The translations under genes were made by a program, and so were the position numbers. Shown piece by piece: positions 1 through 64,000 of a stretch of 64,000 nt of DNA. Location: contig CP067995.1 in assembly GCA_045159875.1 (NCBI GenBank), positions 2,656,001 through 2,720,000 of the forward strand. The letters are read 5' to 3'. Source of the DNA: a cyanobacterium endosymbiont of Rhopalodia gibba (lineage in GTDB: Bacteria > Cyanobacteriota > Cyanobacteriia > Cyanobacteriales > Microcystaceae). Every line of letters begins with the position of its first letter. The first letter of the stretch is position 1. The notes beneath the pieces were generated by a model. That model had not been told where the DNA came from, did no database searches, and saw only the letters and a list, made by a program, of their open reading frames with translations.

Positions 1-408
1 AACCTGTAAACCAATGGTATAATCGTATTTTATGCCATCGTGAGGATCGACAATAGAAAGATTTATTTGACGACTATCAAAACTACCTGAAAAACAGTTA
101 AATTCTGATCTCGGCATATAGAATGCCCCAATGACTTCCCCTTTTTGAACTTTAAAGACTAAATATTCTTGTCCCATAGTTTCTGGTTCTGGTGATCGCC
201 CATACAGATAAACTCCGTTAGCTAAGGCACTAGTTCGCGTTAAGGAAACTTCCTCAGATGAATTCTCTTGACTATAAGATGAATTTTCTTCAGCTGCCTG
301 TACAAAATGACCACTAATTGTCCCTGAACTAATGAGCATACTCAGAGATACTATAGGTAACAATCGGAGATGTGTGAGTGAAAATAAGAATGTTGGAACA
401 AAAGACAT
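1..408 (-). CDS. Conserved cyanobacterial hypothetical protein with hydrophobic N-terminus (partial, runs off left edge)
   Basis: Own translation from ATG at 408: MSFVPTFLFSLTHLRLLPIVSLSMLISSG...NGVYLYGRSPEPETMGQEYLVFKVQKGEVIGAFYMPRSEFNCFSG..., open to position 1. Absent from ORF track because it has no stop in the window. Confidence 0.75.
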   Translation of the reverse strand, partial: MSFVPTFLFSLTHLRLLPIVSLSMLISSGTISGHFVQAAEENSSYSQENSSEEVSLTRTSALANGVYLYGRSPEPETMGQEYLVFKVQKGEVIGAFYMPRSEFNCFSGSFDSRQINLSIVDPHDGIKYDYTIGLQV

Positions 409-834
409 TTGATTTGCCTGAACATATGAACTAATATCAATTACAAGAAATGTGCTTATTTAAGCTAATATCGAGACTGGGAGGAAGTGCTCATTGGGGA
501 CAATCCTTTGTGCTATTATGTTAGATGATGTTGTTGAACTCGTTGTATCCAAACATGCTTGATTGAACCATTTTTCCTTGGAAAAACAGAACTGATAAAA
601 ACACCACATCTGCTCGGTTCAACTTGTTTTTAAAGCAATTATTTAACTGTCCCACCAAACACTGCTGGGAGCTGACGTTAATTAGCTCAAAAAAGTTTCC
701 CCACTACCATTTTCATTGTGCAGTAGTTTTCTAGAATAGGAGAACTTTTTTCTTAAGTTTTAATAAATGATCAATAAATAGAAAAAATTTTGATTAACTG
801 TAACAATTAATTTTTATCAAATAATTTTTTTTAC

Positions 835-873
835 GAAAAAAAACGATCGTTGAGAAGACGACCGTTTTTTTTC
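835..873 (-). terminator. Intrinsic terminator downstream of sigB (A/U tracts both sides)
   Basis: On the minus strand, stem ACGGTCGT/ACGATCGT (one G-U) followed by T8, about 45 nt after the sigB stop. Confidence 0.7.
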
Positions 874-918
874 CATCTAAGCTGATGTTTGTAGAATATC
901 CGATGACTAGAAATTGAT

Positions 919-1905
919 TTAACTAGCTGCCAAATATTCCTTGACATTTGCTTTACTTCTACGTAAGTGGGCTAAGGCTTGATGTTCTAATTGACGAACT
1001 CTTTCACGACTAATATTGAGCTTTTCACCAATTTTGGCTAAAGATAGTTCTTTTCCATCCTCCAGTCCGAAGCGCAAGGTAAGGATCATCTGTTGCTGTG
1101 GAGTTAACCCCTTCATTAAGTTTCTCAAGTCTTGGCGTAGTAACTCTTGGGTAATGTAGTTGTCAGGAGAAACACCTCGATCTTCTAGAAGTTCTAAAAG
1201 TTCTGTGTCTTGATTATCCCCGACCCTGACATCTAGGGAAATAGGTTGATGCGCTACGCTCAAATACTCCCGAATTTGGGAAGCTTCGAGATTTAAAATT
1301 TCACCAATTTCGGTAGGGGTAGCACTGTGACCTAGTTTTTGAGACAGTTCTCGTTGGATTTTCTTGATTTTGTTGAGTTTTTCAGTGATGTGAATAGGCA
1401 GGCGAATAGTGTGAGCCTGTTGGGCAATTGCTCGAGTAATTGCTTGACGAATCCACCAATAAGCGTAGGTAGAGAACTTATAGCCTTTAGTTGGATCAAA
1501 TTTCTCAACTCCTCGCTCTAACCCTAAACTTCCTTCTTGGATAAGATCAAGAAATTCCATATTGCGCTTCTGATACTTCTTGGCAATAGCAACCACTAGG
1601 CGCAAGTTGGCTTCAACCATTTTACGCTTTACCCGATTTCCTTGGTCAATGGTTTTTTTAAGGTTGGCTTGGCTAAGTTTAACAGCTTTTGCCCATTCTT
1701 TAAGACTTGGTTCATGTCCTAAGTCTTGAGTAAGTCGCTCTTTTATTTCCAAAAGAGACATCATTCTTTGTACTTGTTTCCCATATATAATTTCTTGCTC
1801 ATGGGTTAGCAGAGGCACCCGTCCAATTTCATGCAGATAAGTCCGCACCATATCTGCTGAGTACATAGGCTGCTTCGTTTTTAAGTTGACATTGGCAGTG
1901 GGCAT
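919..1905 (-). CDS. sigB: Group 2 RNA polymerase sigma factor, SigB type
   Basis: [23 protein letters not shown], region 2 [12 protein letters not shown]...[13 protein letters not shown], region 4 [10 protein letters not shown]-terminus MPTAN... is typical of cyanobacterial SigB. Confidence 0.85.
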
Positions 1906-2792
1906 TGGTACGTTATGGCTCCTTTAAATCTGCTTCAAAGTCTTTCACTATACTTTAGTGTTTTCCCAGAATTTGAGTAAATACACACGAATGCACTAGA
2001 AGAAACAACAAACGCGTAGTCGATATGACTTTTACTTTATTCCATACTAGCTTATCTGTTTAGGTGATGGCAATTATCAAAAAGTTTATCCCTAATTCAG
2101 GGAAATAGAGTGATTCAAACTACTTTGAGCAAAGATTGTAGCTATCACTTACAAAGTAAATTTTAAGTATCTATTATTTACTATAATAACGTAAAAATAA
2201 ATATGACGAAAGATTAAAGTTGATGGTGATTTCCGAACCTAACAAGAACTATATCCTTCCTTGCAAAGACTATCCTATAAAATTATTAATTGAGATAATT
2301 CACAACCAGTAACCCTTAGCTATTATTTCATATAGCTTATAAAAAGCATATTATTATTAATATAATTAATGATTATTGCTCAAATTTTTTTTAAAAAGCT
2401 TGATTGACAAGGACTTTAAGTAATTACTCGTTATCAACAGAAAATCAAGCAAAAATTAGTAAAACAAATTGATAGGATTTTACTTCGTAAACGTTCTTAG
2501 ATTTAAACGATTAACGACTAACTAAAAAACATCTCTCAGGTTAAATTTTAGAAAAATTTAAGCATTTAAAAATGTTCTATTCAATTTTTCGCTCGGCTGA
2601 TTACTTATTACCTATTTACCTCAAAAATCTTTTTTCAATTGAGGTTTAAAAAAGAAGTTAGCCCCACCTCTTGATATGTTTAAATAAAAATTGTAGCCTT
2701 AATTGTTGGTGGTTACCATCTCAGAGTTGGATAATCGTCAACTTTGTTCTGTTTTAACTTGAGATACTGAAAATAACAAAAGTGTTTTCAAA

Positions 2793-2809
2793 TCTCGTCG
2801 AACTCATGT
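2793..2809. repeat. Dispersed repeat TCTCGTCGAACTCA(T/C)GT, copy 1; probable IS terminal remnant
   Basis: 14-nt exact and 16/17 match to 17978-17994. Confidence 0.5.
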
Positions 2810-2849
2810 ACTCAATCAAATGATATGATTTAAAAAGGGTTTACCCCGT

Positions 2850-3184
2850 GGGGCTGTGGCTCAGTAGGATAGAGCAAGCGCCTCCTGAAGTGTCGGGCAT
2901 CATGGACGGAAACGCCATAGATGAATGTGGTCAAATTCAAGGAAGCCTAAGTCTTCTTAAAGATAAGGTAATCTTGAGCCAAGCTCTACGTCCCTGGTAG
3001 AGAAGGTGCAGAGACTGGTTGTAGGTTGCCAAAGGGAAACAAAAACAGTAGGGGTAGTAATGTCTACAACACAACGGCCACCACCTAAGGACAGCAAATC
3101 TATGGTGAAGGAATAGTCCAGAGAGTGAGGAAACTCACACTAATCTGAAGCGCTAGGTCGCCGGTTCGAATCCGGCCAGTCCCG
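2850..3184 (+). tRNA. trnR-CCU: tRNA-Arg(CCU), interrupted by a group I intron (exons 2850-2886 and 3148-3184)
   Basis: Acceptor GGGGCTG/CAGTCCC+G, D arm GCTCAGTAGGATAGAGC, anticodon arm AGCGC-CTCCT|AA-GCGCT, T arm GCCGG-TTCGAAT-CCGGC. CCA is not encoded. Confidence 0.95.
2887..3147 (+). ncRNA. Self-splicing group I intron (261 nt) inserted immediately 3' of the CCU anticodon
   Basis: P1 CCUGA-AGUG-UCGGG with a U-G wobble at the 5' splice site; terminal omega-G at 3147; conserved AAATTCAAGGAA, GCAGAGACT and GAAGGAATAGTCC elements; P9 GTGAG-GAAA-CTCAC. No ORF. Confidence 0.92.
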
Positions 3185-3510
3185 TTAATCTATCAGCAAG
3201 TCTCTATTAAACGGTAACTAGAGGGAGCATAATATAATATTATTCTAAGCGTTATCCATAATTGAGCACTCAATCTATAAACTTTTTGGTTTAAGTTCAG
3301 ATATGAGTTACAAACATCGATAGTTTATAGCTCATGATTAACTTTACTGTGAGTTGTTGTAAAGGTCTAATGACTTTAAATAGCGTTTCTCACTAAGGGG
3401 AAGATTGAGGTAGACCCTAATTTATTTTCTGTTGCCTAAAATTTAAAAAATTTTGTATTTCATTAGTATGCTTTACGGCTATCCCAATTAGTTCGATAGT
3501 TCTATATATT

Positions 3511-4107
3511 GTGTTCATGTTGTTAAAAACCAATCCTAAAAAACACCGTATAAAAGTCCTTTCATCTCGTTGGAAGTATAGGTTGTGGCCTCTAATTTCC
3601 CTGGTAGGTATTAGTCTGTGGGCGGGTTGTAAAGAATTACAGAGTTATATGGTAGAACCTGAAGCGATTTTCGTTTTGGGAGGACATGAAGAACGCGAAC
3701 ACTTTGCCGCTCAATTGGCTACTCGACACCGCGATCTCCCCATTTGGGTGTCTTCTGGGAGTCCTCAAAGCTATGCTAAAAAGATTTTTAGGGAAGCCGG
3801 TATTTCGAGTGCTCGCCTTTATCTAGACTACCAGGCACGGGATACTGTAACTAACTTTACAACCCTAGTAGATACCTTGAAAAAACAAGGTATTGATAGT
3901 GTTTATCTAGTTACCTCCGCTAATCACATGAACCGTGCTCGCGTTATTGGGGAGATTATTTTTGGCACTCGGGGGATTATACTTAAACCTATAGCCGTTG
4001 AGTGTGATCGTCCTCCTGAACCATTCAAAAAAATCCTCAGAGATGTAGCTAGATCACTGCTGTGGTTGGGGACAGGAAAGACAGGAGAAACTTTGCTTGT
4101 TCCTTAA
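3511..4107 (+). CDS. YdcF/DUF218 (ElyC/SanA-like) family protein
   Basis: N-terminal TM segment, IFVLGG, ARDTVTNF and VTSANHMNRA motifs. Confidence 0.8.
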   Translation: MFMLLKTNPKKHRIKVLSSRWKYRLWPLISLVGISLWAGCKELQSYMVEPEAIFVLGGHEEREHFAAQLATRHRDLPIWVSSGSPQSYAKKIFREAGISSARLYLDYQARDTVTNFTTLVDTLKKQGIDSVYLVTSANHMNRARVIGEIIFGTRGIILKPIAVECDRPPEPFKKILRDVARSLLWLGTGKTGETLLVP

Positions 4108-4149
4108 AATCAAATTTTTAGTGGTATTGCAAAGTCTACGGCCAAATGT

Positions 4150-4538
4150 CTTGGGGTTTAAGCTCTGTCCTTTTTGGGAGACTCTGTGTGCTATAATAAT
4201 GGCATTGCGTTGGTGTGCATAAAGTATTTATAGAGTGTTTTTTTAGAAAACTGATTCTAGGACTTTGTACTCGACAATAGCTAGTAAACTCTCCCTGAGA
4301 CGTCTTCTTCGACGGAAAAGCTCTACCCGGTTAAATAGAAATTGTAGGTTTAATTGTGAGGTGATTCGAGCTATTAGATATTCCAAGAACGATGCGTCCT
4401 GTTATCGGGGGTCAATGTTACTTCGGATCTAGAGTGCTTGTGGATTTGGTTTGACGGAGGTGTAACTTGGAAAAACTATGTCTAGCTAAGGAAAAAATAA
4501 GCAAAAATCCCTGCGGTTCTAAGTCCAGGGAGTGTCAG
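4150..4538 (+). mobile_element. Non-autonomous (ORF-less) IS200/IS605-family-like element with putative structured RNA
   Basis: Degenerate left hairpin GGGGTTTAAGCTCTGTCC-TTTTT-GGGAGAC. Right end AATCCCTG...CAGGGAGTGTCA resembles IS605/TnpB right ends. GC-richer than typical spacers, several internal complementary segments, no ORF. Confidence 0.6.
4189..4197 (+). promoter_or_regulatory. Extended -10 promoter element TGCTATAAT inside the IS605-like element
   Basis: Perfect TGnTATAAT consensus. Confidence 0.5.
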
Positions 4539-4594
4539 AACAGAAAGCTGTGCATTGAATTAAAAGCAGCAAACACAGGCTTAGGAGAGATGTC

Positions 4595-6046
4595 GTGACA
4601 CCCAGAGTTCGTATTGCACCAAGTCCCACTGGAAATCTACACATTGGAACTGCGAGAACAGCTATTTTTAATTGGTTATTTGCTCGTTATCACTGTGGGC
4701 AATTTATTTTACGCATTGAAGATACGGATCTTGAGCGATCACGACTAGAATATACGGAAAATATCAAATCAGGACTCACTTGGCTAGGGTTAAATTGGGA
4801 TGAGGGTCCCTTTTTGCAAACCCAACGCCTTGATCTCTATCGTCAAGGAATTCAAACCTTACTTGATAAGGGGTTTGCTTATCGTTGCTACTGTACTCCC
4901 GAGGAATTAAAACAAATGCGGGAGGAACAAAAAGTAAAAAATCAAGCTCCTCGCTATGATAACCGCCATCGTCATCTCACTGAAGCAGAATGTCAAAAGT
5001 TTGAATCCGAAGGAAGAAAACCCGTTATCCGTTTTATTATCGATGATAACCGTGAAATTGTCTGGAATGACTTAATCCGAAATCAAGTAACCTGGAGAGG
5101 AACTGATCTCGGTGGGGATATGGCAATTGCTCGTGTACCTCAACTTGAAGGAGAAGCCTTCGGACAACCTCTGTATAATTTAGCAGTGGTAGTTGATGAC
5201 TTAGACATGAAAATTACCCATGTCATTCGGGGAGAGGATCACATCGCTAATACAGCAAAACAGATTTTACTTTATGAAGCGTTAGGGGAAACAGTTCCAG
5301 ACTTTGCTCATACCCCCCTTATTTTAAATCAGGATGGACGAAAACTGTCTAAACGCGACGGAGCATCATCCATTGATGACTTCCGTAAAATGGGCTTTTT
5401 ACCCGATGCTCTCGCCAATTATATAATGCTCTTGGGTTGGACTGCCCCTGACCCCACTAAGGAAATTTTTACTCTAAGTGAAGCCGCGAAAGAATTTAGT
5501 TTAGAAAGGGTAAATAAAGCGGGGGCAAAATTTGATTGGGATAAACTAGATTGGATTAATAGTCAATATCTCCATCAAGTTCCAGCTTCGAAATTAGTTG
5601 AGCTAGCTTTTCCCTATTGGCAAGAAGCGGGTTATGAAGTTAATTTGGACAGTGATCGTCTTTGGTTAGAACAGTTAGCAGCTCTAATTAGACCGAGTTT
5701 AACTAGGTTAACTGATGTCGTAAAAGAGGGCCGTTCATTGTTTGGAAACACACTTAGTTATAGTAATGAAGCTCTAGAACAATTGCGAAAAGAGGGAGTT
5801 GAAGGAATCATACAAGCTGTGGTTGATGATTTAGCTAATTATCCTCAGTTAACCGAAGACAATGTCAGGGAGATTATCAAGCAAGTTACCAACGATTTTA
5901 AGATTAAAAAGGGTTTAGTTATGCGCTCTCTCAGAGCCGGTTTAATGGGTGAATTACACGGGCCTGATTTGATTCAATCTTGGCTTTTATTAAACCAAAA
6001 AGGATTGGATGTAATCCGTTTACAAGACAGCTTAAGTCAAATTTAG
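4595..6046 (+). CDS. gltX: Glutamate--tRNA ligase
   Basis: [16 protein letters not shown] (HIGH motif), KLSKR (KMSKS motif), RIEDTD. Confidence 0.97.
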
Positions 6047-7719
6047 AACAGACAAATACTTAGTTTTGGTAGAGGGATAATTAATCATATTTCTTTTAGT
6101 TTTAGAAGTTAACGTTCGAGTTTTTATTGATCCGATTAAATATTTTTAAATCCTGACTTTAGAAAAACTGATGTTGGAATATCTTTATAAGACAGGTGAA
6201 TCTTTTTTGTGGAGTTTACGGCTTCCGAGTTACTTTGGATATTATTGACTTTAAATCAACAGGATTAGAGAAAAAATAAACCGATTTATGTATTTTATTC
6301 GGAAATTGATTTTGATGAGAGAAAAACTGTTAGTTAAATTTTTTGGGAAACCCTCTAATAATTTTACAAAATTAGCAGAGAAAGAAATTTTTAATCGTGC
6401 TTTTTATCTGCTAATTTTTTATGTAAACTATTTAGTATTTAGGGAAAACTCTAAGGTTATAAATATAGATAGATAACAATATCTTTAAAAACTATTTGTA
6501 TTTTTTTTAAAACATAGAAAATATTAAACGTTATATTTACTATGAATTCAAAAATAAATTAGTAATTATTATTCTGATCATAAAAATAATCACATTATCA
6601 GCTAGAGCGCCAGAAGAATTTAAAAATTACTGTATTTATTTGAAAAAAAGTAAGAATTTAAAGGATATACTGACACTGCCATATAAAAATTGAAAATATA
6701 GAAACAAGATTTTACTATTAATAATAAACAGAATAAAAACTATAATTATAACTATCAATTATATAATACTTAACATTTTCACTTCATTTATATCTATAGC
6801 ATCAAATATTTACATTGGTTTAATGGATGGTATTCTAAATTTAGAATAATTTACTATAATCCATTATCAGACTTAAAATTAAATAAGAACAGATTAATTT
6901 ATTTCAAAAATTTACTTAACAATAACTCGCATTAATTATGGCTTAACTACCAAAAAATTTGATCCAAAGAATGAATTAACTATTTAAAATTAATTCCAGA
7001 CAGAGAGAGCTATCTATCTCAAAATAGATGTAATTTTTTTAACCCATGTACAAATGAATTTAAAGAATTGTTAGGATAACATTAAAAAATGATAAAAATT
7101 ACTAAATAAATTTTAAATATTGACATTAAGAATGTAGTGAACAAATCAAAAATAGAAAAAATACTTAAAGCTCTTGCTCCATTATCATAGATAAAAAACT
7201 TAGATATCAAGATAGTTTACCTTTTGTAAAATCGCTATTTTTTTGAAAAAAATCATATAGTATTAGTAAATTTATATAAAGCAGTGATCCTAGAAAGGAT
7301 AAAAATAAAAATATCTAAAAAGATAGTAGGATGGCTATATGTTTTGAAAAATTTTTTTTTACTAAAACTAAAAAACTTAGTCTAGCTTTTAGAAAACTCT
7401 CTAAAAATTTTGTTCAAAAAAACACTAAAAATAGTAGTTACAGATCGATTTTGCGTTATTGAACAAGTTAATGATAAGTTAAATGCTCAAAAATAAATTC
7501 TTAAAAGAAAAACTTAAGATCTTAAAATCTTAGTCTGAAATAAAAATTTCATCATGGTTAAATAAGAGTAAATATATTTCTGTTCAAAATAAATAAGATT
7601 AAAGCAAAGAACAAAAAGCTCAATTAAATTAGGTGTATAAAGCATCGTATTGACAAGTATTATGACATTAATACTCATAGTCCATTTTAAAATTTTATTA
7701 ATAAACTGATAGCAGAAAA

Positions 7720-7757
7720 TACTTATTTTAAATTTGTTAACAAATTTAAAATAAGTA
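7720..7757. repeat. Perfect 38-bp palindrome (19-bp arms, no spacer)
   Basis: TACTTATTTTAAATTTGTT|AACAAATTTAAAATAAGTA. Confidence 0.9.
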
Positions 7758-8189
7758 AATTAGCATTATCAATGCGGCTGATAGAGGACTAGATATATAA
7801 TCTAATTTTGGACTCAACTATTCAGGTCAAAAATGCAACATTAAACACTAAAAAAATCAAGAACATTATCAATTAAGTAGAAATGATTGTATCGTTATAG
7901 TTTGTCGTGATGCCTATGGTTAAATTAGGTTAATTTAACCATATTTAAACAGATTAAATAGGAACAACGAGTCCGCTGAATTATTAAATAATTCTCTTAT
8001 AGAACAATGTGCTCTCTTTGTTAAAAAACAATTCTATATTTTTTTAGGATCTAAACTTAGAGAACCATTGGAACAATATTTCAATAAATCTATTTTTTAA
8101 ACAATTAGAATTACATAGTTTTGTATCAAAATCTCATTTGATATAAAAAAGTACCTCAGATATGACAATGATAATAATCAATTTAGTAT

Positions 8190-9284
8190 TTAAAGAAATC
8201 TTTTTAAAACCTCTAAAGTGGAATGTCCAGTTTTTTGCCAACTGAATTGACTAGATTGTTGTAAACTCAAAGTTTTTAATTGTGATCGCAACCCATGATC
8301 ATTGATAATTTGTTCCATTGCATCCGTTATTTCTGATACCTGATAAGGATTAATTAATAATCCCGCATCCCCTGCAAGTTCAGGGAGGGAAGATAGGTTA
8401 GAAGTAATAACAGGTGTTCCACATCCCATTGCCTCTAAAACTGGAAACCCAAATCCTTCCCATAAAGAAGGAAATACCAATGCTAATGCTTGATTTAATA
8501 GAATAGGCAATTGATCGTAGGGAACGTAATCAAGAAATTTAATCTGATTTATTATTCCCAATTCAGTTGCTTGTTGTTGTAATTTTGGGGTATAACGTTT
8601 ATCTGTTTGTCCCACTAACCAAAGTTCATAATTTTGATAATTCCTGATTTCTGCAAATGCTTTAAGTAAACGGGATAAATTTTTATGGAGATCATAACGA
8701 CCTAAATAAAGGAAATAGGGTAGACTAGTTTTGGCTCTTATTTTTTTTGTTAATTTTAACGGACGAAAATGATTTGAGTTATAAGCAAGGAGAATAGGAG
8801 TTATTTTCTTAGCAGAAATCCCAAAAAAATCAATAATATCTGTCGCTGTTGCTTGAGAATTACAGAGAATATGTTTAGCTTGTTTTAAAACTTGTGGAAT
8901 ATATTTCTTGAAATAAGGTATTAGGGGGGAGTTTTTTTTAGGAAAACGTAATGGAATTAAATCATGCACCATGACGACAGATTGACAATCAGTGTACAAT
9001 GGAGCTTCAGGAACTGGTGAAAATAATAATGAACCTTCTAATTTTTTATAGATTTTTGGTAACTTAAACTGTGTCCATAATAATCGACGAAAATGACCTA
9101 CAGTTCCTTGTTCTGGAGTTAAATTTTTAGGGATTAAATAACAATTAAAGTTATGATTGTCTCTCGCTATTAATAATGTAGGATTAAGTTTTTTTAAGTA
9201 AGGAAAAATACTATCAGCATAAATAGTAATACCTGTCGGTTTAGACATCAAAAAAGAAAGATTAATCAACATTTTTTTTTCCAT
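8190..9284 (-). CDS. Glycosyltransferase family 4 (GT-B, mannosyltransferase-like)
   Basis: VHDLIP, HKNL and PSLWEGFGFPVLEAMGCGTPVITSN motifs. Confidence 0.9.
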   Translation of the reverse strand: MEKKMLINLSFLMSKPTGITIYADSIFPYLKKLNPTLLIARDNHNFNCYLIPKNLTPEQGTVGHFRRLLWTQFKLPKIYKKLEGSLLFSPVPEAPLYTDCQSVVMVHDLIPLRFPKKNSPLIPYFKKYIPQVLKQAKHILCNSQATATDIIDFFGISAKKITPILLAYNSNHFRPLKLTKKIRAKTSLPYFLYLGRYDLHKNLSRLLKAFAEIRNYQNYELWLVGQTDKRYTPKLQQQATELGIINQIKFLDYVPYDQLPILLNQALALVFPSLWEGFGFPVLEAMGCGTPVITSNLSSLPELAGDAGLLINPYQVSEITDAMEQIINDHGLRSQLKTLSLQQSSQFSWQKTGHSTLEVLKRFL

Positions 9285-9296
9285 CTAAATCAACCA

Positions 9297-10454
9297 TTAA
9301 TTAATAAATTGGTAAGCTTTAAAAGTTTGTTGTGCCGTTTTCTCCCAAGAAAATAATTTTGCTCTTTCTTTTCCTTTCTTAGTTAATTCTTTTCTTAACT
9401 GAGAATCACTAATCACCTTGAGAATAGTCTCCGCTAATTCTAAGAAATCATTAGGATTAATCAACAATGCTGCATCTCCCGCGATTTCAGGAAGGGATGA
9501 AGTATTAGAGGTGATTACGGGGGAACCTAATGTCATTGCTTCTAGAACAGGTAAACCAAATCCTTCATAAAAAGAAGGATAAATAAAAGCATCAGTTTGA
9601 GTATAGAATAAAGCTAACAATTCATCAGGTAAATAGTTTAAATAATAGATACTTTGTCGGTATTTTGAATTTTTTATTGCGGCAAAACTAGATTGATACT
9701 TCCATCCCTTTTGTCCAATTAAAATGAGATTATGAGGAATTTTATGTTGTTCCTTTAAATAGTTAAACGCTTTAATTAAAGCAATTATATTTTTTCGGGG
9801 TTCAAGAGTACTAACAAACAGAAGATAAGGAATAGAAAAATCATAATCTATAGAATTTTTGAGGAGCTCAATCTTATCAAGTCTAATTTCATTAGAAGAG
9901 TAACGACTTGCTTCGTAAGTTATCTTAATTCTTTCCGAATTAATATTGAAATATTCAATAATATCCTGTTTAGTACTTTCAGAAAAAGTAATAATCAAAT
10001 CTGTCCATGTTAAACAGCGTTTAATTCTTTTCCAATATCCTTGAACAAGGGTAGTAGAATATTGAGGATATTTAAGAAAAGTTAGATCATGGATAGTCAT
10101 TATCTTACGACTTTTGCGATAAGGATAAACATAATGATCGGTTCCATGAAGAATATTAGGTTTATTTAGATATCCCTCAAAATGTGACAAGATAGGATTA
10201 GGATACTTTGCTAGCATATCAGCAATAGTAACAGGGATAGGTAAGATAGAAACTTGAGGATAGTAAGTTAAAAAATAAGGTGTGGAAAAATTCCTCAAAA
10301 ACCAATTTTTGACGGAAGGATGAAAGTAAATTTCTAGCTCAAAGTGTTCGATTTCTTGTAATTTAGCCAATGATGCTATTATATTTAGGACATAGACCCC
10401 AATCCCACTAAGTTTTCCCCTAAGCGGTGTTCCATCAAGACAAACTTTAAACAT
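9297..10454 (-). CDS. Glycosyltransferase family 4
   Basis: TIHDL, STLEPRKN and PSFYEGFGLPVLEAM motifs. Start overlaps the upstream stop. Confidence 0.9.
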   Translation of the reverse strand: MFKVCLDGTPLRGKLSGIGVYVLNIIASLAKLQEIEHFELEIYFHPSVKNWFLRNFSTPYFLTYYPQVSILPIPVTIADMLAKYPNPILSHFEGYLNKPNILHGTDHYVYPYRKSRKIMTIHDLTFLKYPQYSTTLVQGYWKRIKRCLTWTDLIITFSESTKQDIIEYFNINSERIKITYEASRYSSNEIRLDKIELLKNSIDYDFSIPYLLFVSTLEPRKNIIALIKAFNYLKEQHKIPHNLILIGQKGWKYQSSFAAIKNSKYRQSIYYLNYLPDELLALFYTQTDAFIYPSFYEGFGLPVLEAMTLGSPVITSNTSSLPEIAGDAALLINPNDFLELAETILKVISDSQLRKELTKKGKERAKLFSWEKTAQQTFKAYQFIN

Positions 10455-11623
10455 TATTTCTGGTTGATTATTTTTTGCATAACTTCAGCATAGCGATTCA
10501 AACAATGATAGGTTAGGTAACCGTTTTGCATTGCTTTGATTTTATTTTTTATATTCGAATGTTTAATTATTCTAAGAATAGAAATGAATACTTCTTCAGG
10601 AATTTCCCAATTAATAATTAATTCACCTAAATCATATTTAAGCAACTCGTAAGCCATCCAAGTTTTATCAGTTACTAAAGGGATTTTACCAGCAATAATG
10701 GACTCAGTAAAAATTCCTGAAGTTCTTTCCCCATAGGACTGGTAATCATAGGGTAATAAAATAACATCACTCACACTTAACCAATAATTATACTCTTTTC
10801 TTGTCAATTTATCTTGAATTAATTTCAGATTAATTCCTCCTTTAGTTACTTTTAAATTTGATTTTTCTGCTGCAATCAGACAAATTTCATTACTGTTATT
10901 CAGATTGCTGGCAACTAATTTTTTAATAATATTCCATCCTTTTTCCTCTCTGGGAAACCCTGGCCACCAGCATAAAATTCCAGGAAACTTATTTTTTATA
11001 TCGCAATTATCAACTTTAATTTCAGCATGAGGAATTGGCATTACTGTAACATGTTCTTGAAAATAATTAGATAAAGATTTACCTAATAAATCACTATCTG
11101 TTAGTAACTTTAAATTACCTGCTGGTAGACTTTTCTTAATTAAATAATTGAGAAATTTATAAACAGATCTAGTTTTATCTTTATGAGTATTTCTACGATA
11201 AAGCAGCCAAACTGATATATTTTTTGTGGGAACTAGCCATAAGGCAATCGTTAAGGCAAATAATTGTAAATGAATAAATCTTTCGAGAAAAACAATAGAT
11301 AATTCTGATTTGTGAATAACGTTGTTTCGCAAATATTTAGCTGTTGTCGTCCCTAAATAAAAAACTCCAGTTAACCTCAAAAATTTTTGCCAAAAATTAC
11401 CTTCTTTTTCAAGATCAAAATCGCTTAAACAGTCATCCCATTCTGTAAGTAAATCACCAACTTTTGACTTAGAAGGAATAGCGGCTAAATGTTTCCAACC
11501 TAACTTAGAAACTGCTTTACTAACCGCTTGATGATAGGGAACAATGTGTCCTTTACCTCCCATTAAATTAGGAATTAGTGAAACCAATATAGGTGTTGAA
11601 GACTTTTTCTGATTTTTAATCAT
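10454..11623 (-). CDS. Putative GT-B glycosyltransferase
   Basis: GFPREEKG and DVILLPY...SGIFTESIIAGKIP resemble a GT-B C-terminal domain; operonic with two GT4 genes. Confidence 0.7.
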   Translation of the reverse strand: MIKNQKKSSTPILVSLIPNLMGGKGHIVPYHQAVSKAVSKLGWKHLAAIPSKSKVGDLLTEWDDCLSDFDLEKEGNFWQKFLRLTGVFYLGTTTAKYLRNNVIHKSELSIVFLERFIHLQLFALTIALWLVPTKNISVWLLYRRNTHKDKTRSVYKFLNYLIKKSLPAGNLKLLTDSDLLGKSLSNYFQEHVTVMPIPHAEIKVDNCDIKNKFPGILCWWPGFPREEKGWNIIKKLVASNLNNSNEICLIAAEKSNLKVTKGGINLKLIQDKLTRKEYNYWLSVSDVILLPYDYQSYGERTSGIFTESIIAGKIPLVTDKTWMAYELLKYDLGELIINWEIPEEVFISILRIIKHSNIKNKIKAMQNGYLTYHCLNRYAEVMQKIINQK

Positions 11624-11721
11624 TAATAAATCTTATCTCATTAAAAATAACTGTTGTATCAATACAATACAAAGTTAACTGTTCGTATTCTGTTGTTTTT
11701 TCGTCAACAAAACTTACAATG

Positions 11722-12297
11722 CTACCCTAAATTTATTAGTTTAACTGTCTCAAACAATTCTTTAAAGACTCTAATTTCTATCGGATATTGCGCTAATTTT
11801 TCCACTGTTTCTAGTCCCCGTCCCGTTAAAACTAAAATAGGTTTACAATTAGCCCTAACAGCAGCTTCCAAATCACTAGGCGCATCACCAATAAAAAAAG
11901 ATTGAGACAGAACTATGTGATGTTTTTTAGATGCATTAATCAACATTTCAGGAGAAGGTTTACGGCAAAAACACTTGTCATCAGGACGGTGGGGACAAAT
12001 AAAAATATCCGCAAAAAATACCCCAAAATAGCTATATTGTTGCTGAATATAACGGTGAACCTTTTCAACATCTTGTAAGCTATAATATCCCCTACCAACT
12101 CCGGCTTGGTTAGTGATTATAATCAGTAAATAACCCGCATCTTGCCATTGTTTTAAAGCTTCTCCCGCACCATAAGGAAGCTTGACTTGTTCAGGTTTAC
12201 TTAAATAGGGGACGTAGTCAACAATCACCCCATCTCTATCTAGAAATAGGGCTTTATTGAAATGTGTATGGGAAGTGTTGGTTGGATAATCCACCAT
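11722..12297 (-). CDS. gmhB: D-glycero-D-manno-heptose 1,7-bisphosphate phosphatase (HAD IIIA)
   Basis: FLDRDGVI, ITNQAG, CPHxxxxxCFCRKP, IGDAPSD motifs; adjacent to gmhA. Confidence 0.9.
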   Translation of the reverse strand: MVDYPTNTSHTHFNKALFLDRDGVIVDYVPYLSKPEQVKLPYGAGEALKQWQDAGYLLIIITNQAGVGRGYYSLQDVEKVHRYIQQQYSYFGVFFADIFICPHRPDDKCFCRKPSPEMLINASKKHHIVLSQSFFIGDAPSDLEAAVRANCKPILVLTGRGLETVEKLAQYPIEIRVFKELFETVKLINLG

Positions 12298-12305
12298 TTC
12301 AGATG

Positions 12306-12899
12306 TTAAACTGCAATTTGTCCTTCTAAGCCAGCGTTAGCAAACAACTGAGCTTCCACTTGCTCACAAATTCGATGATAGGTCATTACGTGAATTTCTT
12401 GAATATAAGGGGTGTGGTGTTGTTTTACAAAAAGGGGATAATCTGACATTTCCTTAAGTATCCCGCCATTATTTCCCGCCATTCCAATAGTAACTAATCC
12501 CATATCTTTAGCCATCTCAAAAGCACGCACTACATTGGCAGACTTTCCAGACGTAGAAAGTCCCCAAAGAATATCCCCCGGTTGTCCAAAAGCCTCCACT
12601 TGGCGGGCGAAGACTGTTTCATACTCGTAGTCATTAGCCCAAGCGGTTAAAGTTGCCGTATTAGTTCCTAGGGCAATTGCGGGTAAACCTTTACGATGCA
12701 ATTGAAACCGCCCCACAAATTCAGCCGCAATGTGTTGAGCATCGGCTGCGGAGCCACCATTACCACAAATAAGTAATTTATGTCCATTTCGAAACTGTCT
12801 AGCAATTAAACCGATTGTTTGCTCAACTAAAAGACAATATTTGGGGTTAAACGCTTCTTCTAGGCTTTTTAGCCTATGTTGAATCCAATAATAACTCAC
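12306..12899 (-). CDS. gmhA: Sedoheptulose-7-phosphate isomerase (SIS domain)
   Basis: CGNGGSAADAQHIAAEFVGRF, NDY, STSGKSANV, IQEIH motifs. Confidence 0.93.
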   Translation of the reverse strand: MSYYWIQHRLKSLEEAFNPKYCLLVEQTIGLIARQFRNGHKLLICGNGGSAADAQHIAAEFVGRFQLHRKGLPAIALGTNTATLTAWANDYEYETVFARQVEAFGQPGDILWGLSTSGKSANVVRAFEMAKDMGLVTIGMAGNNGGILKEMSDYPLFVKQHHTPYIQEIHVMTYHRICEQVEAQLFANAGLEGQIAV

Positions 12900-12921
12900 C
12901 GTTACTCCTCACTTAACTCAC

Positions 12922-13848
12922 TTACCTAGCCGGGACAAGTTTTTCTTGTTCGAGCCAGAACCACTCTATAGTTTTAGCTAATCCTAATTCTAATGGAGTT
13001 AACTTGAAATTGGGTAAAGATTCCTTAAGTTTGTCAACAACTAAACACTTAGACCTAGCTCCTACATAGCGAGAGGTATCAAATTCAATTTGATTGAAGT
13101 CGTAGTCAACTTCTCCACAGATTAGCTTGGCAAAGTGTCGGATAGTGTACTCTTCCCCTGCTCCAATGTTAATTAAGTCATTATCAGTGATAGCAGCTAG
13201 TTGAGTGGCAATTTTAGCAAAATCTTTAACAAAGACCAACTCCCGTAATTGGGTTCCATCCCCCCATAAGACTACAGGTTCGCCATAAAGTTTCCCCCGA
13301 ATTATCTTACGGATTAGATCGAAAACAAAGTGCATCTGTCGCCCATCAGTGTGATATCCTGGACCATAAAGGGTGGAAGGAACTAAACAGAGGTATTTTA
13401 GACCATATTGTTTATTTAAAGCTAATAACCCTGCGTAGAGCATTCGTTTAGTCATGGCATAGGTAAACAAACTGCTGATAGGTATCCCTGTGAGGTAATT
13501 TTCCTCGAATAAGGGTAAATTAGGGTCATAAGCACAACTTGTTCCCATACAGATGAATTTAGCCTGGGGTTGGTATTTCTGCCACCATATGAGAATGTGA
13601 GTATTTATCTGTTGGTTGATAATCCATTGTTCCCCTGGATGGTAGAGACAAAAATCCCCTGCTTGGGTCCAGGCAGCTAAATGGTAAATTTGATCATAGT
13701 TGTGATCGTTAAAATTGAGTAACGAGTCAGGTTGAGTGAGATCGCAGTTTTTAGAGTCGAGACGGACTATTTCGTGTCCTTGTGCTTGAAGTTGAGAACA
13801 AAGATTGGTTCCGAGAAACCCCATTGCACCAGTAATTAGGATTTTCAT
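12922..13848 (-). CDS. NAD-dependent epimerase/reductase, GDP-L-fucose synthase (WcaG)-like
   Basis: ITGAMGFLG Rossmann motif, GTSCAY, YAMTK (YxxxK), WGDGTQLRE. Confidence 0.8.
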   Translation of the reverse strand: MKILITGAMGFLGTNLCSQLQAQGHEIVRLDSKNCDLTQPDSLLNFNDHNYDQIYHLAAWTQAGDFCLYHPGEQWIINQQINTHILIWWQKYQPQAKFICMGTSCAYDPNLPLFEENYLTGIPISSLFTYAMTKRMLYAGLLALNKQYGLKYLCLVPSTLYGPGYHTDGRQMHFVFDLIRKIIRGKLYGEPVVLWGDGTQLRELVFVKDFAKIATQLAAITDNDLINIGAGEEYTIRHFAKLICGEVDYDFNQIEFDTSRYVGARSKCLVVDKLKESLPNFKLTPLELGLAKTIEWFWLEQEKLVPAR

Positions 13849-16326
13849 TATTGAGGACTCGTTTTGTCAGCATTCGTTGATAACCCTTGCGGGAGAGCAG
13901 CGTAGAGATACTATAGCGATGACATAGAGTTTTGTAAAGAGTACCAAAAGTTGAGAGGCACAGAGTCTTTAATTTTTACTGAACGCCAAAACTTCAGAAC
14001 GGAAAAATGACGAATAATGGAATCATTGGCGAGTACGATTTTACAAAAAACACATTTGTCTTTTTTGCCAAATAAAGGTCTTCATTAAGCTTGAAAATAC
14101 TTTGGTTAGACTAAAGTAAATGATGTAAAAGCACCAAGCTAAAAAACTTCGGAGTTAAAAACTGAAAAAATGTCTAAGTCGATACAATCTTCTTTTCATT
14201 AACTTCAATGTTATTGATATTTTTGATTATTTGTTGTTTTTTTTAAAATCAAAATATATAATAATTTCTAGCCTTCAATACTTAGTTACATTGTTTCAGA
14301 ATGTTTTGAGTATAACCAATGAGTTTTTTACTGTTAATTAGCTAGTTTTTATAGTTCTAATATATAGCCTGAGTAATTATTATTTTTTATCTTTTAATTG
14401 GTGTTTTTTGGAAAACATTATAATATTTTATCCATCTAATTTAATTTTATTTTTAACTATTTTATTAATTTTTTTACTTTTAATTTATATCATAATTTTC
14501 CTGTAATTTTAAAAAAAATTATACTAATTTAACTATTTATATAGATGTTTTTTTATGATTTATGTGCTTACTTTTATATCTAAATATACTTTGGTTCAAC
14601 CAATCTTAAATGAAGCTTACTTATATGTTAATTGAAAAAAATATAATTTATTATTAAATTTATTTTTTATAAATTTTATTCATTAAATAAATTTAAATAC
14701 TTTACTCCATATAGATAAATCTAGCAATATATTTAGCTTTGTATAACTTAGTTTAAACATAAAGCATGCTAAATACTAGCTATACAATAATTATAGTTTT
14801 TTATCAATTGATTATTGACAATTAAACTCTGCATTATTATTTTTTATTTATTAATAGGTTTAGTAGAATTAATTTTTTATTACTTTAGTAAATAAAGTTT
14901 AATTGTGATAACAATTAAATTATCAGTATTTTCATGGATAAAAATTATTTAAAATAAGTACTATTAAAGTTGATGTATATCTTATTTTTTTATTTGATTA
15001 CAACAAAAATAAGATTTTATATGTAAACAGAAAATGAAAAGTTTAAAAAAATTTATATTTAGTAGGTATATCATAGAGTACATTTTTTTTAAAAAAGAAG
15101 ATTTTAAATATATTTAAGAGATCTAATGGAAATCTAAAAAAACTTATAAGACATAGTAATTAGCCAAGATTTAAAGAAGAGAGAAGAGTAAAATTAATTC
15201 TCAGAAAAATCCGTAAGGTTTCTTGAAAAAAGCTGGATATAAAAATTAAAAAAAGTAGAAAAATTTTAAAGATGGAACTAGATACAGCTGCAACTGACAA
15301 GTACGACAATGATCAAAAAATAAATACGGTAATCATTAATTAATGATAACTTAGTATATACAAATAATTAATTCAAAGCCAAACTGCAATAATAGTCTAA
15401 AAAATAGATAGATATTCTGCCAACTTATAGTTTTTAACTAAATTCAATAGAAGATAAATAGCGTTAAATAAAAACTTATAAAGTGTCCAAAAAATATTCA
15501 CTAATTTCCAATACAAAAATAAACAATTATTTATTTTTTTTAAATTTATTTAAATGAAGGATAATATCAAATTGTTCAAGATTTAAAAACTTATTTTACA
15601 GAGAAGAAGCTGGGTTTAGTTTTTTAAAATTTTTTGAAAAATATAAAGTATAAAATTCATTAATTTCTCAACAAATAGACTTAAATTAAGACTGTAGATT
15701 TGGAAAACACGATAGCTATCCTAAGTGACTATATATTGCTAAATACTCGACTATCCTAGAGAAAACTCACACTTATCCTTGATTTTATGAATTATAAACA
15801 GTATTTAAGACAGGTCTCGTCTTTGTCAGGAGTAACAGTAGTATAATGCACAGTACTATGTTAATGGAGGAGTAATTCCTTAATATAATAGAGGTAAGTC
15901 GTTAGAAAATTAAGGTTATAGCCAGTACAATATCAGTCAGCCTCCTGACAGATTTCTGTGCGTAAGACTTGAGCTCGTTTTATTGTCTATTCGTAGTAAT
16001 TTATTCTGTCAATATCTGTTTTTATTCCTTTACTTATTGATTAAACTCTTAAGTATTTTTTTCTGCATTTAAACGGCTTGTTACTGAAATCGATAAGAGA
16101 GCTACAATACTATTACCCTTTACCTTACTAAAATCAATTTTAAATATGTTTGCTCGAAGCTCAAATAAGTCTATCTTTTCTCACTCTAGTTTATTTTAAC
16201 GAATGCCCGCTATTGTAGCTTAAAAAAAATCAGAGTTGTACTTCAGCCTGACAGAAAAAGATAAAATCAAACAAGAATAATGTTTCTCTTGCCTTAATTT
16301 ACAAAAAAGGTTCATAAAAAGGTAAC

Positions 16327-17364
16327 ATGATGTATTCACTTCCTGCTGAATGGTATGAACAGGATGGGGTAGTGTTAACTTGGCCTCATCAGGATACGGA
16401 CATGGCTCCTTTCCTCAAACAAGTGTATCCGATTTATCTTAAAATCAGTAAAGCAATTACCCAACGTCAAAAGTTGGTTTTAATTGTTCATGATTCTATA
16501 CTTAAATCTGAAGTTAAAAATAAGTTAATCTCCCACAAAATTGACTTAAAAAAGGTAATATTTGTTATTGCTCCAACTAATGATATTTGGATAAGAGATT
16601 ATGGAATTATTACTTTAATAAACTCACAAAAAAAGCTCAAAATAAATAATTTTATTTTTAATGGTTGGGGGAATAAGTATAAAAATTATCTTGACAATAG
16701 AATTAATATTCATCTCATCAATCAAATAATCAATCCTGAAGTAAAAACTGAATCCATCCCATTTGTTCTCGAAGGAGGAGCAATTGATTCAGACGGAAAA
16801 GGAACACTTTTAACTACTAAATCTTGTCTACTGAATCCTAATCGTAATCCTCAATTTACTAGAAAAAAAATAGAAGAAATATTGCTCGAAAAATTAGGAA
16901 TTAAAAAAATTATTTATCTAGAGCATGGATATTTAGAAGGAGATGATACAGATGGTCATGTTGATACTTTAGTTCGTTTTGCCCCTAATAATACCATCGT
17001 TTATGTTACTTGTTCTGATAAAAAAGATAGTCATTATAAAGATTTTCAAGGACTTGAAACTGAATTAAAAGATTTAAAAACAGAAGAAGTAAAAAGTTAC
17101 AATTTAATTTCTCTTCCTTGGCCTGAACCTAAATACAATGCTCAAGGGAATAGACTTCCTGCTACCTATGCAAATTATTTAATTATGAATGGTGCAGTGT
17201 TGGTTCCTATTTATCGAGATAAATCAGATAAGACAGCATTAATACAAGTTCAAAAAGCCTATCCTAATTATCAAATAATTGGGATAGATTGTTTGCCTTT
17301 AATTTACCAATTTGGCTCATTACATTGTATTAGTATGCAACTTCCAAAAGGATTGCTTAAATAA
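16327..17364 (+). CDS. aguA: Agmatine deiminase (PPAD family)
   Basis: PAEW...TWPH, WIRDYG, FNGWG, EGGAIDSDG, DDTDGHVD, ATYANY, GSLHCISMQ. Confidence 0.92.
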   Translation: MMYSLPAEWYEQDGVVLTWPHQDTDMAPFLKQVYPIYLKISKAITQRQKLVLIVHDSILKSEVKNKLISHKIDLKKVIFVIAPTNDIWIRDYGIITLINSQKKLKINNFIFNGWGNKYKNYLDNRINIHLINQIINPEVKTESIPFVLEGGAIDSDGKGTLLTTKSCLLNPNRNPQFTRKKIEEILLEKLGIKKIIYLEHGYLEGDDTDGHVDTLVRFAPNNTIVYVTCSDKKDSHYKDFQGLETELKDLKTEEVKSYNLISLPWPEPKYNAQGNRLPATYANYLIMNGAVLVPIYRDKSDKTALIQVQKAYPNYQIIGIDCLPLIYQFGSLHCISMQLPKGLLK

Positions 17365-17977
17365 TTGAGCAATATATATTAATTAGTTATAGTGTTAGCT
17401 TTTCTAGCCTATATATTATGAAATGACACTTAAAAGAATAATTCTAAAATCTAGTTTAGAAAAGAGAATGAAGTTTTGTAAGCTATTAACTACTAATCTG
17501 CCAGAATTAGTCTAAAAAAACTAATTTTATCGATTAAATTTACTGACTTCTAATTTATTTCTGTTGATTACATATAATTCAGTTTAACTTTTATTAAGAG
17601 AACTATTCGAGGAGCTTTTTATGAAAAAATTATTTGTAGACAAAGAAGCAGGTTAATGATAGTTTATTTTCCCTCAAGTTGACTAAAAGGCTTTCAATTT
17701 ACCGCAGTGAATTATAATCAAATGTAGTTTGAATCCCTAATGCTATCCCATAGAATTTTAGTTCCATCCAATCTAAGCCTTCAAACATTTGGTATGTTCA
17801 CCGTGAAAACGATAATAGATTTCTATAAGAGTAGAATCATTAAACTAATTCTTATCACTTCTCCTTTGTAGTTTTATAAAAAATAGTACGTTAATATAAT
17901 CGTCCAGGGCATAGCACCAGAGCTCAATAAGTGCTACTGTTAACATAGAGCTGCTGCTTCCCTTTCTCTTCATAACT

Positions 17978-17994
17978 TCTCGTCGAACTCACGT
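17978..17994. repeat. Dispersed repeat TCTCGTCGAACTCACGT, copy 2; probable IS terminal remnant between aguA and aguB
   Basis: Matches 2793-2809. Confidence 0.5.
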
Positions 17995-18087
17995 TACAAA
18001 AGGGCAAAACTAAAACCTTAAATGTAGAGTAGATGATGTTCACTCAGAGGTTAAGATTGTTATTAGAAAATTTTTGTTTAGTCAATT

Positions 18088-18975
18088 ATGATTGATTCCT
18101 TAAAAGTTGGATTAGTCCAGCACAGTAACACAGAAGATTTAGATAGTAACCTCGAAAAAAGTAGTCAGGGAATTCTGCGAGCAGCTGCAAAAAATGCTAA
18201 ATTAATTATCTTGCAAGAACTCCACAGAAGCCTTTATTTCTGTCAGACAGAAGATTTTTCTTCGTTTAATTTGGCAGAAACTATCCCAGGTCATTCTACT
18301 CAAATATTAGGGCAACTAGCACAAGAATTAGGGGTAGTAATAGTCGCTTCTTTGTTTGAAAAACGAGCAACCGGTTTATATCATAATACAGCAGTTGTTT
18401 TAGACAAAGATGGTAAAATTGCAGGAAAATACCGGAAAATGCATATTCCTAATGACCCTGGTTTTTGTGAAAAATTCTATTTCACCCCTGGAGACTTAGG
18501 GTTTGAACCGATTAACACTTCTGTAGGACTCTTGGGCGTAATGGTTTGCTGGGATCAATGGTTTCCCGAGGCAGCACGGTTAATGGCCATGAAAGGAGCA
18601 CAAATACTAATCTATCCAACGGCGATAGGTTGGGACTCTAGAGATAGCCAAAATGAGCAAATTAAGCAAAAAGAAGCTTGGCTCATTGCGCAACGCGCCC
18701 ATGCTATCTCTAATGGTATTCCTGTGATCAGTTGTAACCGTGTGGGGTATGAAGCTAATACTAGTGGTAAAACTGAAGGAATTCTTTTTTGGGGTAATTC
18801 GTTTATTGCAGGTTCTCAAGGCGAGATTTTAGCACACGCAAGTGAAGATCAAGAAGAGGTAGTGACGGCTACAATTGATTTACAACATTCGGAAACTGTA
18901 CGCTGCATTTGGCCATATTTACGTGATCGCCGCATCGACCATTATCAGGATTTACTTAAAATTTATAGAGATTAA
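18088..18975 (+). CDS. aguB: N-carbamoylputrescine amidase (nitrilase superfamily)
   Basis: E-K-C triad (LQEL, YRKMHIP, VCWDQWFPE), EKFYFTPGD, RDRR; next to aguA. Confidence 0.88.
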   Translation: MIDSLKVGLVQHSNTEDLDSNLEKSSQGILRAAAKNAKLIILQELHRSLYFCQTEDFSSFNLAETIPGHSTQILGQLAQELGVVIVASLFEKRATGLYHNTAVVLDKDGKIAGKYRKMHIPNDPGFCEKFYFTPGDLGFEPINTSVGLLGVMVCWDQWFPEAARLMAMKGAQILIYPTAIGWDSRDSQNEQIKQKEAWLIAQRAHAISNGIPVISCNRVGYEANTSGKTEGILFWGNSFIAGSQGEILAHASEDQEEVVTATIDLQHSETVRCIWPYLRDRRIDHYQDLLKIYRD

Positions 18976-21752
18976 TCATTGTTATTTTAGGTATAAACCT
19001 TTTATGTTCTTCCTGTTTATGTGTCTGGAGCGTAAAATCTAAAACTTTTATTTTTACCCTATTTTATTAAATTAGTCCCTCGAAAAAAAACACCAAAAAA
19101 GTAAGAAAGTAAGAGAATTTAGAAAGGTTATTAGTTTAAGACCAAGTTTTTAAGTATAAGTCATTGTACAACTACGTACAACTACTCATGTAATGTCCGT
19201 AGTTATCAAAGTTATTTGATTGTCTTTTGCATGAAAAAAATATAAAAGTTTTCACTAATCCGGAAGTTATTGACATTACTGTTGTAGCGAGAAAAATATA
19301 GTTACAAAGGATAGTAGTGGTTTTGTTTTAAGGGTAGTGATAAACATTTCGGTTACCCTTCTTTTTATCTTCATACTTTTACCATAAAAGGTATTTTGAA
19401 ATGGTGTCACACTAAATATAATTTCCATACTTTACCGAAAATTCATAAAAAATTTAACTTATTATTATTGGTTAAATTTTTAATTTTTTCTTTTATTTAG
19501 TTTTTAAAATTTATTAAATTAAAACTTATATACTAACATCTCTCATCCTTCTACTAACTATAATTTTGGAGAATAAACTAGTAAAGATTATTTAAAAAAT
19601 TCTTAAATAATCTTTTCTTTTTTACTCTGGTGCCATCCTGCATTATCTTCTATTAACAAGATTTTTTATAGATAGCTTTATATTTTTAGTTTAATATTCA
19701 TTAACTAAATTAAGTTATGTTGTATCTACTATAATTTGATTTCATCAAGGGTTTCCTATTAAGAGTTTTACAAATTTATAAATATATGACTATTCATAGC
19801 CTTAACTTATTAAGGTAGTCACTCTTTTATAGAACTTGAAATATTTTTTATAATAGATTTATTAAAAACTACATATTTGTTTTAATTCCTAGATATATTT
19901 CTTTTAATTTTTTAAATTTTAAAAGTAAATTTTAAATAAATATTTTTTATTAAATAGACTTTGTTTTTCTATGCTTTAGTATTAAAATCTAACAAAAATA
20001 TCTAATTTTTTTTAGATAGCTTTATTTTTATCGATGAATTATTACTCATCAAATTAGATATTTTTCACTTTTTAATTCATTAATATCTTTATTTTTTATT
20101 TTTAAAATAATCTTAATTTAATAAAAAAATAATTTTATTTTAAATAATATTAAAAATATTATTTAAAATAAATAAGCCTTTGTAATATTTATTTTTAATT
20201 ACTTTTTTTTCTTTTTTAAAACCATAAATACCTAGTTTAATAAGATTTAATAGGTATTGTTTATATCTAGATAATTTTTTTAAAAACTGATAACAGTTTC
20301 ATAAACCCCCTCGCAAAAGTTAAACAGTAATTTTATTAAAAGTCTTAATTATAAACTTTTTTCAACTTTTATCTTACTAATATAAAAAGTATATAGTTTT
20401 TTTAAAATGCGTTCCTGTTACTGAATTTAAAAATTAAGTGTAAGGTGTTCCCTTAATCTAGTTACACTTAATCCTGGTAGCTGTGCCTTACAACTACCTA
20501 TGACATTAATTATATTAAGTCGTTTATCCAAGAATGGTTATCAGCGTATTAGTAAACAAAATCTTCATTTAATAACTTTAAAAAACTCAGTGATTAACTC
20601 TTTTGAAGAGTTCAAGAACAAGTGCTTAGTATTAGTTAAACCAGAAAATAAAGTACATATAACATATAGCCGTATTTTTGGGGCTAATAACTTTAATATA
20701 ACTCAAATAAACTTAATGACGATAGGATCGATTAACTACACAATGATGTGATTTATACTTTTGTATTTGTGGGTCCCTTAAGAACAAACAAATAAGTAAG
20801 ATGAATTGTAAAAAAAACTAAGATTCTGTAACTTATACCGGTTGAATCTTGTTTGACTAAAGCTCTTACTATCTAATATCCTAAATCCTATTACATAACC
20901 ATCATTCCCCAGAAAAGCTATGAACTCTTCCCTGAACTTCTCCAACAATACTTATCCACTATTTCTACGCCAGACATATTAATTACTCATTTTGATGTAA
21001 GTTCTGTTAAAGTTTTCTTATTCACTTGGGCATTAATCTCTAATATTTGTCAATCATTAGCTTTTTATTCACAATTTATTTAATCAAAAAAAAATATTTT
21101 AGTTGATCGAGAATTGATTTACATTCATCCCCCTGTACAGTCTGTATTTAGTCAAGGAAATCTCCACAATCTTTGATTATGTTATCTTCAGGATAGTAAG
21201 CTTCTACAAGTAGACTTTATTATGTTGTTAGTAACAAATACTACTTAGTTTTCTCTGCGGTAGTAGCGACAATAATTTTTTATAAAAAATGATTAAGCAA
21301 CTTGTTGATTAAAGAAATCGTTAGAAATAAAACTACAACAAGCCTCACACAAAAGAGAAATATTAAGTTAATAATATTAATTAATATCTATTGACATCAA
21401 CAGATATTATAGTTACTATGGGAGCCAAAAAAAATAATTTAAATTATCGCTAACAAATACTTAGATAAAACACAAACACTGTAGTTTTTTTTATTGAATT
21501 CTAATTTTTTTAGAAAAAAGTTAAAAAATATAGGAAAAGTTTGCAAAATATTCTCAAGATTTTTTGTTAAACTAAACAAAATTTTTTATAAATAATTCCG
21601 TAAAAATAAATTAATATATGCGATTATTGAGAGTAAACTCAACTAGCCGTAAGTTAGGCAACTCTATTTATCTCATTCTCGCAGAAGTCATCATTGCTCT
21701 AATTGAACCAGATTTTTCTTTAAATTCTCATAGTATCATCAAATAAATTGAT

Positions 21753-21780
21753 AATTATCAATTATCAATTATCAATTATC
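21753..21780. repeat. Heptamer tandem repeat (AATTATC)x4
   Basis: Four exact copies ending 4 nt before the ATG at 21785. Confidence 0.85.
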
Positions 21781-21784
21781 AGTC

Positions 21785-22678
21785 ATGAAACTACCTTCTC
21801 TCTTAAAATCAGGAGACTTAGTGCAAGTTATTGCTCCTAGTGGTCGGCTAAAAGAATTTTCTGCATTTGAAAAAGGACTGGAAATCTGGCGATCACGAGG
21901 CTATCAAATTCAATTGGCAAGTCACTGGAACGCCAGCGAAGGATACTTAGCTGGAACCGATACCCAACGACGACAAGCATTATTAGAAGCTTGGGAAAAC
22001 CCCCACTGTAAAGCCATTGTCTGCGCTAGGGGAGGCTATGGAAGTGCCAGATTGCTAGAAGACTGGCAATGGAAATCTGTTTCGGCTTCATCACCAAAAT
22101 GGATGATTGGTTTTTCTGATATCACGGGATTATTGTGGAGTTTAGCAAAAGAAGAGATTGCTAGTCTTCATGCCCCCGTTTTAACCACATTGGGCTCGGA
22201 ACCTCATTGGTCAGTTCAACGGTTATTTAATTACCTCGAAGGAGGACTGTTACCTCCCCTCAAAGGTTTAGGATGGGAAGGTGGACAAGCCACAGGAACC
22301 CTACTTCCGGCAAATTTGTCCGTCGCTACTCACTTACTAGGAACTCCCTTGCAACCATCTCTAGATGGGGTCATATTAGCCCTAGAAGACGTGGGAGAAG
22401 CCCCATACCGTGTAGACCGTTTTGTGACTCAATGGCGGTTAATGGGAGCATTTAAAGGGGTTAAAGGTATTGCTCTAGGACGATTTAGTCAATGTGACTT
22501 ATCGCCATCGAGCTCAAGCTGGACAGTAGATCAAGTACTACGTGATCGCCTTGGAGATCTCAACATTCCCATTGTCTCTGACCTTCCTTTCGGCCATGAT
22601 GGGGAAAATGCCGCCTTACCTGTAGGAACTCAAGTCAGTTTAGATGGAGATCTTGGCCTTCTTAGTTTCATCAACTAA
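21785..22678 (+). CDS. ldcA: LD-carboxypeptidase, peptidase S66 family
   Basis: IAPS, ARGGYGS, GFSDIT, LEDVGE and FGH (Ser-Glu-His triad). Confidence 0.88.
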   Translation: MKLPSLLKSGDLVQVIAPSGRLKEFSAFEKGLEIWRSRGYQIQLASHWNASEGYLAGTDTQRRQALLEAWENPHCKAIVCARGGYGSARLLEDWQWKSVSASSPKWMIGFSDITGLLWSLAKEEIASLHAPVLTTLGSEPHWSVQRLFNYLEGGLLPPLKGLGWEGGQATGTLLPANLSVATHLLGTPLQPSLDGVILALEDVGEAPYRVDRFVTQWRLMGAFKGVKGIALGRFSQCDLSPSSSSWTVDQVLRDRLGDLNIPIVSDLPFGHDGENAALPVGTQVSLDGDLGLLSFIN

Positions 22679-22959
22679 GATTGATCTCAAGTATGGTGTC
22701 GGGATAACAGATTAAATGCTAATGATTTCTTAAAGAAAAAACTCCTCTCTGTGTTTCCCGTGCCAATTATGAAGAAAATATCATTCGAATTGATGTAAGT
22801 TACAATCAAAATTTTAGTTGTTAATTAGCTTGACCATCAGGTAGCAATCAAATTTATGATTAATTTCCACTTCGTCTTCGTCTCAATTCGTGGACTTAAA
22901 ATCCACTATATTGAGATAGATAAACCTAGCAAGTTATCCATTTCGTCCTTACATAAAAT

Positions 22960-23351
22960 TAGTTTTCATGCAAGCAATTTCAAGTAATTTGTCTTCGGCT
23001 GCCTAGCTAGGGCAGTATTATTCTGTGGTTATTTCCCCGTCTATAATATAAAAGTCATAGTCTCCCAATAGTTCTTTACTATGAAAAAAATTAGAAAAAT
23101 TTGTGGCTGTTACTCCTGTTGTAATTTCTAAGTTTAAAGGACAATTAACTGGAGTTAAATTACCAATGTTGACAATTTTGGGAAGTGATGATCGAATTAT
23201 TCCCGTTAGTCAAGCATAAGAGTTGTTCAAATCCATGCCCGACGCCGGCTAAGTACTTTCAAAAAATGCCAAAAATGCTTGTTACATCAGGACGACAGAA
23301 ATACTTGGGGCTCATTTTTGAGAATTTGTTAAATCTCTCAAATTTTCTTAA
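22960..23351 (+). pseudogene. Decayed alpha/beta hydrolase (ABHD14-like)
   Basis: Fragments VVISPS and FVAVTPV...KLPMLTILGSDDRIIPVSQA*ELFKSMPDAG*VLSKNAKNACYIR, with three in-frame stops, frameshifts and loss of the catalytic His. Confidence 0.7.
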
Positions 23352-23374
23352 AACTTATTCAGTGCAGATTGCAT

Positions 23375-24376
23375 TTATAGCGTGTTAACTTCTAATTTCG
23401 TGACTTCTTTATTATTAATAGTCAAACCATAACAATCTCGCACAAGATAGAGAGGACGTTCTTTAACTTCTTCATAAACTCGACCTAAATATTCTCCAAT
23501 TACCCCTAGGCTAATTAGTTGTATTCCGCCTAAAAACAAAACAGTCACCATTAAAGATGGATAGCCAGGGACATCAACTCCTGAAACCAATGTCCAGACA
23601 ATTAAAAATAATCCATAGAAAAAAGCGAACAAAGATAACAATACTCCCACATAACTCCAAACCTTCAAAGGAACCATACTAAAAGATGTGATTCCATCAA
23701 TAGCGAAATTCCATAGTTTCCAGTAATTCCATTTAGTTTGTCCTTGGTAACGAGGGGGACGATCATAGAAAATCGCTGTTTCTTTATATCCTACCCAAGC
23801 AAATAACCCTTTCATAAAACGGGTTCGTTCAGGAATTTTTTTAACAGCCATGACCACTCGCTGATCTAAGAGTCGAAAATCTCCAGTATTTCTAGGAATA
23901 GGAACGCGACTCATTTTGCTAATCACTCGGTAAAACATATCGGCTGTAAAGCGTTTAAGCCAACTCTCTCCTTGACGTGATCGCCGTTTAGCATAAACTA
24001 CATCATACCCTTCGCGCCACTTGGCAATCAGTTCTCCAATTAATTCTGGGGGATCTTGTAAATCTCCATCGATGGGGATAACAGCTTTTCCTCGAGCATA
24101 ATCGAGACCGGCGGTTAAAGCGATTTCTTTTCCAAAATTACGGGATAATTCAATCACTTTAATTTCGGGATAACGTTGATGATAATCAATTAAATTTGTA
24201 AGGGTATTATCTCGACTTCCATCATCAATACAAATAATTTCATAGGTCAGATTTAATCGGTCTAAAACTGATAACAGGCGCTTAAAAAGCTGATCAATAT
24301 TCGGTGCTTCGTTGTACAAAGGAACAACGACCGATATTTCCATTGAATCCATCATGGGGTTTGTAGGATGACTCAT
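23375..24376 (-). CDS. GT2 polyprenyl-phosphate glycosyltransferase (GtrB-like)
   Basis: VPLYNE, DDGSRD, SRNFGKE, DGDLQDPP, GDFRLLD and two C-terminal TM helices. Confidence 0.9.
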   Translation of the reverse strand: MSHPTNPMMDSMEISVVVPLYNEAPNIDQLFKRLLSVLDRLNLTYEIICIDDGSRDNTLTNLIDYHQRYPEIKVIELSRNFGKEIALTAGLDYARGKAVIPIDGDLQDPPELIGELIAKWREGYDVVYAKRRSRQGESWLKRFTADMFYRVISKMSRVPIPRNTGDFRLLDQRVVMAVKKIPERTRFMKGLFAWVGYKETAIFYDRPPRYQGQTKWNYWKLWNFAIDGITSFSMVPLKVWSYVGVLLSLFAFFYGLFLIVWTLVSGVDVPGYPSLMVTVLFLGGIQLISLGVIGEYLGRVYEEVKERPLYLVRDCYGLTINNKEVTKLEVNTL

Positions 24377-24394
24377 TGTTAGAGAGTATAGCTG

Positions 24395-24434
24395 TTTGTA
24401 GATATATTTAAAGTTTTGTAGATATATTTAAAGT
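24395..24434. repeat. 20-bp tandem duplication just upstream of the GtrB-like gene
   Basis: (TTTGTAGATATATTTAAAGT)x2, exact. Confidence 0.85.
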
Positions 24435-24517
24435 AATCACTCAATCAAAATATTCGCTTTTCTAGGATAGCTTTGATAAAACCACAATAAATAAAAGCTA
24501 AAAGTCTTACTTTATGA

Positions 24518-24579
24518 GTATTCTAAAATTCCAAAAACTTTATATTTATAGAAATAAAGTTTTTGGAATTTTAGAATAC
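24518..24579. repeat. Perfect 26-bp inverted repeat with 10-nt spacer
   Basis: GTATTCTAAAATTCCAAAAACTTTAT ... ATAAAGTTTTTGGAATTTTAGAATAC, downstream of argG. Confidence 0.9.
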
Positions 24580-24713
24580 AGTCAAAATAAAAGTTTTAGG
24601 AGTTATTAGCTGTTAATTTAACATACTCAGTCTAAAAAAAATAATTAGTATAAAAGCTATGGTAAAGATCTGATGTCATTGACCTCTACTAGTGAAAATA
24701 AATTCTACGGCAA

Positions 24714-25937
24714 TTATGACTTTCTAGGATCAACTATACTTTTGGACCTTTGCGCCCAAACTCTGGTAGGAAGTCCCCAAATGTAGATAAACCCCTCAGC
24801 AGCTTTATGATCAAAATCATCATCTGTCCCATAGGTAGATAAATTCGGACTGTAAATAGAATTGTCAGAATAACGACCTACAATGACGGCGTTTCCCTTA
24901 AATAATTTAATCCGAACTGTTCCCGTAACACGGTCTTGAGTTTGGTCAATTAAAGCATCGAGGGCTTCTTTTAAAGGACTAAACCACAACCCTTGATAAA
25001 TCAGTTTACTGTAGGTATCACCTACTCCCTGTTTATACTGAGTCACATCAGCAGTGAGGGTCAAACTTTCTAAGTCGCGGTGAGCATCAATTAACACCAA
25101 TAATGCAGGAGCTTCATAGATTTCCCGCGATTTAATGCCTACAACACGGTTTTCAACCATATCCAGACGACCAATACCATGATTACCTACTATTCCATTT
25201 AACTGACTAATCAGAGTCACAGAATCGAGGATTTGACAATTGAGACTGACAGGAATTCCTTTTTCAAACCCAATTTCTATGTATTCAGGCTCATCAGGAG
25301 TATCGACAATTGCTTTAGTCATTAAATATATTTCTTCAGGAGGTTCGGTCATTGGATCTTCTAATGTACCGGCTTCAATACTACGTCCGAAGAGATTACG
25401 ATCAATACTGAAAGGAGAAGATTTTTTAACGGGGAATTCAATGCCGAATTTCTCCCCATAGGCAATAGTTTCCTCCCGACTCATGTTCCATTCCCTTGCT
25501 GGAGCGAGAACTTTTAGTCCAGGATTGAGGGCGAGAATACCTAAGTCAAAGCGTACCTGATCATTTCCTTTAGCAGTACAACCGTGGGCGACTGCATCTG
25601 CCCCATACTTTTCCGCCGCTTCTACTAAAAGCTTAGCAATTAAAGGACGAGCTAATGCGGTGAATAGAGGATAGCGATTTTCATAAAGGGCATTCGCTTT
25701 AATTGCTCGAAATCCGTAGTCTGTGACGAATGTTTCTTGAGCGTTAGACACCAAAGATTCTAAAGCCCCACATTCGAGAGCTTTAGCTTGAATAGGACCT
25801 AATTCGTCCCCTTGTCCCAAGTCAGCAGATAAGGTGATTATATTTTTTACCCCCCATTCTTGTTTGAGATAGGGAATACAAACAGAGGTATCAACTCCTC
25901 CAGAATAGGCAAGAATAACTTTGTCAGCACGACCCAT
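24714..25937 (-). CDS. argG: Argininosuccinate synthase
   Basis: [33 protein letters not shown]. Confidence 0.97.
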
Positions 25938-26740
25938 AAAAATTTATCTCTAACAAATAACTATTGAGGTCATTTTACTGGAGTTGAGAGTTTTTAGTTA
26001 TAAGTCCTTATCAAGAATACAGAACAATTAAAAAATTTAGGAGTTATGTATTGACAGATAACCTTAGATATAGTGCTAATGAAAATACAAAGTGATCGCT
26101 AACAATAAATGGCAAAAAGAGTTAAATAAATTGCAGATTTAGTGATACTTTCAGAAAATTCAATTTGGAAAAGAGTTTTCAGATAGATTGTTCAAGAAAT
26201 AGAAAGATTGCGGCAAAAATATAAAAATTTTTGACAAGCGATTAAAAGAATAAAGAGCTTATTAATAGCCAACAATTAAATAATTTTTTAAAAATAAAAA
26301 AATACTAGAAATTTGCAAAAGAAACCGAGTATAAAAAACTAATAAAAATCCAAATATAGTTAATAAAATATTGCAAATATCAAGAGATAATTCCGGCAGT
26401 TATTTTTGATAATTACTTAATAAACATAAGGAATCTAATTAAAGTAAACTCTGAATAATTGCAAGAGAAAGAGTGATATTTATGTTTTTTGCTAGACTAG
26501 AGTCTAGAACTAAAAATCATAGAAAAAAAATAATATTGAATAAAGGCTTATAAAATTATCGTAGGTATATTGAAAGACAAATTTAATTAAGTTGAAGCCT
26601 TTAAATAAAGCTTATTTAAAGAAGTTGATATAAAAAAAACTAGAGTTATTTAACTAAAGCAATATAAAAAGATTTGCTATATTAACTTTTATTTAGATAT
26701 ATTTATAACCGATTTTTGGGTTATTTAGTAGTTTATTACT

Positions 26741-26781
26741 GTTAAGCGCATTACACGACTCAAGCGTTTAATGCGCTTAAC
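26741..26781. repeat. 13-bp inverted repeat hairpin in intergenic desert
   Basis: GTTAAGCGCATTA ... TAATGCGCTTAAC. Confidence 0.75.
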
Positions 26782-28731
26782 CATAGTTATTTTAGTAGAA
26801 AGAATAAATTTATGAATAGAAAAAAAGCTAATATCGGAAGTCAACGTCTTTTGAGTCTTCTCTTTAAAAATTGGGTTAAGTTGGTAACTTAGTTAATAAA
26901 CAATCGGGTTCGATCAACAATAAAATAAAAGCTAAACTCCTACAGAGGATAACACAACAACTCAAAAAATTAGCAGAAGTTTTATTAGGTTTTACCAACT
27001 TATAAAAATTATAAGTTTGGCTATTTAACTTAAAGTATAAATTTCATGAAAGACTGATTAAGATAGGTTAGAAAGTTGAATAAACTTAGGAGAAATAAAG
27101 TATCGGGATTTATCCTAGTTTTTCGATGTTTATGCCAATGACCCTTGAACCTTTAGCCACTAGTCAATCACAATCAAATCAGTTCAATGATGCGGTGTAG
27201 ACTAATATAATTGAGAACATAGCGTTTATACTAATTAGTAATTATAAGGTGTAAGCCTTCTAATTCAGAGTTATAACCTCTGTCCTCTATTAATTTGAAG
27301 ACTTCTATGTATATGAAGTTACTCACTCTAGAGTAGAGTAAAGATAGAATCCAGTAAAAATTATATTTATAATCTCTTAAATACATGGAAGATTATCTAT
27401 AAACCTTGCAATTTTATTGCAAAAAAATATGAAAATTAATTAGATAAAATTATTCTATTGAGTTCTTAAAGAAGAAAAGATTTTATCTTTAATTAGAAAA
27501 TGAATTTCCATTAATAATCTACCATAAAACCATAGTTAAATTTAAAAGAGTGATGATAGCTCTATCCATTTAAAACTTAAAAATACTTTGTTTTATTCTT
27601 TTTTAGCTCAAGCAACGACGTAAACTAGTGAAAGAAGTTAGAATTGTTAGAAAATGAACAAAGATGCAAAGTAGAAAGTTATTCACTTCACTTATTGATT
27701 TATCTCTTACTATATCAATACGGCTTAACTAAACTTGTTTCTATTTAAGGAGTTAAAATTACCTTAAATGGGAACATTTTTTGTTGTTTACTTAGTTCAT
27801 TCTTTTGACTGCATTCTTACATTTAAGGTATTTAATTTAACGATAACTGATCTGATAATAGATATTTTTTTTTACTCAAGATAAATATATTATTTATGCC
27901 ATAAGATAAACTCACTTTTAATATTTTACTCTTCTGAATATTTTTGTATTTTCTGAACTTAGAAAATGATAAAAAAGGATAGATTATACTTTACTAAAAC
28001 AGTAAACGATACCTCCATCTCAATAAACTTCAATATTTTTTGCTCTTAGCTAATTAACTCGTTTTGACTTCTCTCTGGCTTTTACATAGCTTTTAAATTA
28101 TTTTAACTTTAGTTAAAACTTTTTTATTCAATTTTTCAAGAAAATAGACAAGACTCCTTTTATTTTGCTAAGAGATTCATTCTTTTCAAATAAAAGTTTT
28201 TAAACAATTCTCCATGAGCTGTGATAACTGTCTTAAATTCTCTTAAAACTATTTAATCTATTTTTTTATAAATTATCTATGATTATTAGAGTTTACTATA
28301 GAAAACAATACATCAGAAAAATAGAAAAAATTACTAATAGTGAGTAATAGTGACAACTAATCTGTATAACAAAAAAAGTGTATTTTCTAGACTGATGTCT
28401 AATTAATTAGTAGTTAATAACTCCTAAGACTTTTGTACTAAATGTATTTTTTAACTTGAGTGACTTTTATATAAATAAAGTTTCTGTGAGCTCTAACAAA
28501 TTGTTTTACAAGGTTCTTAGTTTTTGTCTACTACAATTTTATCACAGCCAGCCTTTATTAACTAATAAAGGCTACCTTTAGACATTGAATTATGTCAATA
28601 AGCTAACTCCTTACGATAAAAAAGGATAAAAACTTCAATGAGAAACCCGAGGTAGGTTCAAAATTGATTGCTATTTAAATGTGGAATTAAAAGTACTACA
28701 CAAACACACTGACAATTTTTTTTATTAACAC

Positions 28732-29199
28732 CTAATATTGTTTCATTGCCCGTGATATTTCTCTTTCATCCTGACGGCGTTTGATAGTTTCCCGTTTGTC
28801 ATGAAGTTTTTTTCCTCGTCCTAAACCTAAACTAACCTTAACTAAACTCCCTTTAAGGTATATTTTCAGAGGAACTAAAGTCAAGCCTTTTTGTTCAATT
28901 TTTCCAATCAACTGATTAATTTGTTGACGGTGTAACAACAATTTCCGACTCCGGCAAGGCTCATGATTAAAATATTGACTACTAGCCTGATAAGGCGAAA
29001 TATTAACATTGAGCAACCACGCCTCCCCTTTTTGAATTAACGCATAGCCATCACCCAGGTTAACTTTACCTGCTCGAATGGACTTAACTTCTGTTCCTGC
29101 CAATGCAATACCCGCCTCATAGGTTTCTGAAATTTCATAAAGAAAACGAGCTTTGCGATTGTTGCTAATGATTTTGATTGGTTGTTTTTGATTACTCAT
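28732..29199 (-). CDS. smpB: SsrA-binding protein
   Basis: NRKARFLY, EAGIALAGTEVKSIR, RKLLLH, GKKLHDKR. Confidence 0.97.
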   Translation of the reverse strand: MSNQKQPIKIISNNRKARFLYEISETYEAGIALAGTEVKSIRAGKVNLGDGYALIQKGEAWLLNVNISPYQASSQYFNHEPCRSRKLLLHRQQINQLIGKIEQKGLTLVPLKIYLKGSLVKVSLGLGRGKKLHDKRETIKRRQDEREISRAMKQY

Positions 29200-30484
29200 A
29201 GGAGTTTAAGTATAACATAATTTTTCTTCAAGGTTACAGTTATGACTATTCCAGATTAAGTAAATTCAATTAGTAGTTAATAGTCTTGATAAGACTAATT
29301 TTAAATACATTAGACAATTTTAAAAAAAAATAAAATTTTTATATTTTTGATTTTATAAATTTTGTAAAACAAGCGTATAAGAGTCACAATTATTTTGTTA
29401 ACTGGGGTATAATAAGTCCAGAAGTAGAGAATTATTGTTCCTTGTAAAGATTATGAGTTGTTAACCTTTCTATAATCTATCTAACAAAGTTTAAATAACT
29501 AATAATTATTTCCCTGGAGTAGGATTTAACAACTCTTCTTTAATTGGTTATTGAAGTTAAAATAAATTTTTAAAAATACCTATAAAAGTAGGTTTTATAT
29601 ACTCATTTTACTCGTTAATTATCGCTTTAGAATACTTCATGGAATTGATTTAAATATCAAAAAATAAAGACTTAATAATTTTATGAGTAAATTTTGATAT
29701 AGATCTTTATTTAAAAGTATATTAGTTCATTGATTGATGTTAATATTTAGAGTCAAGCATATTCCCTTTTAAGGAGGAAAATTAAATTGATTAAACTATT
29801 GATGATAACCATCTTTAATCCGAGTAATAGCGTAATTATTTGTTAGATAGAATTGAACAATAGCTAAACTAATATAGTTTTTCTGGTTAAAATACATGAT
29901 TCATTGTATATATATTTTTAACTCGGTAACTTATCCTTATCACTTTTATGGTAAGTCAAATATTGAACTACCCTAGAAACTATTAACTCAAGAGATTTTT
30001 TAGTAGTTAGTTTGTTATTCAAAATATTTAAAAAATAATTTTTATATTATTCGAATTAAATACTTTTATCATCAGAATTAAAATTTTAATATATAAACAT
30101 TATAGAAAACACATTATTTGTCTTAAATACGTTATCTTTTGAACATGTAATTTATTAAAGCTTACATAATTTAACTGAAATTATTTGTTTATTATAGTAA
30201 ACTATTTCAATAGTAATATTACTGATATAGATCAAAAACATGGTTTCTTGACTTGAATAAATGAGTAGAAAAATAAAAAAATTTATATATGCTTTAACTT
30301 ATGCTAAGAAACTATTTTATTACAACTAATTTAACAGAATTTATTTACTTTTACTTTCGCACTTATGGAACACTAATCTAAAATAGATAACTAAAACTGA
30401 ATGTAGGTGAAACTATAATTTTTAAAACTGTTTCAAAAAAGATATTGATCAGTTTATTCAATAAAATTTATTAGAACTATTGAG

Positions 30485-31682
30485 ATGCTTGATATTACCA
30501 AACTCGCTAAAAAAATACCTGAAATTAATCAACATTTTCAAAAAGAAGTAAATGCTAGTTATAGACGGTTGGAAAAAGCACAAAAAATTTTACAGAAAAT
30601 ATACGATAAAGAATCTGAATTAATTAAAAAACATGAGAAGTGGCGAGATCGCCTACTTTTTTCGGCAGCTATTCCTATCGAACCTCTAAATACCCGAATT
30701 AACCTAATCTCACCTCCCTATAGTCATAGTGTTTTTGCCACTGATGGCTCTCAAATTTCTCCTTCTCACCATGAGATCGCCTATTGTTATTTAATAAATG
30801 TGGGACGTGTGATGCTTCATTATGGACAAAATTTACATCCTTTACTTGACAGTTTACCTGAAGTTTATTATCGTCCAGAAGATATTTATATCTCCAAACA
30901 ATGGGGAATTTGAACAGAAGAATGGATAGGATATTGCCGTAGCGTTTTAGAAGCAGAAATTCTTGCCGACATGGCTTGTCGTTGGGTGAAACCCCCAGGG
31001 TCGCATCAAGAACCTAATTTAGCAATGGTGGACGGTTCGTTGATTTACTGGTTTTTAGACGGATTACCCAAAGGAGCACGAGAGAACATTCTCCCCCCCA
31101 ATCCTAACAGCTTGGGAACAGTTACAGAAATCACGAATTCCTATAGTAGGTTATTTAAGCGCATCTCATAGTCTGGAAAGTATAAACTTTTTACGGTTAC
31201 ACACTTGTCCTTTTAATACCCAAAATTGTTTTACCAATTGTGGAGACTCAGAAGAAAAGAATTTACCTTGTCAAATAATAGACCCTTTGCGGGATATAAA
31301 TCTTTGGGGACAATTTTTAAACCCTGGACAACGAGGTCCTTTATGGCGTAGTTCTCAAGAAATTCTAGAATTATATGAGGAAGCGCAACAGATTTATTTT
31401 TGTTACGTTAATCTTGGCTCAGAAATTGCCAGAGTGGAAATTCCCGCTTGGGTTGTCGAAGATAAACCTTTATTAGAACAGGCTTTAGGTATTCTGTTAG
31501 GCCAAGTCAGTAAAGGGTATGGTTATCCTATCGCTTTATCTGAGTCCCATAACCAAGCTGTTATTAGAGGAAGTGATCGCGTCAGATTCTTTGCTCTACT
31601 CGAACAACAAATGATCCGTGCTGGGTTACAGAACGTTGGAACATCTTATAAAGAAGTTAGAAAACGAGGAAGTATTGCTTAA
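30485..31682 (+). pseudogene. nurA: NurA-family nuclease, recently disrupted
   Basis: Three ORF pieces join into one protein (ATDGSQI, AMVDGSL, GYGYPIALSESHNQAV). In-frame TGA at 30911-30913 and +1 frameshift in a C7 run at 31093-31099. Confidence 0.85.
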
Positions 31683-32000
31683 TTGATACTTTCTGAAAGT
31701 CTTAGTTCTTACCCTTATGGAAAACCCAAAAAATAATTTTCTCATCTTTCCATTTTCTTCTTTATAGAGAAGAGGTGATTATAACTTTTCTAGACTGAGC
31801 ATGATCTATCAGTCAACAAGAACTTTCAACACTCTTGTTTGTAAAAGAATTCTATAACCATAAAAACTAAGTCTTTAAAGTGACAAGAACCTTATCAAAC
31901 AAGACTTATAGTCTTTTTCCTATATTTTTTTATAGCTAGACTAAAACAGATAGATTAGAAAAGTCATAATTACGCATCTTTAAATAAAAATTGTCTGACT

Positions 32001-32564
32001 CTAAAGCTCTTCTTTCAATCTATTTAACTCATCATCAAGTTCCCATTTCTGAAATTCAGCTTCCAGAGGATCAGTCGCCTTATTGTAGGAATAGTAATTA
32101 ATCCCTTGATTCCAACCAATATTACTATAATTTTCCTTGGCGTAAGCCGCTTGAGCTTGTGTAACTTGGGTTTGAACCTCCTGTTTACGTTTTTGAATTT
32201 GACGAACTAATTCTTTTGTTTTAATAATTTGTTGTTCTGCTCCTTGCATTTGTCCCCAAAGCTGATTTCCTTGACGCAATAAAGCCGCCTCTCTTTGTTG
32301 GGCAGGTTCTGCTAAATCTAAACGTCCGACTGCCATAGCTTTAGCAATTCTTCGGTGCCACCGTTGAATATCTTGAGCCACAGTCAAAATATCATTTTCT
32401 AAGCATTTTTTTTGTTTTTCTAATTCAATAATTAATCTTAGCGTTTCTTTTTCCTGTTCTCGTAGTTGTTCTAAAAGAGCTTGTAACTCTAGATGAGGGT
32501 TATTTCTGAGGAATTCTTCAAGTTGTGTTTCAAGAAATTGACTAAAATTTTTTAAAATATTCAT
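32001..32564 (-). CDS. TIGR04376-like cyanobacterial coiled-coil protein (PspA-like)
   Basis: FLETQLEEFLRNNPHLELQALLEQL...REAALLRQGNQLWGQM...WELDDEL. Confidence 0.75.
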   Translation of the reverse strand: MNILKNFSQFLETQLEEFLRNNPHLELQALLEQLREQEKETLRLIIELEKQKKCLENDILTVAQDIQRWHRRIAKAMAVGRLDLAEPAQQREAALLRQGNQLWGQMQGAEQQIIKTKELVRQIQKRKQEVQTQVTQAQAAYAKENYSNIGWNQGINYYSYNKATDPLEAEFQKWELDDELNRLKEEL

Positions 32565-32594
32565 ACAACTATTAACTAATGTAATAACTAATTT

Positions 32595-33300
32595 AAAATT
32601 TCCGCTCTACTTCAAGATAGCGTGTTTGCCTGTTAGGATAAATAACTACTTTCTAATTCTCTACTTTCATCAATATACAACTACTTATTTCAATAGACTC
32701 TTCAAGAAAGAAACACTAGCTAATCCCATTTTTGAGTAAAGACAATAGAGAGATAATACAGTTTCTTTGAGTAATCCCACTAATTCGTAGGCATAATTTC
32801 TTATGGAAGTCATTACTAATAAAATTGTCACCGAACTTGATCACTTAGAAAGTGTTCTACCTAATATTTAGTGAGACACGAACCTGGGTCGGAGAAGTTG
32901 GTGATCGATTTGGGATAGAAATAGGAGCGACAGAAAACAGGGAAATAATTAGAGGTGATGCTGCTTCTGAGGAAGATTCCTGTGACAGATGGATACTTGA
33001 TCATTAGACTTAACTGGAATTTGAGGGTTAGGCTTTGTATCAATAACCTTCAAGGACTGCTCTAGATACGCAATAAACTGAGTATAAGCTGCGGATGGAA
33101 GACGATTTCGAGTCTTTTGTTCTTGGTAATTAGAAAATAAGTAGGTGTAACTGAACCAAAAACAATACTACTAGGATAAAACAAGTACAACCTACTTCAA
33201 AGAGGATTTTTGTCCAAAAATCCTAGGATAGAATGACCGCTTTTAATTGGATTCACGAGTTTTCTTCACAGCCTTACTGAATTTATTTTTGAATAAGCAG
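32595..33300 (-). pseudogene. Decayed conserved cyanobacterial hypothetical gene
   Basis: Minus-strand fragments QFIAYLEQSLKVID, a Pro/Ser-rich linker and YELVGLL, broken by stops and frameshifts. Boundaries approximate. Confidence 0.4.
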
Positions 33301-33566
33301 TAAAACATAAATGGACAACACTATGTTAGGAACTATTAAGGAAATAGGAATTTATGAGAGCTAATAATCATCTAGGATTTCAAAAGAACAGGAAAATTTA
33401 AATTAAATCCCGAAAAAGTCTGTGAATTTCAAAAAAAAGACAAAAATAAGGATAAAAAAATGCAGGAGAGGACTTATTCATGTTTTTATTTTTGTTTAGA
33501 GTTATTGACTTATTTTTAAACGACAATCGATCAATTCCATCCCAGTACAATCATTCACCTAAAATT

Positions 33567-34211
33567 CTAGTCCTCAGCTCGCCATTCTCTGTTGCCCATC
33601 CTAGGCAATGTACTATTAGGAACTTCTAACTGTGAAGGACGAGTACGAGTATTTCTGCGAACATTAGTGACCCCATCAGGTTCAGGTAAAAAGGCAATAG
33701 GATCAACCGCCGTTCTTCCCTTAGGGTGAATTTCAAAATGTAAGTGGGGCCCAGTGCTATTGCCAGTACTTCCCATCTCAGCAATTTGTTGTCCTTGTTC
33801 AACTTGTTGTCCGCGACGCACTAAAAGCCGGCGGTTGTGTCCGTAAAAACTGATGCTACCGTCAGGATGACGTAATTTTACCAAAATTCCGTAGCCTTGA
33901 GAATTCCATCCAGCTGAAATCACTACCCCGGTAGCGGCCGCAAAAACCGGGGTCCCCATTGGTCCTGCAATGTCAATTCCTTCGTGCATATTGCCGTAAC
34001 GTATTCCAAAACCGGAAGTCATTCGCCCCTGAGTTGGCCAAATATAACCTGTAGACATTTGAGGGGTTTTCAGTTTATACCGGTTAGAGGTATTGGGAGA
34101 AAATTTCATCCTACCGTTTGAGTCTCCTGAGGCTTCAACCATATTGTTACAAAACACGGATAGGAGCAGGCTAACACTCGTTAGGGCTAATCCCGGAGAT
34201 AATCGTTTCAT
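33567..34211 (-). CDS. M23 family metallopeptidase with signal peptide
   Basis: YIWP, HEGIDIA (HxxxD), YGH, GSTGNSTGPHLHFEI (HxH). Confidence 0.9.
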   Translation of the reverse strand: MKRLSPGLALTSVSLLLSVFCNNMVEASGDSNGRMKFSPNTSNRYKLKTPQMSTGYIWPTQGRMTSGFGIRYGNMHEGIDIAGPMGTPVFAAATGVVISAGWNSQGYGILVKLRHPDGSISFYGHNRRLLVRRGQQVEQGQQIAEMGSTGNSTGPHLHFEIHPKGRTAVDPIAFLPEPDGVTNVRRNTRTRPSQLEVPNSTLPRMGNREWRAED

Positions 34212-34947
34212 ATGTTTTAAGAGAAATTCAAGTCTTATGAGTAAGAAGGTTTTGTTAAAAACTTTAAAATGTTGTGAAATTACTTTACTTGATATGTGTC
34301 AGAACGTAAAGTCCGCAATAATAGCTGACCTGTTTCATAGATAAAACCTATGCAATTCTTTAGAAAAGTATTCGTGTTAAGTTTCTGCTGCAACCTAGAA
34401 AGTTAACTTCTTTTCGTCTTTTATGAAGCGCACCCCAAAGAGTTTATTTTACCTCTAAACAGAGTGTCTAATTTTTTGTAAAATATCTCTTTGCTCATAA
34501 TATTAAGCAAAGAAAGGAGGAATAACTTGTCTGAAGAAAGCTAACAGTTACAACTTTAGGATACTCTTTCTCAGTTTTTAGAAAAAAGAAAGATTCTTAA
34601 GAAAACTGTTGCGACCAATGATGCTCAAGAGTCACCTTAAATCAAACCCTATTATAATTTTAATACAACCACCGATCAGAGGCATTAACCTTAATTTATG
34701 AACTACAATAGGCGAGCACCCAACAGTCCAAGTTGATTCCTATTTATTTAATAAGATAAAAATTGATAGTAGTCGTTTCATTGAAAGTGATATTATCCCT
34801 AGAATTCAGACAATTCTAGAACGGCTCACCTATTATTGATGATTGCTTGCAGAGGTATACCGGAGCAAAGTCTAAGACATAGGAACTTCTCTAAGTGTCG
34901 TATCCCTCCCTATGATTAGGTTGAGGAAACCTCATTTGTAATTATCA

Positions 34948-35442
34948 TTAAAGATAAAGATGATTTCGACGAATTTCTTCTAATAATCCTCCACAAGCAT
35001 CTAATAATAAATCAATTACCTTATCAAACTCTACCCGACTTCCATAATAAGGGTCGGGAATTTGTTTTTCGTGGTGTTGTGTCATAAACTCACATATCAA
35101 ACGTACTTTATTCTTATACACTCCTTCGGTATCAAGAGCTAAAATATTTTGATGATTTTCCTGATCCATTGCTAAAATCAGGTCAAACTGTTTAAAGTCG
35201 AACCAATTAAATTGTCTAGCCCTGCCCCGAAACTCAATTCCCCGAATCAGTGCAGCCGATTTCATTCTACGATCTGGGGCAGCGCCAATATGGTAACTTG
35301 ATGTCCCCGCCGAATCACAAATAATCTGCTTTTCTAAATTCGCTTCTTTGATTAGGTGGTTCATAATATTCTCCGCTGCCGGAGAGCGACAAATGTTACC
35401 AAGACAGACAAACAGTAATCTGTATACCATGAATTTTACCAA
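34948..35442 (-). CDS. Low molecular weight protein-tyrosine phosphatase
   Basis: VCLGNICRS P-loop, DSAGT, IPDPYYG. Confidence 0.92.
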   Translation of the reverse strand: MVKFMVYRLLFVCLGNICRSPAAENIMNHLIKEANLEKQIICDSAGTSSYHIGAAPDRRMKSAALIRGIEFRGRARQFNWFDFKQFDLILAMDQENHQNILALDTEGVYKNKVRLICEFMTQHHEKQIPDPYYGSRVEFDKVIDLLLDACGGLLEEIRRNHLYL

Positions 35443-35576
35443 AATACCTTAAGACGACGATTCTAACTGAATTCTAACCAGGACATCCTAGATTATATGC
35501 TGGATTCTGACCTGGCTCCAATGCTAAGGTTCAATCACCAAATTTATACCCCTGTTTCCTAGAGGAAAATTTTCAA

Positions 35577-36986
35577 ATGTTGAATTTACTTAAGAAAACT
35601 CGTTCTTACAGTTCCTATCACAACAATTTTTACAATAAAAAACCCAATCGTTTCCCTAAGATTTCTTTATTTTTTCTGCTTCTTGCTTGTCCTGTTTTAA
35701 TTATCCTTTCGGAATTTTTAGCTCAAGCTTATTTAGGAATAACAGGTAAAGATAACAATATAGATGGCAAGTCACCTTTAATAAGAGCCTATCAGCTTAA
35801 CTTCCTGACCGCTAATAAACAACCAATAGAAGGATTAACTGACGGAGGAGATTTAGTAGTTAAGCGCAGTTCTACCCTTGGTTATGAACTCATAAGTCCT
35901 CAAAAAGGAAAATTTTGGCAAATCAATGAACAAGGGGTACGTGATAGTGAGCCTCTACCCTTAGCAAAACCAGGCAATGAAATTCGGATTTTTATTTTAG
36001 GAGGTTCTACCGCTTTTGGACAGTTGAATACTAATAATCAGGCTACGATTAGCCATTACCTTGAAGCTCGTCTTAAACAACGAGTTAAACAACAAAAAAG
36101 TTCTCCTGCTCAATACCGTCCTGATATTTTTCCTTTTTTTGCCCCCACCAGACGACAATTAACAAAATTGCCCCCCAAGATTCGTGAGGGTAACTATCGA
36201 GTTATTAATGCCGCGGTTCCAGGATATACTTCAGGAAATCAATTAGCTAAATTGGCCCTGAGAATTTTACCTTATCAACCAGATCTAATTGTGGTCTTGG
36301 ATGGTTATGAAGATTTAATGTTACAAAGTAGTTATCCTAAAGCTGATATTCCCCATATTGACGAGTTTTTAGCCGATGCCAAGGGTTATTTTCGTGATTC
36401 TTTGGATTTTTCTTTTGATCAATGGCTAAGAAGTACAGCACTAGTGAAAACATTCAATTCTTTTACCCCTCAATCTTCTGTTTCTTTAGACCAAACCAGT
36501 CTAGCTCTCAATAACGATGGCAAATCTCTTAAATCCTATTTACCTAATGATATTGAAGAATTGAAACGTCGGGTTGACCGTTATGAAGAAAATCATAAAC
36601 AGTTAATTAAGTTATCTGCACGATGGGGAATTCCTGTTGTGTTAGCCATTCAACCAGAAATTACCTGTCGTAGTGTGGATAAACTTTCAGCTGAAGAAAA
36701 GGCTATTCGTAATCATCTGGGAAAGGATTATCTTGAGGACTTTCCTCCAGCTTATGGTGAATTAGTGAAAGCAAGTCAACACTTGGCTAAAGCATTTCCA
36801 AAAAATGTCAAAGTCGTTAATTTTTATCAGAGTAATTCTTCTTTTCCCACTCCGATGTTCTCTGACACAGTCCATCTAACGGAGCAATCTAATAAGGTAA
36901 TGGCAGAAAAATTTTATCATGCAATTACTGCTTGGGAAAAAATACAGATCATTCCCCAATATTTTTATCTGAAGACGAGCCGGTAA
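35577..36986 (+). CDS. Membrane-anchored SGNH/GDSL hydrolase-family protein
   Basis: N-terminal TM, LGGSTAFG, NAAVPGY, DTVH (DxxH). Confidence 0.75.
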   Translation: MLNLLKKTRSYSSYHNNFYNKKPNRFPKISLFFLLLACPVLIILSEFLAQAYLGITGKDNNIDGKSPLIRAYQLNFLTANKQPIEGLTDGGDLVVKRSSTLGYELISPQKGKFWQINEQGVRDSEPLPLAKPGNEIRIFILGGSTAFGQLNTNNQATISHYLEARLKQRVKQQKSSPAQYRPDIFPFFAPTRRQLTKLPPKIREGNYRVINAAVPGYTSGNQLAKLALRILPYQPDLIVVLDGYEDLMLQSSYPKADIPHIDEFLADAKGYFRDSLDFSFDQWLRSTALVKTFNSFTPQSSVSLDQTSLALNNDGKSLKSYLPNDIEELKRRVDRYEENHKQLIKLSARWGIPVVLAIQPEITCRSVDKLSAEEKAIRNHLGKDYLEDFPPAYGELVKASQHLAKAFPKNVKVVNFYQSNSSFPTPMFSDTVHLTEQSNKVMAEKFYHAITAWEKIQIIPQYFYLKTSR

Positions 36987-38340
36987 CTTGAAAAAAGTAT
37001 AGATCATGGAATAAATTCTTCCAATTTTCTGCCTAAAGTTAACGTTTATAGACTTATAAAAAAGCACCTCAAACTAAGATCTTGCATCAAGATAAATAAA
37101 TTGAATAAAGAGAACAATTTTTCAAACAGTTATTACCACAATCTAACCTTGTTCCTTCTCTATATTAGCTAATTTAAAATTAGGTGTGATTAGATAAGTT
37201 AGGGCTGAGTCGTTCGCTATGGGTAGTCTTAACCAAATAAGATTATGTCAATTATTTATGATATTTATTGACATTCATTATGTGAATTATCGTTCTATAA
37301 ATAGAAAGCGAGGAAATAAAACAATAGTCAAAAGCCTTAAACTAACTACACAGTCCACCGTATATCGACTCTCAGGAGTGATCGTGATCTACACAGTCAC
37401 GAATTCAAAAATACATTTTAATTCTCAGAGCTTTAACATTCCTTCTGTCACAGTACAGCAGCAAAAATGTTTGGCTTATCTACGCTCCGTCATTGTGAAA
37501 AATTGATCAAGACTTCAGTCAAAAATGACCAAACTATCGGACGAATTTCTCTCATTGTATTTGGTAAAAAAATCTAACGAGTATAATTATAGAACTATAG
37601 TAAGTTAATAAAAAGATAGTTAATAATTTTTCTTTTAAGATGGAATTATAAAAACAATACAATATAAAAAGTCTAATTCATTAGATAACCTTAAAGAAAT
37701 CTAATAAATCTACACTAAAAAAGTGGTCAAAAAAGAGCAGTTACTAGTAGATACTAGCTTGTCCCAAACGAGAATAATATCAGAAGTATTTTACTTAAAA
37801 AATAAAAAAATAGAAACTTTTTTAAGTTTTGATGGATGTAAAACTATGTATTTAAAATACAGCTATCAAAATATTTTTCAGATAAATTTTTTGTTACATT
37901 CTCCCTCTGAGAATTGAAAAAAATCTAAAAAAAAGCATAAAGTAGATTTAAATATGCTACAAAAAAAAACTTAATAATAGCTAACAACTATCTAAAATTT
38001 TTTAAAAAGGAGTAAAAAGTTAAATTGACTCTTGAAAAAATTAATTAAATAATTTTAAAGAAGAACTAAGAATCAAAAAAGTACGGCTCAAAATTAGTTG
38101 ATATACTAAAAAAATTGATGCAGGTACAAATAAATCTAAAAAATCCGGCAAAAGCAAAAGAATAGGCACAGTAATTATTCTTTATGATTACTCAGTTCAT
38201 ACAAGTAGTTTAGTTAAAGTAAATTTAAAACAATAAAAAAAATATATATTTTCTATCAATTTACAGTCTAGAGCCAAATACATATAGAAAGAAAATAGCA
38301 TCTTTTGTTTAGATAAATTAAACTAAAGAAACAAAAGAAA

Positions 38341-38722
38341 CGAGACCGTACTCGATAGATATTCTCACGAGAAGTATAGGCCTATTTTCGCATGCCTGAA
38401 GAAAATTTCCTCTAATCGAGGTAGAATAAGTTTTTATCATAAAATAATTTCTAGGACAATAAACGATGCTACTTCACAATAACTAATTACCTGCTTACAC
38501 GAAGAAAAAGATGTTGCAGTTAGTATGTCTAGCATGTACCGTTTAATCTTAAAATTTAAGTGAATCCCAAAAAATACTTCATATCTTGGAAGTCTACATA
38601 GATATGGTTTGAACTTTCTAACAGAAATATTCGACTACATTTAGATAACTCAAACGTTTAGACATAGTTTCTATTGATGGAATAGTAGTTGACAACCATG
38701 ACTCGTTACTGTGCCAGAATAA
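38341..38722 (+). mobile_element. Degraded IS630-family transposase remnant
   Basis: Fragments RPYSID, NDAT..*LITCLHEEKDVAVSMSSMYRLILK, IVSIDG and MTRYCAR echo IS630 motifs (PYSxDLR, DATLxEL...VSxSTM, xFIDESG, MTRxYAR). Confidence 0.7.
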
Positions 38723-38739
38723 CTAAAAAAAACGAGTTT

Positions 38740-40000
38740 AAGGAGTTTCTAGCAGGATATCTGCTGCCAATATTCTTCGAAGTTGAGAGAATTCTTATAC
38801 ATTTTATTAGAGAGTATTTCTCTGCAGATAGTCCACAAGACTGGCATAGACTAAAACCCATATTGTTGGCGACAATTATCTTTCCATCGCTTCCCTAACG
38901 TTAACTTCTGTAGTCACTTTTTCAGTGGCTTTCATGCCCGTTTTATGAGCTTCAATGACAACAGCGATCACTTTTCTAATTTTGTTTGACGTCTCTTAAT
39001 ATATGGGTAATATACAAAGAAATAATGGTATTTGTTAGGGTTAGATCTTTTTACCTCTTGATTATACGAAACACAACAGTTAAACTGTTGACATTGTTGT
39101 TGATAGATGGAATGTCTTGAGCAACTAAGGTAGCTACATCAGTAATGTAATGGGTTAATTCTATTAAAGGAATAGGACTGGTCGGCCATCATTTTTTAAG
39201 CCATTAATCCTTGTTTAGGGAGAGATTCTATACAAAGAGAATTTTCAAAAGGATATCGATAAACAACATTATCTTTCCATGCCAAAAATAAATAACCGTA
39301 TTTTGGGGGGACACTTTACACAATAAAGGAGGTAACTATTGGCAGAATAGAAAAAATGATTTATAAGAAAATTACATGATGGGATTTTTCTTGATTAGAG
39401 AATCACAAAACTATTGATTTATTTTATTAATTGTTGCCGTCGTTGTTTTAGAATATGGATGAAATCTTGATGATTTTTGATTCCCCACATTATTCAGTTT
39501 AGGTTTAAACGAAACTAGAATGCACAACTGTATGCCATGCCATTATCTACATAAATGAACAACCACGTAAAAGATACTTTTTCATTGAAGGTTTATAATG
39601 AGATGATTTAACAGGCATTAATTCTTCCTTACAAAAATGGATAAAAATCCCTAATCAGAACCTTTAATGTCATTTATAATAATGGCTAGTTATTGGAAGG
39701 GAAAAAATATCTGGCTTAAGTTTAAGTTAAGCAAAATAAGCTGAAAATTAACAGAACTTTAACCACTCACGATTTATTTAAACGGGCTGATAGTACTCAG
39801 CTTAAATAAAATTTAGTCAATGAATTACACTTTCACATTAAGAATATTAGTAGATGGACACAATTAGCATACTTAGACTGTATGTCTAGAGTGAGATGTG
39901 AGTGTAGTTGGGTTGTTCTGTATGTAGCGATTGCATCGGTCGACCGCTCTATCCCAGACTCTTGCGCTCTGTTTACACTGACAAGTAATTAAGTCATAGA
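38740..40000 (-). pseudogene. Decayed coding sequence(s) of unidentified function
   Basis: Protein-like minus-strand fragments (AWKDNVVYRYPFENSLCIESLPKQGLMA; SPIPLIELTHYITDVATLVAQD) broken by stops; a HIP1 variant at 38964. Confidence 0.35.
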
Positions 40001-40143
40001 TAGCTACTATGTAACGGAATAGTAGCTATTATCTGGTTGATAAAGTACCACAATGGGTTAAAAAAGCGCAATCTTTCATAATTGGAGTTATAAATCTAAG
40101 TTATGATGAAAAGGGAAGTTAAATTTGTGGACGAGAGGAAATA

Positions 40144-40455
40144 ATGACTGGACAAGAATTACATACACTGCTGTTTAGTAAATGGAGCAGGTCTTATGAT
40201 ATCCAATTACGAAAAGTCAAGGGGAGAATTGTTTGTCAGGTGATGTGGAAATACCTTGAACAAGCTTCTTTTCCTATGTCTAAAACTGAGTATTTTAACC
40301 ATTTGGAGTCCGTGGCGAGTTATCTAACAGCTTGGGGAAGTACAGAACAGATTATCACTTATTTAGAGCAAACCCATGATCGCCCCCGTTTGGGTAAAGT
40401 CATAAGCATTTTCCTAAATTTAGGGGAAAAAACTTCTGAATGGATTTTAGATTAA
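40144..40455 (+). CDS. DUF3067 family protein
   Basis: KWSRSYDIQL...QVMWKYLEQASFPM...RPRLGK. Confidence 0.85.
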   Translation: MTGQELHTLLFSKWSRSYDIQLRKVKGRIVCQVMWKYLEQASFPMSKTEYFNHLESVASYLTAWGSTEQIITYLEQTHDRPRLGKVISIFLNLGEKTSEWILD

Positions 40456-41908
40456 TGTAATCAAAAAAACACTGAAATCAACTAACTTACAACTAATGTA
40501 ACATATTTTTTTGCTGAACTATTTTAACTTTTTTACTCAATTTGAGAGTAATTTATGACCTTCTTTTTATTTGATAAATTACTTTTTAAGTTTTTGGTAA
40601 AATTAAGTTTTATTGACTATTTTTCCAGATAGAACTTAAACTTATTTCTATGGATAAAAAACTGTAGAGCAGTTAAGCTAGTCGTTAGCCTAAAAGAGAT
40701 ATTATCTATTTTAACTAACAAGCAACTCAGGAAACAGTAGAGGAGTTTAAAATAAATTAAAGTTGATTTAAAGGAGGACTCGTAAATTCAGAATTGTCGT
40801 CAATTTTTTAGTCAAAAATTTATTGACTTAACATTTTAATAGTTAATTTTACATCATCAGTCTGGTAGAACTTCACTTCTCTAAAAGTATCACAATTCTT
40901 CTTTTTCTGAAATAATTTCTCTAGAAGTTGTTTTTATCATTGCATGATATGCTAGGTGCAACATGACGTAAAAATATTAGAACAATTTTTAAAAGCAGCA
41001 TCTATGGATTTTCTGACTGTTTTAAGTGTAGAAAGCATTTATTTGAGGTTTTTTTACAAAAGACCACAAATTCTCAATTTTGTTTAAATCTAAAAAGTCA
41101 GGCGGGGGATACCATCGTTTATATCTAGTTTATTACACTATTTCTCTAATGGTTTCTCTCTTGTGAGAAGCTTGAGATAAGTTGTTCTTACAACCTTCTT
41201 CAACAGTTAAAGAAACAAAGATTTCTCCTTTTTTAAAAATCCGAATAGAACTAACTCTTTCTCTTTTTCTTCTAAACTACTGATCTTGCTCACTCCACCA
41301 TCTAATTGCTTATTCTCTAACTGAAAAATCATCTTAACATTTTTGCGCAATGCTCTGGATTTATCCAACCCAAAATTTCCTTAACTTTACTACCCTCTTG
41401 TATTTAAAGATAAAACTCCCACTCCCGTTCTCACTCTGTAGTAAGTTTTTTAAGTGTCGTGTCAAATTTGATAGTTTTTGCTATTACAATTCTGTTAACT
41501 AAATTTTCAGTTCAGCTGGCATCTAGTGATTATTATTTTTTAAAATTTTAGATCTATTTAAGCTCATCTACTTATTTTTAAACCCCCTAAAATTTTTATT
41601 TCCAATTTTTTAAATCATCTCTATTTTCTCTCTGCACAAAGTAAAAAAACTATGATTCTCAATTAACTCATTATCAAAACTGAACCAAATTAAAGAGTTA
41701 AACAAAATCAAACCAATTATAAATATAAAAAGCCATAACTAATACTAACAAGGTATCATCAGATAGGATAACTTTTACAGTAGTAGATGCTATCGGTATT
41801 TACAAAGTTGGGTTAAGTAACACTGCTGAAATTTTTATAAAATCAGCTTCTTTACCTTTCACCTTCATATGGCATCATAATCCTTTAATTTTAAATTAAC
41901 CATCGTCA

Positions 41909-44050
41909 GTGAATATGTTCTTTTTATTAGAAGTTGGAACAGAAGAATTACCCGCAGATTTTGTTGATAGTGCGATCGCCCAATGGGAACAACACATCCC
42001 CTCTAGCCTACAAGAAGAATTTCTCACTCCGGAGTCCATCACCTTTTATGGGACACCCCGTCGCTTAGCCGTCTTAATTGCAGGACTCCCTGAGCAACAA
42101 GACGAGCACACTAAAATCATCAAAGGTCCATCAGCGCAAGTAGCATTTAAGGATGGAAAACCCACTAAATCAGCAGAAGGATTTTCTCGTAAACAGAAGG
42201 TAGACATCGCTGATCTAGAAATTCGCCCGACAGAAAAGGGTAACTTTGTGTTTATTGAGAAAAAGATTAAAGGACAACCTACATCGGAGATTTTACAAGA
42301 ATTAATCCCCACCTGGATTACAAAATTAGAAGGAAGAAGGTTTATGCGGTGGGGGAATGGAGACTTACGCTTTCCCCGTCCCATTCGCTGGTTAGTGGTA
42401 CTGTGTGATGCTCAAATCCTCCCTTTGCAATTAGCTAATGCAGAAAACACCTTAATTAGTGATCGTATTTCCTATGGCCATCGTATTCTTCATCCCGATC
42501 CTGTTGCTATCTCCCACGCATCTCAGTATAGGGAAACCTTAGGAACTGTATTTGTTGAAGTGGATCGGGACTACCGTCGTAAAACCATTGAAAAAGAAGT
42601 GAACACGATGGCTAAAAAACTAAAAGGAACCTCAGATATTCCCTCTGATTTGTTAACAGAAGTAACCAACCTAGTAGAATATCCCACGGCGATCACTGGA
42701 ACATTTGATGAAGAATTTCTTGAACTTCCCACCGAGGTCATCACTACCGTGATGATGACTCATCAACGTTATTTTACGGTTAAAAATTCCCAAGGATCAC
42801 TATTATCTAACTTTATTACCATTTCCAATGGTGATCGCACAAAATCTGAGATTATCGCCACAGGAAATGCACGGGTGCTCCGGGCCCGTCTAGCAGATGC
42901 TCAATTTTTCTACCATGCAGACTGTAGTAAACCCTTCGATAGTTTCTTTCCCCAACTCGAAACCGTTATCTTTCAAGAAGAATTAGGAACTATGAAGGAC
43001 AAAGTTGAACGCATTATGACCTTATCCCAACAAATTGCCCAACAATTAGAGTTAACACAACAAAAATATAAGGAAATTGAAAGTACAGTCATGCTGTGTA
43101 AAGCGGATCTTGTTACCCAGATGGTCTATGAATTTCCTGAATTACAAGGGATTATAGGACAAAAATATGCCCTGGTTAGCGGAGAGTCGGAAGCAGTGGC
43201 CCAAGGAATTTTTGAGCATTACTTGCCCCGTGGGGCAGATGATATTATGCCACAGTCCCTAACTGGTCAAGTGGTAGGACTTGCTGATCGTTTAGACACT
43301 TTAGTGGGCATTTTGGGGCTAGGTCTAATACCTACTGGATCATCTGATCCCTTTGCTTTAAGACGTGCAGCAAATGGAGTTATTAATATTATTTGGAAAG
43401 CACAATTAGGCATTAATTTAATAAAATTATTGGACCAAGGAAGTCAAGATTTTATAGCGATTTATAGTGATAAAAAATCTCCTCTAGAAAAATTAGAATG
43501 TTTCTTTATTCAACGTCTTCAAACTCTCTTACAAGATGAATTAAAGATTGATTATGATTTAATTAATGCAGTACTAGGACAAGATGACCCTGAGTTTCGG
43601 AAACGCGCTTTACAGAATTTATTAGATCTTCGTGATCGCGCTAAATTCTTACAGAAAATCCGCAAGAATGGTCAGTTAGATGATATTTATGAAACGGTTA
43701 ATCGTTCGACTCGTCTTGCTTCTCAAGGAAACTTAGAATTTTTTGAACTTGATCCTAGAAAAGTCGTTATCCCTGAACTTTTTCAAAAAAATTCAGAAAA
43801 GTTATTCTATCAAGAATTAATAGATTTACTCCCAAAAACTTTATCTGCAAAATCTCAACGCAACTATCAATTATTGGTAGAAGGTTTAGTTGAAATTACT
43901 CCGATAGTAAATAATTTTTTTGATGGAGACAATAGTGTTTTAGTGATGGATAAAGATCCGAACATTAGAAAAAATCGCTTAAATTTATTAGGAATACTTC
44001 GAAATCACGGACGAATCCTATCAGATTTTGGAGCTATTATCAAAGGATAA
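41909..44050 (+). CDS. glyS: Glycine--tRNA ligase beta subunit
   Basis: [50 protein letters not shown]. Confidence 0.97.
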
Positions 44051-44519
44051 GTTTAGGAGTTTAACTCCAATATTTAATTTACTCTTGGAATATTTTGAAC
44101 AAAGTGATGAATAACTTTTTTAAAAAGTCAAATTTATGTGAAGAACTTCATCAAGTTTATTGACATTAATTATTATTAGTAATTAAGGATTAGAAATAAA
44201 TTTTATTAAAATAACTCAAGGTAATAAATCAATAAAAAACTGCAAATTAAAATTGAAACTCATGAATTATAAGACAAATAAACTTATGATTAAAAATCAA
44301 GGACTTATTGTTTATTCATTACATAAATTTTTTAATGATTTATCCTTGAAAAAAATAATTAAGTATTGTTAACGTTAAGGTAACCTCCCTGACTACCAAC
44401 AGTTAAAACAAAACGTTAACATTAATTTCTGTTTATGTAAAAAGTGAATTTTTAACTTGAAAGAGTACATTTTGGATTTTTTTTTAAAAAAATAAATATA
44501 TGTTGTAAAAATAAGAGAT

Positions 44520-45002
44520 CTAGAGATATTTTAGTGTCCGAATATTTTTCATTAGGTTCGACTCATCCTGATAGTCAATGGAATCAAGAAAAAAATTAAG
44601 GCAATGGGATACGAGAAAACTCTATTGATAGATATATTGTAGCAGCGTCCAAAAACCTATTTACCCTTGAAGATCAACCTTTAAAAACTAGATATCAACC
44701 ACTATTATATTTATCTACCGTAGAAAATAGAAAAATTATTAGTGTTCAATATAAAAAAAGGCTATCAACCATAGCAGTTGGCTTTCTAAAATTATTAAGC
44801 CCTTTCAATTCAATCAACTTGTAGCATTATTCTTAATTCAAAATATTATATGAAATACCATAGGTTGTTTCAACCTAGAGCAGAAAATTTAGTCCATCAA
44901 CGAAAAATTATACCGGTAGATCACAATAATAAGTTACGCCCAGAAACTATTGAACAATTAAATTCTATTTTTTGAGAAATTTTATCAAAGTTTGACTTTT
45001 AA
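44520..45002 (+). pseudogene. Decayed sulfotransferase-domain gene (C-terminal part recognisable)
   Basis: HQRKIIPVDHNNKLRPETIEQLNSIF*EILSKFDF* resembles the RKxxxGD C-terminal motif of sulfotransferases; upstream part is fragmented. Confidence 0.5.
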
Positions 45003-45184
45003 ACAAAATTACTGAAGAGTCCAATCATAAGTTAGAACCATGATGGTGTCTTACATAAATTTTTAGGTAGTGTAAATAACACACTAGTTATATTTTTGAG
45101 GAAAAGAAACTCTCCGAGTCGCAAATTTAGTAAAAGAACGTTACATTAAATATTGACGTTGTAACTTTGGATGCAGGAGCCTCC

Positions 45185-45984
45185 ATGCTAGAGTTATACC
45201 AATTTGAGTTGTCTCAATATTGCGAAAAGATACGGCTGATTCTTTACTACAAGGGATTGGATTACCGTAAAATCGAAGTCACTCCAGGAGTTGGACAGCT
45301 TAAACTCTTTAAAGTGTCCGGACAGCGACAAGTGCCTGTCTTAAAAGATGGAGAAACTATTATCGCTGATTCAACTAAAATTGCCTTTTATTTAGACCGT
45401 AAATATCCTGAAAAACCTATCATTCCCACTGATCCCGTAGCGAGGGGACAGTGCTTGTTGATTGAAGAATGGGCCGATGAATCCATTGGCATTAAAGGAC
45501 GTACTGCATTAATTGGGGCGTTGAATAAAAATCCTAATTTTCGTACTTCTATTTTGCCCCAAGAAGTCCCTGACTTCCTCAAAAATTTTATCAAGGCAGT
45601 TCCAGGGGATTTACTCACAGTTTTAGGAACAGGAATTGGGTTAGGTACAGAGGCAATAAAATCTGCTTAGATCGCCCTTAAACAGGATTTAGAAGCCTTA
45701 AGCTTAATTTTGCAGCATCGTCCTTATTTAGGAACAGAAGAACCCACCCTCACGGATTTTACCGTGGCGGGATTAAGTATAGTTTTGAAGTTTCCTGCCG
45801 GAGATTACCTCGATATTTCTAATCAATTAAAAGGGAAGGGAATTCCTGAGTTGACAGATAATACCAATTAAGACGCTTTTTTTCTCTGGCGAGATCGTTT
45901 CTACACAGATTATCGTAAACCTCAAAGGAGAACAAATTCAGGTAGAAGTGACTCCACACAGCTCACGATTTCACGATTGATTAA
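45185..45984 (+). pseudogene. Glutathione S-transferase with premature stops
   Basis: MLELYQFELSQYCEKIRL...GQRQVPVL...DST. The frame continues past TAG 45668-45670 (IALKQDLEAL...PTLTDFTVAG...KGKGIP) and TAA 45869-45871 (FFLWRDRFY). Confidence 0.88.
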
Positions 45985-46013
45985 TCGCACTAAATTACTA
46001 AACCTATAAACTG

Positions 46014-46430
46014 ATGACAACTTCAAAAGAAAATTTTAAAATCGTCAAATCTGCCCAAGAATGGCAGGAAATATTAAGTCCCGAACAATTTGATGTCTTG
46101 CGCAAACATGGAACTGAAATTGCTGGAACTAGCCCCCTGAATCAACAATATGGGGCAGGAATTTATGTCTGTGGTGGTTGTGGACATCCTTTATTTACCT
46201 CGGAGACCAAATACAATAGTGGCACAGGTTGGCCTAGTTTTTATGATTCTATTCAAGGGGCAATCGCCACTTTGGTCGATCAGTCTTTATTCATGACCCG
46301 CACGGAGGTCCATTGTAGTCGCTGCGGCGGTCATTTAGGCCATGTTTTTAGTGATGGTCCAGCTCCAACCGAACAACGTTACTGTATCAATGGGATATCT
46401 TTGAAGTTTTTTCCTCAAGAAGATAGTTAG
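46014..46430 (+). CDS. msrB: Peptide-methionine (R)-S-oxide reductase
   Basis: GTE, CxxC, SGTGWPSF, RTEV, HLGHVFSDGP, RYCING. Confidence 0.95.
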   Translation: MTTSKENFKIVKSAQEWQEILSPEQFDVLRKHGTEIAGTSPLNQQYGAGIYVCGGCGHPLFTSETKYNSGTGWPSFYDSIQGAIATLVDQSLFMTRTEVHCSRCGGHLGHVFSDGPAPTEQRYCINGISLKFFPQEDS

Positions 46431-46459
46431 TTATTTGAATATTTTTAAATCGAAGGGTA

Positions 46460-46675
46460 ATGCCAATTAATTTAATTGTCCTAGTGGCCTCCTTGTTGAT
46501 TACTTGGTTAGTTTTCAACTGGACAACGAAAGTCCTAAAAGCCAGTATCACAACCGCCTTTATGATTATAGTAATTGTTATGGCTCTACAAATGACTTTA
46601 GGGATTTCTCCTCAACAATTATGGAATCAAATTCTTAGTCTTCCAAAAATAATCCGAGAACTCCTTAACAGGTAA
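46460..46675 (+). CDS. Small conserved cyanobacterial membrane protein
   Basis: Two hydrophobic helices and GISPQQLW motif; co-oriented 29 nt after msrB. Confidence 0.7.
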   Translation: MPINLIVLVASLLITWLVFNWTTKVLKASITTAFMIIVIVMALQMTLGISPQQLWNQILSLPKIIRELLNR

Positions 46676-46710
46676 ATAGTTAATAGTGAATGTTCATCAT
46701 CTATTGACAA

Positions 46711-48102
46711 CTAAAATTCGGCACTCAAAGGAGTTCTTGGGAAGGGAATGACATCTCGAATATTGCCCATTCCCGTCATAAATTGCACCAATCTTTCAAA
46801 TCCCAAACCAAACCCCGAATGGGGAACGGAACCATAACGATGCAAATCTAAATACCACCAAATTTCTTCTTCTAAAATACCTAATTCACCGGTCCTCTGT
46901 TGCAACATATCTAACCTTTCTTCCCGTTGGGAACCCCCAATAATCTCGCCAATTTTTGGGACTAAAACATCCATTCCTGCGACGGTTTTACCATCATCAT
47001 TCAACCGCATATAAAAGGCTTTAATTTTCTCCGGATAATCAGTTACAATTAACGGTTTTTTAAATAATTTTTCAGCTAAATATTGTTCATGTTCTGATTG
47101 TAAATTAATCCCCCATTCGACGGGATATTCAAACTTTTGTTTCGCTCTTTCTAAAAGTTTAATGGCTTCAGTATAAGTAATTCGTTCAAAATCGTTATCT
47201 ATGATGTTATTGGCTGTTTCTAAAACCGTTTTATCAATGTGTTTATCAAAAAATTCTATGTCTTCTGGACAAGTTTCTAAAACAGATTTAAAGATGTATT
47301 TGAGAAATTTTTCAGCTAAATCTTGATTATCTTCAAGATCACAAAAAGCCATTTCAGGTTCTACCATCCAAAATTCAGCTAAATGACGGGAAGTATTAGA
47401 ATTCTCTGCCCGGAATGTTGGACCAAAAGTATACACACTTTTAAAGGCCATAGCCATCACTTCTGCTTCTAATTGACCACTAACAGTTAGATATGCTCGT
47501 TTTCCAAAGAAATCTTGACTGTAATCTATACTTTTTTCTTTATTTTCGAGAACTTTATTTAAATTTAAATTAGTGACAGTAAACAACTCCCCCGCTCCTT
47601 CGCAGTCACTAGGAGTAATAATAGGGGTATGAACCCATATAAAGTCTCTTTCTTGGAAAAAACGATGAATCGCACTTGAACAAACGTTACGAACCCGCAT
47701 GACAGCTCCTATGGTATTAGTGCGTGCTCGCAAATGTCCGATCGTACGCAGAAACTCAAAAGAGTGACGTTTTTTCTGGAGAGGATAGGTTTCAGGATCG
47801 GACCCCCCATAAACTCGTACAGACGATGCTTTAACCTCGACGCGTTGCCCTTTCCCTGGGGAAAGAACTAAGGTCCCTATTACCCCAACAGAAGCACCGG
47901 TATTTAAGCATCTGAGGACATTTTCATAATTAACGACTGTAGCATCGATAACCACTTGAATGCTAGTCACGGAGGAACCATCATTGACCTCCATAAAAGC
48001 GAATTCTTTCAATTCTCGTTTGGTTCGTACCCAACCTTGAACCGTAACGGCATCATTGGGTTGACCGTTCCGTAAAATGTCTCTAATGCGTTGTGTTGGC
48101 AT
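46711..48102 (-). CDS. asnS: Asparagine--tRNA ligase
   Basis: [56 protein letters not shown]. Confidence 0.97.
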
Positions 48103-48235
48103 ATTGATGTCTTAGGATTTTTTTAGGATCAAACCTTTCTCATACTAACATTGTGTGCACTTAGAACGAGTTAATCTTTCCGAGAAATAGAGTAAAATAC
48201 TTGATAGATTAACAAAGATAGAGTGAGTCTCGAGC

Positions 48236-48718
48236 TTATTTCTCTTTTACTAACAAAGCCACTGTATAAACCGAGATACCTTCTTCGCGTCCAGTTGGTC
48301 CTAGTTTTTCATTTGTTGTTGCTTTAATTCCGATTTGATCATATTCGATATCTAAAGTTTCAGCTAACTTTTCTCTCATATCTAAGATATAAGGTTTAAT
48401 TTTTGGACGTTCAGCAATAATAACTGAGTCAATATTACCAATTTGCCATTCTTGTGATCGCACCAATTTATTGACTTGTTTAAGTAATGCAAGACTATTT
48501 GCTCCTTTCCATTGAGGGTCGGAAGGAGGAAAATAATGACCAATATCCCCTAGACTTAACGCCCCTAACATAGCGTCCATAATAGCATGTGTTAAAACAT
48601 CGGCATCACTGTGTCCTAACAAACCGACAGGATGAGGAATCTCAATTCCTCCTAGAATTAAAGGACGACTTCGAACTAAACGGTGGATATCATATCCATT
48701 ACCAATGCGAACGTTCAT
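48236..48718 (-). CDS. ispF: 2-C-methyl-D-erythritol 2,4-cyclodiphosphate synthase
   Basis: [36 protein letters not shown] at 48718 preferred over the longer track start at 48751. Confidence 0.95.
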
Positions 48719-48860
48719 CTTAGTAGCCTTCTTGTAGACATTGATAGTCAAGTCTAGACTAACTTTTGGAAAAAAGTAAAACTATGTAGTTGTTGAAAGT
48801 TATTATTTTAATTTCATCCGCTCAATGTCCTTTTTTTAGGATTTACCTTTTGCTTTAGTT

Positions 48861-49260
48861 ATGGCTGTCTATTAACAAAGACGACAAACCCTTTGTTAGG
48901 CTATTTAAAATTTGCCTGGGTTAGCTTATGTACCTTGTTTAGGGTAGAATAAGAACAGCTATTTTAGCCTACACAAAATTTATCTCAGAACCAATATCAA
49001 AAATGCTAGTTTGAGGTTAACTTTCTGTGCAGAAAGAGTAACTTCTACTCATGCTATTGCCGATAGAAAAAAGAATTACGGACAATTGCTATTGCTTCTG
49101 TTTATGTAAAAAATACTGAGTATCTCTCTCCTGTCGTAACACTCTAGTACTTGTCGCCAATGAATTGCTGAATTGTCCCGAGAAGCAGAGATCATTGTTA
49201 GTAATGGTAGTCAGGGGTTGAAAAAAAATAATTTACTTCCTTTTTTATTCAATCTAGATT
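48861..49260 (+). pseudogene. cdd: Decayed cytidine deaminase
   Basis: LAYVP, TNIKNASLRLTFCAER (48993-49037; cf. NVENASYGLTxCAER) and TCRQ*IAEL (cf. PCGACRQxxxE), with stops and frameshifts. Confidence 0.75.
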
Positions 49261-49624
49261 ACTCGATTGTTTTACATAAAAATATTTTTTTATTTAGACA
49301 AAAATCATACTTAGATAGATAAAAGAAAAGACAGCATAAAGCAAATTAAACAATAGATTTTATAATTACTTTTGTTAAATATTTATGGACAAAGTAGATT
49401 CATCATAATCAACACTCCTGTAAAAAAATATTTGTTATTGCTAAGAGCAGCGATTAAGTTTACAATCACAATGTTTATTGTATAAAATTTAAATAAGATA
49501 TTTTAACTTAATTTAATGTTCTTGTAAAATAGAAAGCGCAAAAATTATCTTTGTAAGTGAAAAAATACTTTTTTGATTCGTCAATTATTGTTTGCACAAT
49601 ATTTTCTAAAAAAATCAACCAAAA

Positions 49625-50668
49625 TCATCCTAAAAACTTAACTAAAGCTTCTAATTTTTCCCAAGCAGCTCCACTCCTTAAAATCTCTTTAGTCTTTGTA
49701 ATTCCTAGATTATGCTGTTCCCAAGGAGTGATTCCTCCCACTTGTAAAGCTAAAGAAGCATTCAACGCTACTACCTCTTCTTGGGCAACAGTTCCTTTCC
49801 CCTGTAAAACATTCTTTAAAATAGTGGCATTCTTTTCTACATCTCCTCCTTTCAACGCCGATAAAGGAGCAGAAGTCAATCCTAATTCTGAGGGAATTAC
49901 ATAACTGTAATCAAGAGTTTTATATCGTAATAAAGCTAAATCAGTAGCATCTTGTAACCCTGCTTCATCGAGTTTTTCCCGCCCATGTAAAATAATGGCT
50001 TTGGGCATTCCTAATTGATTTAATGCCTCTGCCATAGGTCCAATAAATTCGGAAGAATAGACTCCAATAACTTGTCCCGTAAGACGTAACGGATTAACCA
50101 ATGGACCTAATAAATTAAAAATAGTACGAACTTTTAAAGTCTTACGAAAAGAGGAAACATATTTCATTGCCGGATGCCACCCTGGGGCAAATAGAAATGT
50201 AACTCCTACTTCATTTAAAGCTTCTTCTACCTTTTCTGAAGGGGTACAAAGTTTAACTCCCAAATACTCTAAAACGTCAGCAGAACCTACCTTGCTTGAT
50301 GCTGATCGGTTGCCGTGTTTAGCTACTTTAACCCCGGCTGCTGCTGCTACAAACGCTACTGCAGTAGAAATATTAAAAGTAGAAGCCCCATCTCCTCCAG
50401 TCCCACAGGTATCAATTACGGGTTCTCCATTACTTACTTCAGTTCGATTTAAAGATTGGGACTGTAACACTTGCGCCATTCCTGCTAGTTCGCTCCCAGA
50501 AACTCCTTTAGCCTGAATTGCCGCTAAAATTGCCCCGGAAACTACAGGGGAAATGGCTTCTGATATCCATCCCTTCATTAATTCGGAAGCTTGAGATTGA
50601 GATAAAGACTCTTTGTCAAGAAGTTGTTGTAGAAGTTCAGTCCAGAGATTAGGAGAGTCTTGAATCAC
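49625..50668 (-). CDS. trpD: Anthranilate phosphoribosyltransferase
   Basis: [48 protein letters not shown]. Confidence 0.96.
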
Positions 50669-51224
50669 TTTTTTAAACTTTGCTTATTTAGTAAAGGTCT
50701 AGACTACCACAATATATTCTACATTTCTCTATGTCCCCCACTCATTACGGCTGTCGAAGATAGAAGAAGGCAGAATTAAAAATTGATACTTAATTGTGGC
50801 CATTTTTCTACATTTTTAGCCATGAACAACTCTACTTTAATAGTTCTTAACATTTTGTTTCATAGGTTGCATTTATTTTTTGCTAATTTAGGTAATCTAT
50901 CCTGATAAATATATTTTCTTGAAAAAGGCTAGACTGACTTAATAAGGTGTAAACCTTACAAAAGTTAACAAAGCAATGTAACCTTATTAAGGAACAAAAA
51001 GTGTAAATACTGACTCTCAACCCATAACTTTTCAATTTGTTAAGACATTACCTCGAATGGTCGTCGGTTCTAAATCTAAATACCAAATACCATAGGCGAA
51101 AGCCATGAATAAAACAGAAAACCATAATCTAATTCAATAAGATTTCCTCAGTTACTCTTATAAAATCAGAAAATATTTCATATAACCTTACAATTACCCT
51201 GAAACTGCTACTGGACTACACATT

Positions 51225-52181
51225 ATGAAAATTTCCACAACTTCTCCCGATCCTGTTCGTGCCTATCTAAGAGAAATCGGTCGTGTTCCTTTACTGACTC
51301 ATGAGGAAGAAATTCTTTATGCTAAGCGAGTACAGCGATTGGTTAGTCTAGAGAACATACAAGAATCTTTAACTGAAGAACTGGGACAAGAACCCACCAC
51401 AGCTCAGTGGGCGAAAACGGCTAGAATCACTCAGAAGGAACTTCGCTCAGTTATTGCGGCTGGAGAAGCAGCTAAGCGTAAAATGGTTGAGGCTAATCTT
51501 CGCTTAGTCGTATCAGTGGCTAAAAAATACCTTAAGCGCAATTTAGATCTTCTAGACTTGATTCAAGAAGGAACCATTGGGATGCAACGTGGAGTAGAGA
51601 AATTTGATCCCACTAAAGGGTATCGTTTTTCAACCTATGCTTATTGGTGGATTCGTCAAGCTATTACCCGTGCGATCGCTGAAAAAAGTCGTACCATTCG
51701 TTTACCGATTCACATCACCGAAAAACTCAATAAAATTAAGAAAGCACAACGGCAACTTGCCCAGGAAAAAGGCCGTGCCGCAACCATTCAAGAACTAGCT
51801 GAAGAACTCGAGTTAACTTCCAAACAGGTTCGGGAATACCTGGAACGTGCTCGTCAACCCCTCTCTTTAGATCTGCGGGTGGGAGATAACCAAGACACCG
51901 AATTAGGAGATTTATTAGAGGATACCGGACCTTCTCCTGAAGATTATGCAACCTATTCCTCCTTGCAGTTGGATCTCGATAAACTAATGGAAGATCTCAC
52001 ACCACAACAAAAGGAAGTATTAGCTTTAAGATTTGGCCTTGCTGATGGCAAACCTCTGACATTGGCTAAAATTGGCACTATCCTCAATATTAGTCGTGAA
52101 CGAGTTAGACAAATTGAACGAGAAGCCTTAGCAAAACTCCGAAAACTTAAGGCTAATATTAGAGAATACTTGGCTAGCTAA
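51225..52181 (+). CDS. sigD: Group 2 RNA polymerase sigma factor, SigD type
   Basis: [39 protein letters not shown] and [12 protein letters not shown] are typical of cyanobacterial SigD. Confidence 0.85.
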
Positions 52182-52349
52182 GTATTCTCCAAGGTTAAGA
52201 GGTTAGAGAATACAGAACAACAGTTCGGTTTTACTGACCTCAAGATAACAAGTAAACTTGTTAAAGTAAAACATGAAGGTTATCGATACCATCCCATTAG
52301 TTATGGTTGATAACCCCCTGATTTAGGTAGAATCTATAGGAGAGCAGTA

Positions 52350-52688
52350 GTGACTAATAACTTTAAATATTCTCGGCGTTTCTCTGATAATGAGGAAGAA
52401 AATGGAGAGAGTTTGTGGGGATATATTCAATCTTTGAGTCCAGAAACTATTGCCCGATTGTCAAAGCCAGACTCTTCTGAAGTATTCCAATTTATGGAAC
52501 AGAATATTATTGGTTTGTTAGGAAATCTTTCATCCGAACACTTTGATATTACCGTGAATACCAGTCGAGAAGATTTGGGACGTTTATTAGCTTCTGCTAT
52601 GATGAGTGGTTATTTTTTACGAAATGTAGAACAACGAATGGGGTTTGAAAAATCTTTGCGATCAATAAATAAAACAACGAAACTGTGA
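52350..52688 (+). CDS. DUF760 family protein
   Basis: LWGYIQSLSPETIARLSKP...SREDLGRLLASAMMSGYFLR. Confidence 0.85.
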   Translation: MTNNFKYSRRFSDNEEENGESLWGYIQSLSPETIARLSKPDSSEVFQFMEQNIIGLLGNLSSEHFDITVNTSREDLGRLLASAMMSGYFLRNVEQRMGFEKSLRSINKTTKL

Positions 52689-52792
52689 GCGATCAAGTTG
52701 CTTAACCGTTCCTTGGCAATAAATCAATAGGAGAAGTTCTATGGGAAAAATCTAATTGATTAAATCGTTGCTATCTTTGCTTTTAAGAAATT

Positions 52793-53447
52793 ATGACTAA
52801 TGAATTAGGAGTTGATTTCCTTTTAGCCTAAGATAATTGCTATTGTCTTGGTATCAATACGAGAGTCGAGGTTTACATTGACGAAACGTTCAGAGTCTCT
52901 ATATTGTATGGGTATCGGAGGCTATGCTACAACAGACTCGGAGGAAAATAAGCATCCTTTACTATTAACAATAGTTACAATCGTTTCCAATTATTGAGAC
53001 TTCAAACTAAGCTAACTTACAAACTGTTCTCAAAGTTTGGGCAAGATTAGGATGTTATGTAGACACTCGCAATCTTCATAGGCTGTAGAGGGCTATCATA
53101 ACAAAAAAATCTTGGAGGTTGATTGAAAACTCCAAGATTTTCTTAAATTATCAGAAATTGAATAAACTACTATTGAAGGAATTCTCAGTTCAGCCTCTAG
53201 AGCAACCTGTTTTTAGCATTAATAGAAACTTTAAGCAAGTATTACCAAAGATCAACTGCTTTGCGTGATTCTCCTAAAAAAGCGATACGTTACTCTGTAC
53301 TGTAACAAGTGTCAGACAGTTTACTTGATCAAAAAATCCTAAGAAATTTAATCAAGGATAGACTTGGGGGCGATTCTTTGTCCTTGAACTCATCCAAAAT
53401 GTTTGCTATGTCCCTGGTGATTACAAAGAACTAAAAATCAACTTTCC
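52793..53447 (+). pseudogene. mutY: Decayed N-terminal A/G-specific adenine glycosylase domain of mutY
   Basis: LLSWY, WVSEAMLQQT (52909-52938), VLKVWARLGCYVDTRNLH, TTIEGILSSA and DLGAILCP*THPKCLLCPW (53361-53417), with many stops and frameshifts. Confidence 0.85.
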
Positions 53448-53885
53448 ATGTGTGAGAACTCTAATCCTTTACCCCACCAAAAAATAGGCGTTGCTGTCAT
53501 CTATAATGAGGATGGACAAATTTTAATTGATCGTCGTCTTCAAAAAGGATTACTTGGTGGTTTGTGGGAATTTCCAGGGGGAAAATTTGAACCCAATGAA
53601 ACTGTTGAAGATTGTATTAAACGGGAGATTTTAGAAGAAATTGATATTAAGATAGGAATAGAAGAACATCTTATTACATTGGATCATGCTTATACTAATT
53701 TTAAAGTTACTTTAATTGTTCACCGCTGTCGTTATTTAACAGGAGAACCTAAACCCATCAGATGTGAAAAAATTTGTTGGGTGACTTTAGATGAAATGAG
53801 TAATTTCTCTTTTCCAAAAGCTAATACTAAAATTATTAAATTATTGCAAAATCAGCAGCAAACAGAAAGAATTAGTATAGCTTGA
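53448..53885 (+). CDS. mutT: NUDIX hydrolase (MutT-like); the surviving C-terminal domain of the cyanobacterial MutY-NUDIX protein
   Basis: GLWEFPGGK and Nudix box GKFEPNETVEDCIKREILEE, HAYTNF, FPKAN. Open ORF directly continuing the mutY relic. Confidence 0.75.
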   Translation: MCENSNPLPHQKIGVAVIYNEDGQILIDRRLQKGLLGGLWEFPGGKFEPNETVEDCIKREILEEIDIKIGIEEHLITLDHAYTNFKVTLIVHRCRYLTGEPKPIRCEKICWVTLDEMSNFSFPKANTKIIKLLQNQQQTERISIA

Positions 53886-54249
53886 GTAAGCAATTTGTTG
53901 GTTTAGCCTAACTCTTCAGAGTTTAAGTTCATTCTTTGCAAAAGTCTGGCGCAACTGACACTCTAAAAGCTTAATTACAAACGCATCATTGGCAGTACCG
54001 TCAGGAGCAAGTAAATTTTTATCGGAGTTAGAGTCAGAACGAGTACCCAAGAAATCTAAAGATAAATTTGGCATACAAAACACTAGAAGCTGAAAATATA
54101 AACTATACTTGAGCCAACTCCAGAAAATCGACAATAAATAATAACTTTTACTAAAATTAGCATAGCATAGAATTATCTCTCACACAATCTTCGTTGCTAT
54201 TGAAAGACTTAATGCTGTTCTTCTTCATGAAGAATTTTTAAATTTAAAT

Positions 54250-55446
54250 TTATTTTACAGACATAATTTGATCGCCTTTGGCTACTTCTTGGAAAGCTTG
54301 AACTACTGCTTGTCTAGCCCAGCGATCAGTTTCTAAAATTTCTTCTAAAGTCGGTGTTAAAGTATTTTGATTCGTAAAGCGACCACAAACAATCTCAATT
54401 AATTTGGGAATATCAAGAAAGGTAATTTTTTTTTCCAAAAAGAAAGCTACTGCTTGCTCGTTAGCTGCATTCAATACTGCTGGCATTACCCCCCCTGCTC
54501 TTCCGGCGGCATAGGCCAACTGTATACAGGGATATTTTTGATGATCCGGTTCCCAGAAGGTTAAACTACCGGCCTTAACTAAATCAAGTTGTTTCCAATC
54601 AGTATAAATTCGTTCAGGCCAGGATAAACTATACAATAAGGGGAGACACATATTAGGCCATCCTAACTGAGCTAACACTGAGGTATCTTGTAATTCAACT
54701 AAGGAATGAATAATACTTTGTGGGTGAATCACGATGTCGATGTTTTCGTAATCTAACCCAAACAAATAATGAGCTTCAATGACTTCTAACCCTTTATTCA
54801 TCAGGGTTGCTGAGTCTACCGTGATTTTACGTCCCATTGACCAATTTGGATGTTTTATGGCATCGTCAACGGTGACAAGGTGTAATTGTTCTACCGGCCA
54901 GTTTAGAAAAGCTCCCCCAGAAGCCGTTAAAGTAATGCGGCGCAATCCTTCGGGAGGAACCCCTTGTAAACATTGGAAAATAGCAGAATGTTCTGAGTCT
55001 GCAGGAAGTAATTTAACCCCATGTTTTTCTACTAAAGGAAGTACTACTGGTCCCCCCGCAATTAACGTCTCTTTGTTAGCTAAGGCGATATCTTTCCCCG
55101 CTTCAATGGCTGCTATTGTGGGCAACAAACCTGCACAGCCTACGATTCCAGTGACGACACTTTCTGAGTCTCCGTAACGGGCTACCTCCGTAACCCCGAC
55201 TTCTCCAGCAAGCAGGATAGGAGAATAGTCGAGAGAAGCAATAGTTTCTTTGAGGATCTCTAATTTACTTTCGTTACAAATAGCGACAATTTCTGGTCGA
55301 AATTTCCTAATTTGCTGCGCTAACAGCTGGCCATTATTGTTTGCAGCTAACCCCACAACTTGAAATTGTTCAGGGTATTCGCTAACAATATTCAGGGTTT
55401 GCGTACCAATAGAACCAGTGGAACCAAGGATGGAGATTTTCTTCAC
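54250..55446 (-). CDS. dxr: 1-deoxy-D-xylulose 5-phosphate reductoisomerase
   Basis: [51 protein letters not shown]. Confidence 0.97.
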
Positions 55447-55552
55447 GATGCCTAAGAATTAACGAAAATGTCGGGAGAAGTCCCTACCCCAAAATACCAT
55501 GAAGAATCCTCATATTTTGAGTAGTGATGAATTTTTGACCTAGAGTTGTGCA

Positions 55553-56075
55553 TTAACGACAGTCTAAACTATTTCGTGCACTTACTCCAGTAGAGAGGGT
55601 TAACTCCATCAGCTATCTCATCACACATCAAGGAAACTGAATAGCTATCAATCACCAAATCGGTCAAACCAACCCCTGTAATAATCGCACCATACATAAC
55701 AGAGCGGGTGCGACTAGTAATCGTATCAACTCAAATGGCATTGGTTTAAGTCAGCAAAACCCCAATTTACGTGCTCAAGAAGTTTATCAGATTTATTCTT
55801 TGTAAATTCGCTTTGAGCGTCACTCCTTGAATTAAAATCTCATCAAAATAGATTTGACGCTTCAAAATCGGTCTGCCGCATATTGCCCGCCGCAAACACG
55901 CCTCTTCTAAAATATTTATCGAAGAAGTCTTGACCCTACAATTCGGAAAACATATAGTTTTATTTTGTCTCTGGCTAAAGCTAGATAAGCATCTAATAGC
56001 ACCAATAAATTAGTTAGTGACAACAGCCTGACTTCCCCTGATATTAGGCGACAGCAAACTCTAAACTTGTTTCAT
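55553..56075 (-). pseudogene. Decayed secreted/lumenal pentapeptide-repeat protein
   Basis: Fragments GVFAAGNMRQTDFEASNL, FAD, AIITGVGLTDLVIDSYSVSLMC...ADGVNP...SARNSLDCR* resemble lumenal pentapeptide proteins ending in C...GVNPxTGxxTRxSLGC. Confidence 0.72.
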
Positions 56076-56094
56076 AGACTACTCTATAATTGAA

Positions 56095-57606
56095 CTACTC
56101 GCTAGTTTGGATAAAACTATCCTCTAACACTAAATTCTTGGCATCAAGACCGATTCGTAAGGTTATTTGGGAATCTAAATCCCCTGTAGAAGATGCCTCT
56201 ACTCTACCTAGTTCCAGAAGAGTTTGTAACTGTTGGGCAGCTCTTAGATCTCCTTTCTGCACGACAATCTCTGTCTCACCCAGAAGTCGAGGCGAGTCTT
56301 TAATCAGATAGACGTTATGAAAGTCATGATCTGCCAAATATTCCATCATCCGTTTTCCTCCCTCGGGATCATCGGTTGCATTTTGTAAGGCAATTCTGAC
56401 TCGGTTCGAAGAACGATGGCGTAGAGGTTTCCATTCAGAGGTAACATCAAAGTATTCTTCCATAATTTGATCAATCCCCCCTGAGGAAAGAACCCAATAG
56501 CTACGAGAATCAAATTCGTCTTTCTGACTAAACCGTCCAGGTAACATCACCATTTGAAGGTTTTTACCTTCTACTTTCCGCCCAAAATTGGCTAAGGTCA
56601 ACATTTCTTCCCAGCTGAGATTAGTATCTATACTCTGTTCAAGAAGACTAATTGCTTTAGGAATTTGGGGCAAAATAGTGGGGGTGTATAGCCGTTTTAG
56701 TAAAGCTTTTAGTAATATTTGTTGTCGTTGTACCCGTCCAATATCCCCATAACTATCTTTGCGAAAACGAGCAAAGTGTTCTGCTTGTTCCCCACTGAGA
56801 ATTCGCTGTCCTGCTTCAAGGTCAATTTTCAAATTCTGAGTTTTGTCTTCATATTTCATGGGATGAGAAACAAAGACCTCCACACCACCTACCAAGTTCA
56901 CTAATTTTATAAAAATATCGGTAGTAACCCGAACATAGCGATCAATAGGGACATCATTCAGCGTTTTACTCAAAACCCTGGCAGTCAAAGCTGGACCCCT
57001 ATAAATGTTAGCATCATTAACCTTGGTGTATCCTACCCCTGGGATATTAACTCTGCTGTCCCTGGGAATGGAGAGTATTTTTACTGAATAATCGCTGGGA
57101 TCAAAGCGTAATATTAAAATTGTGTCACTACGCCCTCCAAAAGCATCCAAACTTCCTGGTGGGGCATCAGGAACTCGATCAATTCCCAAGACTAAAATAT
57201 TGACAGGACGAGATAATCGATATTGTAAGACTACCCCCTCTTCTTTTTGTTCGGGTTTAGGTATTAAGGCAGATGGAGTGTCAGTTTCAGCGTTAAGGAT
57301 TTTTTGTTCCCAAGGAAGTTGTATCTGCTCAATAAAAGGAATTAACCTTTCTGATAAAGGACTGAAGAGACTAATGGTCGCCCCAACAGTAGCGGATAGT
57401 GCAGCTGTACAACTAAATGTGATCCCCCATAACAATCCACGATAAAAAGGGATAAGTCCTTTTGAACGGAGACTTTTAGTAGGAATCTTGGTTGGAGAGG
57501 TATTTCTTGACTTATAGAGATATTTACCAGATTTAAGAAATTTTCTAGGAACTGGTGTTTGTTGAAGACTAGTTATTGTGGACATTCTTTCAAAACTATC
57601 GGTCAT
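56095..57606 (-). CDS. LCP (LytR-CpsA-Psr) family protein with C-terminal LytR_C domain
   Basis: NILVLGID, RSDT, SIPRD, KVN, ARFR, GDIGRVQRQQ; C-terminal LQNAT...ITLRIG. Confidence 0.9.
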   Translation of the reverse strand: MTDSFERMSTITSLQQTPVPRKFLKSGKYLYKSRNTSPTKIPTKSLRSKGLIPFYRGLLWGITFSCTAALSATVGATISLFSPLSERLIPFIEQIQLPWEQKILNAETDTPSALIPKPEQKEEGVVLQYRLSRPVNILVLGIDRVPDAPPGSLDAFGGRSDTILILRFDPSDYSVKILSIPRDSRVNIPGVGYTKVNDANIYRGPALTARVLSKTLNDVPIDRYVRVTTDIFIKLVNLVGGVEVFVSHPMKYEDKTQNLKIDLEAGQRILSGEQAEHFARFRKDSYGDIGRVQRQQILLKALLKRLYTPTILPQIPKAISLLEQSIDTNLSWEEMLTLANFGRKVEGKNLQMVMLPGRFSQKDEFDSRSYWVLSSGGIDQIMEEYFDVTSEWKPLRHRSSNRVRIALQNATDDPEGGKRMMEYLADHDFHNVYLIKDSPRLLGETEIVVQKGDLRAAQQLQTLLELGRVEASSTGDLDSQITLRIGLDAKNLVLEDSFIQTSE

Positions 57607-58143
57607 GTTTACCTCATCACCATAAACCGCCCTTTGATGACATTAAACTTGCGAAACAATTGTCTGTCGTCACTATCATGGATGTTAGTTTCTGGGTAAA
57701 AGTTCCTTTTTCTTTAATGATTTTCAGTATTGTTACTCTATTTATTTTTTCCTCTTAATCCCTGTTACCGTTTAGCTTGTCTCGTACTTTTTCTTACTGA
57801 CTTAGGTTAGCTGACCCTAATCTATTCCCAATATTAGGATTCTAAGGCGAGTTTACCAAAATATTCCTCCTGCATATAACGAATGTCTTCTCTATGAGAG
57901 ATATATAATCTTCTCAATTTCTAATCCTTTCAGCAATCAGTACAATCTCTAAATTGTTGAGACGTTATCTGAACACCAATAAAGGGGGATCGTTTTGCTT
58001 TACCTTAACTAATTTCTTCGAGTCTCTGGTTTATAGATGGCATTGGCAAAAAATTAATATTCACTGTTGTCGAGATATTATATATCCAGCTTCGCTATTT
58101 CCAAATCCTAAGATACTCTCACTGTTTGTGCTTATTGTGTAAT

Positions 58144-58179
58144 AGTCCTCTCCATTTTCTAAACAAAATGGAGAGGACT
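58144..58179. repeat. 15-bp perfect inverted repeat upstream of rpsN
   Basis: AGTCCTCTCCATTTT-CTAAAC-AAAATGGAGAGGACT. Confidence 0.85.
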
Positions 58180-58260
58180 CCACTGAAATAAACACGTCCC
58201 GTCCTCACAATAATACGATATGATGAAAGGCGTTGTATTTAATGCTGAACAAAAAAACTT

Positions 58261-58563
58261 ATGGCTAAAAAATCGATGATTGAGCGGGAAAAAAAGCGCA
58301 CTCGCTTGGTAGAGAAATATGCAGAGAAGCGGGAAACTATCAAAGAAGAATTCCGCGTTGCTGAGACTTATGAAGAAAAGATGGAGCTTCATCGCAAACT
58401 TCAACGTCTCCCCCGCAACAGTGCACCTAATCGTCGTCGGAACCGTTGTATGGTAACAGGTCGTCCCAGGGCTTATTATAGAGATTTTGGTCTATCTCGT
58501 AATCTCCTACGGGAATGGGCACATGAAGGGTTATTACCTGGTGTTGTTAAGTCTAGCTGGTAA
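58261..58563 (+). CDS. rpsN: 30S ribosomal protein S14
   Basis: [13 protein letters not shown]...[18 protein letters not shown]...FGLSR...LPGVVKSSW. Confidence 0.98.
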
Positions 58564-59152
58564 TGATTTAGTGGATAGTCAATGGAATTAAGTGACCAGT
58601 TATTAGCGAATGATAATTGGTCATTGTTCGTCTGTCTTAAGACAAAGCAGCCCAGTCTCTTGAAACCTCCTTAGCTAAAAGTCTTGATTAAGGCTTTCAG
58701 TCCTGTCTACTATATTTATAGTTTATAGTCCTTGATCATAGATTTAACATTGCATTGAGTTTCTCTACACTGTTCTTAGCTAGTAGCTATGATTCGGTAG
58801 AATAGAATAAATATCAATAAAAAACTGTTCTCTTTGAGAGGTTTTTATTGTCGGAGACAACAGCAATTAATTCCTAAGCTCTCAATGATAGAATCACTCA
58901 CTACATTAGCTACAGCAGACTCGCTAAGAAATGTTTCTTGAAAGTTAAAAACTTGCATTTTCGTTACAATGGCAATGCTGGAAGAACTTAAGTCGTTTTT
59001 TCCTTCCGGTTACTTGTGAACAAGAATCTGGATTGCTTGTTGAGCTATATCGATTCGGAAATAAACTCTCGAGCAAGCTGAGTTTAAGATGGCAGGATAG
59101 TCGGACAAATAGGTCAGCGATCATAAAAATTTGTTAATAGCAAAAAACTGCA

Positions 59153-59767
59153 ATGGAGTTTGCTGAAGATACGAACTGTATTATAGAAGGATATGCTCAA
59201 GGTTATTTTGTAATGGCCGATGAGATGGGTGTGTTAGGTTGGTATTCAAGTCGTCAACGGGCTTTAATTCCTCTTGATGAACGTTTTCATTATCCGAAGT
59301 CTTTACGGCGAATTTTAAATCAAAAACGGTTTTCAGTAGAGATTAACCGAGATTTTTTAGGAGTTTGTCGAGGATGTGCTGAGCGAGAAACGACTTGGAT
59401 TTCACCCCAACTAATCAAGATCTACTACAACCTCTATCAACAGGGTTGGGCTTATAGTTTTGAAACCTGGCAAGGAAATGAGTTAGCTGGAGGAATTTTG
59501 GGGATTGCTATTCGGGGGGTATTTATTGGAGAATCGATGTTTTATCGGATTCCTGATGCTTCTAAAGTGGCAATGGTTAAGTTAGTAAAATATCTGAAAA
59601 AAAGAGATTTTGTATTGTTTGATGCTCAGTTACAAAATCCTCATCTCGAAAGATTTGGAGCTTATCAAGTTAGTGATAGAAAGTATAAGATTTTGTTGCA
59701 AAAAGCCTTAGCAAAAAACTGTATTTTTGGGAATGTTGGGCAACCACTTAATACTAAGTCACTTTGA
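59153..59767 (+). CDS. aat: Leucyl/phenylalanyl-tRNA--protein transferase
   Basis: YAQGYF, TWI, GWAYSFE, GESMF, ASKVAM, DAQLQNPHLERFGA. Confidence 0.93.
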   Translation: MEFAEDTNCIIEGYAQGYFVMADEMGVLGWYSSRQRALIPLDERFHYPKSLRRILNQKRFSVEINRDFLGVCRGCAERETTWISPQLIKIYYNLYQQGWAYSFETWQGNELAGGILGIAIRGVFIGESMFYRIPDASKVAMVKLVKYLKKRDFVLFDAQLQNPHLERFGAYQVSDRKYKILLQKALAKNCIFGNVGQPLNTKSL

Positions 59768-59791
59768 AAATTATGAGTCGATGATGGTTGA

Positions 59792-59847
59792 CTTCCTAGA
59801 AACAGTTAAGACTAAGACTTAGCTTAGTCTTAACTGTTTCTAGGAAG
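59792..59847. repeat. Perfect 25-bp inverted repeat with 6-nt spacer just downstream of aat
   Basis: CTTCCTAGAAACAGTTAAGACTAAG-ACTTAG-CTTAGTCTTAACTGTTTCTAGGAAG. Confidence 0.92.
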
Positions 59848-61934
59848 AATGGGGTAAAAATCTAGTTTTATTTACTTAATTATCACAAATCAGATATTTC
59901 CTCATTTACGTGCAGTCAAGCCTTTGAATCCAAAGTTTTTTTCTGAATAAATAGAGTTAATATCTATTGATAGGTAACAGATGACCTAACAATAGATATT
60001 AATATCATAATAGATATATCCGTTAATACTTTTAGTTCAAGCCACATAGTTACCTAAAAAAATACGGGTATTTACATTACAATTTTCTATCGCTCAATCT
60101 GTTTACTTCAATCTTAAATAAAGTCCTTATTTAGGACACTTATCTTTTTTTAAAAACAATTTTATAAAAACTAATTTCTGGGACTACTTGATAAATCTTA
60201 ACTAAACTCCGTGAGTGATTAATATAATAATTGTTTTTATCAGTTATTATATTGATTGTTTAAGCTGTGCCGTTTTATTCTAATTTTTTAGTACGTAGTT
60301 TAACATAAGAACGTGGTATTGTTATTTTTTGCAGTAAGAAAAAATTACTTTAAAAGTTTTATCTATTCTCTCATTCTTTGTGAATCTAAAATCGAAATAT
60401 TGGAAAACCATGTATTTACTTATATATAACATATGTAGTCTTTAAAGGTTGTTTTAACAACATAATTGAACATAGTATTAATTATGATATTTTTATTGTT
60501 TAAAATAAGTAAATTTAAATATCATTAATTATTATGTATTATTTTAAGAAATAAATTAGCTAACATAACTAGAAAAACAAAAACTATTAAAGTTAACTTT
60601 AGATCCAAAAAATATCTGCAGAACGAAAGCAAAAATATTTTATTAAAATACAAAAAAATAGAAAGTTTAAAAACTGATCTATTGGGTAGAACTATGACAA
60701 AAATAATTTATATATAGATTTTTTGAAAAGTAGAAATAAAATAGTAGTGTAAAATTATTTATGATAATTAATAGTTATTTGAGTTTTTTTTAGAAACCCC
60801 TAAAAATTGATTTTTGGACTAATTTATAAAATTTTTAAAAGAGAATATAAAAATAAAAAAAGTAAAGATAAAAATTACTTTATTTTTTTAAAAAAAGTCA
60901 ACTAGGTAGATCATAAAATGCTATTTTATTCACTAAATAATAGTATTTTAATTTTGAAAAAATAAATTAAATAGATTTAAGAGTATAAAGTTTAGTGAAT
61001 TTTTTTGATTTAAAAATTAAAGAATAAAAGATAATTTTATTAAGTAAAAAAGTTTTTTACAGCCAATTTAGATAAAAATGCAGATAAAGTGGATAAATAC
61101 GGCAAATATAAGAAAATAGACATGAGAATTATCATCGATACTGACACAGTATATATAAGTGGTTTAATTTAAGCTAAACTGAAACAATTTTTAAAAAAAA
61201 CATAATTATTTTTTTCTAAAAAAATTAGAAAATTAAATACAATCAAAGAAAATCTACATTAGATAAAAGTTCATAAAATTATGGAAAAATATTTATCAAT
61301 AAACCCAGTTCACCTAAAAAAAACAAAAAAAACTTACTCCAAAAAGTCACTCTAAAAAGAGTAGATTGAAATAGTATAAATCTATAAAACAGCATGAGCT
61401 CAACTATAATTGCTCAAATATAGAAATATAAAATAATTTTACTTTATTTATAGGGGGCATTCGGAGCTACTTACTGAAAAAATAAAATTTGAAATGAGGA
61501 TAGATTTACTCTAAAATAGAATTACCGAAAACCTCTCTCACTTATATAACTTAGTATTAAGTATGAGTCAATAATATTCATATTAATAATTGTGCTTCTC
61601 ATGGAACTTTCTATTATTCCTCAAAATACCACTCTAGCAGTTGACAATAATAACGTGGCAAAAATATCTGGAATTTAACGTACGGGTTGTTATCCTAATG
61701 GAAATAATCTTATTAGACGAGGGATAATTTTAAAATTTAGAACTCTACAAACAAATAAATTAGACTCTGTAGAGGTGATTTTTAAATTAATTACCCACGG
61801 CAAATAATATGTCCGTATATTAATGATCACCTCAGTTACCACAAGATTAAAGCTGTTTCAACTTATGTAATTTAACAAACTAAAAACAACTGACTAAGAT
61901 AACGCTATTCTATTATCGTTAAGGAGTGATAACA

Positions 61935-64000
61935 ATGTCTGGTTCTAATACCATCCGCATCCGGGGTGCAAAACAACATAATCTAAAAAACATTGATTTA
62001 GATCTTCCTCGCGATCGCCTGATTGTTTTTACAGGGGTTTCAGGTTCGGGTAAGTCGTCTTTGGCCTTTGACACTATCTTTGCAGAGGGACAACGGCGTT
62101 ATGTGGAGTCTTTGAGCGCCTATGCGAGACAGTTTTTAGGGCAATTAGATAAGCCAGATGTAGATGCGATTAACGGGTTAAGTCCGGCTATTTCCATTGA
62201 TCAAAAGTCAACGTCCCATAACCCTCGCTCTACAGTAGGGACGGTCACAGAAATTTATGATTATCTACGGTTATTGTTTGGAAGAGCTGGAGAGCCCCAT
62301 TGTCCAGTGTGTAATCGCAGTATCGCACCACAAACCGTTGATCAAATGTGTGATCGTGTCATGGAACTTAAAGATCGCACGAAATTTCAACTTTTGTCCC
62401 CTGTGGTACGAGGAAAAAAAGGAACTCATAAAAAGTTATTGTATAGTTTAGCTTCTCAAGGATTTGTTCGAGTCCGGATTGATGGGAAAGTTCGTGAACT
62501 TTCTGATACTTTTGAATTAAAGAAAAATCACTATCATAACATTGAAATTGTCATAGATCGTCTCATAAAAAAAGAAGGAATTGAAGAACGGCTAACAGAT
62601 TCTTTAAGTACCTGTTTACATCAATCAAACGGACTAGCAATTATTGCTATTTTAGATTCAGATGATAATAATAACTGGGAGAAGGGAAAGCCTTCAGAAA
62701 TTATATTTTCTGAAAACTTTGCTTGTCCCGACCATGGGGCAGTTATCGAAGAATTATCTCCCCGTTTATTTTCTTTTAATTCTCCCTATGGTGCTTGTCC
62801 CAACTGCCATGGGTTAGGAAGTTTGCGTCAATTTTCCCCTGATTTAGTGATTCCTGACCCTTCAATTCCTTTGTATGCTGCGATCGCCCCTTGGTCAGAC
62901 AAAGATAATTCTTCCTATCTTTCTTTTTTCTATAGTGTGGGTCAAACCTACGGTTTTGATATTCAAACTCCTTGGAATAAATTAACTAAGGAGCAGCAAG
63001 AAATCCTACTTTATGGGACTAAAGAACCTATCTATTTTAAGAATGATTCTCGCGCTGACAATGATAAAGGTTGCTATCGTACTTTTAATGGTATTCTATC
63101 AATTTTAGAGCGGAATTATAAAGAAGCTAGTTCTGATATTTTTAAACAAAAATTAGAAAAATATTTGATTGATAAAACCTGTGAAGTTTGTCAAGGAAAA
63201 CGATTAAAACCTGAATCTTTATCTGTCCGGTTAGGTCAATATATGATTGATGAATTAACTAGCGTTTCTATTGATAAATGTTTAGAAAAAATTAATCAAT
63301 TGCAATTGACTCAAAGACAACAGTTAATTGGAGAACTAGCCTTAAAAGAAATCAAAAATCGTCTACAATTCCTCCTTGATGTGGGGTTAGATTATTTAAC
63401 CTTAGATCGAGGAACTAAGACCTTATCAGGGGGAGAAGCACAACGCATCCGTTTAGCCACCCAAATCGGCTCAGGATTAACAGGAGTGTTATACGTATTG
63501 GATGAACCTAGTATTGGCTTACACCAACGGGATAATGGACGTTTATTAAATACCCTCAAAAAACTACGAGATTTGGGGAATACTTTGATTGTTGTTGAAC
63601 ATGATGAAGAGACAATCCGCAGTGCAGACCATCTTGTTGATATTGGACCCCTTGCAGGAATTCATGGTGGACATATTGTCTGCCAGGGTGATTTTAAAAC
63701 ATTGATTCAAACCGATAAATCCCTAACAGCGGATTATATATCTGGGAGAAAAGTAATAAAAACTCCGGATAAACGTCGCTCTGGAAATGGAGCGTATTTA
63801 AAGCTAATTAGTTGCTGTAAAAATAATCTAAAAAATATTGACATTGAAATTCCTTTAGGTAAATTAGTTTGTATTACAGGAGTTTCAGGCTCAGGAAAAT
63901 CTACATTAGTTAATGGATTGTTATATCCCGCCCTACAACATCATTTAACTCGTCATGTTCCTTTTCCTAAAAAATTAGGTGGAATAAAGGGATTGGAGGC
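61935..64000 (+). CDS. uvrA: Excinuclease ABC subunit A (partial, runs off right edge)
   Basis: Own translation: MSGSNTIRIRGAKQHNLKNIDLDLPRDRLIVFTGVSGSGKSSLAFDTIFAEGQRRYVESLS...LSGGEAQRIRLATQIGSGLTGVLYVLDEPSIGLHQRD...second TGVSGSGKST. RBS-like AAGGAG upstream. Confidence 0.96.
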   Translation, partial: MSGSNTIRIRGAKQHNLKNIDLDLPRDRLIVFTGVSGSGKSSLAFDTIFAEGQRRYVESLSAYARQFLGQLDKPDVDAINGLSPAISIDQKSTSHNPRSTVGTVTEIYDYLRLLFGRAGEPHCPVCNRSIAPQTVDQMCDRVMELKDRTKFQLLSPVVRGKKGTHKKLLYSLASQGFVRVRIDGKVRELSDTFELKKNHYHNIEIVIDRLIKKEGIEERLTDSLSTCLHQSNGLAIIAILDSDDNNNWEKGKPSEIIFSENFACPDHGAVIEELSPRLFSFNSPYGACPNCHGLGSLRQFSPDLVIPDPSIPLYAAIAPWSDKDNSSYLSFFYSVGQTYGFDIQTPWNKLTKEQQEILLYGTKEPIYFKNDSRADNDKGCYRTFNGILSILERNYKEASSDIFKQKLEKYLIDKTCEVCQGKRLKPESLSVRLGQYMIDELTSVSIDKCLEKINQLQLTQRQQLIGELALKEIKNRLQFLLDVGLDYLTLDRGTKTLSGGEAQRIRLATQIGSGLTGVLYVLDEPSIGLHQRDNGRLLNTLKKLRDLGNTLIVVEHDEETIRSADHLVDIGPLAGIHGGHIVCQGDFKTLIQTDKSLTADYISGRKVIKTPDKRRSGNGAYLKLISCCKNNLKNIDIEIPLGKLVCITGVSGSGKSTLVNGLLYPALQHHLTRHVPFPKKLGGIKGLE

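Follow-up and report, generated by a model that had tools for sequence, protein, structure and literature searches.

Introduction

In the Dcm/Vsr system of Escherichia coli, CCWGG sites are hot spots of 5-methylcytosine (m5C) deamination that are subject to very-short-patch repair. In vertebrates, methylated C in CpG is lost as TpG/CpA faster than other C, and a compositional footprint remains. A related situation might exist in cyanobacteria at HIP1 (GCGATCGC), a palindrome around the hexamer CGATCG, the first C of which is methylated in Synechocystis according to bisulfite sequencing (PMC6105098). For the endosymbiont of Epithemia turgida, HIP1 has been termed "weak imprecise" at 37 per Mb (Elhai 2015, Life 5:921, PMC4390886), and the supplement to that article gives per-position deviations of 0.23, 0.62, 0.54, 0.17, 0.12, 0.58, 0.61 and 0.21, with peaks at positions 2/7 and 3/6; those of Cyanothece PCC 8801 peak at positions 1/8. 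The same source lists GATC and CGATCG methylases as present in the E. turgida endosymbiont, the latter as ETSB-0711 (Table S4), and attributes the loss of HIP1 to mismatch repair having become less necessary once photosystem II was lost. UCYN-A has likewise been described as having few HIP1 sites, namely 37 (Xu et al. 2018, NAR 46:2265, PMC5861425). Here we analyse the decay of HIP1 in the cyanobacterium endosymbiont of Rhopalodia gibba.

Materials and Methods

The window, by which we mean the whole stretch of DNA analysed, comprises 64,000 nt (contig CP067995.1, positions 2,656,001 to 2,720,000, assembly GCA_045159875.1) of a genome, G000, of 3,064,642 bp and 33.9% GC. The genome set further included the reduced genomes G001, G003, G004 and G006 as well as G002 and G007, which are of free-living size, the congener G007 serving as ortholog reference. 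The sequence compared amounted to 1.2 Mb for G007 (out of 4.68 Mb), 1.2 Mb for G003 (out of 2.79 Mb) and 0.4 Mb for G006 (out of 3.02 Mb); the five reduced genomes have a common ancestry and, thus, represent fewer than five independent cases. The methylatable base is the first C of CGATCG on either strand, that is HIP1 position 2, or position 7 via the other strand. The C2-type variant is GTGATCGC or its reverse complement GCGATCAC; the C6-type variant (GCAATCGC) is changed at a cytosine without known methylation by the enzyme. Coding frames were defined as open frames of at least 120 codons rather than by annotation, and chance levels were obtained from 100 shuffles for the window and from an order-3 Markov model for the genome.

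Results and Discussion

HIP1 and its variants in the window and the genome

The first-pass annotation of the window had listed, by eye, four intact HIP1 sites and at least 14 copies of the C2-type variant, of which fewer than one was expected per 64 kb. Counting returned all four HIP1 sites (41972, 51672, 62011 and 62880) and exactly 14 variant copies at the same coordinates, so that the tally by eye was complete; the shuffles gave means of 0.09 HIP1 (none of 100 reaching four) and 0.32 variant copies (maximum 2). The single-mismatch classes GCGATTGC/GCAATCGC and GAGATCGC/GCGATCTC are represented by two and four copies in the window, and the other nine classes by none. The annotation had also proposed comparing the classes genome-wide with a Markov background, and there the C2-type dominates as well: with 358-359 copies at an expectation of about 20 (19.9; z 76), it tops all octamers of the genome in over-representation. 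Intact HIP1 occurs 127 times, the C6-type 180 times (expectation 33; 5.5 times chance) and the C8-type 28 times (expectation 21). With 10-59 copies each, the nine other classes stay at about 1-3 times the order-3 expectation, the top ratios being 3.4 and 3.2 at positions 4/5.

Silent third-position changes account for 11 of the 14 C2-type sites in the window. The plus-strand sites at 192..199, within a minus-strand open frame (G-CGA-TCA-C), and at 8282..8289 are both silent, and both read GTGATCGT in the reduced congener G003; at 4735..4742 on the minus strand (GCGATCAC on the plus strand) the change falls on a silent third codon position and G003 has GCGATCAA. Also silent are the sites at 18923..18930 (plus strand, GT-GAT-CGC), for which the ortholog in free-living G007 is an intact HIP1, 21889..21896 (minus strand), and 22542..22549, 23977..23984 and, within an open frame of at least 120 codons, 31573..31580 (all plus strand). 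The site at 26092..26099 (plus strand) lies beyond any open frame of that length and that at 38964..38971 (minus strand) beyond long open frames. Three silent plus-strand sites that are HIP1 in G007 can be followed through other reduced genomes. The variant at 42831..42838 is shared by G003 and G006, and the hit is therefore older than the split of these reduced genomes; that at 43632..43639 is the same in G003, G006 and G001; and that at 48454..48461 is the same word in G003, with an extra C6 hit (GTGATTGC) in G006 and G004. Among the five alignable C2-type sites of the window, four are HIP1 in G007, the sole exception being the word at 42689..42696 (minus strand), where the alignment is poor and where, in the frame GCG-ATC-ACN, the change would be Ala to Thr if the word derived from HIP1.

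The intact HIP1 sites at 41972..41979 (Ala-Ile-Ala; HIP1 in G007 and GCAATCGC in G006 and G001), 51672..51679 (intact in G003 and G001, GCAATCGC in G006 and G004) and 62880..62887 stand in the frame GCG-ATC-GCN. The fourth, at 62011..62018, is in the frame GC-GAT-CGC; the GCGATCAC found there in G001 is most simply explained by an independent hit that occurred later on the branch to G001, with HIP1 assumed as the ancestral word without an aligned outgroup. Other decay products that are HIP1 in G007 are a silent C6-type word, GCAATCGC, at 46260..46267 (plus strand, GCA-ATC-GCN), which is the same in G003, G006 and G001, and the two-hit derivative GTGATCGT at 42459..42466 (plus strand), in which C2 and C8 are both silently changed.

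Descent of the variants from HIP1

Alignment with G007 supports the view that the C2-type words arose from formerly intact HIP1 sites through C-to-T (or G-to-A) change at the methylatable position. Out of 358 sites, 80 could be aligned, and 62 of these (78%) are HIP1 in G007 while three carry the same variant, which goes against the possibility, raised in the annotation, that orthologous positions had never been HIP1. Of the other derivatives, 29/43 C6-type and 24/32 GTGATCGT-type sites are likewise HIP1 in G007; for three control words the figures are 1/8, 0/1 and 1/5. The five reduced genomes contain 55-142 HIP1 and 174-418 C2-type words, versus 2,055-2,995 and 164-223 in three congeners of free-living size. 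The variant-to-HIP1 ratio is 2.7-3.3 in the former and 0.06-0.08 in the latter, and is hence not a trait shared with free-living relatives, as the annotation had allowed it might be. The ancestor of the endosymbiont lineage was HIP1-rich, like the present free-living congeners, and whatever keeps HIP1 abundant now fails to offset mutation in the endosymbiont lineage. The loss from roughly 2,000-3,000 HIP1 to 127 is mostly multi-hit decay under general GC-to-AT drift. Taking these and the following results together, we read GTGATCGC/GCGATCAC as single-hit HIP1 wrecks that would result from this drift plus m5C deamination at the mark of a retained methylase, and assign this reading a probability of about 0.7.

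Substitution at the methylatable cytosine

A strong general GC-to-AT drift wears down every silent C/G of HIP1. Silent-site C-to-T change amounts to 0.42-0.43 between G007 and G000 and to 0.16-0.19 between two reduced genomes. With such rates it might be argued that methylation is uninvolved, and that GC-to-AT pressure together with the codon placement of HIP1 makes the variant simply the commonest silent one-step neighbour. The predominance of silent third positions in the window is in line with this explanation, as is the behaviour of the C6-type, which between the reduced genomes changed about as often as neutral sites would (22 observed, 24.5 expected). The C2 excess in the same comparison is modest, with 18 changes for 12.5 expected when all positions are counted and 12 for 6.7 when only the neutral ones are (P = 0.04), or 1.4-1.8-fold over the neutral background on these recent branches; the neutral positions changed in 12/38 C2-type, 19/130 C6-type and 1/38 C8-type cases at a background of about 0.17. 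Against the near-saturated silent background from G007 to G000, C2 loss is not faster (0.28 kept, versus 0.25-0.36 for ordinary third-position C).

What this explanation does not account for is the asymmetry between equally silent third positions within the same sites. In the G000 frame GC-GAT-CGC, 25 sites are intact, 149 are changed only at C2, 8 only at C8 and 79 at both (rate ratio 5.1), and in the frame G-CGA-TCG-C, where the silent bases compared are G7 and G1, the corresponding numbers are 9, 60, 1 and 21 (rate ratio 8.0). The asymmetry persists when the comparison is anchored on HIP1 sites of G007, with 68 sites changed only at C2 versus 20 only at C8 (P = 3e-7) and 32 at G7 versus 2 at G1 (P = 7e-8). 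Even in the frame GCG-ATC-GCN (n = 156), replacements of Ala by Val/Thr number 53 at the methylatable bases versus 27 at the flanks (P = 0.005). Neither a general CpG effect, the background of the reduced pair being alike in CpG and non-CpG, nor codon bias is present (CGC>CGT 0.148, NGC-G 0.157, TCG>TCA 0.171). Moreover, drift predicts a zero or positive association between C2 and G7 changes, yet the association is negative, with odds ratios of 0.32 (P = 0.004) in one frame, 0.17 (P = 0.015) in a second and a non-significant 0.49 in the third, although codon constraint can explain part of it. We therefore consider an origin without methylation rather unlikely. At matched silent positions the methylatable C becomes T at 2-8 times the rate seen for the remaining C/G of HIP1, and we infer that m5C chemistry is the cause. 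The annotation's description of HIP1 as "eroded specifically" at this base is accordingly borne out with regard to speed, but not to specificity, as the 180 C6-type words arise at about the neutral rate.

Second hits and coding frames

Hits at both methylatable positions seldom coincide within a site. The double-hit word GTGATCAC has 39 copies in G000 versus about 237 expected under independent hits, a count no higher than the 37-44 of free-living congeners. At sites already hit once, the other methylatable base changed seven times versus 13.8 expected. In the frame GCG-ATC-GCN, there is no shortage of double hits relative to independence (13 observed, about 17 expected). It is mostly in this frame, in which a hit would mean losing an alanine, that HIP1 survives, while hits are found mainly at silent places (GC-GAT-CGC and G-CGA-TCG-C) because protein coding filters them.

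Methylase and repair genes

Exactly one PF00145 gene is present in each of G000, G001 and G003, and six matches each were obtained in G002 and G007. In G000 this gene is a 432-aa ORF (PF00145 at 242.7 bits, with a TIGR00675 match) that contains all five C5-methylase motifs sought (FSGAGG, PPCQ, ENV, QSRKR and GNSV). Its product shares 89% identity with the protein of the Epithemia turgida endosymbiont and 61-74% with homologs from various cyanobacteria, and is a putative orphan CGATCG m5C methyltransferase of the DmtC/M.Ssp6803I type. A dN/dS of 0.20-0.23 among the reduced genomes points to purifying selection on the gene, which is kept in every reduced genome searched for it. CGATCG methylation is, thus, probably current in the endosymbiont, since an intact and constrained C5-methyltransferase is still encoded, and the annotation's notion of a "fossil" methylation footprint is not supported.

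The annotation had further pointed to a methyltransferase for CGATCG, for which this gene is a candidate, and to a loss of Vsr or mismatch repair, for which the gene search gave no indication. Vsr (PF03852) had no match in G000, G001 and G003, nor in the free-living-size G002 and G007, although the profile matches 3 of 14 control genomes; the reduced genomes have kept intact UDG and MutL as well as two copies of MutS and two D12-class methylases. It has nevertheless to be considered that the decay was triggered by a lost T:G repair or HIP1-restoring activity rather than by relaxed selection, so that an ancestral hypermutability of m5C was merely unmasked. Such an activity would correspond in function to Vsr or to the G-m5C-directed mismatch repair proposed by Elhai. 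C2-type words are about 2.5-3 times as numerous as C6-type words in the free-living congeners, which suggests that the methylated base is more mutable there too. In addition, mutY is a pseudogene in all four reduced genomes searched, and repair genes have hence been lost in the lineage. However, MutY is not known to act on T:G, and no candidate gene for the lost activity was found; with Vsr absent from all five genomes, free-living ones included, and the repair genes named above intact, we regard this explanation as improbable.

Proposed origin of the single-hit words

That GTGATCGC is a new selected motif in place of HIP1 is very improbable and already largely refuted, since the word, top over-represented and abundant in all five reduced genomes as it is, is non-palindromic, changes at its C/G positions 1, 3, 6 and 8 near the neutral rate (observed/expected 0.79-0.90 between reduced genomes), corresponds to HIP1 in the free-living congener at 78% of alignable copies, and is accompanied by a single cytosine methylase of a conserved, HIP1-linked type. 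We therefore favour drift combined with deamination at a retained methylation mark. According to this model, the CGATCG m5C methyltransferase would mark the first C on either strand, and 5-methylcytosine would deaminate to thymine in a T:G mismatch that evades uracil glycosylase. One hit would ruin the recognition hexamer, leaving the partner cytosine without a methyl group and without extra mutability. We propose that one-hit words accumulate and GTGATCAC does not because the first hit ends the methylation of the partner. The coding filter would leave intact HIP1 chiefly where a hit costs an alanine. The genome may, thus, be seen as a natural record of HIP1 decay once nothing maintains the motif.

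Comparison with known systems

The endosymbiont of E. turgida belongs to the same lineage and displays the same phenomenon. In the portions of Elhai (2015; PMC4390886) considered, the positional pattern is tabulated without interpretation; the replacing base, the polarity and a comparison with neutral rates are absent, and deamination, transition and GTGATCGC are not mentioned. An alternate HIP as defined there, namely a palindrome that is rich in GC, has a methylase of its own and is kept against mutation, was considered for the variant and rejected, as the word is non-palindromic and neutral and a second cytosine methylase is absent.

UCYN-A resembles the present case in being a nitrogen-fixing endosymbiont with a reduced genome, in belonging to the same family and in having kept a homolog of the methylase (66% identity). 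It differs in that the one-hit word has 13-25 copies in the 1.4-1.5 Mb genomes of this genus versus 6-7 for a control; being barely above the control, the footprint is therefore no longer readable there.

As in the Dcm/Vsr system, the putative target of an m5C methyltransferase is a C-to-T hot spot, and its one-off neighbour would accumulate without repair. However, the endosymbiont and its free-living congeners are without a Vsr homolog, the motif is a hyper-abundant octamer, and the evidence is evolutionary rather than experimental. Unlike the decay of CpG in vertebrates, the effect is limited to one word of 6-8 bp, and CpG in general is without an excess of C-to-T change.

Results

A word search of the window returned the octamer GCGATCGC (HIP1, with the core CGATCG, of which the first C, at position 2 or at 7 on the other strand, is the methylatable base) at four places and GTGATCGC with its reverse complement at fourteen, in exact agreement with all coordinates that the first-pass annotation had read by eye. 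Dinucleotide-preserving shuffles (n=100) gave means of 0.09 and 0.32 copies, and none reached 4 or 14, respectively. The complete genome of the Rhopalodia gibba endosymbiont (G000; 3,064,642 bp in two contigs, 33.9% GC) holds 127 HIP1 sites, and the twelve classes of single-mismatch variants occur in very unequal copy numbers. Words with one C-to-T or G-to-A change at positions 2/7 (C2-type, GTGATCGC / GCGATCAC) number 359, with about 20 expected from an order-3 Markov model; those changed at 3/6 (C6-type, GCGATTGC / GCAATCGC) number 180 (33 expected) and those changed at the flanks 1/8 (C8-type, GCGATCGT / ACGATCGC) 28 (21 expected). The nine remaining classes have 10-59 copies each, about 1-3 times expectation, the top ratios (3.4 and 3.2) being at positions 4/5. 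No octamer in the genome exceeds its expected count as strongly as the C2-type word (z 76), HIP1 itself included. The C2-to-A variant GAGATCGC has four copies in the window (3731, 13738, 30645 and 30773; 0.5 expected) and is mildly raised genome-wide (42 versus about 28 expected).

Besides G000 (3.06 Mb), four congeners are reduced (G001, G003, G004 and G006; 3.1, 2.8, 2.5 and 3.0 Mb) and three are of free-living size (G002, G005 and G007; 5.2, 4.6 and 4.8 Mb). In these orders, HIP1 occurs 142, 103, 55 and 108 times in the reduced genomes and 2,861, 2,055 and 2,995 times in the larger ones, C2-type words 418, 278, 174 and 354 versus 223, 164 and 181 times, C6-type words 193, 175, 143 and 207 versus 80, 66 and 62 times, and C8-type words 42, 25, 22 and 48 versus 208, 176 and 251 times. 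The resulting ratio of C2-type words to HIP1 spans 2.7-3.3 among the reduced genomes, G000 included, against 0.06-0.08 among the larger ones. The first-pass annotation had proposed an eroded HIP1, on which the variant classes should be unequal and free-living kin should differ in this ratio; both are what we find. C2-type words likewise exceed C6-type words in the free-living congeners, about 2.5-3-fold. Most hits in the five reduced genomes are common by descent, so that these genomes are not independent cases. In a survey of 89 genomes of the family, a ratio above 1 together with hundreds of copies was found only in the five reduced congeners; three genomes of another genus (G014, G034 and G035) have ratios of 1.7-5.6 with small counts and may be an independent instance of the same decay. 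These three genomes (2.8-3.8 Mb) contain 22-47 HIP1 sites and 75-124 copies of GTGATCGC, about three times the control count. Nearly no footprint remains in the 1.4-1.5-Mb genomes of the family.

That the variants descend from HIP1 was examined by aligning 400-bp neighbourhoods to 1.2 Mb sampled from G007 (4.68 Mb). Eighty of the 358 C2-type sites on contig C1 were alignable; 62 of them are intact HIP1 in G007 and three carry the same variant there. The same holds for 29 of 43 C6-type sites, 24 of 32 GTGATCGT-type sites and 34 of 45 intact HIP1 sites, compared with 1/8, 0/1 and 1/5 for three control words. In the window, four of five alignable C2-type sites (18923, 42831, 43632 and 48454) are HIP1 in G007, and site 42689, where the alignment is poor, is not; the orthologous positions thus bear out the ancestry that had been proposed. 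In the reverse direction, 393 of 752 HIP1 sites in the G007 sample aligned fully to G000, where 32 are still HIP1, 56 are C2-type singles and 27 C6-type singles, the remainder having several changes each. Most hits are old: in comparisons of G000 with G003, only 13 of 237 C2-type sites are HIP1 in the other genome, and several window sites (orthologs being known for 41001-61000 plus scattered sites) show the identical hit in three or four reduced genomes. Sites seem to be decaying even now, as at position 62011, which is HIP1 in G000 and GCGATCAC in G001, if HIP1 is assumed ancestral there without an aligned outgroup.

Within the motif, reading frames offer a well-controlled contrast: C2 and C8 are both silent in one (GC-GAT-CGC), and G7 and G1 in another (G-CGA-TCG-C). 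Frames were assigned by open frames at least 120 codons long instead of an annotation. In G000 the first frame has 25 intact sites, 149 changed only at the methylatable base, 8 only at the flank and 79 at both; the second has 9, 60, 1 and 21, giving methylatable-to-flank rate ratios of 5.1 and 8.0. Anchored on HIP1 sites of G007, discordant sites number 68 versus 20 (P 3e-7) and 32 versus 2 (P 7e-8), with decay exponents of 1.26 versus 0.56 and 1.68 versus 0.36. In the frame GCG-ATC-GCN (n=156), where hits replace alanine, Ala-to-Val or Ala-to-Thr changes number 53 at the methylatable bases and 27 at the flanks (P 0.005). Genome-wide, 75 sites with such replacements, by assigned frame, show what would be methylation-driven amino-acid changes in the endosymbiont. 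At neutral positions where HIP1 is intact in one of two reduced genomes, 12/38 C2-type, 19/130 C6-type and 1/38 C8-type positions have changed. The extra mutability of the methylatable C is roughly 2- to 8-fold over the other C/G of the motif and about 1.4-1.8-fold over the neutral background of the recent branches; for 5-methylcytosine, compared with cytosine, and poor T:G repair, a severalfold excess of deamination is expected.

This excess is superimposed on a general drift towards AT. At ordinary third positions, 42-43% of the C residues of G007 correspond to T in G000 and 25-36% are retained, and HIP1 C2 is retained at 0.28, a loss no faster than this saturated background. The alignment of G000 with G003 (1.13 Mb, 87.8% identity) gives a neutral C-to-T frequency of 0.16-0.19, and C6-type changes occur in it at the neutral rate (22 observed, 24.5 expected). 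Thus, bases other than the methylatable one erode as well; of the specificity claimed by the first-pass annotation, what stands is the faster change of C2/G7 within the motif. General CpG hypermutability is ruled out, CpG and non-CpG background C-to-T frequencies being equal between G000 and G003. A codon-specific bias does not account for the contrast between C2 and C8 either, since ordinary CGC, NGC-G and TCG codons change similarly (0.148, 0.157 and 0.171). The same two-genome comparison of substitutions also rules out GTGATCGC as a new motif, and there is no GATC-wide conservation. Between G000 and G003, GTGATCGC sites changed twice at the central T5, a GAT-to-GAC change where silent (13.2 expected), and three times at A4 (7.3 expected); ordinary GAT-C codons show the usual frequency of change (0.044), and GATC in non-coding DNA is not conserved.

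If the excess stems from methylation, a single hit would switch off the partner cytosine. C2 and G7 changes are negatively associated in the three frames, with odds ratios of 0.32 (P 0.004), 0.17 (P 0.015) and 0.49 (not significant), partly because of codon constraint, the two hits being silent in different frames. In the frame GC-GAT-CGC, the non-silent G7 is changed at 19 of 47 sites with C2 kept and at 21 of 119 with C2 lost. GTGATCAC has 39 copies in G000, compared with about 237 expected under independent hits, and is no commoner in the other reduced genomes (46, 38, 32 and 48 in G001, G003, G004 and G006) than in G002, G005 and G007 (40, 37 and 44). In the latter three this word is itself over-represented (37-44 sites versus 0-7 for the reversed control word). 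Once a site had been hit, its second methylatable base changed 7 times between G000 and G003 (13.8 expected) and the far flank C8 29 times (32.1 expected); double hits in the frame GCG-ATC-GCN are roughly as frequent as independence predicts (13 versus about 17 expected). Taken together, the switch-off is supported, not decisively.

The flanks G1/C8 at intact HIP1 show one transition between G000 and G003 (11.6 expected). Protection by the methylated hexamer as the cause is mostly replaced by survivor bias, 84 of the 127 sites lying in the frame GCG-ATC-GCN, in which constrained alanine codons contain both the flanks and the methylatable bases. At neutral positions 1 of 38 flanks changed (6.5 expected, P 0.01), and in the standing counts the dependence on an intact hexamer has odds ratios of 1.7 and 3.2, not significant, so that protection of the flanks by an intact methylated hexamer is a hint; the residual deficit might reflect the bias in favour of the flanks that Elhai proposed. 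A substitution gradient around intact CGATCG, as predicted for methyl-directed repair, is not present (observed/expected 0.63-0.94 over 40 bp, trendless).

Among the 127 intact sites of G000, 84 lie in the frame GCG-ATC-GCN, 25 in GC-GAT-CGC, 9 in G-CGA-TCG-C and 9 outside long open frames, whereas the 381 aligned coding HIP1 sites of G007 divide into 156 in that frame, 166 and 59. Intact sites have therefore persisted preferentially where a change at either methylatable base is non-silent. Similarly, three of the four intact sites of the window are in this frame, and of its 14 variants 11 are silent, one is non-silent and two are outside long open frames.

A search for the CGATCG methyltransferase found exactly one C5-cytosine methylase gene each in G000, G001 and G003, and six matches each in G002 and G007. 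In G000 it lies outside the window on the minus strand (G000:C1:2490713-2491831; 432-aa open frame), is intact and carries all five conserved C5-methylase motifs checked. Its dN/dS is 0.20-0.23 among the reduced genomes and equal towards free-living kin; by dS (0.52 versus 1.05 for G007) G002 is the closest free-living-size congener. The protein is 87-89% identical to proteins that NCBI assigns to the endosymbionts of two Rhopalodia species and of Epithemia turgida, and 74% identical to that of Rippkaea orientalis PCC 8801, with homologs of 61-74% in unicellular and heterocystous cyanobacteria (UCYN-A, 66%). For the E. turgida endosymbiont, Table S4 of Elhai 2015 (PMC4390886) gives two methylases, one for GATC and one for CGATCG. 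Most simply, the G000 enzyme would be the latter, as judged by orthology and because it is the sole C5 enzyme remaining in these genomes. M.Ssp6803I methylates the first C of CGATCG, with 100% detection in the bisulfite sequencing reported in Hagemann et al. 2018 (PMC6105098). A gene for exodeoxyribonuclease III (262 aa) lies 14 bp upstream on the same strand (both within G000:C1:2489213-2493331); the two are also adjacent in G002, with 83.6% identity across both genes, and this adjacency may tie the methylase to base-excision repair.

Vsr is absent from all five genomes searched, free-living ones included. The reduced genomes have kept intact genes for UDG, MutS (two copies), MutL and two adenine methylases of the D12 class. 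The stop in maintenance suggested by the first-pass annotation therefore cannot be ascribed to loss of the methylase, Vsr or MutS/MutL. MutY is intact solely in G007 (335.7 bits, 372-aa frame); in G000 a pseudogene remnant lies on the plus strand at window positions 52831-53585 (G000:C1:2708831-2709585), with two TIGR01084 matches (83.7 and 38.1 bits) and 11 in-frame stops, and stop-ridden remnants in G001, G003 and G006 are syntenic with it. Without MutY, G:C-to-T:A transversions should contribute to the AT drift as well. A third HhH-GPD glycosylase gene (G000:C1:666136-666534) is open in G000 (207-aa frame), has stops in G001 and G006 and no match in G003. Loss of repair genes among the reduced genomes is still ongoing. 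Searches with PF03772 for comEC, which encodes the DNA-uptake channel, found an intact gene in G007 (181.7 bits) and none in G000, G001, G003 or G006, consistent with a loss of natural transformation in these reduced genomes.

Discussion

The question of how HIP1 arises and persists is some three decades old, and the main value of the present finding is that of a natural experiment on this motif. That a methylated cytosine is a mutational hot spot is a textbook mechanism. HIP1 might thereby undermine itself: the methylase that marks it would turn each copy into a C-to-T hot spot, the thousands of copies in free-living cyanobacteria would require continuous upkeep by selection or biased repair, and this force would have ended in the endosymbiont lineage, where the methylase remains and comEC is lost. 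More than 90% of the sites would then have decayed, quickest at the methylated base, the survivors being shielded by protein-coding constraint. We put the probability of this reading at about one in three.

As the cause of the decay we prefer relaxed selection on HIP1, possibly with lost DNA uptake; a link between HIP1 and natural transformation is described in bioRxiv 10.1101/2024.09.10.611283 and PMC13756078. If the connection to lost competence is true, natural transformation and recombination maintain HIP1 abundance. HIP1 has largely decayed although methylase, MutS and MutL are present; the motif is thus not self-maintaining with all three, which argues against the sufficiency of a ratchet driven by repair alone. 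The methylase has been kept by selection though most of its HIP1 targets are gone, and it should thus have a role other than in HIP1 density. In the reduced genomes, sites that are intact or have taken one or two hits form a dated decay series. Polarised by comparison with free-living kin, it shows how mutable each position is relative to the others, and the methylated cytosine would be where HIP1 is most vulnerable.

Word searches of one literature library returned no link of HIP1 decay to deamination of 5-methylcytosine or to spheroid bodies; where cyanobacterial HIP1 papers in it name deamination, the term is used for bisulfite chemistry, and the running text of two endosymbiont genome papers of 2026, figures aside, does not mention HIP1, palindromes, deamination, mismatch repair or methyltransferase. 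The closest known case is that of Elhai 2015 (PMC4390886), whose body text leaves deamination, transitions and the variant word unmentioned and attributes the loss of HIP1 in symbionts to a lesser need for mismatch repair. There, the HIP1 of the E. turgida endosymbiont is termed 'weak imprecise', and the supplement shows its deviations to peak at positions 2/7 and 3/6.

Follow-up and report, generated by a model that had tools for sequence, protein, structure and literature searches.

A stand-alone Nudix gene salvaged from a decayed mutY in the cyanobacterial endosymbiont of Rhopalodia gibba, and its probable MutT-type role

How can one half of a repair gene lie in ruins while the other half, directly adjoining it, stays open and clean, and what does the surviving half encode? 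The question is raised by a short locus in the genome of the cyanobacterial endosymbiont of Rhopalodia gibba, located in a 64,000-nucleotide stretch of contig CP067995.1 that was analysed as a whole (the window, to which all positions refer). An earlier note on this DNA had read the locus as a mutY that lost its glycosylase domain and kept its Nudix domain. Combining comparisons to congeners, selection tests and structure prediction, we consider a closely related account likely, namely that a fused mutY lost its glycosylase half by decay and that the Nudix half was kept as a probable MutT-type gene. The starting point was a fused gene encoding an N-terminal adenine glycosylase and a C-terminal Nudix domain with a complete MutT-type Nudix box. 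The glycosylase half was inactivated in the common ancestor of the reduced-genome clade and afterwards decayed near-neutrally to a 655-bp relic, while the Nudix half was held by purifying selection as a separate gene, which probably starts at a linker methionine and the product of which would rid the nucleotide pool of 8-oxo-(d)GTP. The locus is laid out as follows.

52350..52688, + strand: DUF760 gene, upstream neighbour (PF05542, E 7.4e-33)
52793..53447, + strand: pseudogene relic of the MutY half, with HhH-GPD domain, Fe-S loop and linker (profile and congener matches, stops, frameshifts)
53448..53885, + strand: intact stand-alone gene for a predicted MutT-type Nudix hydrolase, 145 aa (ORF, Pfam and NCBIfam matches, selection, fold)
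53580..53648, + strand: Nudix box GKFEPNETVEDCIKREILEEIDI, residues 45-67 of the Nudix ORF (read from the sequence)
53691..53699, + strand: Y-T-N loop, counterpart of the lesion-reading 'FSH' loop of MutY (alignment with fused relatives)
54250..55446, - strand: dxr, convergent downstream neighbour (DXP reductoisomerase domains, E 6.1e-46)

A fused ancestor with one dead half

The relic abuts the Nudix ORF and runs straight into its start methionine. The MutY motifs quoted in the earlier note are all found, as three-frame translation gives VWVSEAMLQQT and LGCYVDTRNLH in one and the same frame, and IDLGAILCP-stop-THPKCLLCPW-stop-LQRTKNQLS, followed directly by MCEN, is read in the Nudix ORF's own frame from the relic into the ORF. 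In alignment, the beginning of the intact congener gene falls at the old start codon, ATG 52793, and synteny is conserved, with the DUF760 gene placed directly upstream of the locus also in genomes G005, G246 and G409.

The nearest full-size congeners, G002 and G007, do not have separate mutY and mutT genes and carry a single fused MutY-Nudix ORF (375 and 372 aa, respectively), in agreement with the fused ancestral gene supposed earlier. The G007 protein passes both the MutY model TIGR01084 (335.1 vs 286.5) and the MutT model TIGR00586 (137.9 vs 97.9), and 120 longer homologues carry the combination PF00730, PF00293 and PF14815. In the DNA alignment, relic plus ORF are colinear with the undivided ORFs of G002 and G007, and the domain tree unites the five reduced genomes in a single clade whose sister is the fused G002 (SH-aLRT 88 and 85). 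These fused genes, of the type annotated as 'A/G-specific adenine glycosylase' (HhH-GPD, NUDIX and NUDIX_4), are direct orthologues in the same neighbourhood, with a Nudix-part identity of 78-80% for G002 and 71% for G007; unlike them, the window holds a glycosylase pseudogene and a separate Nudix gene in which the loop histidine described below is lost. The Nudix ORF is the former C-terminal domain of a fused MutY-Nudix protein and probably starts at a methionine of the old inter-domain linker. The start is placed at 53448 on the strength of the first in-frame ATG and of a sharp conservation boundary, conservation among four reduced genomes being about 0.7 ahead of 53428-53448 and about 0.9 beyond it.

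That the glycosylase half is destroyed, as previously claimed, is borne out by several lines of evidence. The N-terminal 210 aa of a congener MutY match window positions 52825-53361 (G000:C1:2708825-2709361) at E 7.9e-25 and 35% identity, far above chance level, with 10 stops inside the match. The profile TIGR01084 matches the same region (E 1.7e-23) with 9 stops inside and reaches only 83.7 bits against a cut-off of 286.5, so that the relic has neither the score nor the open HhH-GPD frame of a MutY. Compared to the intact G002 gene, the relic has undergone 8 indel events, of which 7 shift the frame, and reads through 11 stops in the G002 frame, whereas the Nudix part has no indels, frameshifts or stops. 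The catalytic aspartate of the DGNV motif is gone, the relic reading INRNF, i.e. an asparagine, where intact congeners have LDGNV; this motif aligns with vDGNV of Geobacillus stearothermophilus (Gs) MutY, in which the aspartate is D144 according to the title of PDB entry 4ypr. A stop at reference codon 3 is common to all five reduced-genome congeners, and those at codons 18, 49, 113 and 157 to four of the five; the sharing of these inactivating stops shows that the gene died once, in their ancestor. Each of the five now shows 6-7 frameshifts and 7-13 stops in the relic, which has a nucleotide p-distance of 0.19-0.25 and evolves at about the synonymous rate. A profile search of the genome for a second mutY found none, leaving the relic as its sole mutY trace.

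Selection on the Nudix half and the search for its expression

The ORF at 53448-53885 is real and free of stops, and its 136 aligned codons contain neither stops nor indels in each of the five reduced genomes. Over these genomes, maximum-likelihood omega is 0.23 (2dlnL 55.98, p 7.3e-14 vs omega = 1), in support of the notion that the Nudix half was selectively kept. For the relic omega is 0.70, differing from 1 at p 0.009, which may be due to masked stops and gaps. Tree length per codon is 1.33 for the Nudix part vs 3.0 for the relic, nucleotide divergence is 2.2-fold below that of the relic, and pairwise dN/dS spans 0.28-0.40 vs 0.32-0.82. The outcomes that had been named as fatal to this reading, a dN/dS near 1 or a disrupted Nudix part in a sister lineage, were looked for in all five reduced genomes, and neither is seen. 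Between full-size genomes the Nudix omega is lower still, at 0.13-0.16, and selection has thus been relaxed in the reduced ones.

Expression data are less telling. The four RNA-library runs found to contain the whole stretch, all from one sample, yield single contigs of about 8 kb over 51000-55600 that span convergent genes, both strands and intergenic DNA, and the longest contigs in these runs reach 72-156 kb; the contigs at the locus may be carried-over DNA, show presence, not transcription, and reveal no start site. One supplement file of PMC11131595, a study of day-night transcription in an endosymbiont of diatoms, lists neither mutT nor mutY nor any Nudix gene. No retained promoter is seen as a conserved island in the relic, where identity does not leave the range 0.40-0.81 up to some 20 nt upstream of the ATG. 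In a promoter scan, 11 promoter-like sites were detected vs 8.1 +/- 3.0 in shuffled sequence, none of which stands out, and a terminator scan at the locus found none. The only Rfam match, to mir-492, was rejected as being at chance level (E 0.046, 21.9 bits vs a gathering score of 76).

No Shine-Dalgarno-like motif precedes ATG 53448 or the corresponding linker methionine in the stand-alone genes, and in only 1 of 26 fused genes does Shine-Dalgarno-like pairing before this methionine fall in the top tenth of in-gene windows, which gives an embedded ribosome-binding site no backing from sequence. In cyanobacteria the motif is often missing, and internal initiation may occur without it.

The retained protein and its likely substrate

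The Nudix ORF is the strongest of the four Nudix-family matches in the genome and scores well above the Pfam thresholds for NUDIX_4 (E 4.5e-31, 107.4 bits vs 35) and NUDIX (E 9.6e-18, 64.9 vs 21.1). It passes the NCBIfam MutT model TIGR00586 (124.5 bits, cut-off 97.9) but stays below the cut-off of PRK10776, a more restricted model for MutT of the E. coli type (85.2 bits vs 148). The box GKFEPNETVEDCIKREILEEIDI fits GX5EX7REUXEEXGU, the motif as worded in passages of PMC5389931 and PMC11784022, at every specified position except the last G, which is D. Aspartate occupies this position (66) in 19% of both the fused and the stand-alone homologue sets, and not one of the 112 fused or 120 stand-alone homologues departs from G45, E51, R59, E60, E63 or E64. 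The AF2 model displays a Nudix alpha/beta/alpha fold (mean pLDDT 92.1, pTM 0.85), with which Foldseek retrieves no fewer than 500 PDB matches at E<=0.001, headed by small MutT-type Nudix NTP hydrolases with a TM of 0.8-0.88 on target. By sequence, PDB matches range from 1.8e-19 to 3.9e-11 for MutT-like hydrolases, with the MutY C-terminal domain at 1.5e-8. Judging by the family it belongs to, by its modelled fold and by a catalytic motif that does not vary, the product is most likely a MutT-type NTP pyrophosphohydrolase, predicted to clear 8-oxo-(d)GTP.

E. coli MutT (PDB 1mut, 3a6t) is likewise a single-domain Nudix fold of about 130 aa with a complete Nudix box; it matches the ORF at E 3.9e-11, belongs to the family whose TIGR00586 cut-off the ORF passes, and in its 8-oxo-dGMP complex superposes with a TM of 0.84 on target at 31% identity. 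The window ORF, the hydrolase activity of which is predicted, differs in falling below PRK10776, in deriving from a MutY C-terminal domain and in having a MutY-like loop (YTN; YTH in relatives). The short gene is a salvaged domain and not a classical mutT. The YTH of a fused congener aligns with FSH of Gs MutY, the histidine of which is lesion-detecting in the MutY C-terminal domain according to a passage of PMC10993402. YTH is found at all 26 fused loci, and the histidine is conserved in 99% of the 112 fused proteins vs 72% of the 120 stand-alone ones. Within its clade only the present genome has asparagine (YTN), four of the five reduced genomes retaining YTH, and the Nudix ORF consequently lacks the lesion-detecting histidine of MutY.

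It is unlikely, if credible, that the ORF is functional with another specificity, i.e. as a BdRppH-like RNA 5'-pyrophosphohydrolase or as a NudG/MutT2-like pyrophosphohydrolase of CTP, dCTP or 5-methyl-dCTP. Among solved structures, an uncharacterised NUDIX hydrolase and BdRppH (3ees, 1.8e-19; Foldseek 4.6e-14) come closest by both sequence and fold, E. coli MutT is joined at its rank by M. smegmatis MutT2 and a putative CTP pyrophosphohydrolase, and the PRK10776 result points the same way; in addition, a literature search turned up no biochemical work on any orthologue from cyanobacteria. In opposition to this, the TIGR00586 equivalog cut-off is passed while the NudG model (61.4 vs 156) and the RppH model score far lower, and descent from a MutY domain that reads 8-oxoguanine, together with the YTH of the sister genomes, favours an 8-oxoguanine ligand. 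The absence of an A:T>C:G excess from neutral DNA, detailed below, also speaks for the MutT-type assignment.

A non-functional leftover that has so far been spared disabling mutations is very improbable and already contradicted by the selection tests. The genome is pseudogene-rich, as stated in portions of the literature on the group, and neither the RNA-library contigs nor a Shine-Dalgarno-like motif give a sign of expression, but the relic has taken up its many frameshifts and stops in the same five genomes in which the Nudix part remained intact, with an omega of 0.23 (p 7e-14), the lower divergence given above and an invariant catalytic motif. There is equally little to favour retention of the domain as a non-catalytic 8-oxoguanine- or DNA-binding module for another repair enzyme: the homologous domain of canonical MutY is indeed non-catalytic and reads 8-oxoG in DNA, as described in part of PMC10993402, yet the metal-binding and catalytic Nudix-box residues are all invariant in stand-alone forms, and the DNA-reading histidine is precisely the residue that has relaxed, to asparagine in the window ORF. 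The least probable view, in which the locus has from the beginning held a mutY next to a separate mutT and the relic is a dead neighbour, finds some backing in the 103 stand-alone forms among 150 listed cyanobacterial orthologues (the other 47 being fused) and is already contradicted by the colinear alignment, as the Fe-S loop and linker (..CLLCPW..QRTKNQLS) pass into the methionine without a spacer, G002 is fused, as are all 24 listed orthologues that belong to the other orders of the class, and canonical MutY requires its own C-terminal domain, of which no second copy was found.

Returning to the favoured account of a salvaged MutT-type domain, the relic also provides a record of mutation. 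We scored 182 singleton, i.e. lineage-specific, changes in the relic of four reduced genomes, consisting of 68 C>T, 25 C>A, 7 C>G, 48 T>C, 16 T>A and 18 T>G. Per site, G:C>T:A leads the transversions, yet lies well under the transitions, and the comparison has no MutY-bearing control. A:T>C:G, the signature of mutT deficiency, is not elevated (18/182). Of the interpretation put forward previously, the fused ancestor, the dead glycosylase, the selected Nudix half and, by the NCBIfam cut-off, the MutT-type assignment all stand, and the further suggestion that MutY loss raised G:C>T:A changes and fed AT drift is neither supported nor refuted by the relic spectrum. Since fpg is intact (311.6 bits), the cell appears, as judged from gene content and modelling, to keep two of the three arms of 8-oxoguanine defence, MutM/Fpg and the predicted MutT, having dropped MutY.

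Recurrence and a possible bifunctional origin

The split is not confined to the reduced genomes. Both fused and stand-alone states occur inside the genera g1, g4, g25 and g61, and the domain tree requires at least six changes of state. In G409 the glycosylase core has been removed by an in-frame deletion, and G023 has two proteins, a MutY without a Nudix box that keeps YTH and a stand-alone Nudix protein with the box that has lost YTH. The linker methionine is present in 90% of fused proteins. The glycosylase half has thus been lost and the Nudix half retained several times in free-living cyanobacteria, many of which have the stand-alone form, and the split is a general property of the gene and not of symbiosis.

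The stand-alone cyanobacterial MutT proteins (Synechocystis sll1045 type; '8-oxo-dGTP diphosphatase MutT' in PGAP) have 133-212 aa and belong to the same orthologous group; in most such genomes the glycosylase relic is gone, whereas here it is still readable and makes the origin of the short gene directly visible. The name MutT is given to stand-alone forms from Crocosphaera, Aphanothece, diatom endosymbionts and others, and the short ORFs of sister genomes are already annotated as MutT. In the searched rows of Table S2 of PMC12903740, the stand-alone forms make up one orthologue row, and fused genes go by just one name.

The ancestral protein shares its two-domain layout with canonical MutY (G. 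stearothermophilus, E. coli, human MUTYH), and Gs MutY aligns with a fused protein of the ancestral type at 260 bits over 340 residues, its FSH loop falling on YTH. The canonical C-terminal domain differs by having no Nudix box (..lwefpsce.. / ..qmvgeq.. in the alignment), while the cyanobacterial domain keeps the full box, which is invariant in 112/112 fused proteins. MutY domains without a Nudix box are described in the available part of PMC5389931, where cyanobacteria go unmentioned, and a literature search returned neither a MutY with an intact Nudix box nor a MutY-MutT fusion.

We tentatively suggest, with rather more doubt than confidence, that the cyanobacterial 'MutY' is a bifunctional MutY-MutT enzyme, in which one Nudix-fold domain both reads 8-oxoG in DNA through the YTH loop, the equivalent of FSH, and hydrolyses 8-oxo-dGTP through the Nudix box, the two jobs being separable. 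Lineages including the reduced-genome clade would then repeatedly drop the glycosylase and keep the hydrolase, restarted at the linker methionine, which might serve as an internal start already within fused genes. In the freed domain, loop residues needed for DNA reading only would drift, the histidine being replaced by Asn, Asp, Lys, Gln or Thr, and G023 would represent a complementary split of box and YTH between two proteins.

For annotation of this genome, 8-oxoguanine defence consists of Fpg and a predicted MutT-type hydrolase, and adenine-glycosylase repair is gone. The still-readable relic shows a route by which many stand-alone cyanobacterial 'MutT' genes arose, and the domain split may explain the patchy, partly complementary presence of mutT and mutY in survey tables, as in the accessible text of PMC5101192. 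Attention is also drawn to the existence of a MutY with a complete catalytic Nudix box in its C-terminal domain, against the description in the part of PMC5389931 cited above. Should both activities reside in the fused protein, two functions of a single domain, sorted by selection after gene splits, would become open to test, and, were the bifunctional proposal true, the family would be a living model for the origin of MutY from a glycosylase and a MutT, and for the way in which domains are released from moonlighting constraints.

Decay of a fused mutY gene

The layout of the locus in the endosymbiont genome (G000; 3.06 Mb in two contigs, with a G+C content of 33% in the window) and comparisons to genes of its congeners show the following history. 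The glycosylase half of a fused MutY-Nudix gene was inactivated in the ancestor of a clade of reduced genomes and then decayed, and the Nudix half has been retained by selection as a separate MutT-type gene. The locus comprises:

52350-52688, + strand: DUF760 gene, upstream neighbour
52793-53447, + strand: MutY relic, 655 bp, longest ORF at most 49 aa
53448-53885, + strand: Nudix ORF, 145 aa, uninterrupted
54250-55446, - strand: dxr, downstream and convergent

All MutY motifs that the earlier note had quoted are present in the three-frame translation of the 655-bp stretch, placed as it described, split between two frames and interrupted by stops (VWVSEAMLQQT, LGCYVDTRNLH and IDLGAILCP-stop-THPKCLLCPW-stop-LQRTKNQLS, then MCEN). 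The N-terminal 210 residues of a congener MutY (P0001) match 52825-53361 with 35% identity (E 7.9e-25) and 10 internal stops, and the NCBIfam mutY profile, with a cut-off of 286.5 bits, matches the relic at 83.7. In a DNA alignment to the intact gene of the full-size congener G002, the relic shows 8 indel events (7 frameshifts) and, read in the frame of the reference, 11 stops, in contrast to the Nudix part, which has no indels and no stops over 136 aligned codons. The relic has Asn in place of the DGNV-motif Asp, whose counterpart in G. stearothermophilus MutY is the catalytic residue D144. A weak Rfam match to mir-492 within the relic (53082-53158; E 0.046, 21.9 bits where the gathering score is 76) was taken as chance. 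A DUF760 gene lies directly upstream of the mutY/mutT locus in families f1 and f15 (the window and loci L006, L041 and L042), i.e. synteny is conserved.

An orthologue of the Nudix ORF was found in 31/31 related genomes. Its counterpart in the closest full-size congeners, G002 (genome of 5.2 Mb) and G007 (4.8 Mb), makes up the last third of one continuous ORF (375 and 372 aa, respectively). The product, scored for G007, exceeds the cut-offs of both the mutY model (335.1 against 286.5 bits) and the MutT model (137.9 against 97.9). The fused protein can be aligned with G. stearothermophilus MutY over 340 residues (260 bits); its Nudix box is complete, whereas the box is lost in canonical MutY, as seen in this alignment and as described in passages of PMC5389931. 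Relic and Nudix ORF are colinear with the fused gene base for base, from start codon to stop, which rules out separate adjacent mutY and mutT genes as the ancestral arrangement of the locus. The gene fission through pseudogenisation put forward in the earlier note is borne out by a colinear relic with stops and frameshifts, and the nearest full-size relatives carry fused rather than separate genes, against one of its refuting conditions.

Single inactivation and retention of the Nudix gene

Four further congeners with reduced genomes (G001, G003, G004 and G006; 2.5-3.1 Mb) present the same picture, with 6-7 frameshifts and 7-13 stops in each relic and an open Nudix ORF of 137-144 aa. A disabling stop at reference codon 3 is common to 5/5 reduced genomes, and stops at codons 18, 49, 113 and 157 to 4/5. 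The Nudix-domain tree groups the five in one clade (SH-aLRT 88) with the fused G002 as its sister (85). The shared stops and the single clade show that the glycosylase was inactivated once, in the ancestor of all five, and has decayed separately in each lineage since.

Divergence in the reduced genomes (Nudix part; relic, for which stop and gapped codons were masked in the codon model; kappa of the null picked on a grid)
Nucleotide p-distance, four closest genomes: 0.088-0.108; 0.186-0.247
Pairwise dN/dS, all five genomes: 0.28-0.40; 0.32-0.82
Codon-model omega: 0.23; 0.70
2dlnL against omega=1: 55.98 (p 7.3e-14); 6.86 (p 0.009)
Tree length per codon: 1.33; 3.0

The comparison of dN/dS per domain that had been suggested accordingly separates the intact Nudix part (0.23) from the relic (0.70), whose omega below 1 is probably due to the masking. 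Selection on the Nudix part is weaker in the reduced genomes than between full-size genomes (omega 0.13-0.16). Between 53428 and 53448, the mean pairwise identity of four reduced genomes jumps from ~0.65-0.76 to 0.87-0.96, and constraint therefore starts ~20 nt before the ATG at 53448, the first canonical start of a frame that opens at 53421. This start Met corresponds to Met in 90% of 112 fused proteins and in 16/25 fused orthologous loci; no Shine-Dalgarno-like motif precedes it in fused or stand-alone forms.

The ORF matches the Pfam families NUDIX_4 (4.5e-31) and NUDIX (9.6e-18). Its residues 45-67, GKFEPNETVEDCIKREILEEIDI, fit the Nudix-box consensus GX5EX7REUXEEXGU save for the last G, which is D. 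It exceeds the cut-off of the NCBIfam MutT equivalog TIGR00586 (124.5 against 97.9 bits) and, at 85.2 bits, falls below the 148 required by PRK10776, the narrower E. coli-type model. Its closest sequence matches among solved structures are small MutT-like hydrolases (3ees, 1.8e-19; 3hhj, 8.1e-16; E. coli MutT, 3.9e-11), ahead of the MutY C-terminal domain (1.5e-8). Foldseek with an AlphaFold2 model (mean pLDDT 92.1, pTM 0.85; alignment of 42 sequences) returned the same small hydrolases, E. coli MutT with 8-oxo-dGMP (TM 0.84 on target) and the MutY C-terminal domain (TM 0.77 on query); RNA pyrophosphohydrolase and CTP/dCTP enzymes are also close structural neighbours. No biochemical study of a cyanobacterial orthologue was found in literature searches. 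The proposal that selection keeps a MutT-type Nudix gene is upheld.

Recurrence across cyanobacteria and the published record

Among 401 genomes sampled from the phylum, 175 have an orthologue (E<=1e-25). With open-frame length as a proxy, verified at 42 loci by tblastn with whole MutY, the 150 of these 175 matches that were listed comprise 47 fused (358-505 aa) and 103 stand-alone genes (133-212 aa). Among these listed matches, fused genes account for 24/24 of those from the other orders in the class, and the window's own order holds all 103 stand-alone and 23 fused genes, with both forms inside genera g1, g4, g25 and g61; a fifth genus, g69, was set aside for a match at a contig edge. On a tree of 26 fused and 15 stand-alone genes (one contig-edge row unlabelled, paralogue L032 excluded), at least 6 changes between the states are needed, of which well-supported branches by themselves force only 2. 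The split has happened repeatedly, with no tie to symbiosis.

The glycosylase half was lost by slow decay in the window's clade and by a clean in-frame deletion of the whole core in G409 as compared to its congener G246 (genus g61); no trace of a relic is seen in G005 and several others. In the free-living G409 (L042), ...AQTGRNL is joined straight to LNLQFQIPM..., giving a 172-aa protein of 26 N-terminal MutY residues, linker and Nudix domain; G246 (L041) has an intact 360-aa gene. HhH-GPD genes in four genomes (G027:C338, G021:C28, G023:C102 and G015:C2), with 32-36% identity to the MutY N-terminal half and open frames of 242-252 aa (381 aa in G015), probably belong to another glycosylase family rather than being the lost half.

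Public annotation names the short forms '8-oxo-dGTP diphosphatase MutT' (several diatom endosymbionts and free-living genera) and the long forms 'A/G-specific adenine glycosylase'. Both share one orthologue row, named mutT, in Supplementary Table S2 of PMC12903740. The lengths given there are 136 aa for Synechocystis (sll1045), 137-181 aa for six diatom endosymbionts and 352 and 369 aa for two free-living strains, and the gene is absent from UCYN-A; in the portions consulted, no comment on the length difference, a relic or fusion was found in the table, nor 'mutY' in the supplement. The gene itself is not new, given its MutT annotation in sister genomes and this entry. In the literature searched, we found neither a readable relic showing the origin of the short gene, nor a fused MutY with complete Nudix box as ancestral cyanobacterial state, nor repeated loss of the glycosylase half, nor later release of the lesion-reading loop from constraint.

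According to passages of the preprint 10.64898/2026.05.22.726976, sll1045 transcripts rise in a glycogen-deficient mutant, and a stand-alone orthologue is therefore transcribed in at least one free-living species. RNA libraries containing the window's ORF come from one sample only, and their contigs at the locus may reflect DNA, since they run for ~8 kb across both strands and contigs elsewhere in the runs reach 156 kb. Contigs of up to 137-156 kb occur in the four runs, suggesting DNA carry-over. All four assemblies break at 51627-51667, inside a sigma-70 gene (51225-52181), with a 35-nt piece of higher depth and a loose end, probably a stretch common to paralogous sigma-factor genes.

Two proposed constraints on one domain and the remaining 8-oxoguanine defence

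We compared 112 fused and 120 stand-alone homologues (the best 120 per length class, 8 long ones below 330 aa dropped). W40, E41, F42, P43, G44, G45, K46, E51, R59, E60, E63 and E64, in and around the Nudix box, are 100% conserved in both, and a few positions are near-invariant in the fused homologues only.

Conservation at query positions (fused; stand-alone), as frequencies from related sequences, not independent counts
Leu 36: 1.00; 0.66
Ala 81: 0.93; 0.47
His 84: 0.99; 0.72
Phe 85: 0.99; 0.82
Pro 121: 0.99; 0.58
Lys 124: 0.98; 0.62

In G. stearothermophilus MutY, the counterpart of positions 82-84 (Y-T/S-H) is the F-S-H loop, the His of which is described in passages of PMC10993402 as the detector of 8-oxoG:A pairs. 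At the loci checked, [S/T]-H is kept in 26/26 fused genes. Among stand-alone genes the His is replaced by Asn in the window, by Asp in L012, by Lys in L020 and by Gln in the L036-38 clade, and Ser/Thr is changed in L007, L013 and L036-38; the loop change recurs in separate lineages. In G023 the two roles appear to be split between two genes, a 421-aa MutY (L032, C16) with the loop kept as YTH and without a Nudix box, and a separate Nudix ORF (L053, C99; 169-aa open frame) with an intact box and YDT for YTH. Apart from His84Asn, the product of the window's ORF differs from the family consensus in having Arg for Glu at 105, Lys for Glu at 108, Cys for Arg at 110 and Ser for Pro at 121, the first three within a short stretch well conserved in both forms.

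In G000, fpg is intact (311.6 bits, above cut-off, 285-aa frame). A mutY profile search of the genome gave no second mutY besides the relic; the only other match, sub-threshold and to a 239-aa frame, was read as endonuclease III. The window's ORF is the strongest of four Nudix-family matches. A:T>C:G changes are the hallmark of MutT loss. To weigh the AT drift that the earlier note expected from MutY loss, we counted 182 lineage-specific substitutions in four reduced-genome relics, a small sample without a MutY-bearing control. A:T>C:G is not raised (18/182) and G:C>A:T (68) exceeds G:C>T:A (25); per site, G:C>T:A is more frequent (0.127) than any other transversion (0.036-0.050).

The domain comparison fits a fused domain that would serve both DNA-lesion reading and nucleotide hydrolysis, with only hydrolysis kept after the split. 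Because fpg is intact, the Nudix ORF is present and mutY persists only as a relic, the genome still encodes two of the three classical defences against 8-oxoguanine, Fpg and a predicted MutT-type enzyme, and has lost the third, MutY.
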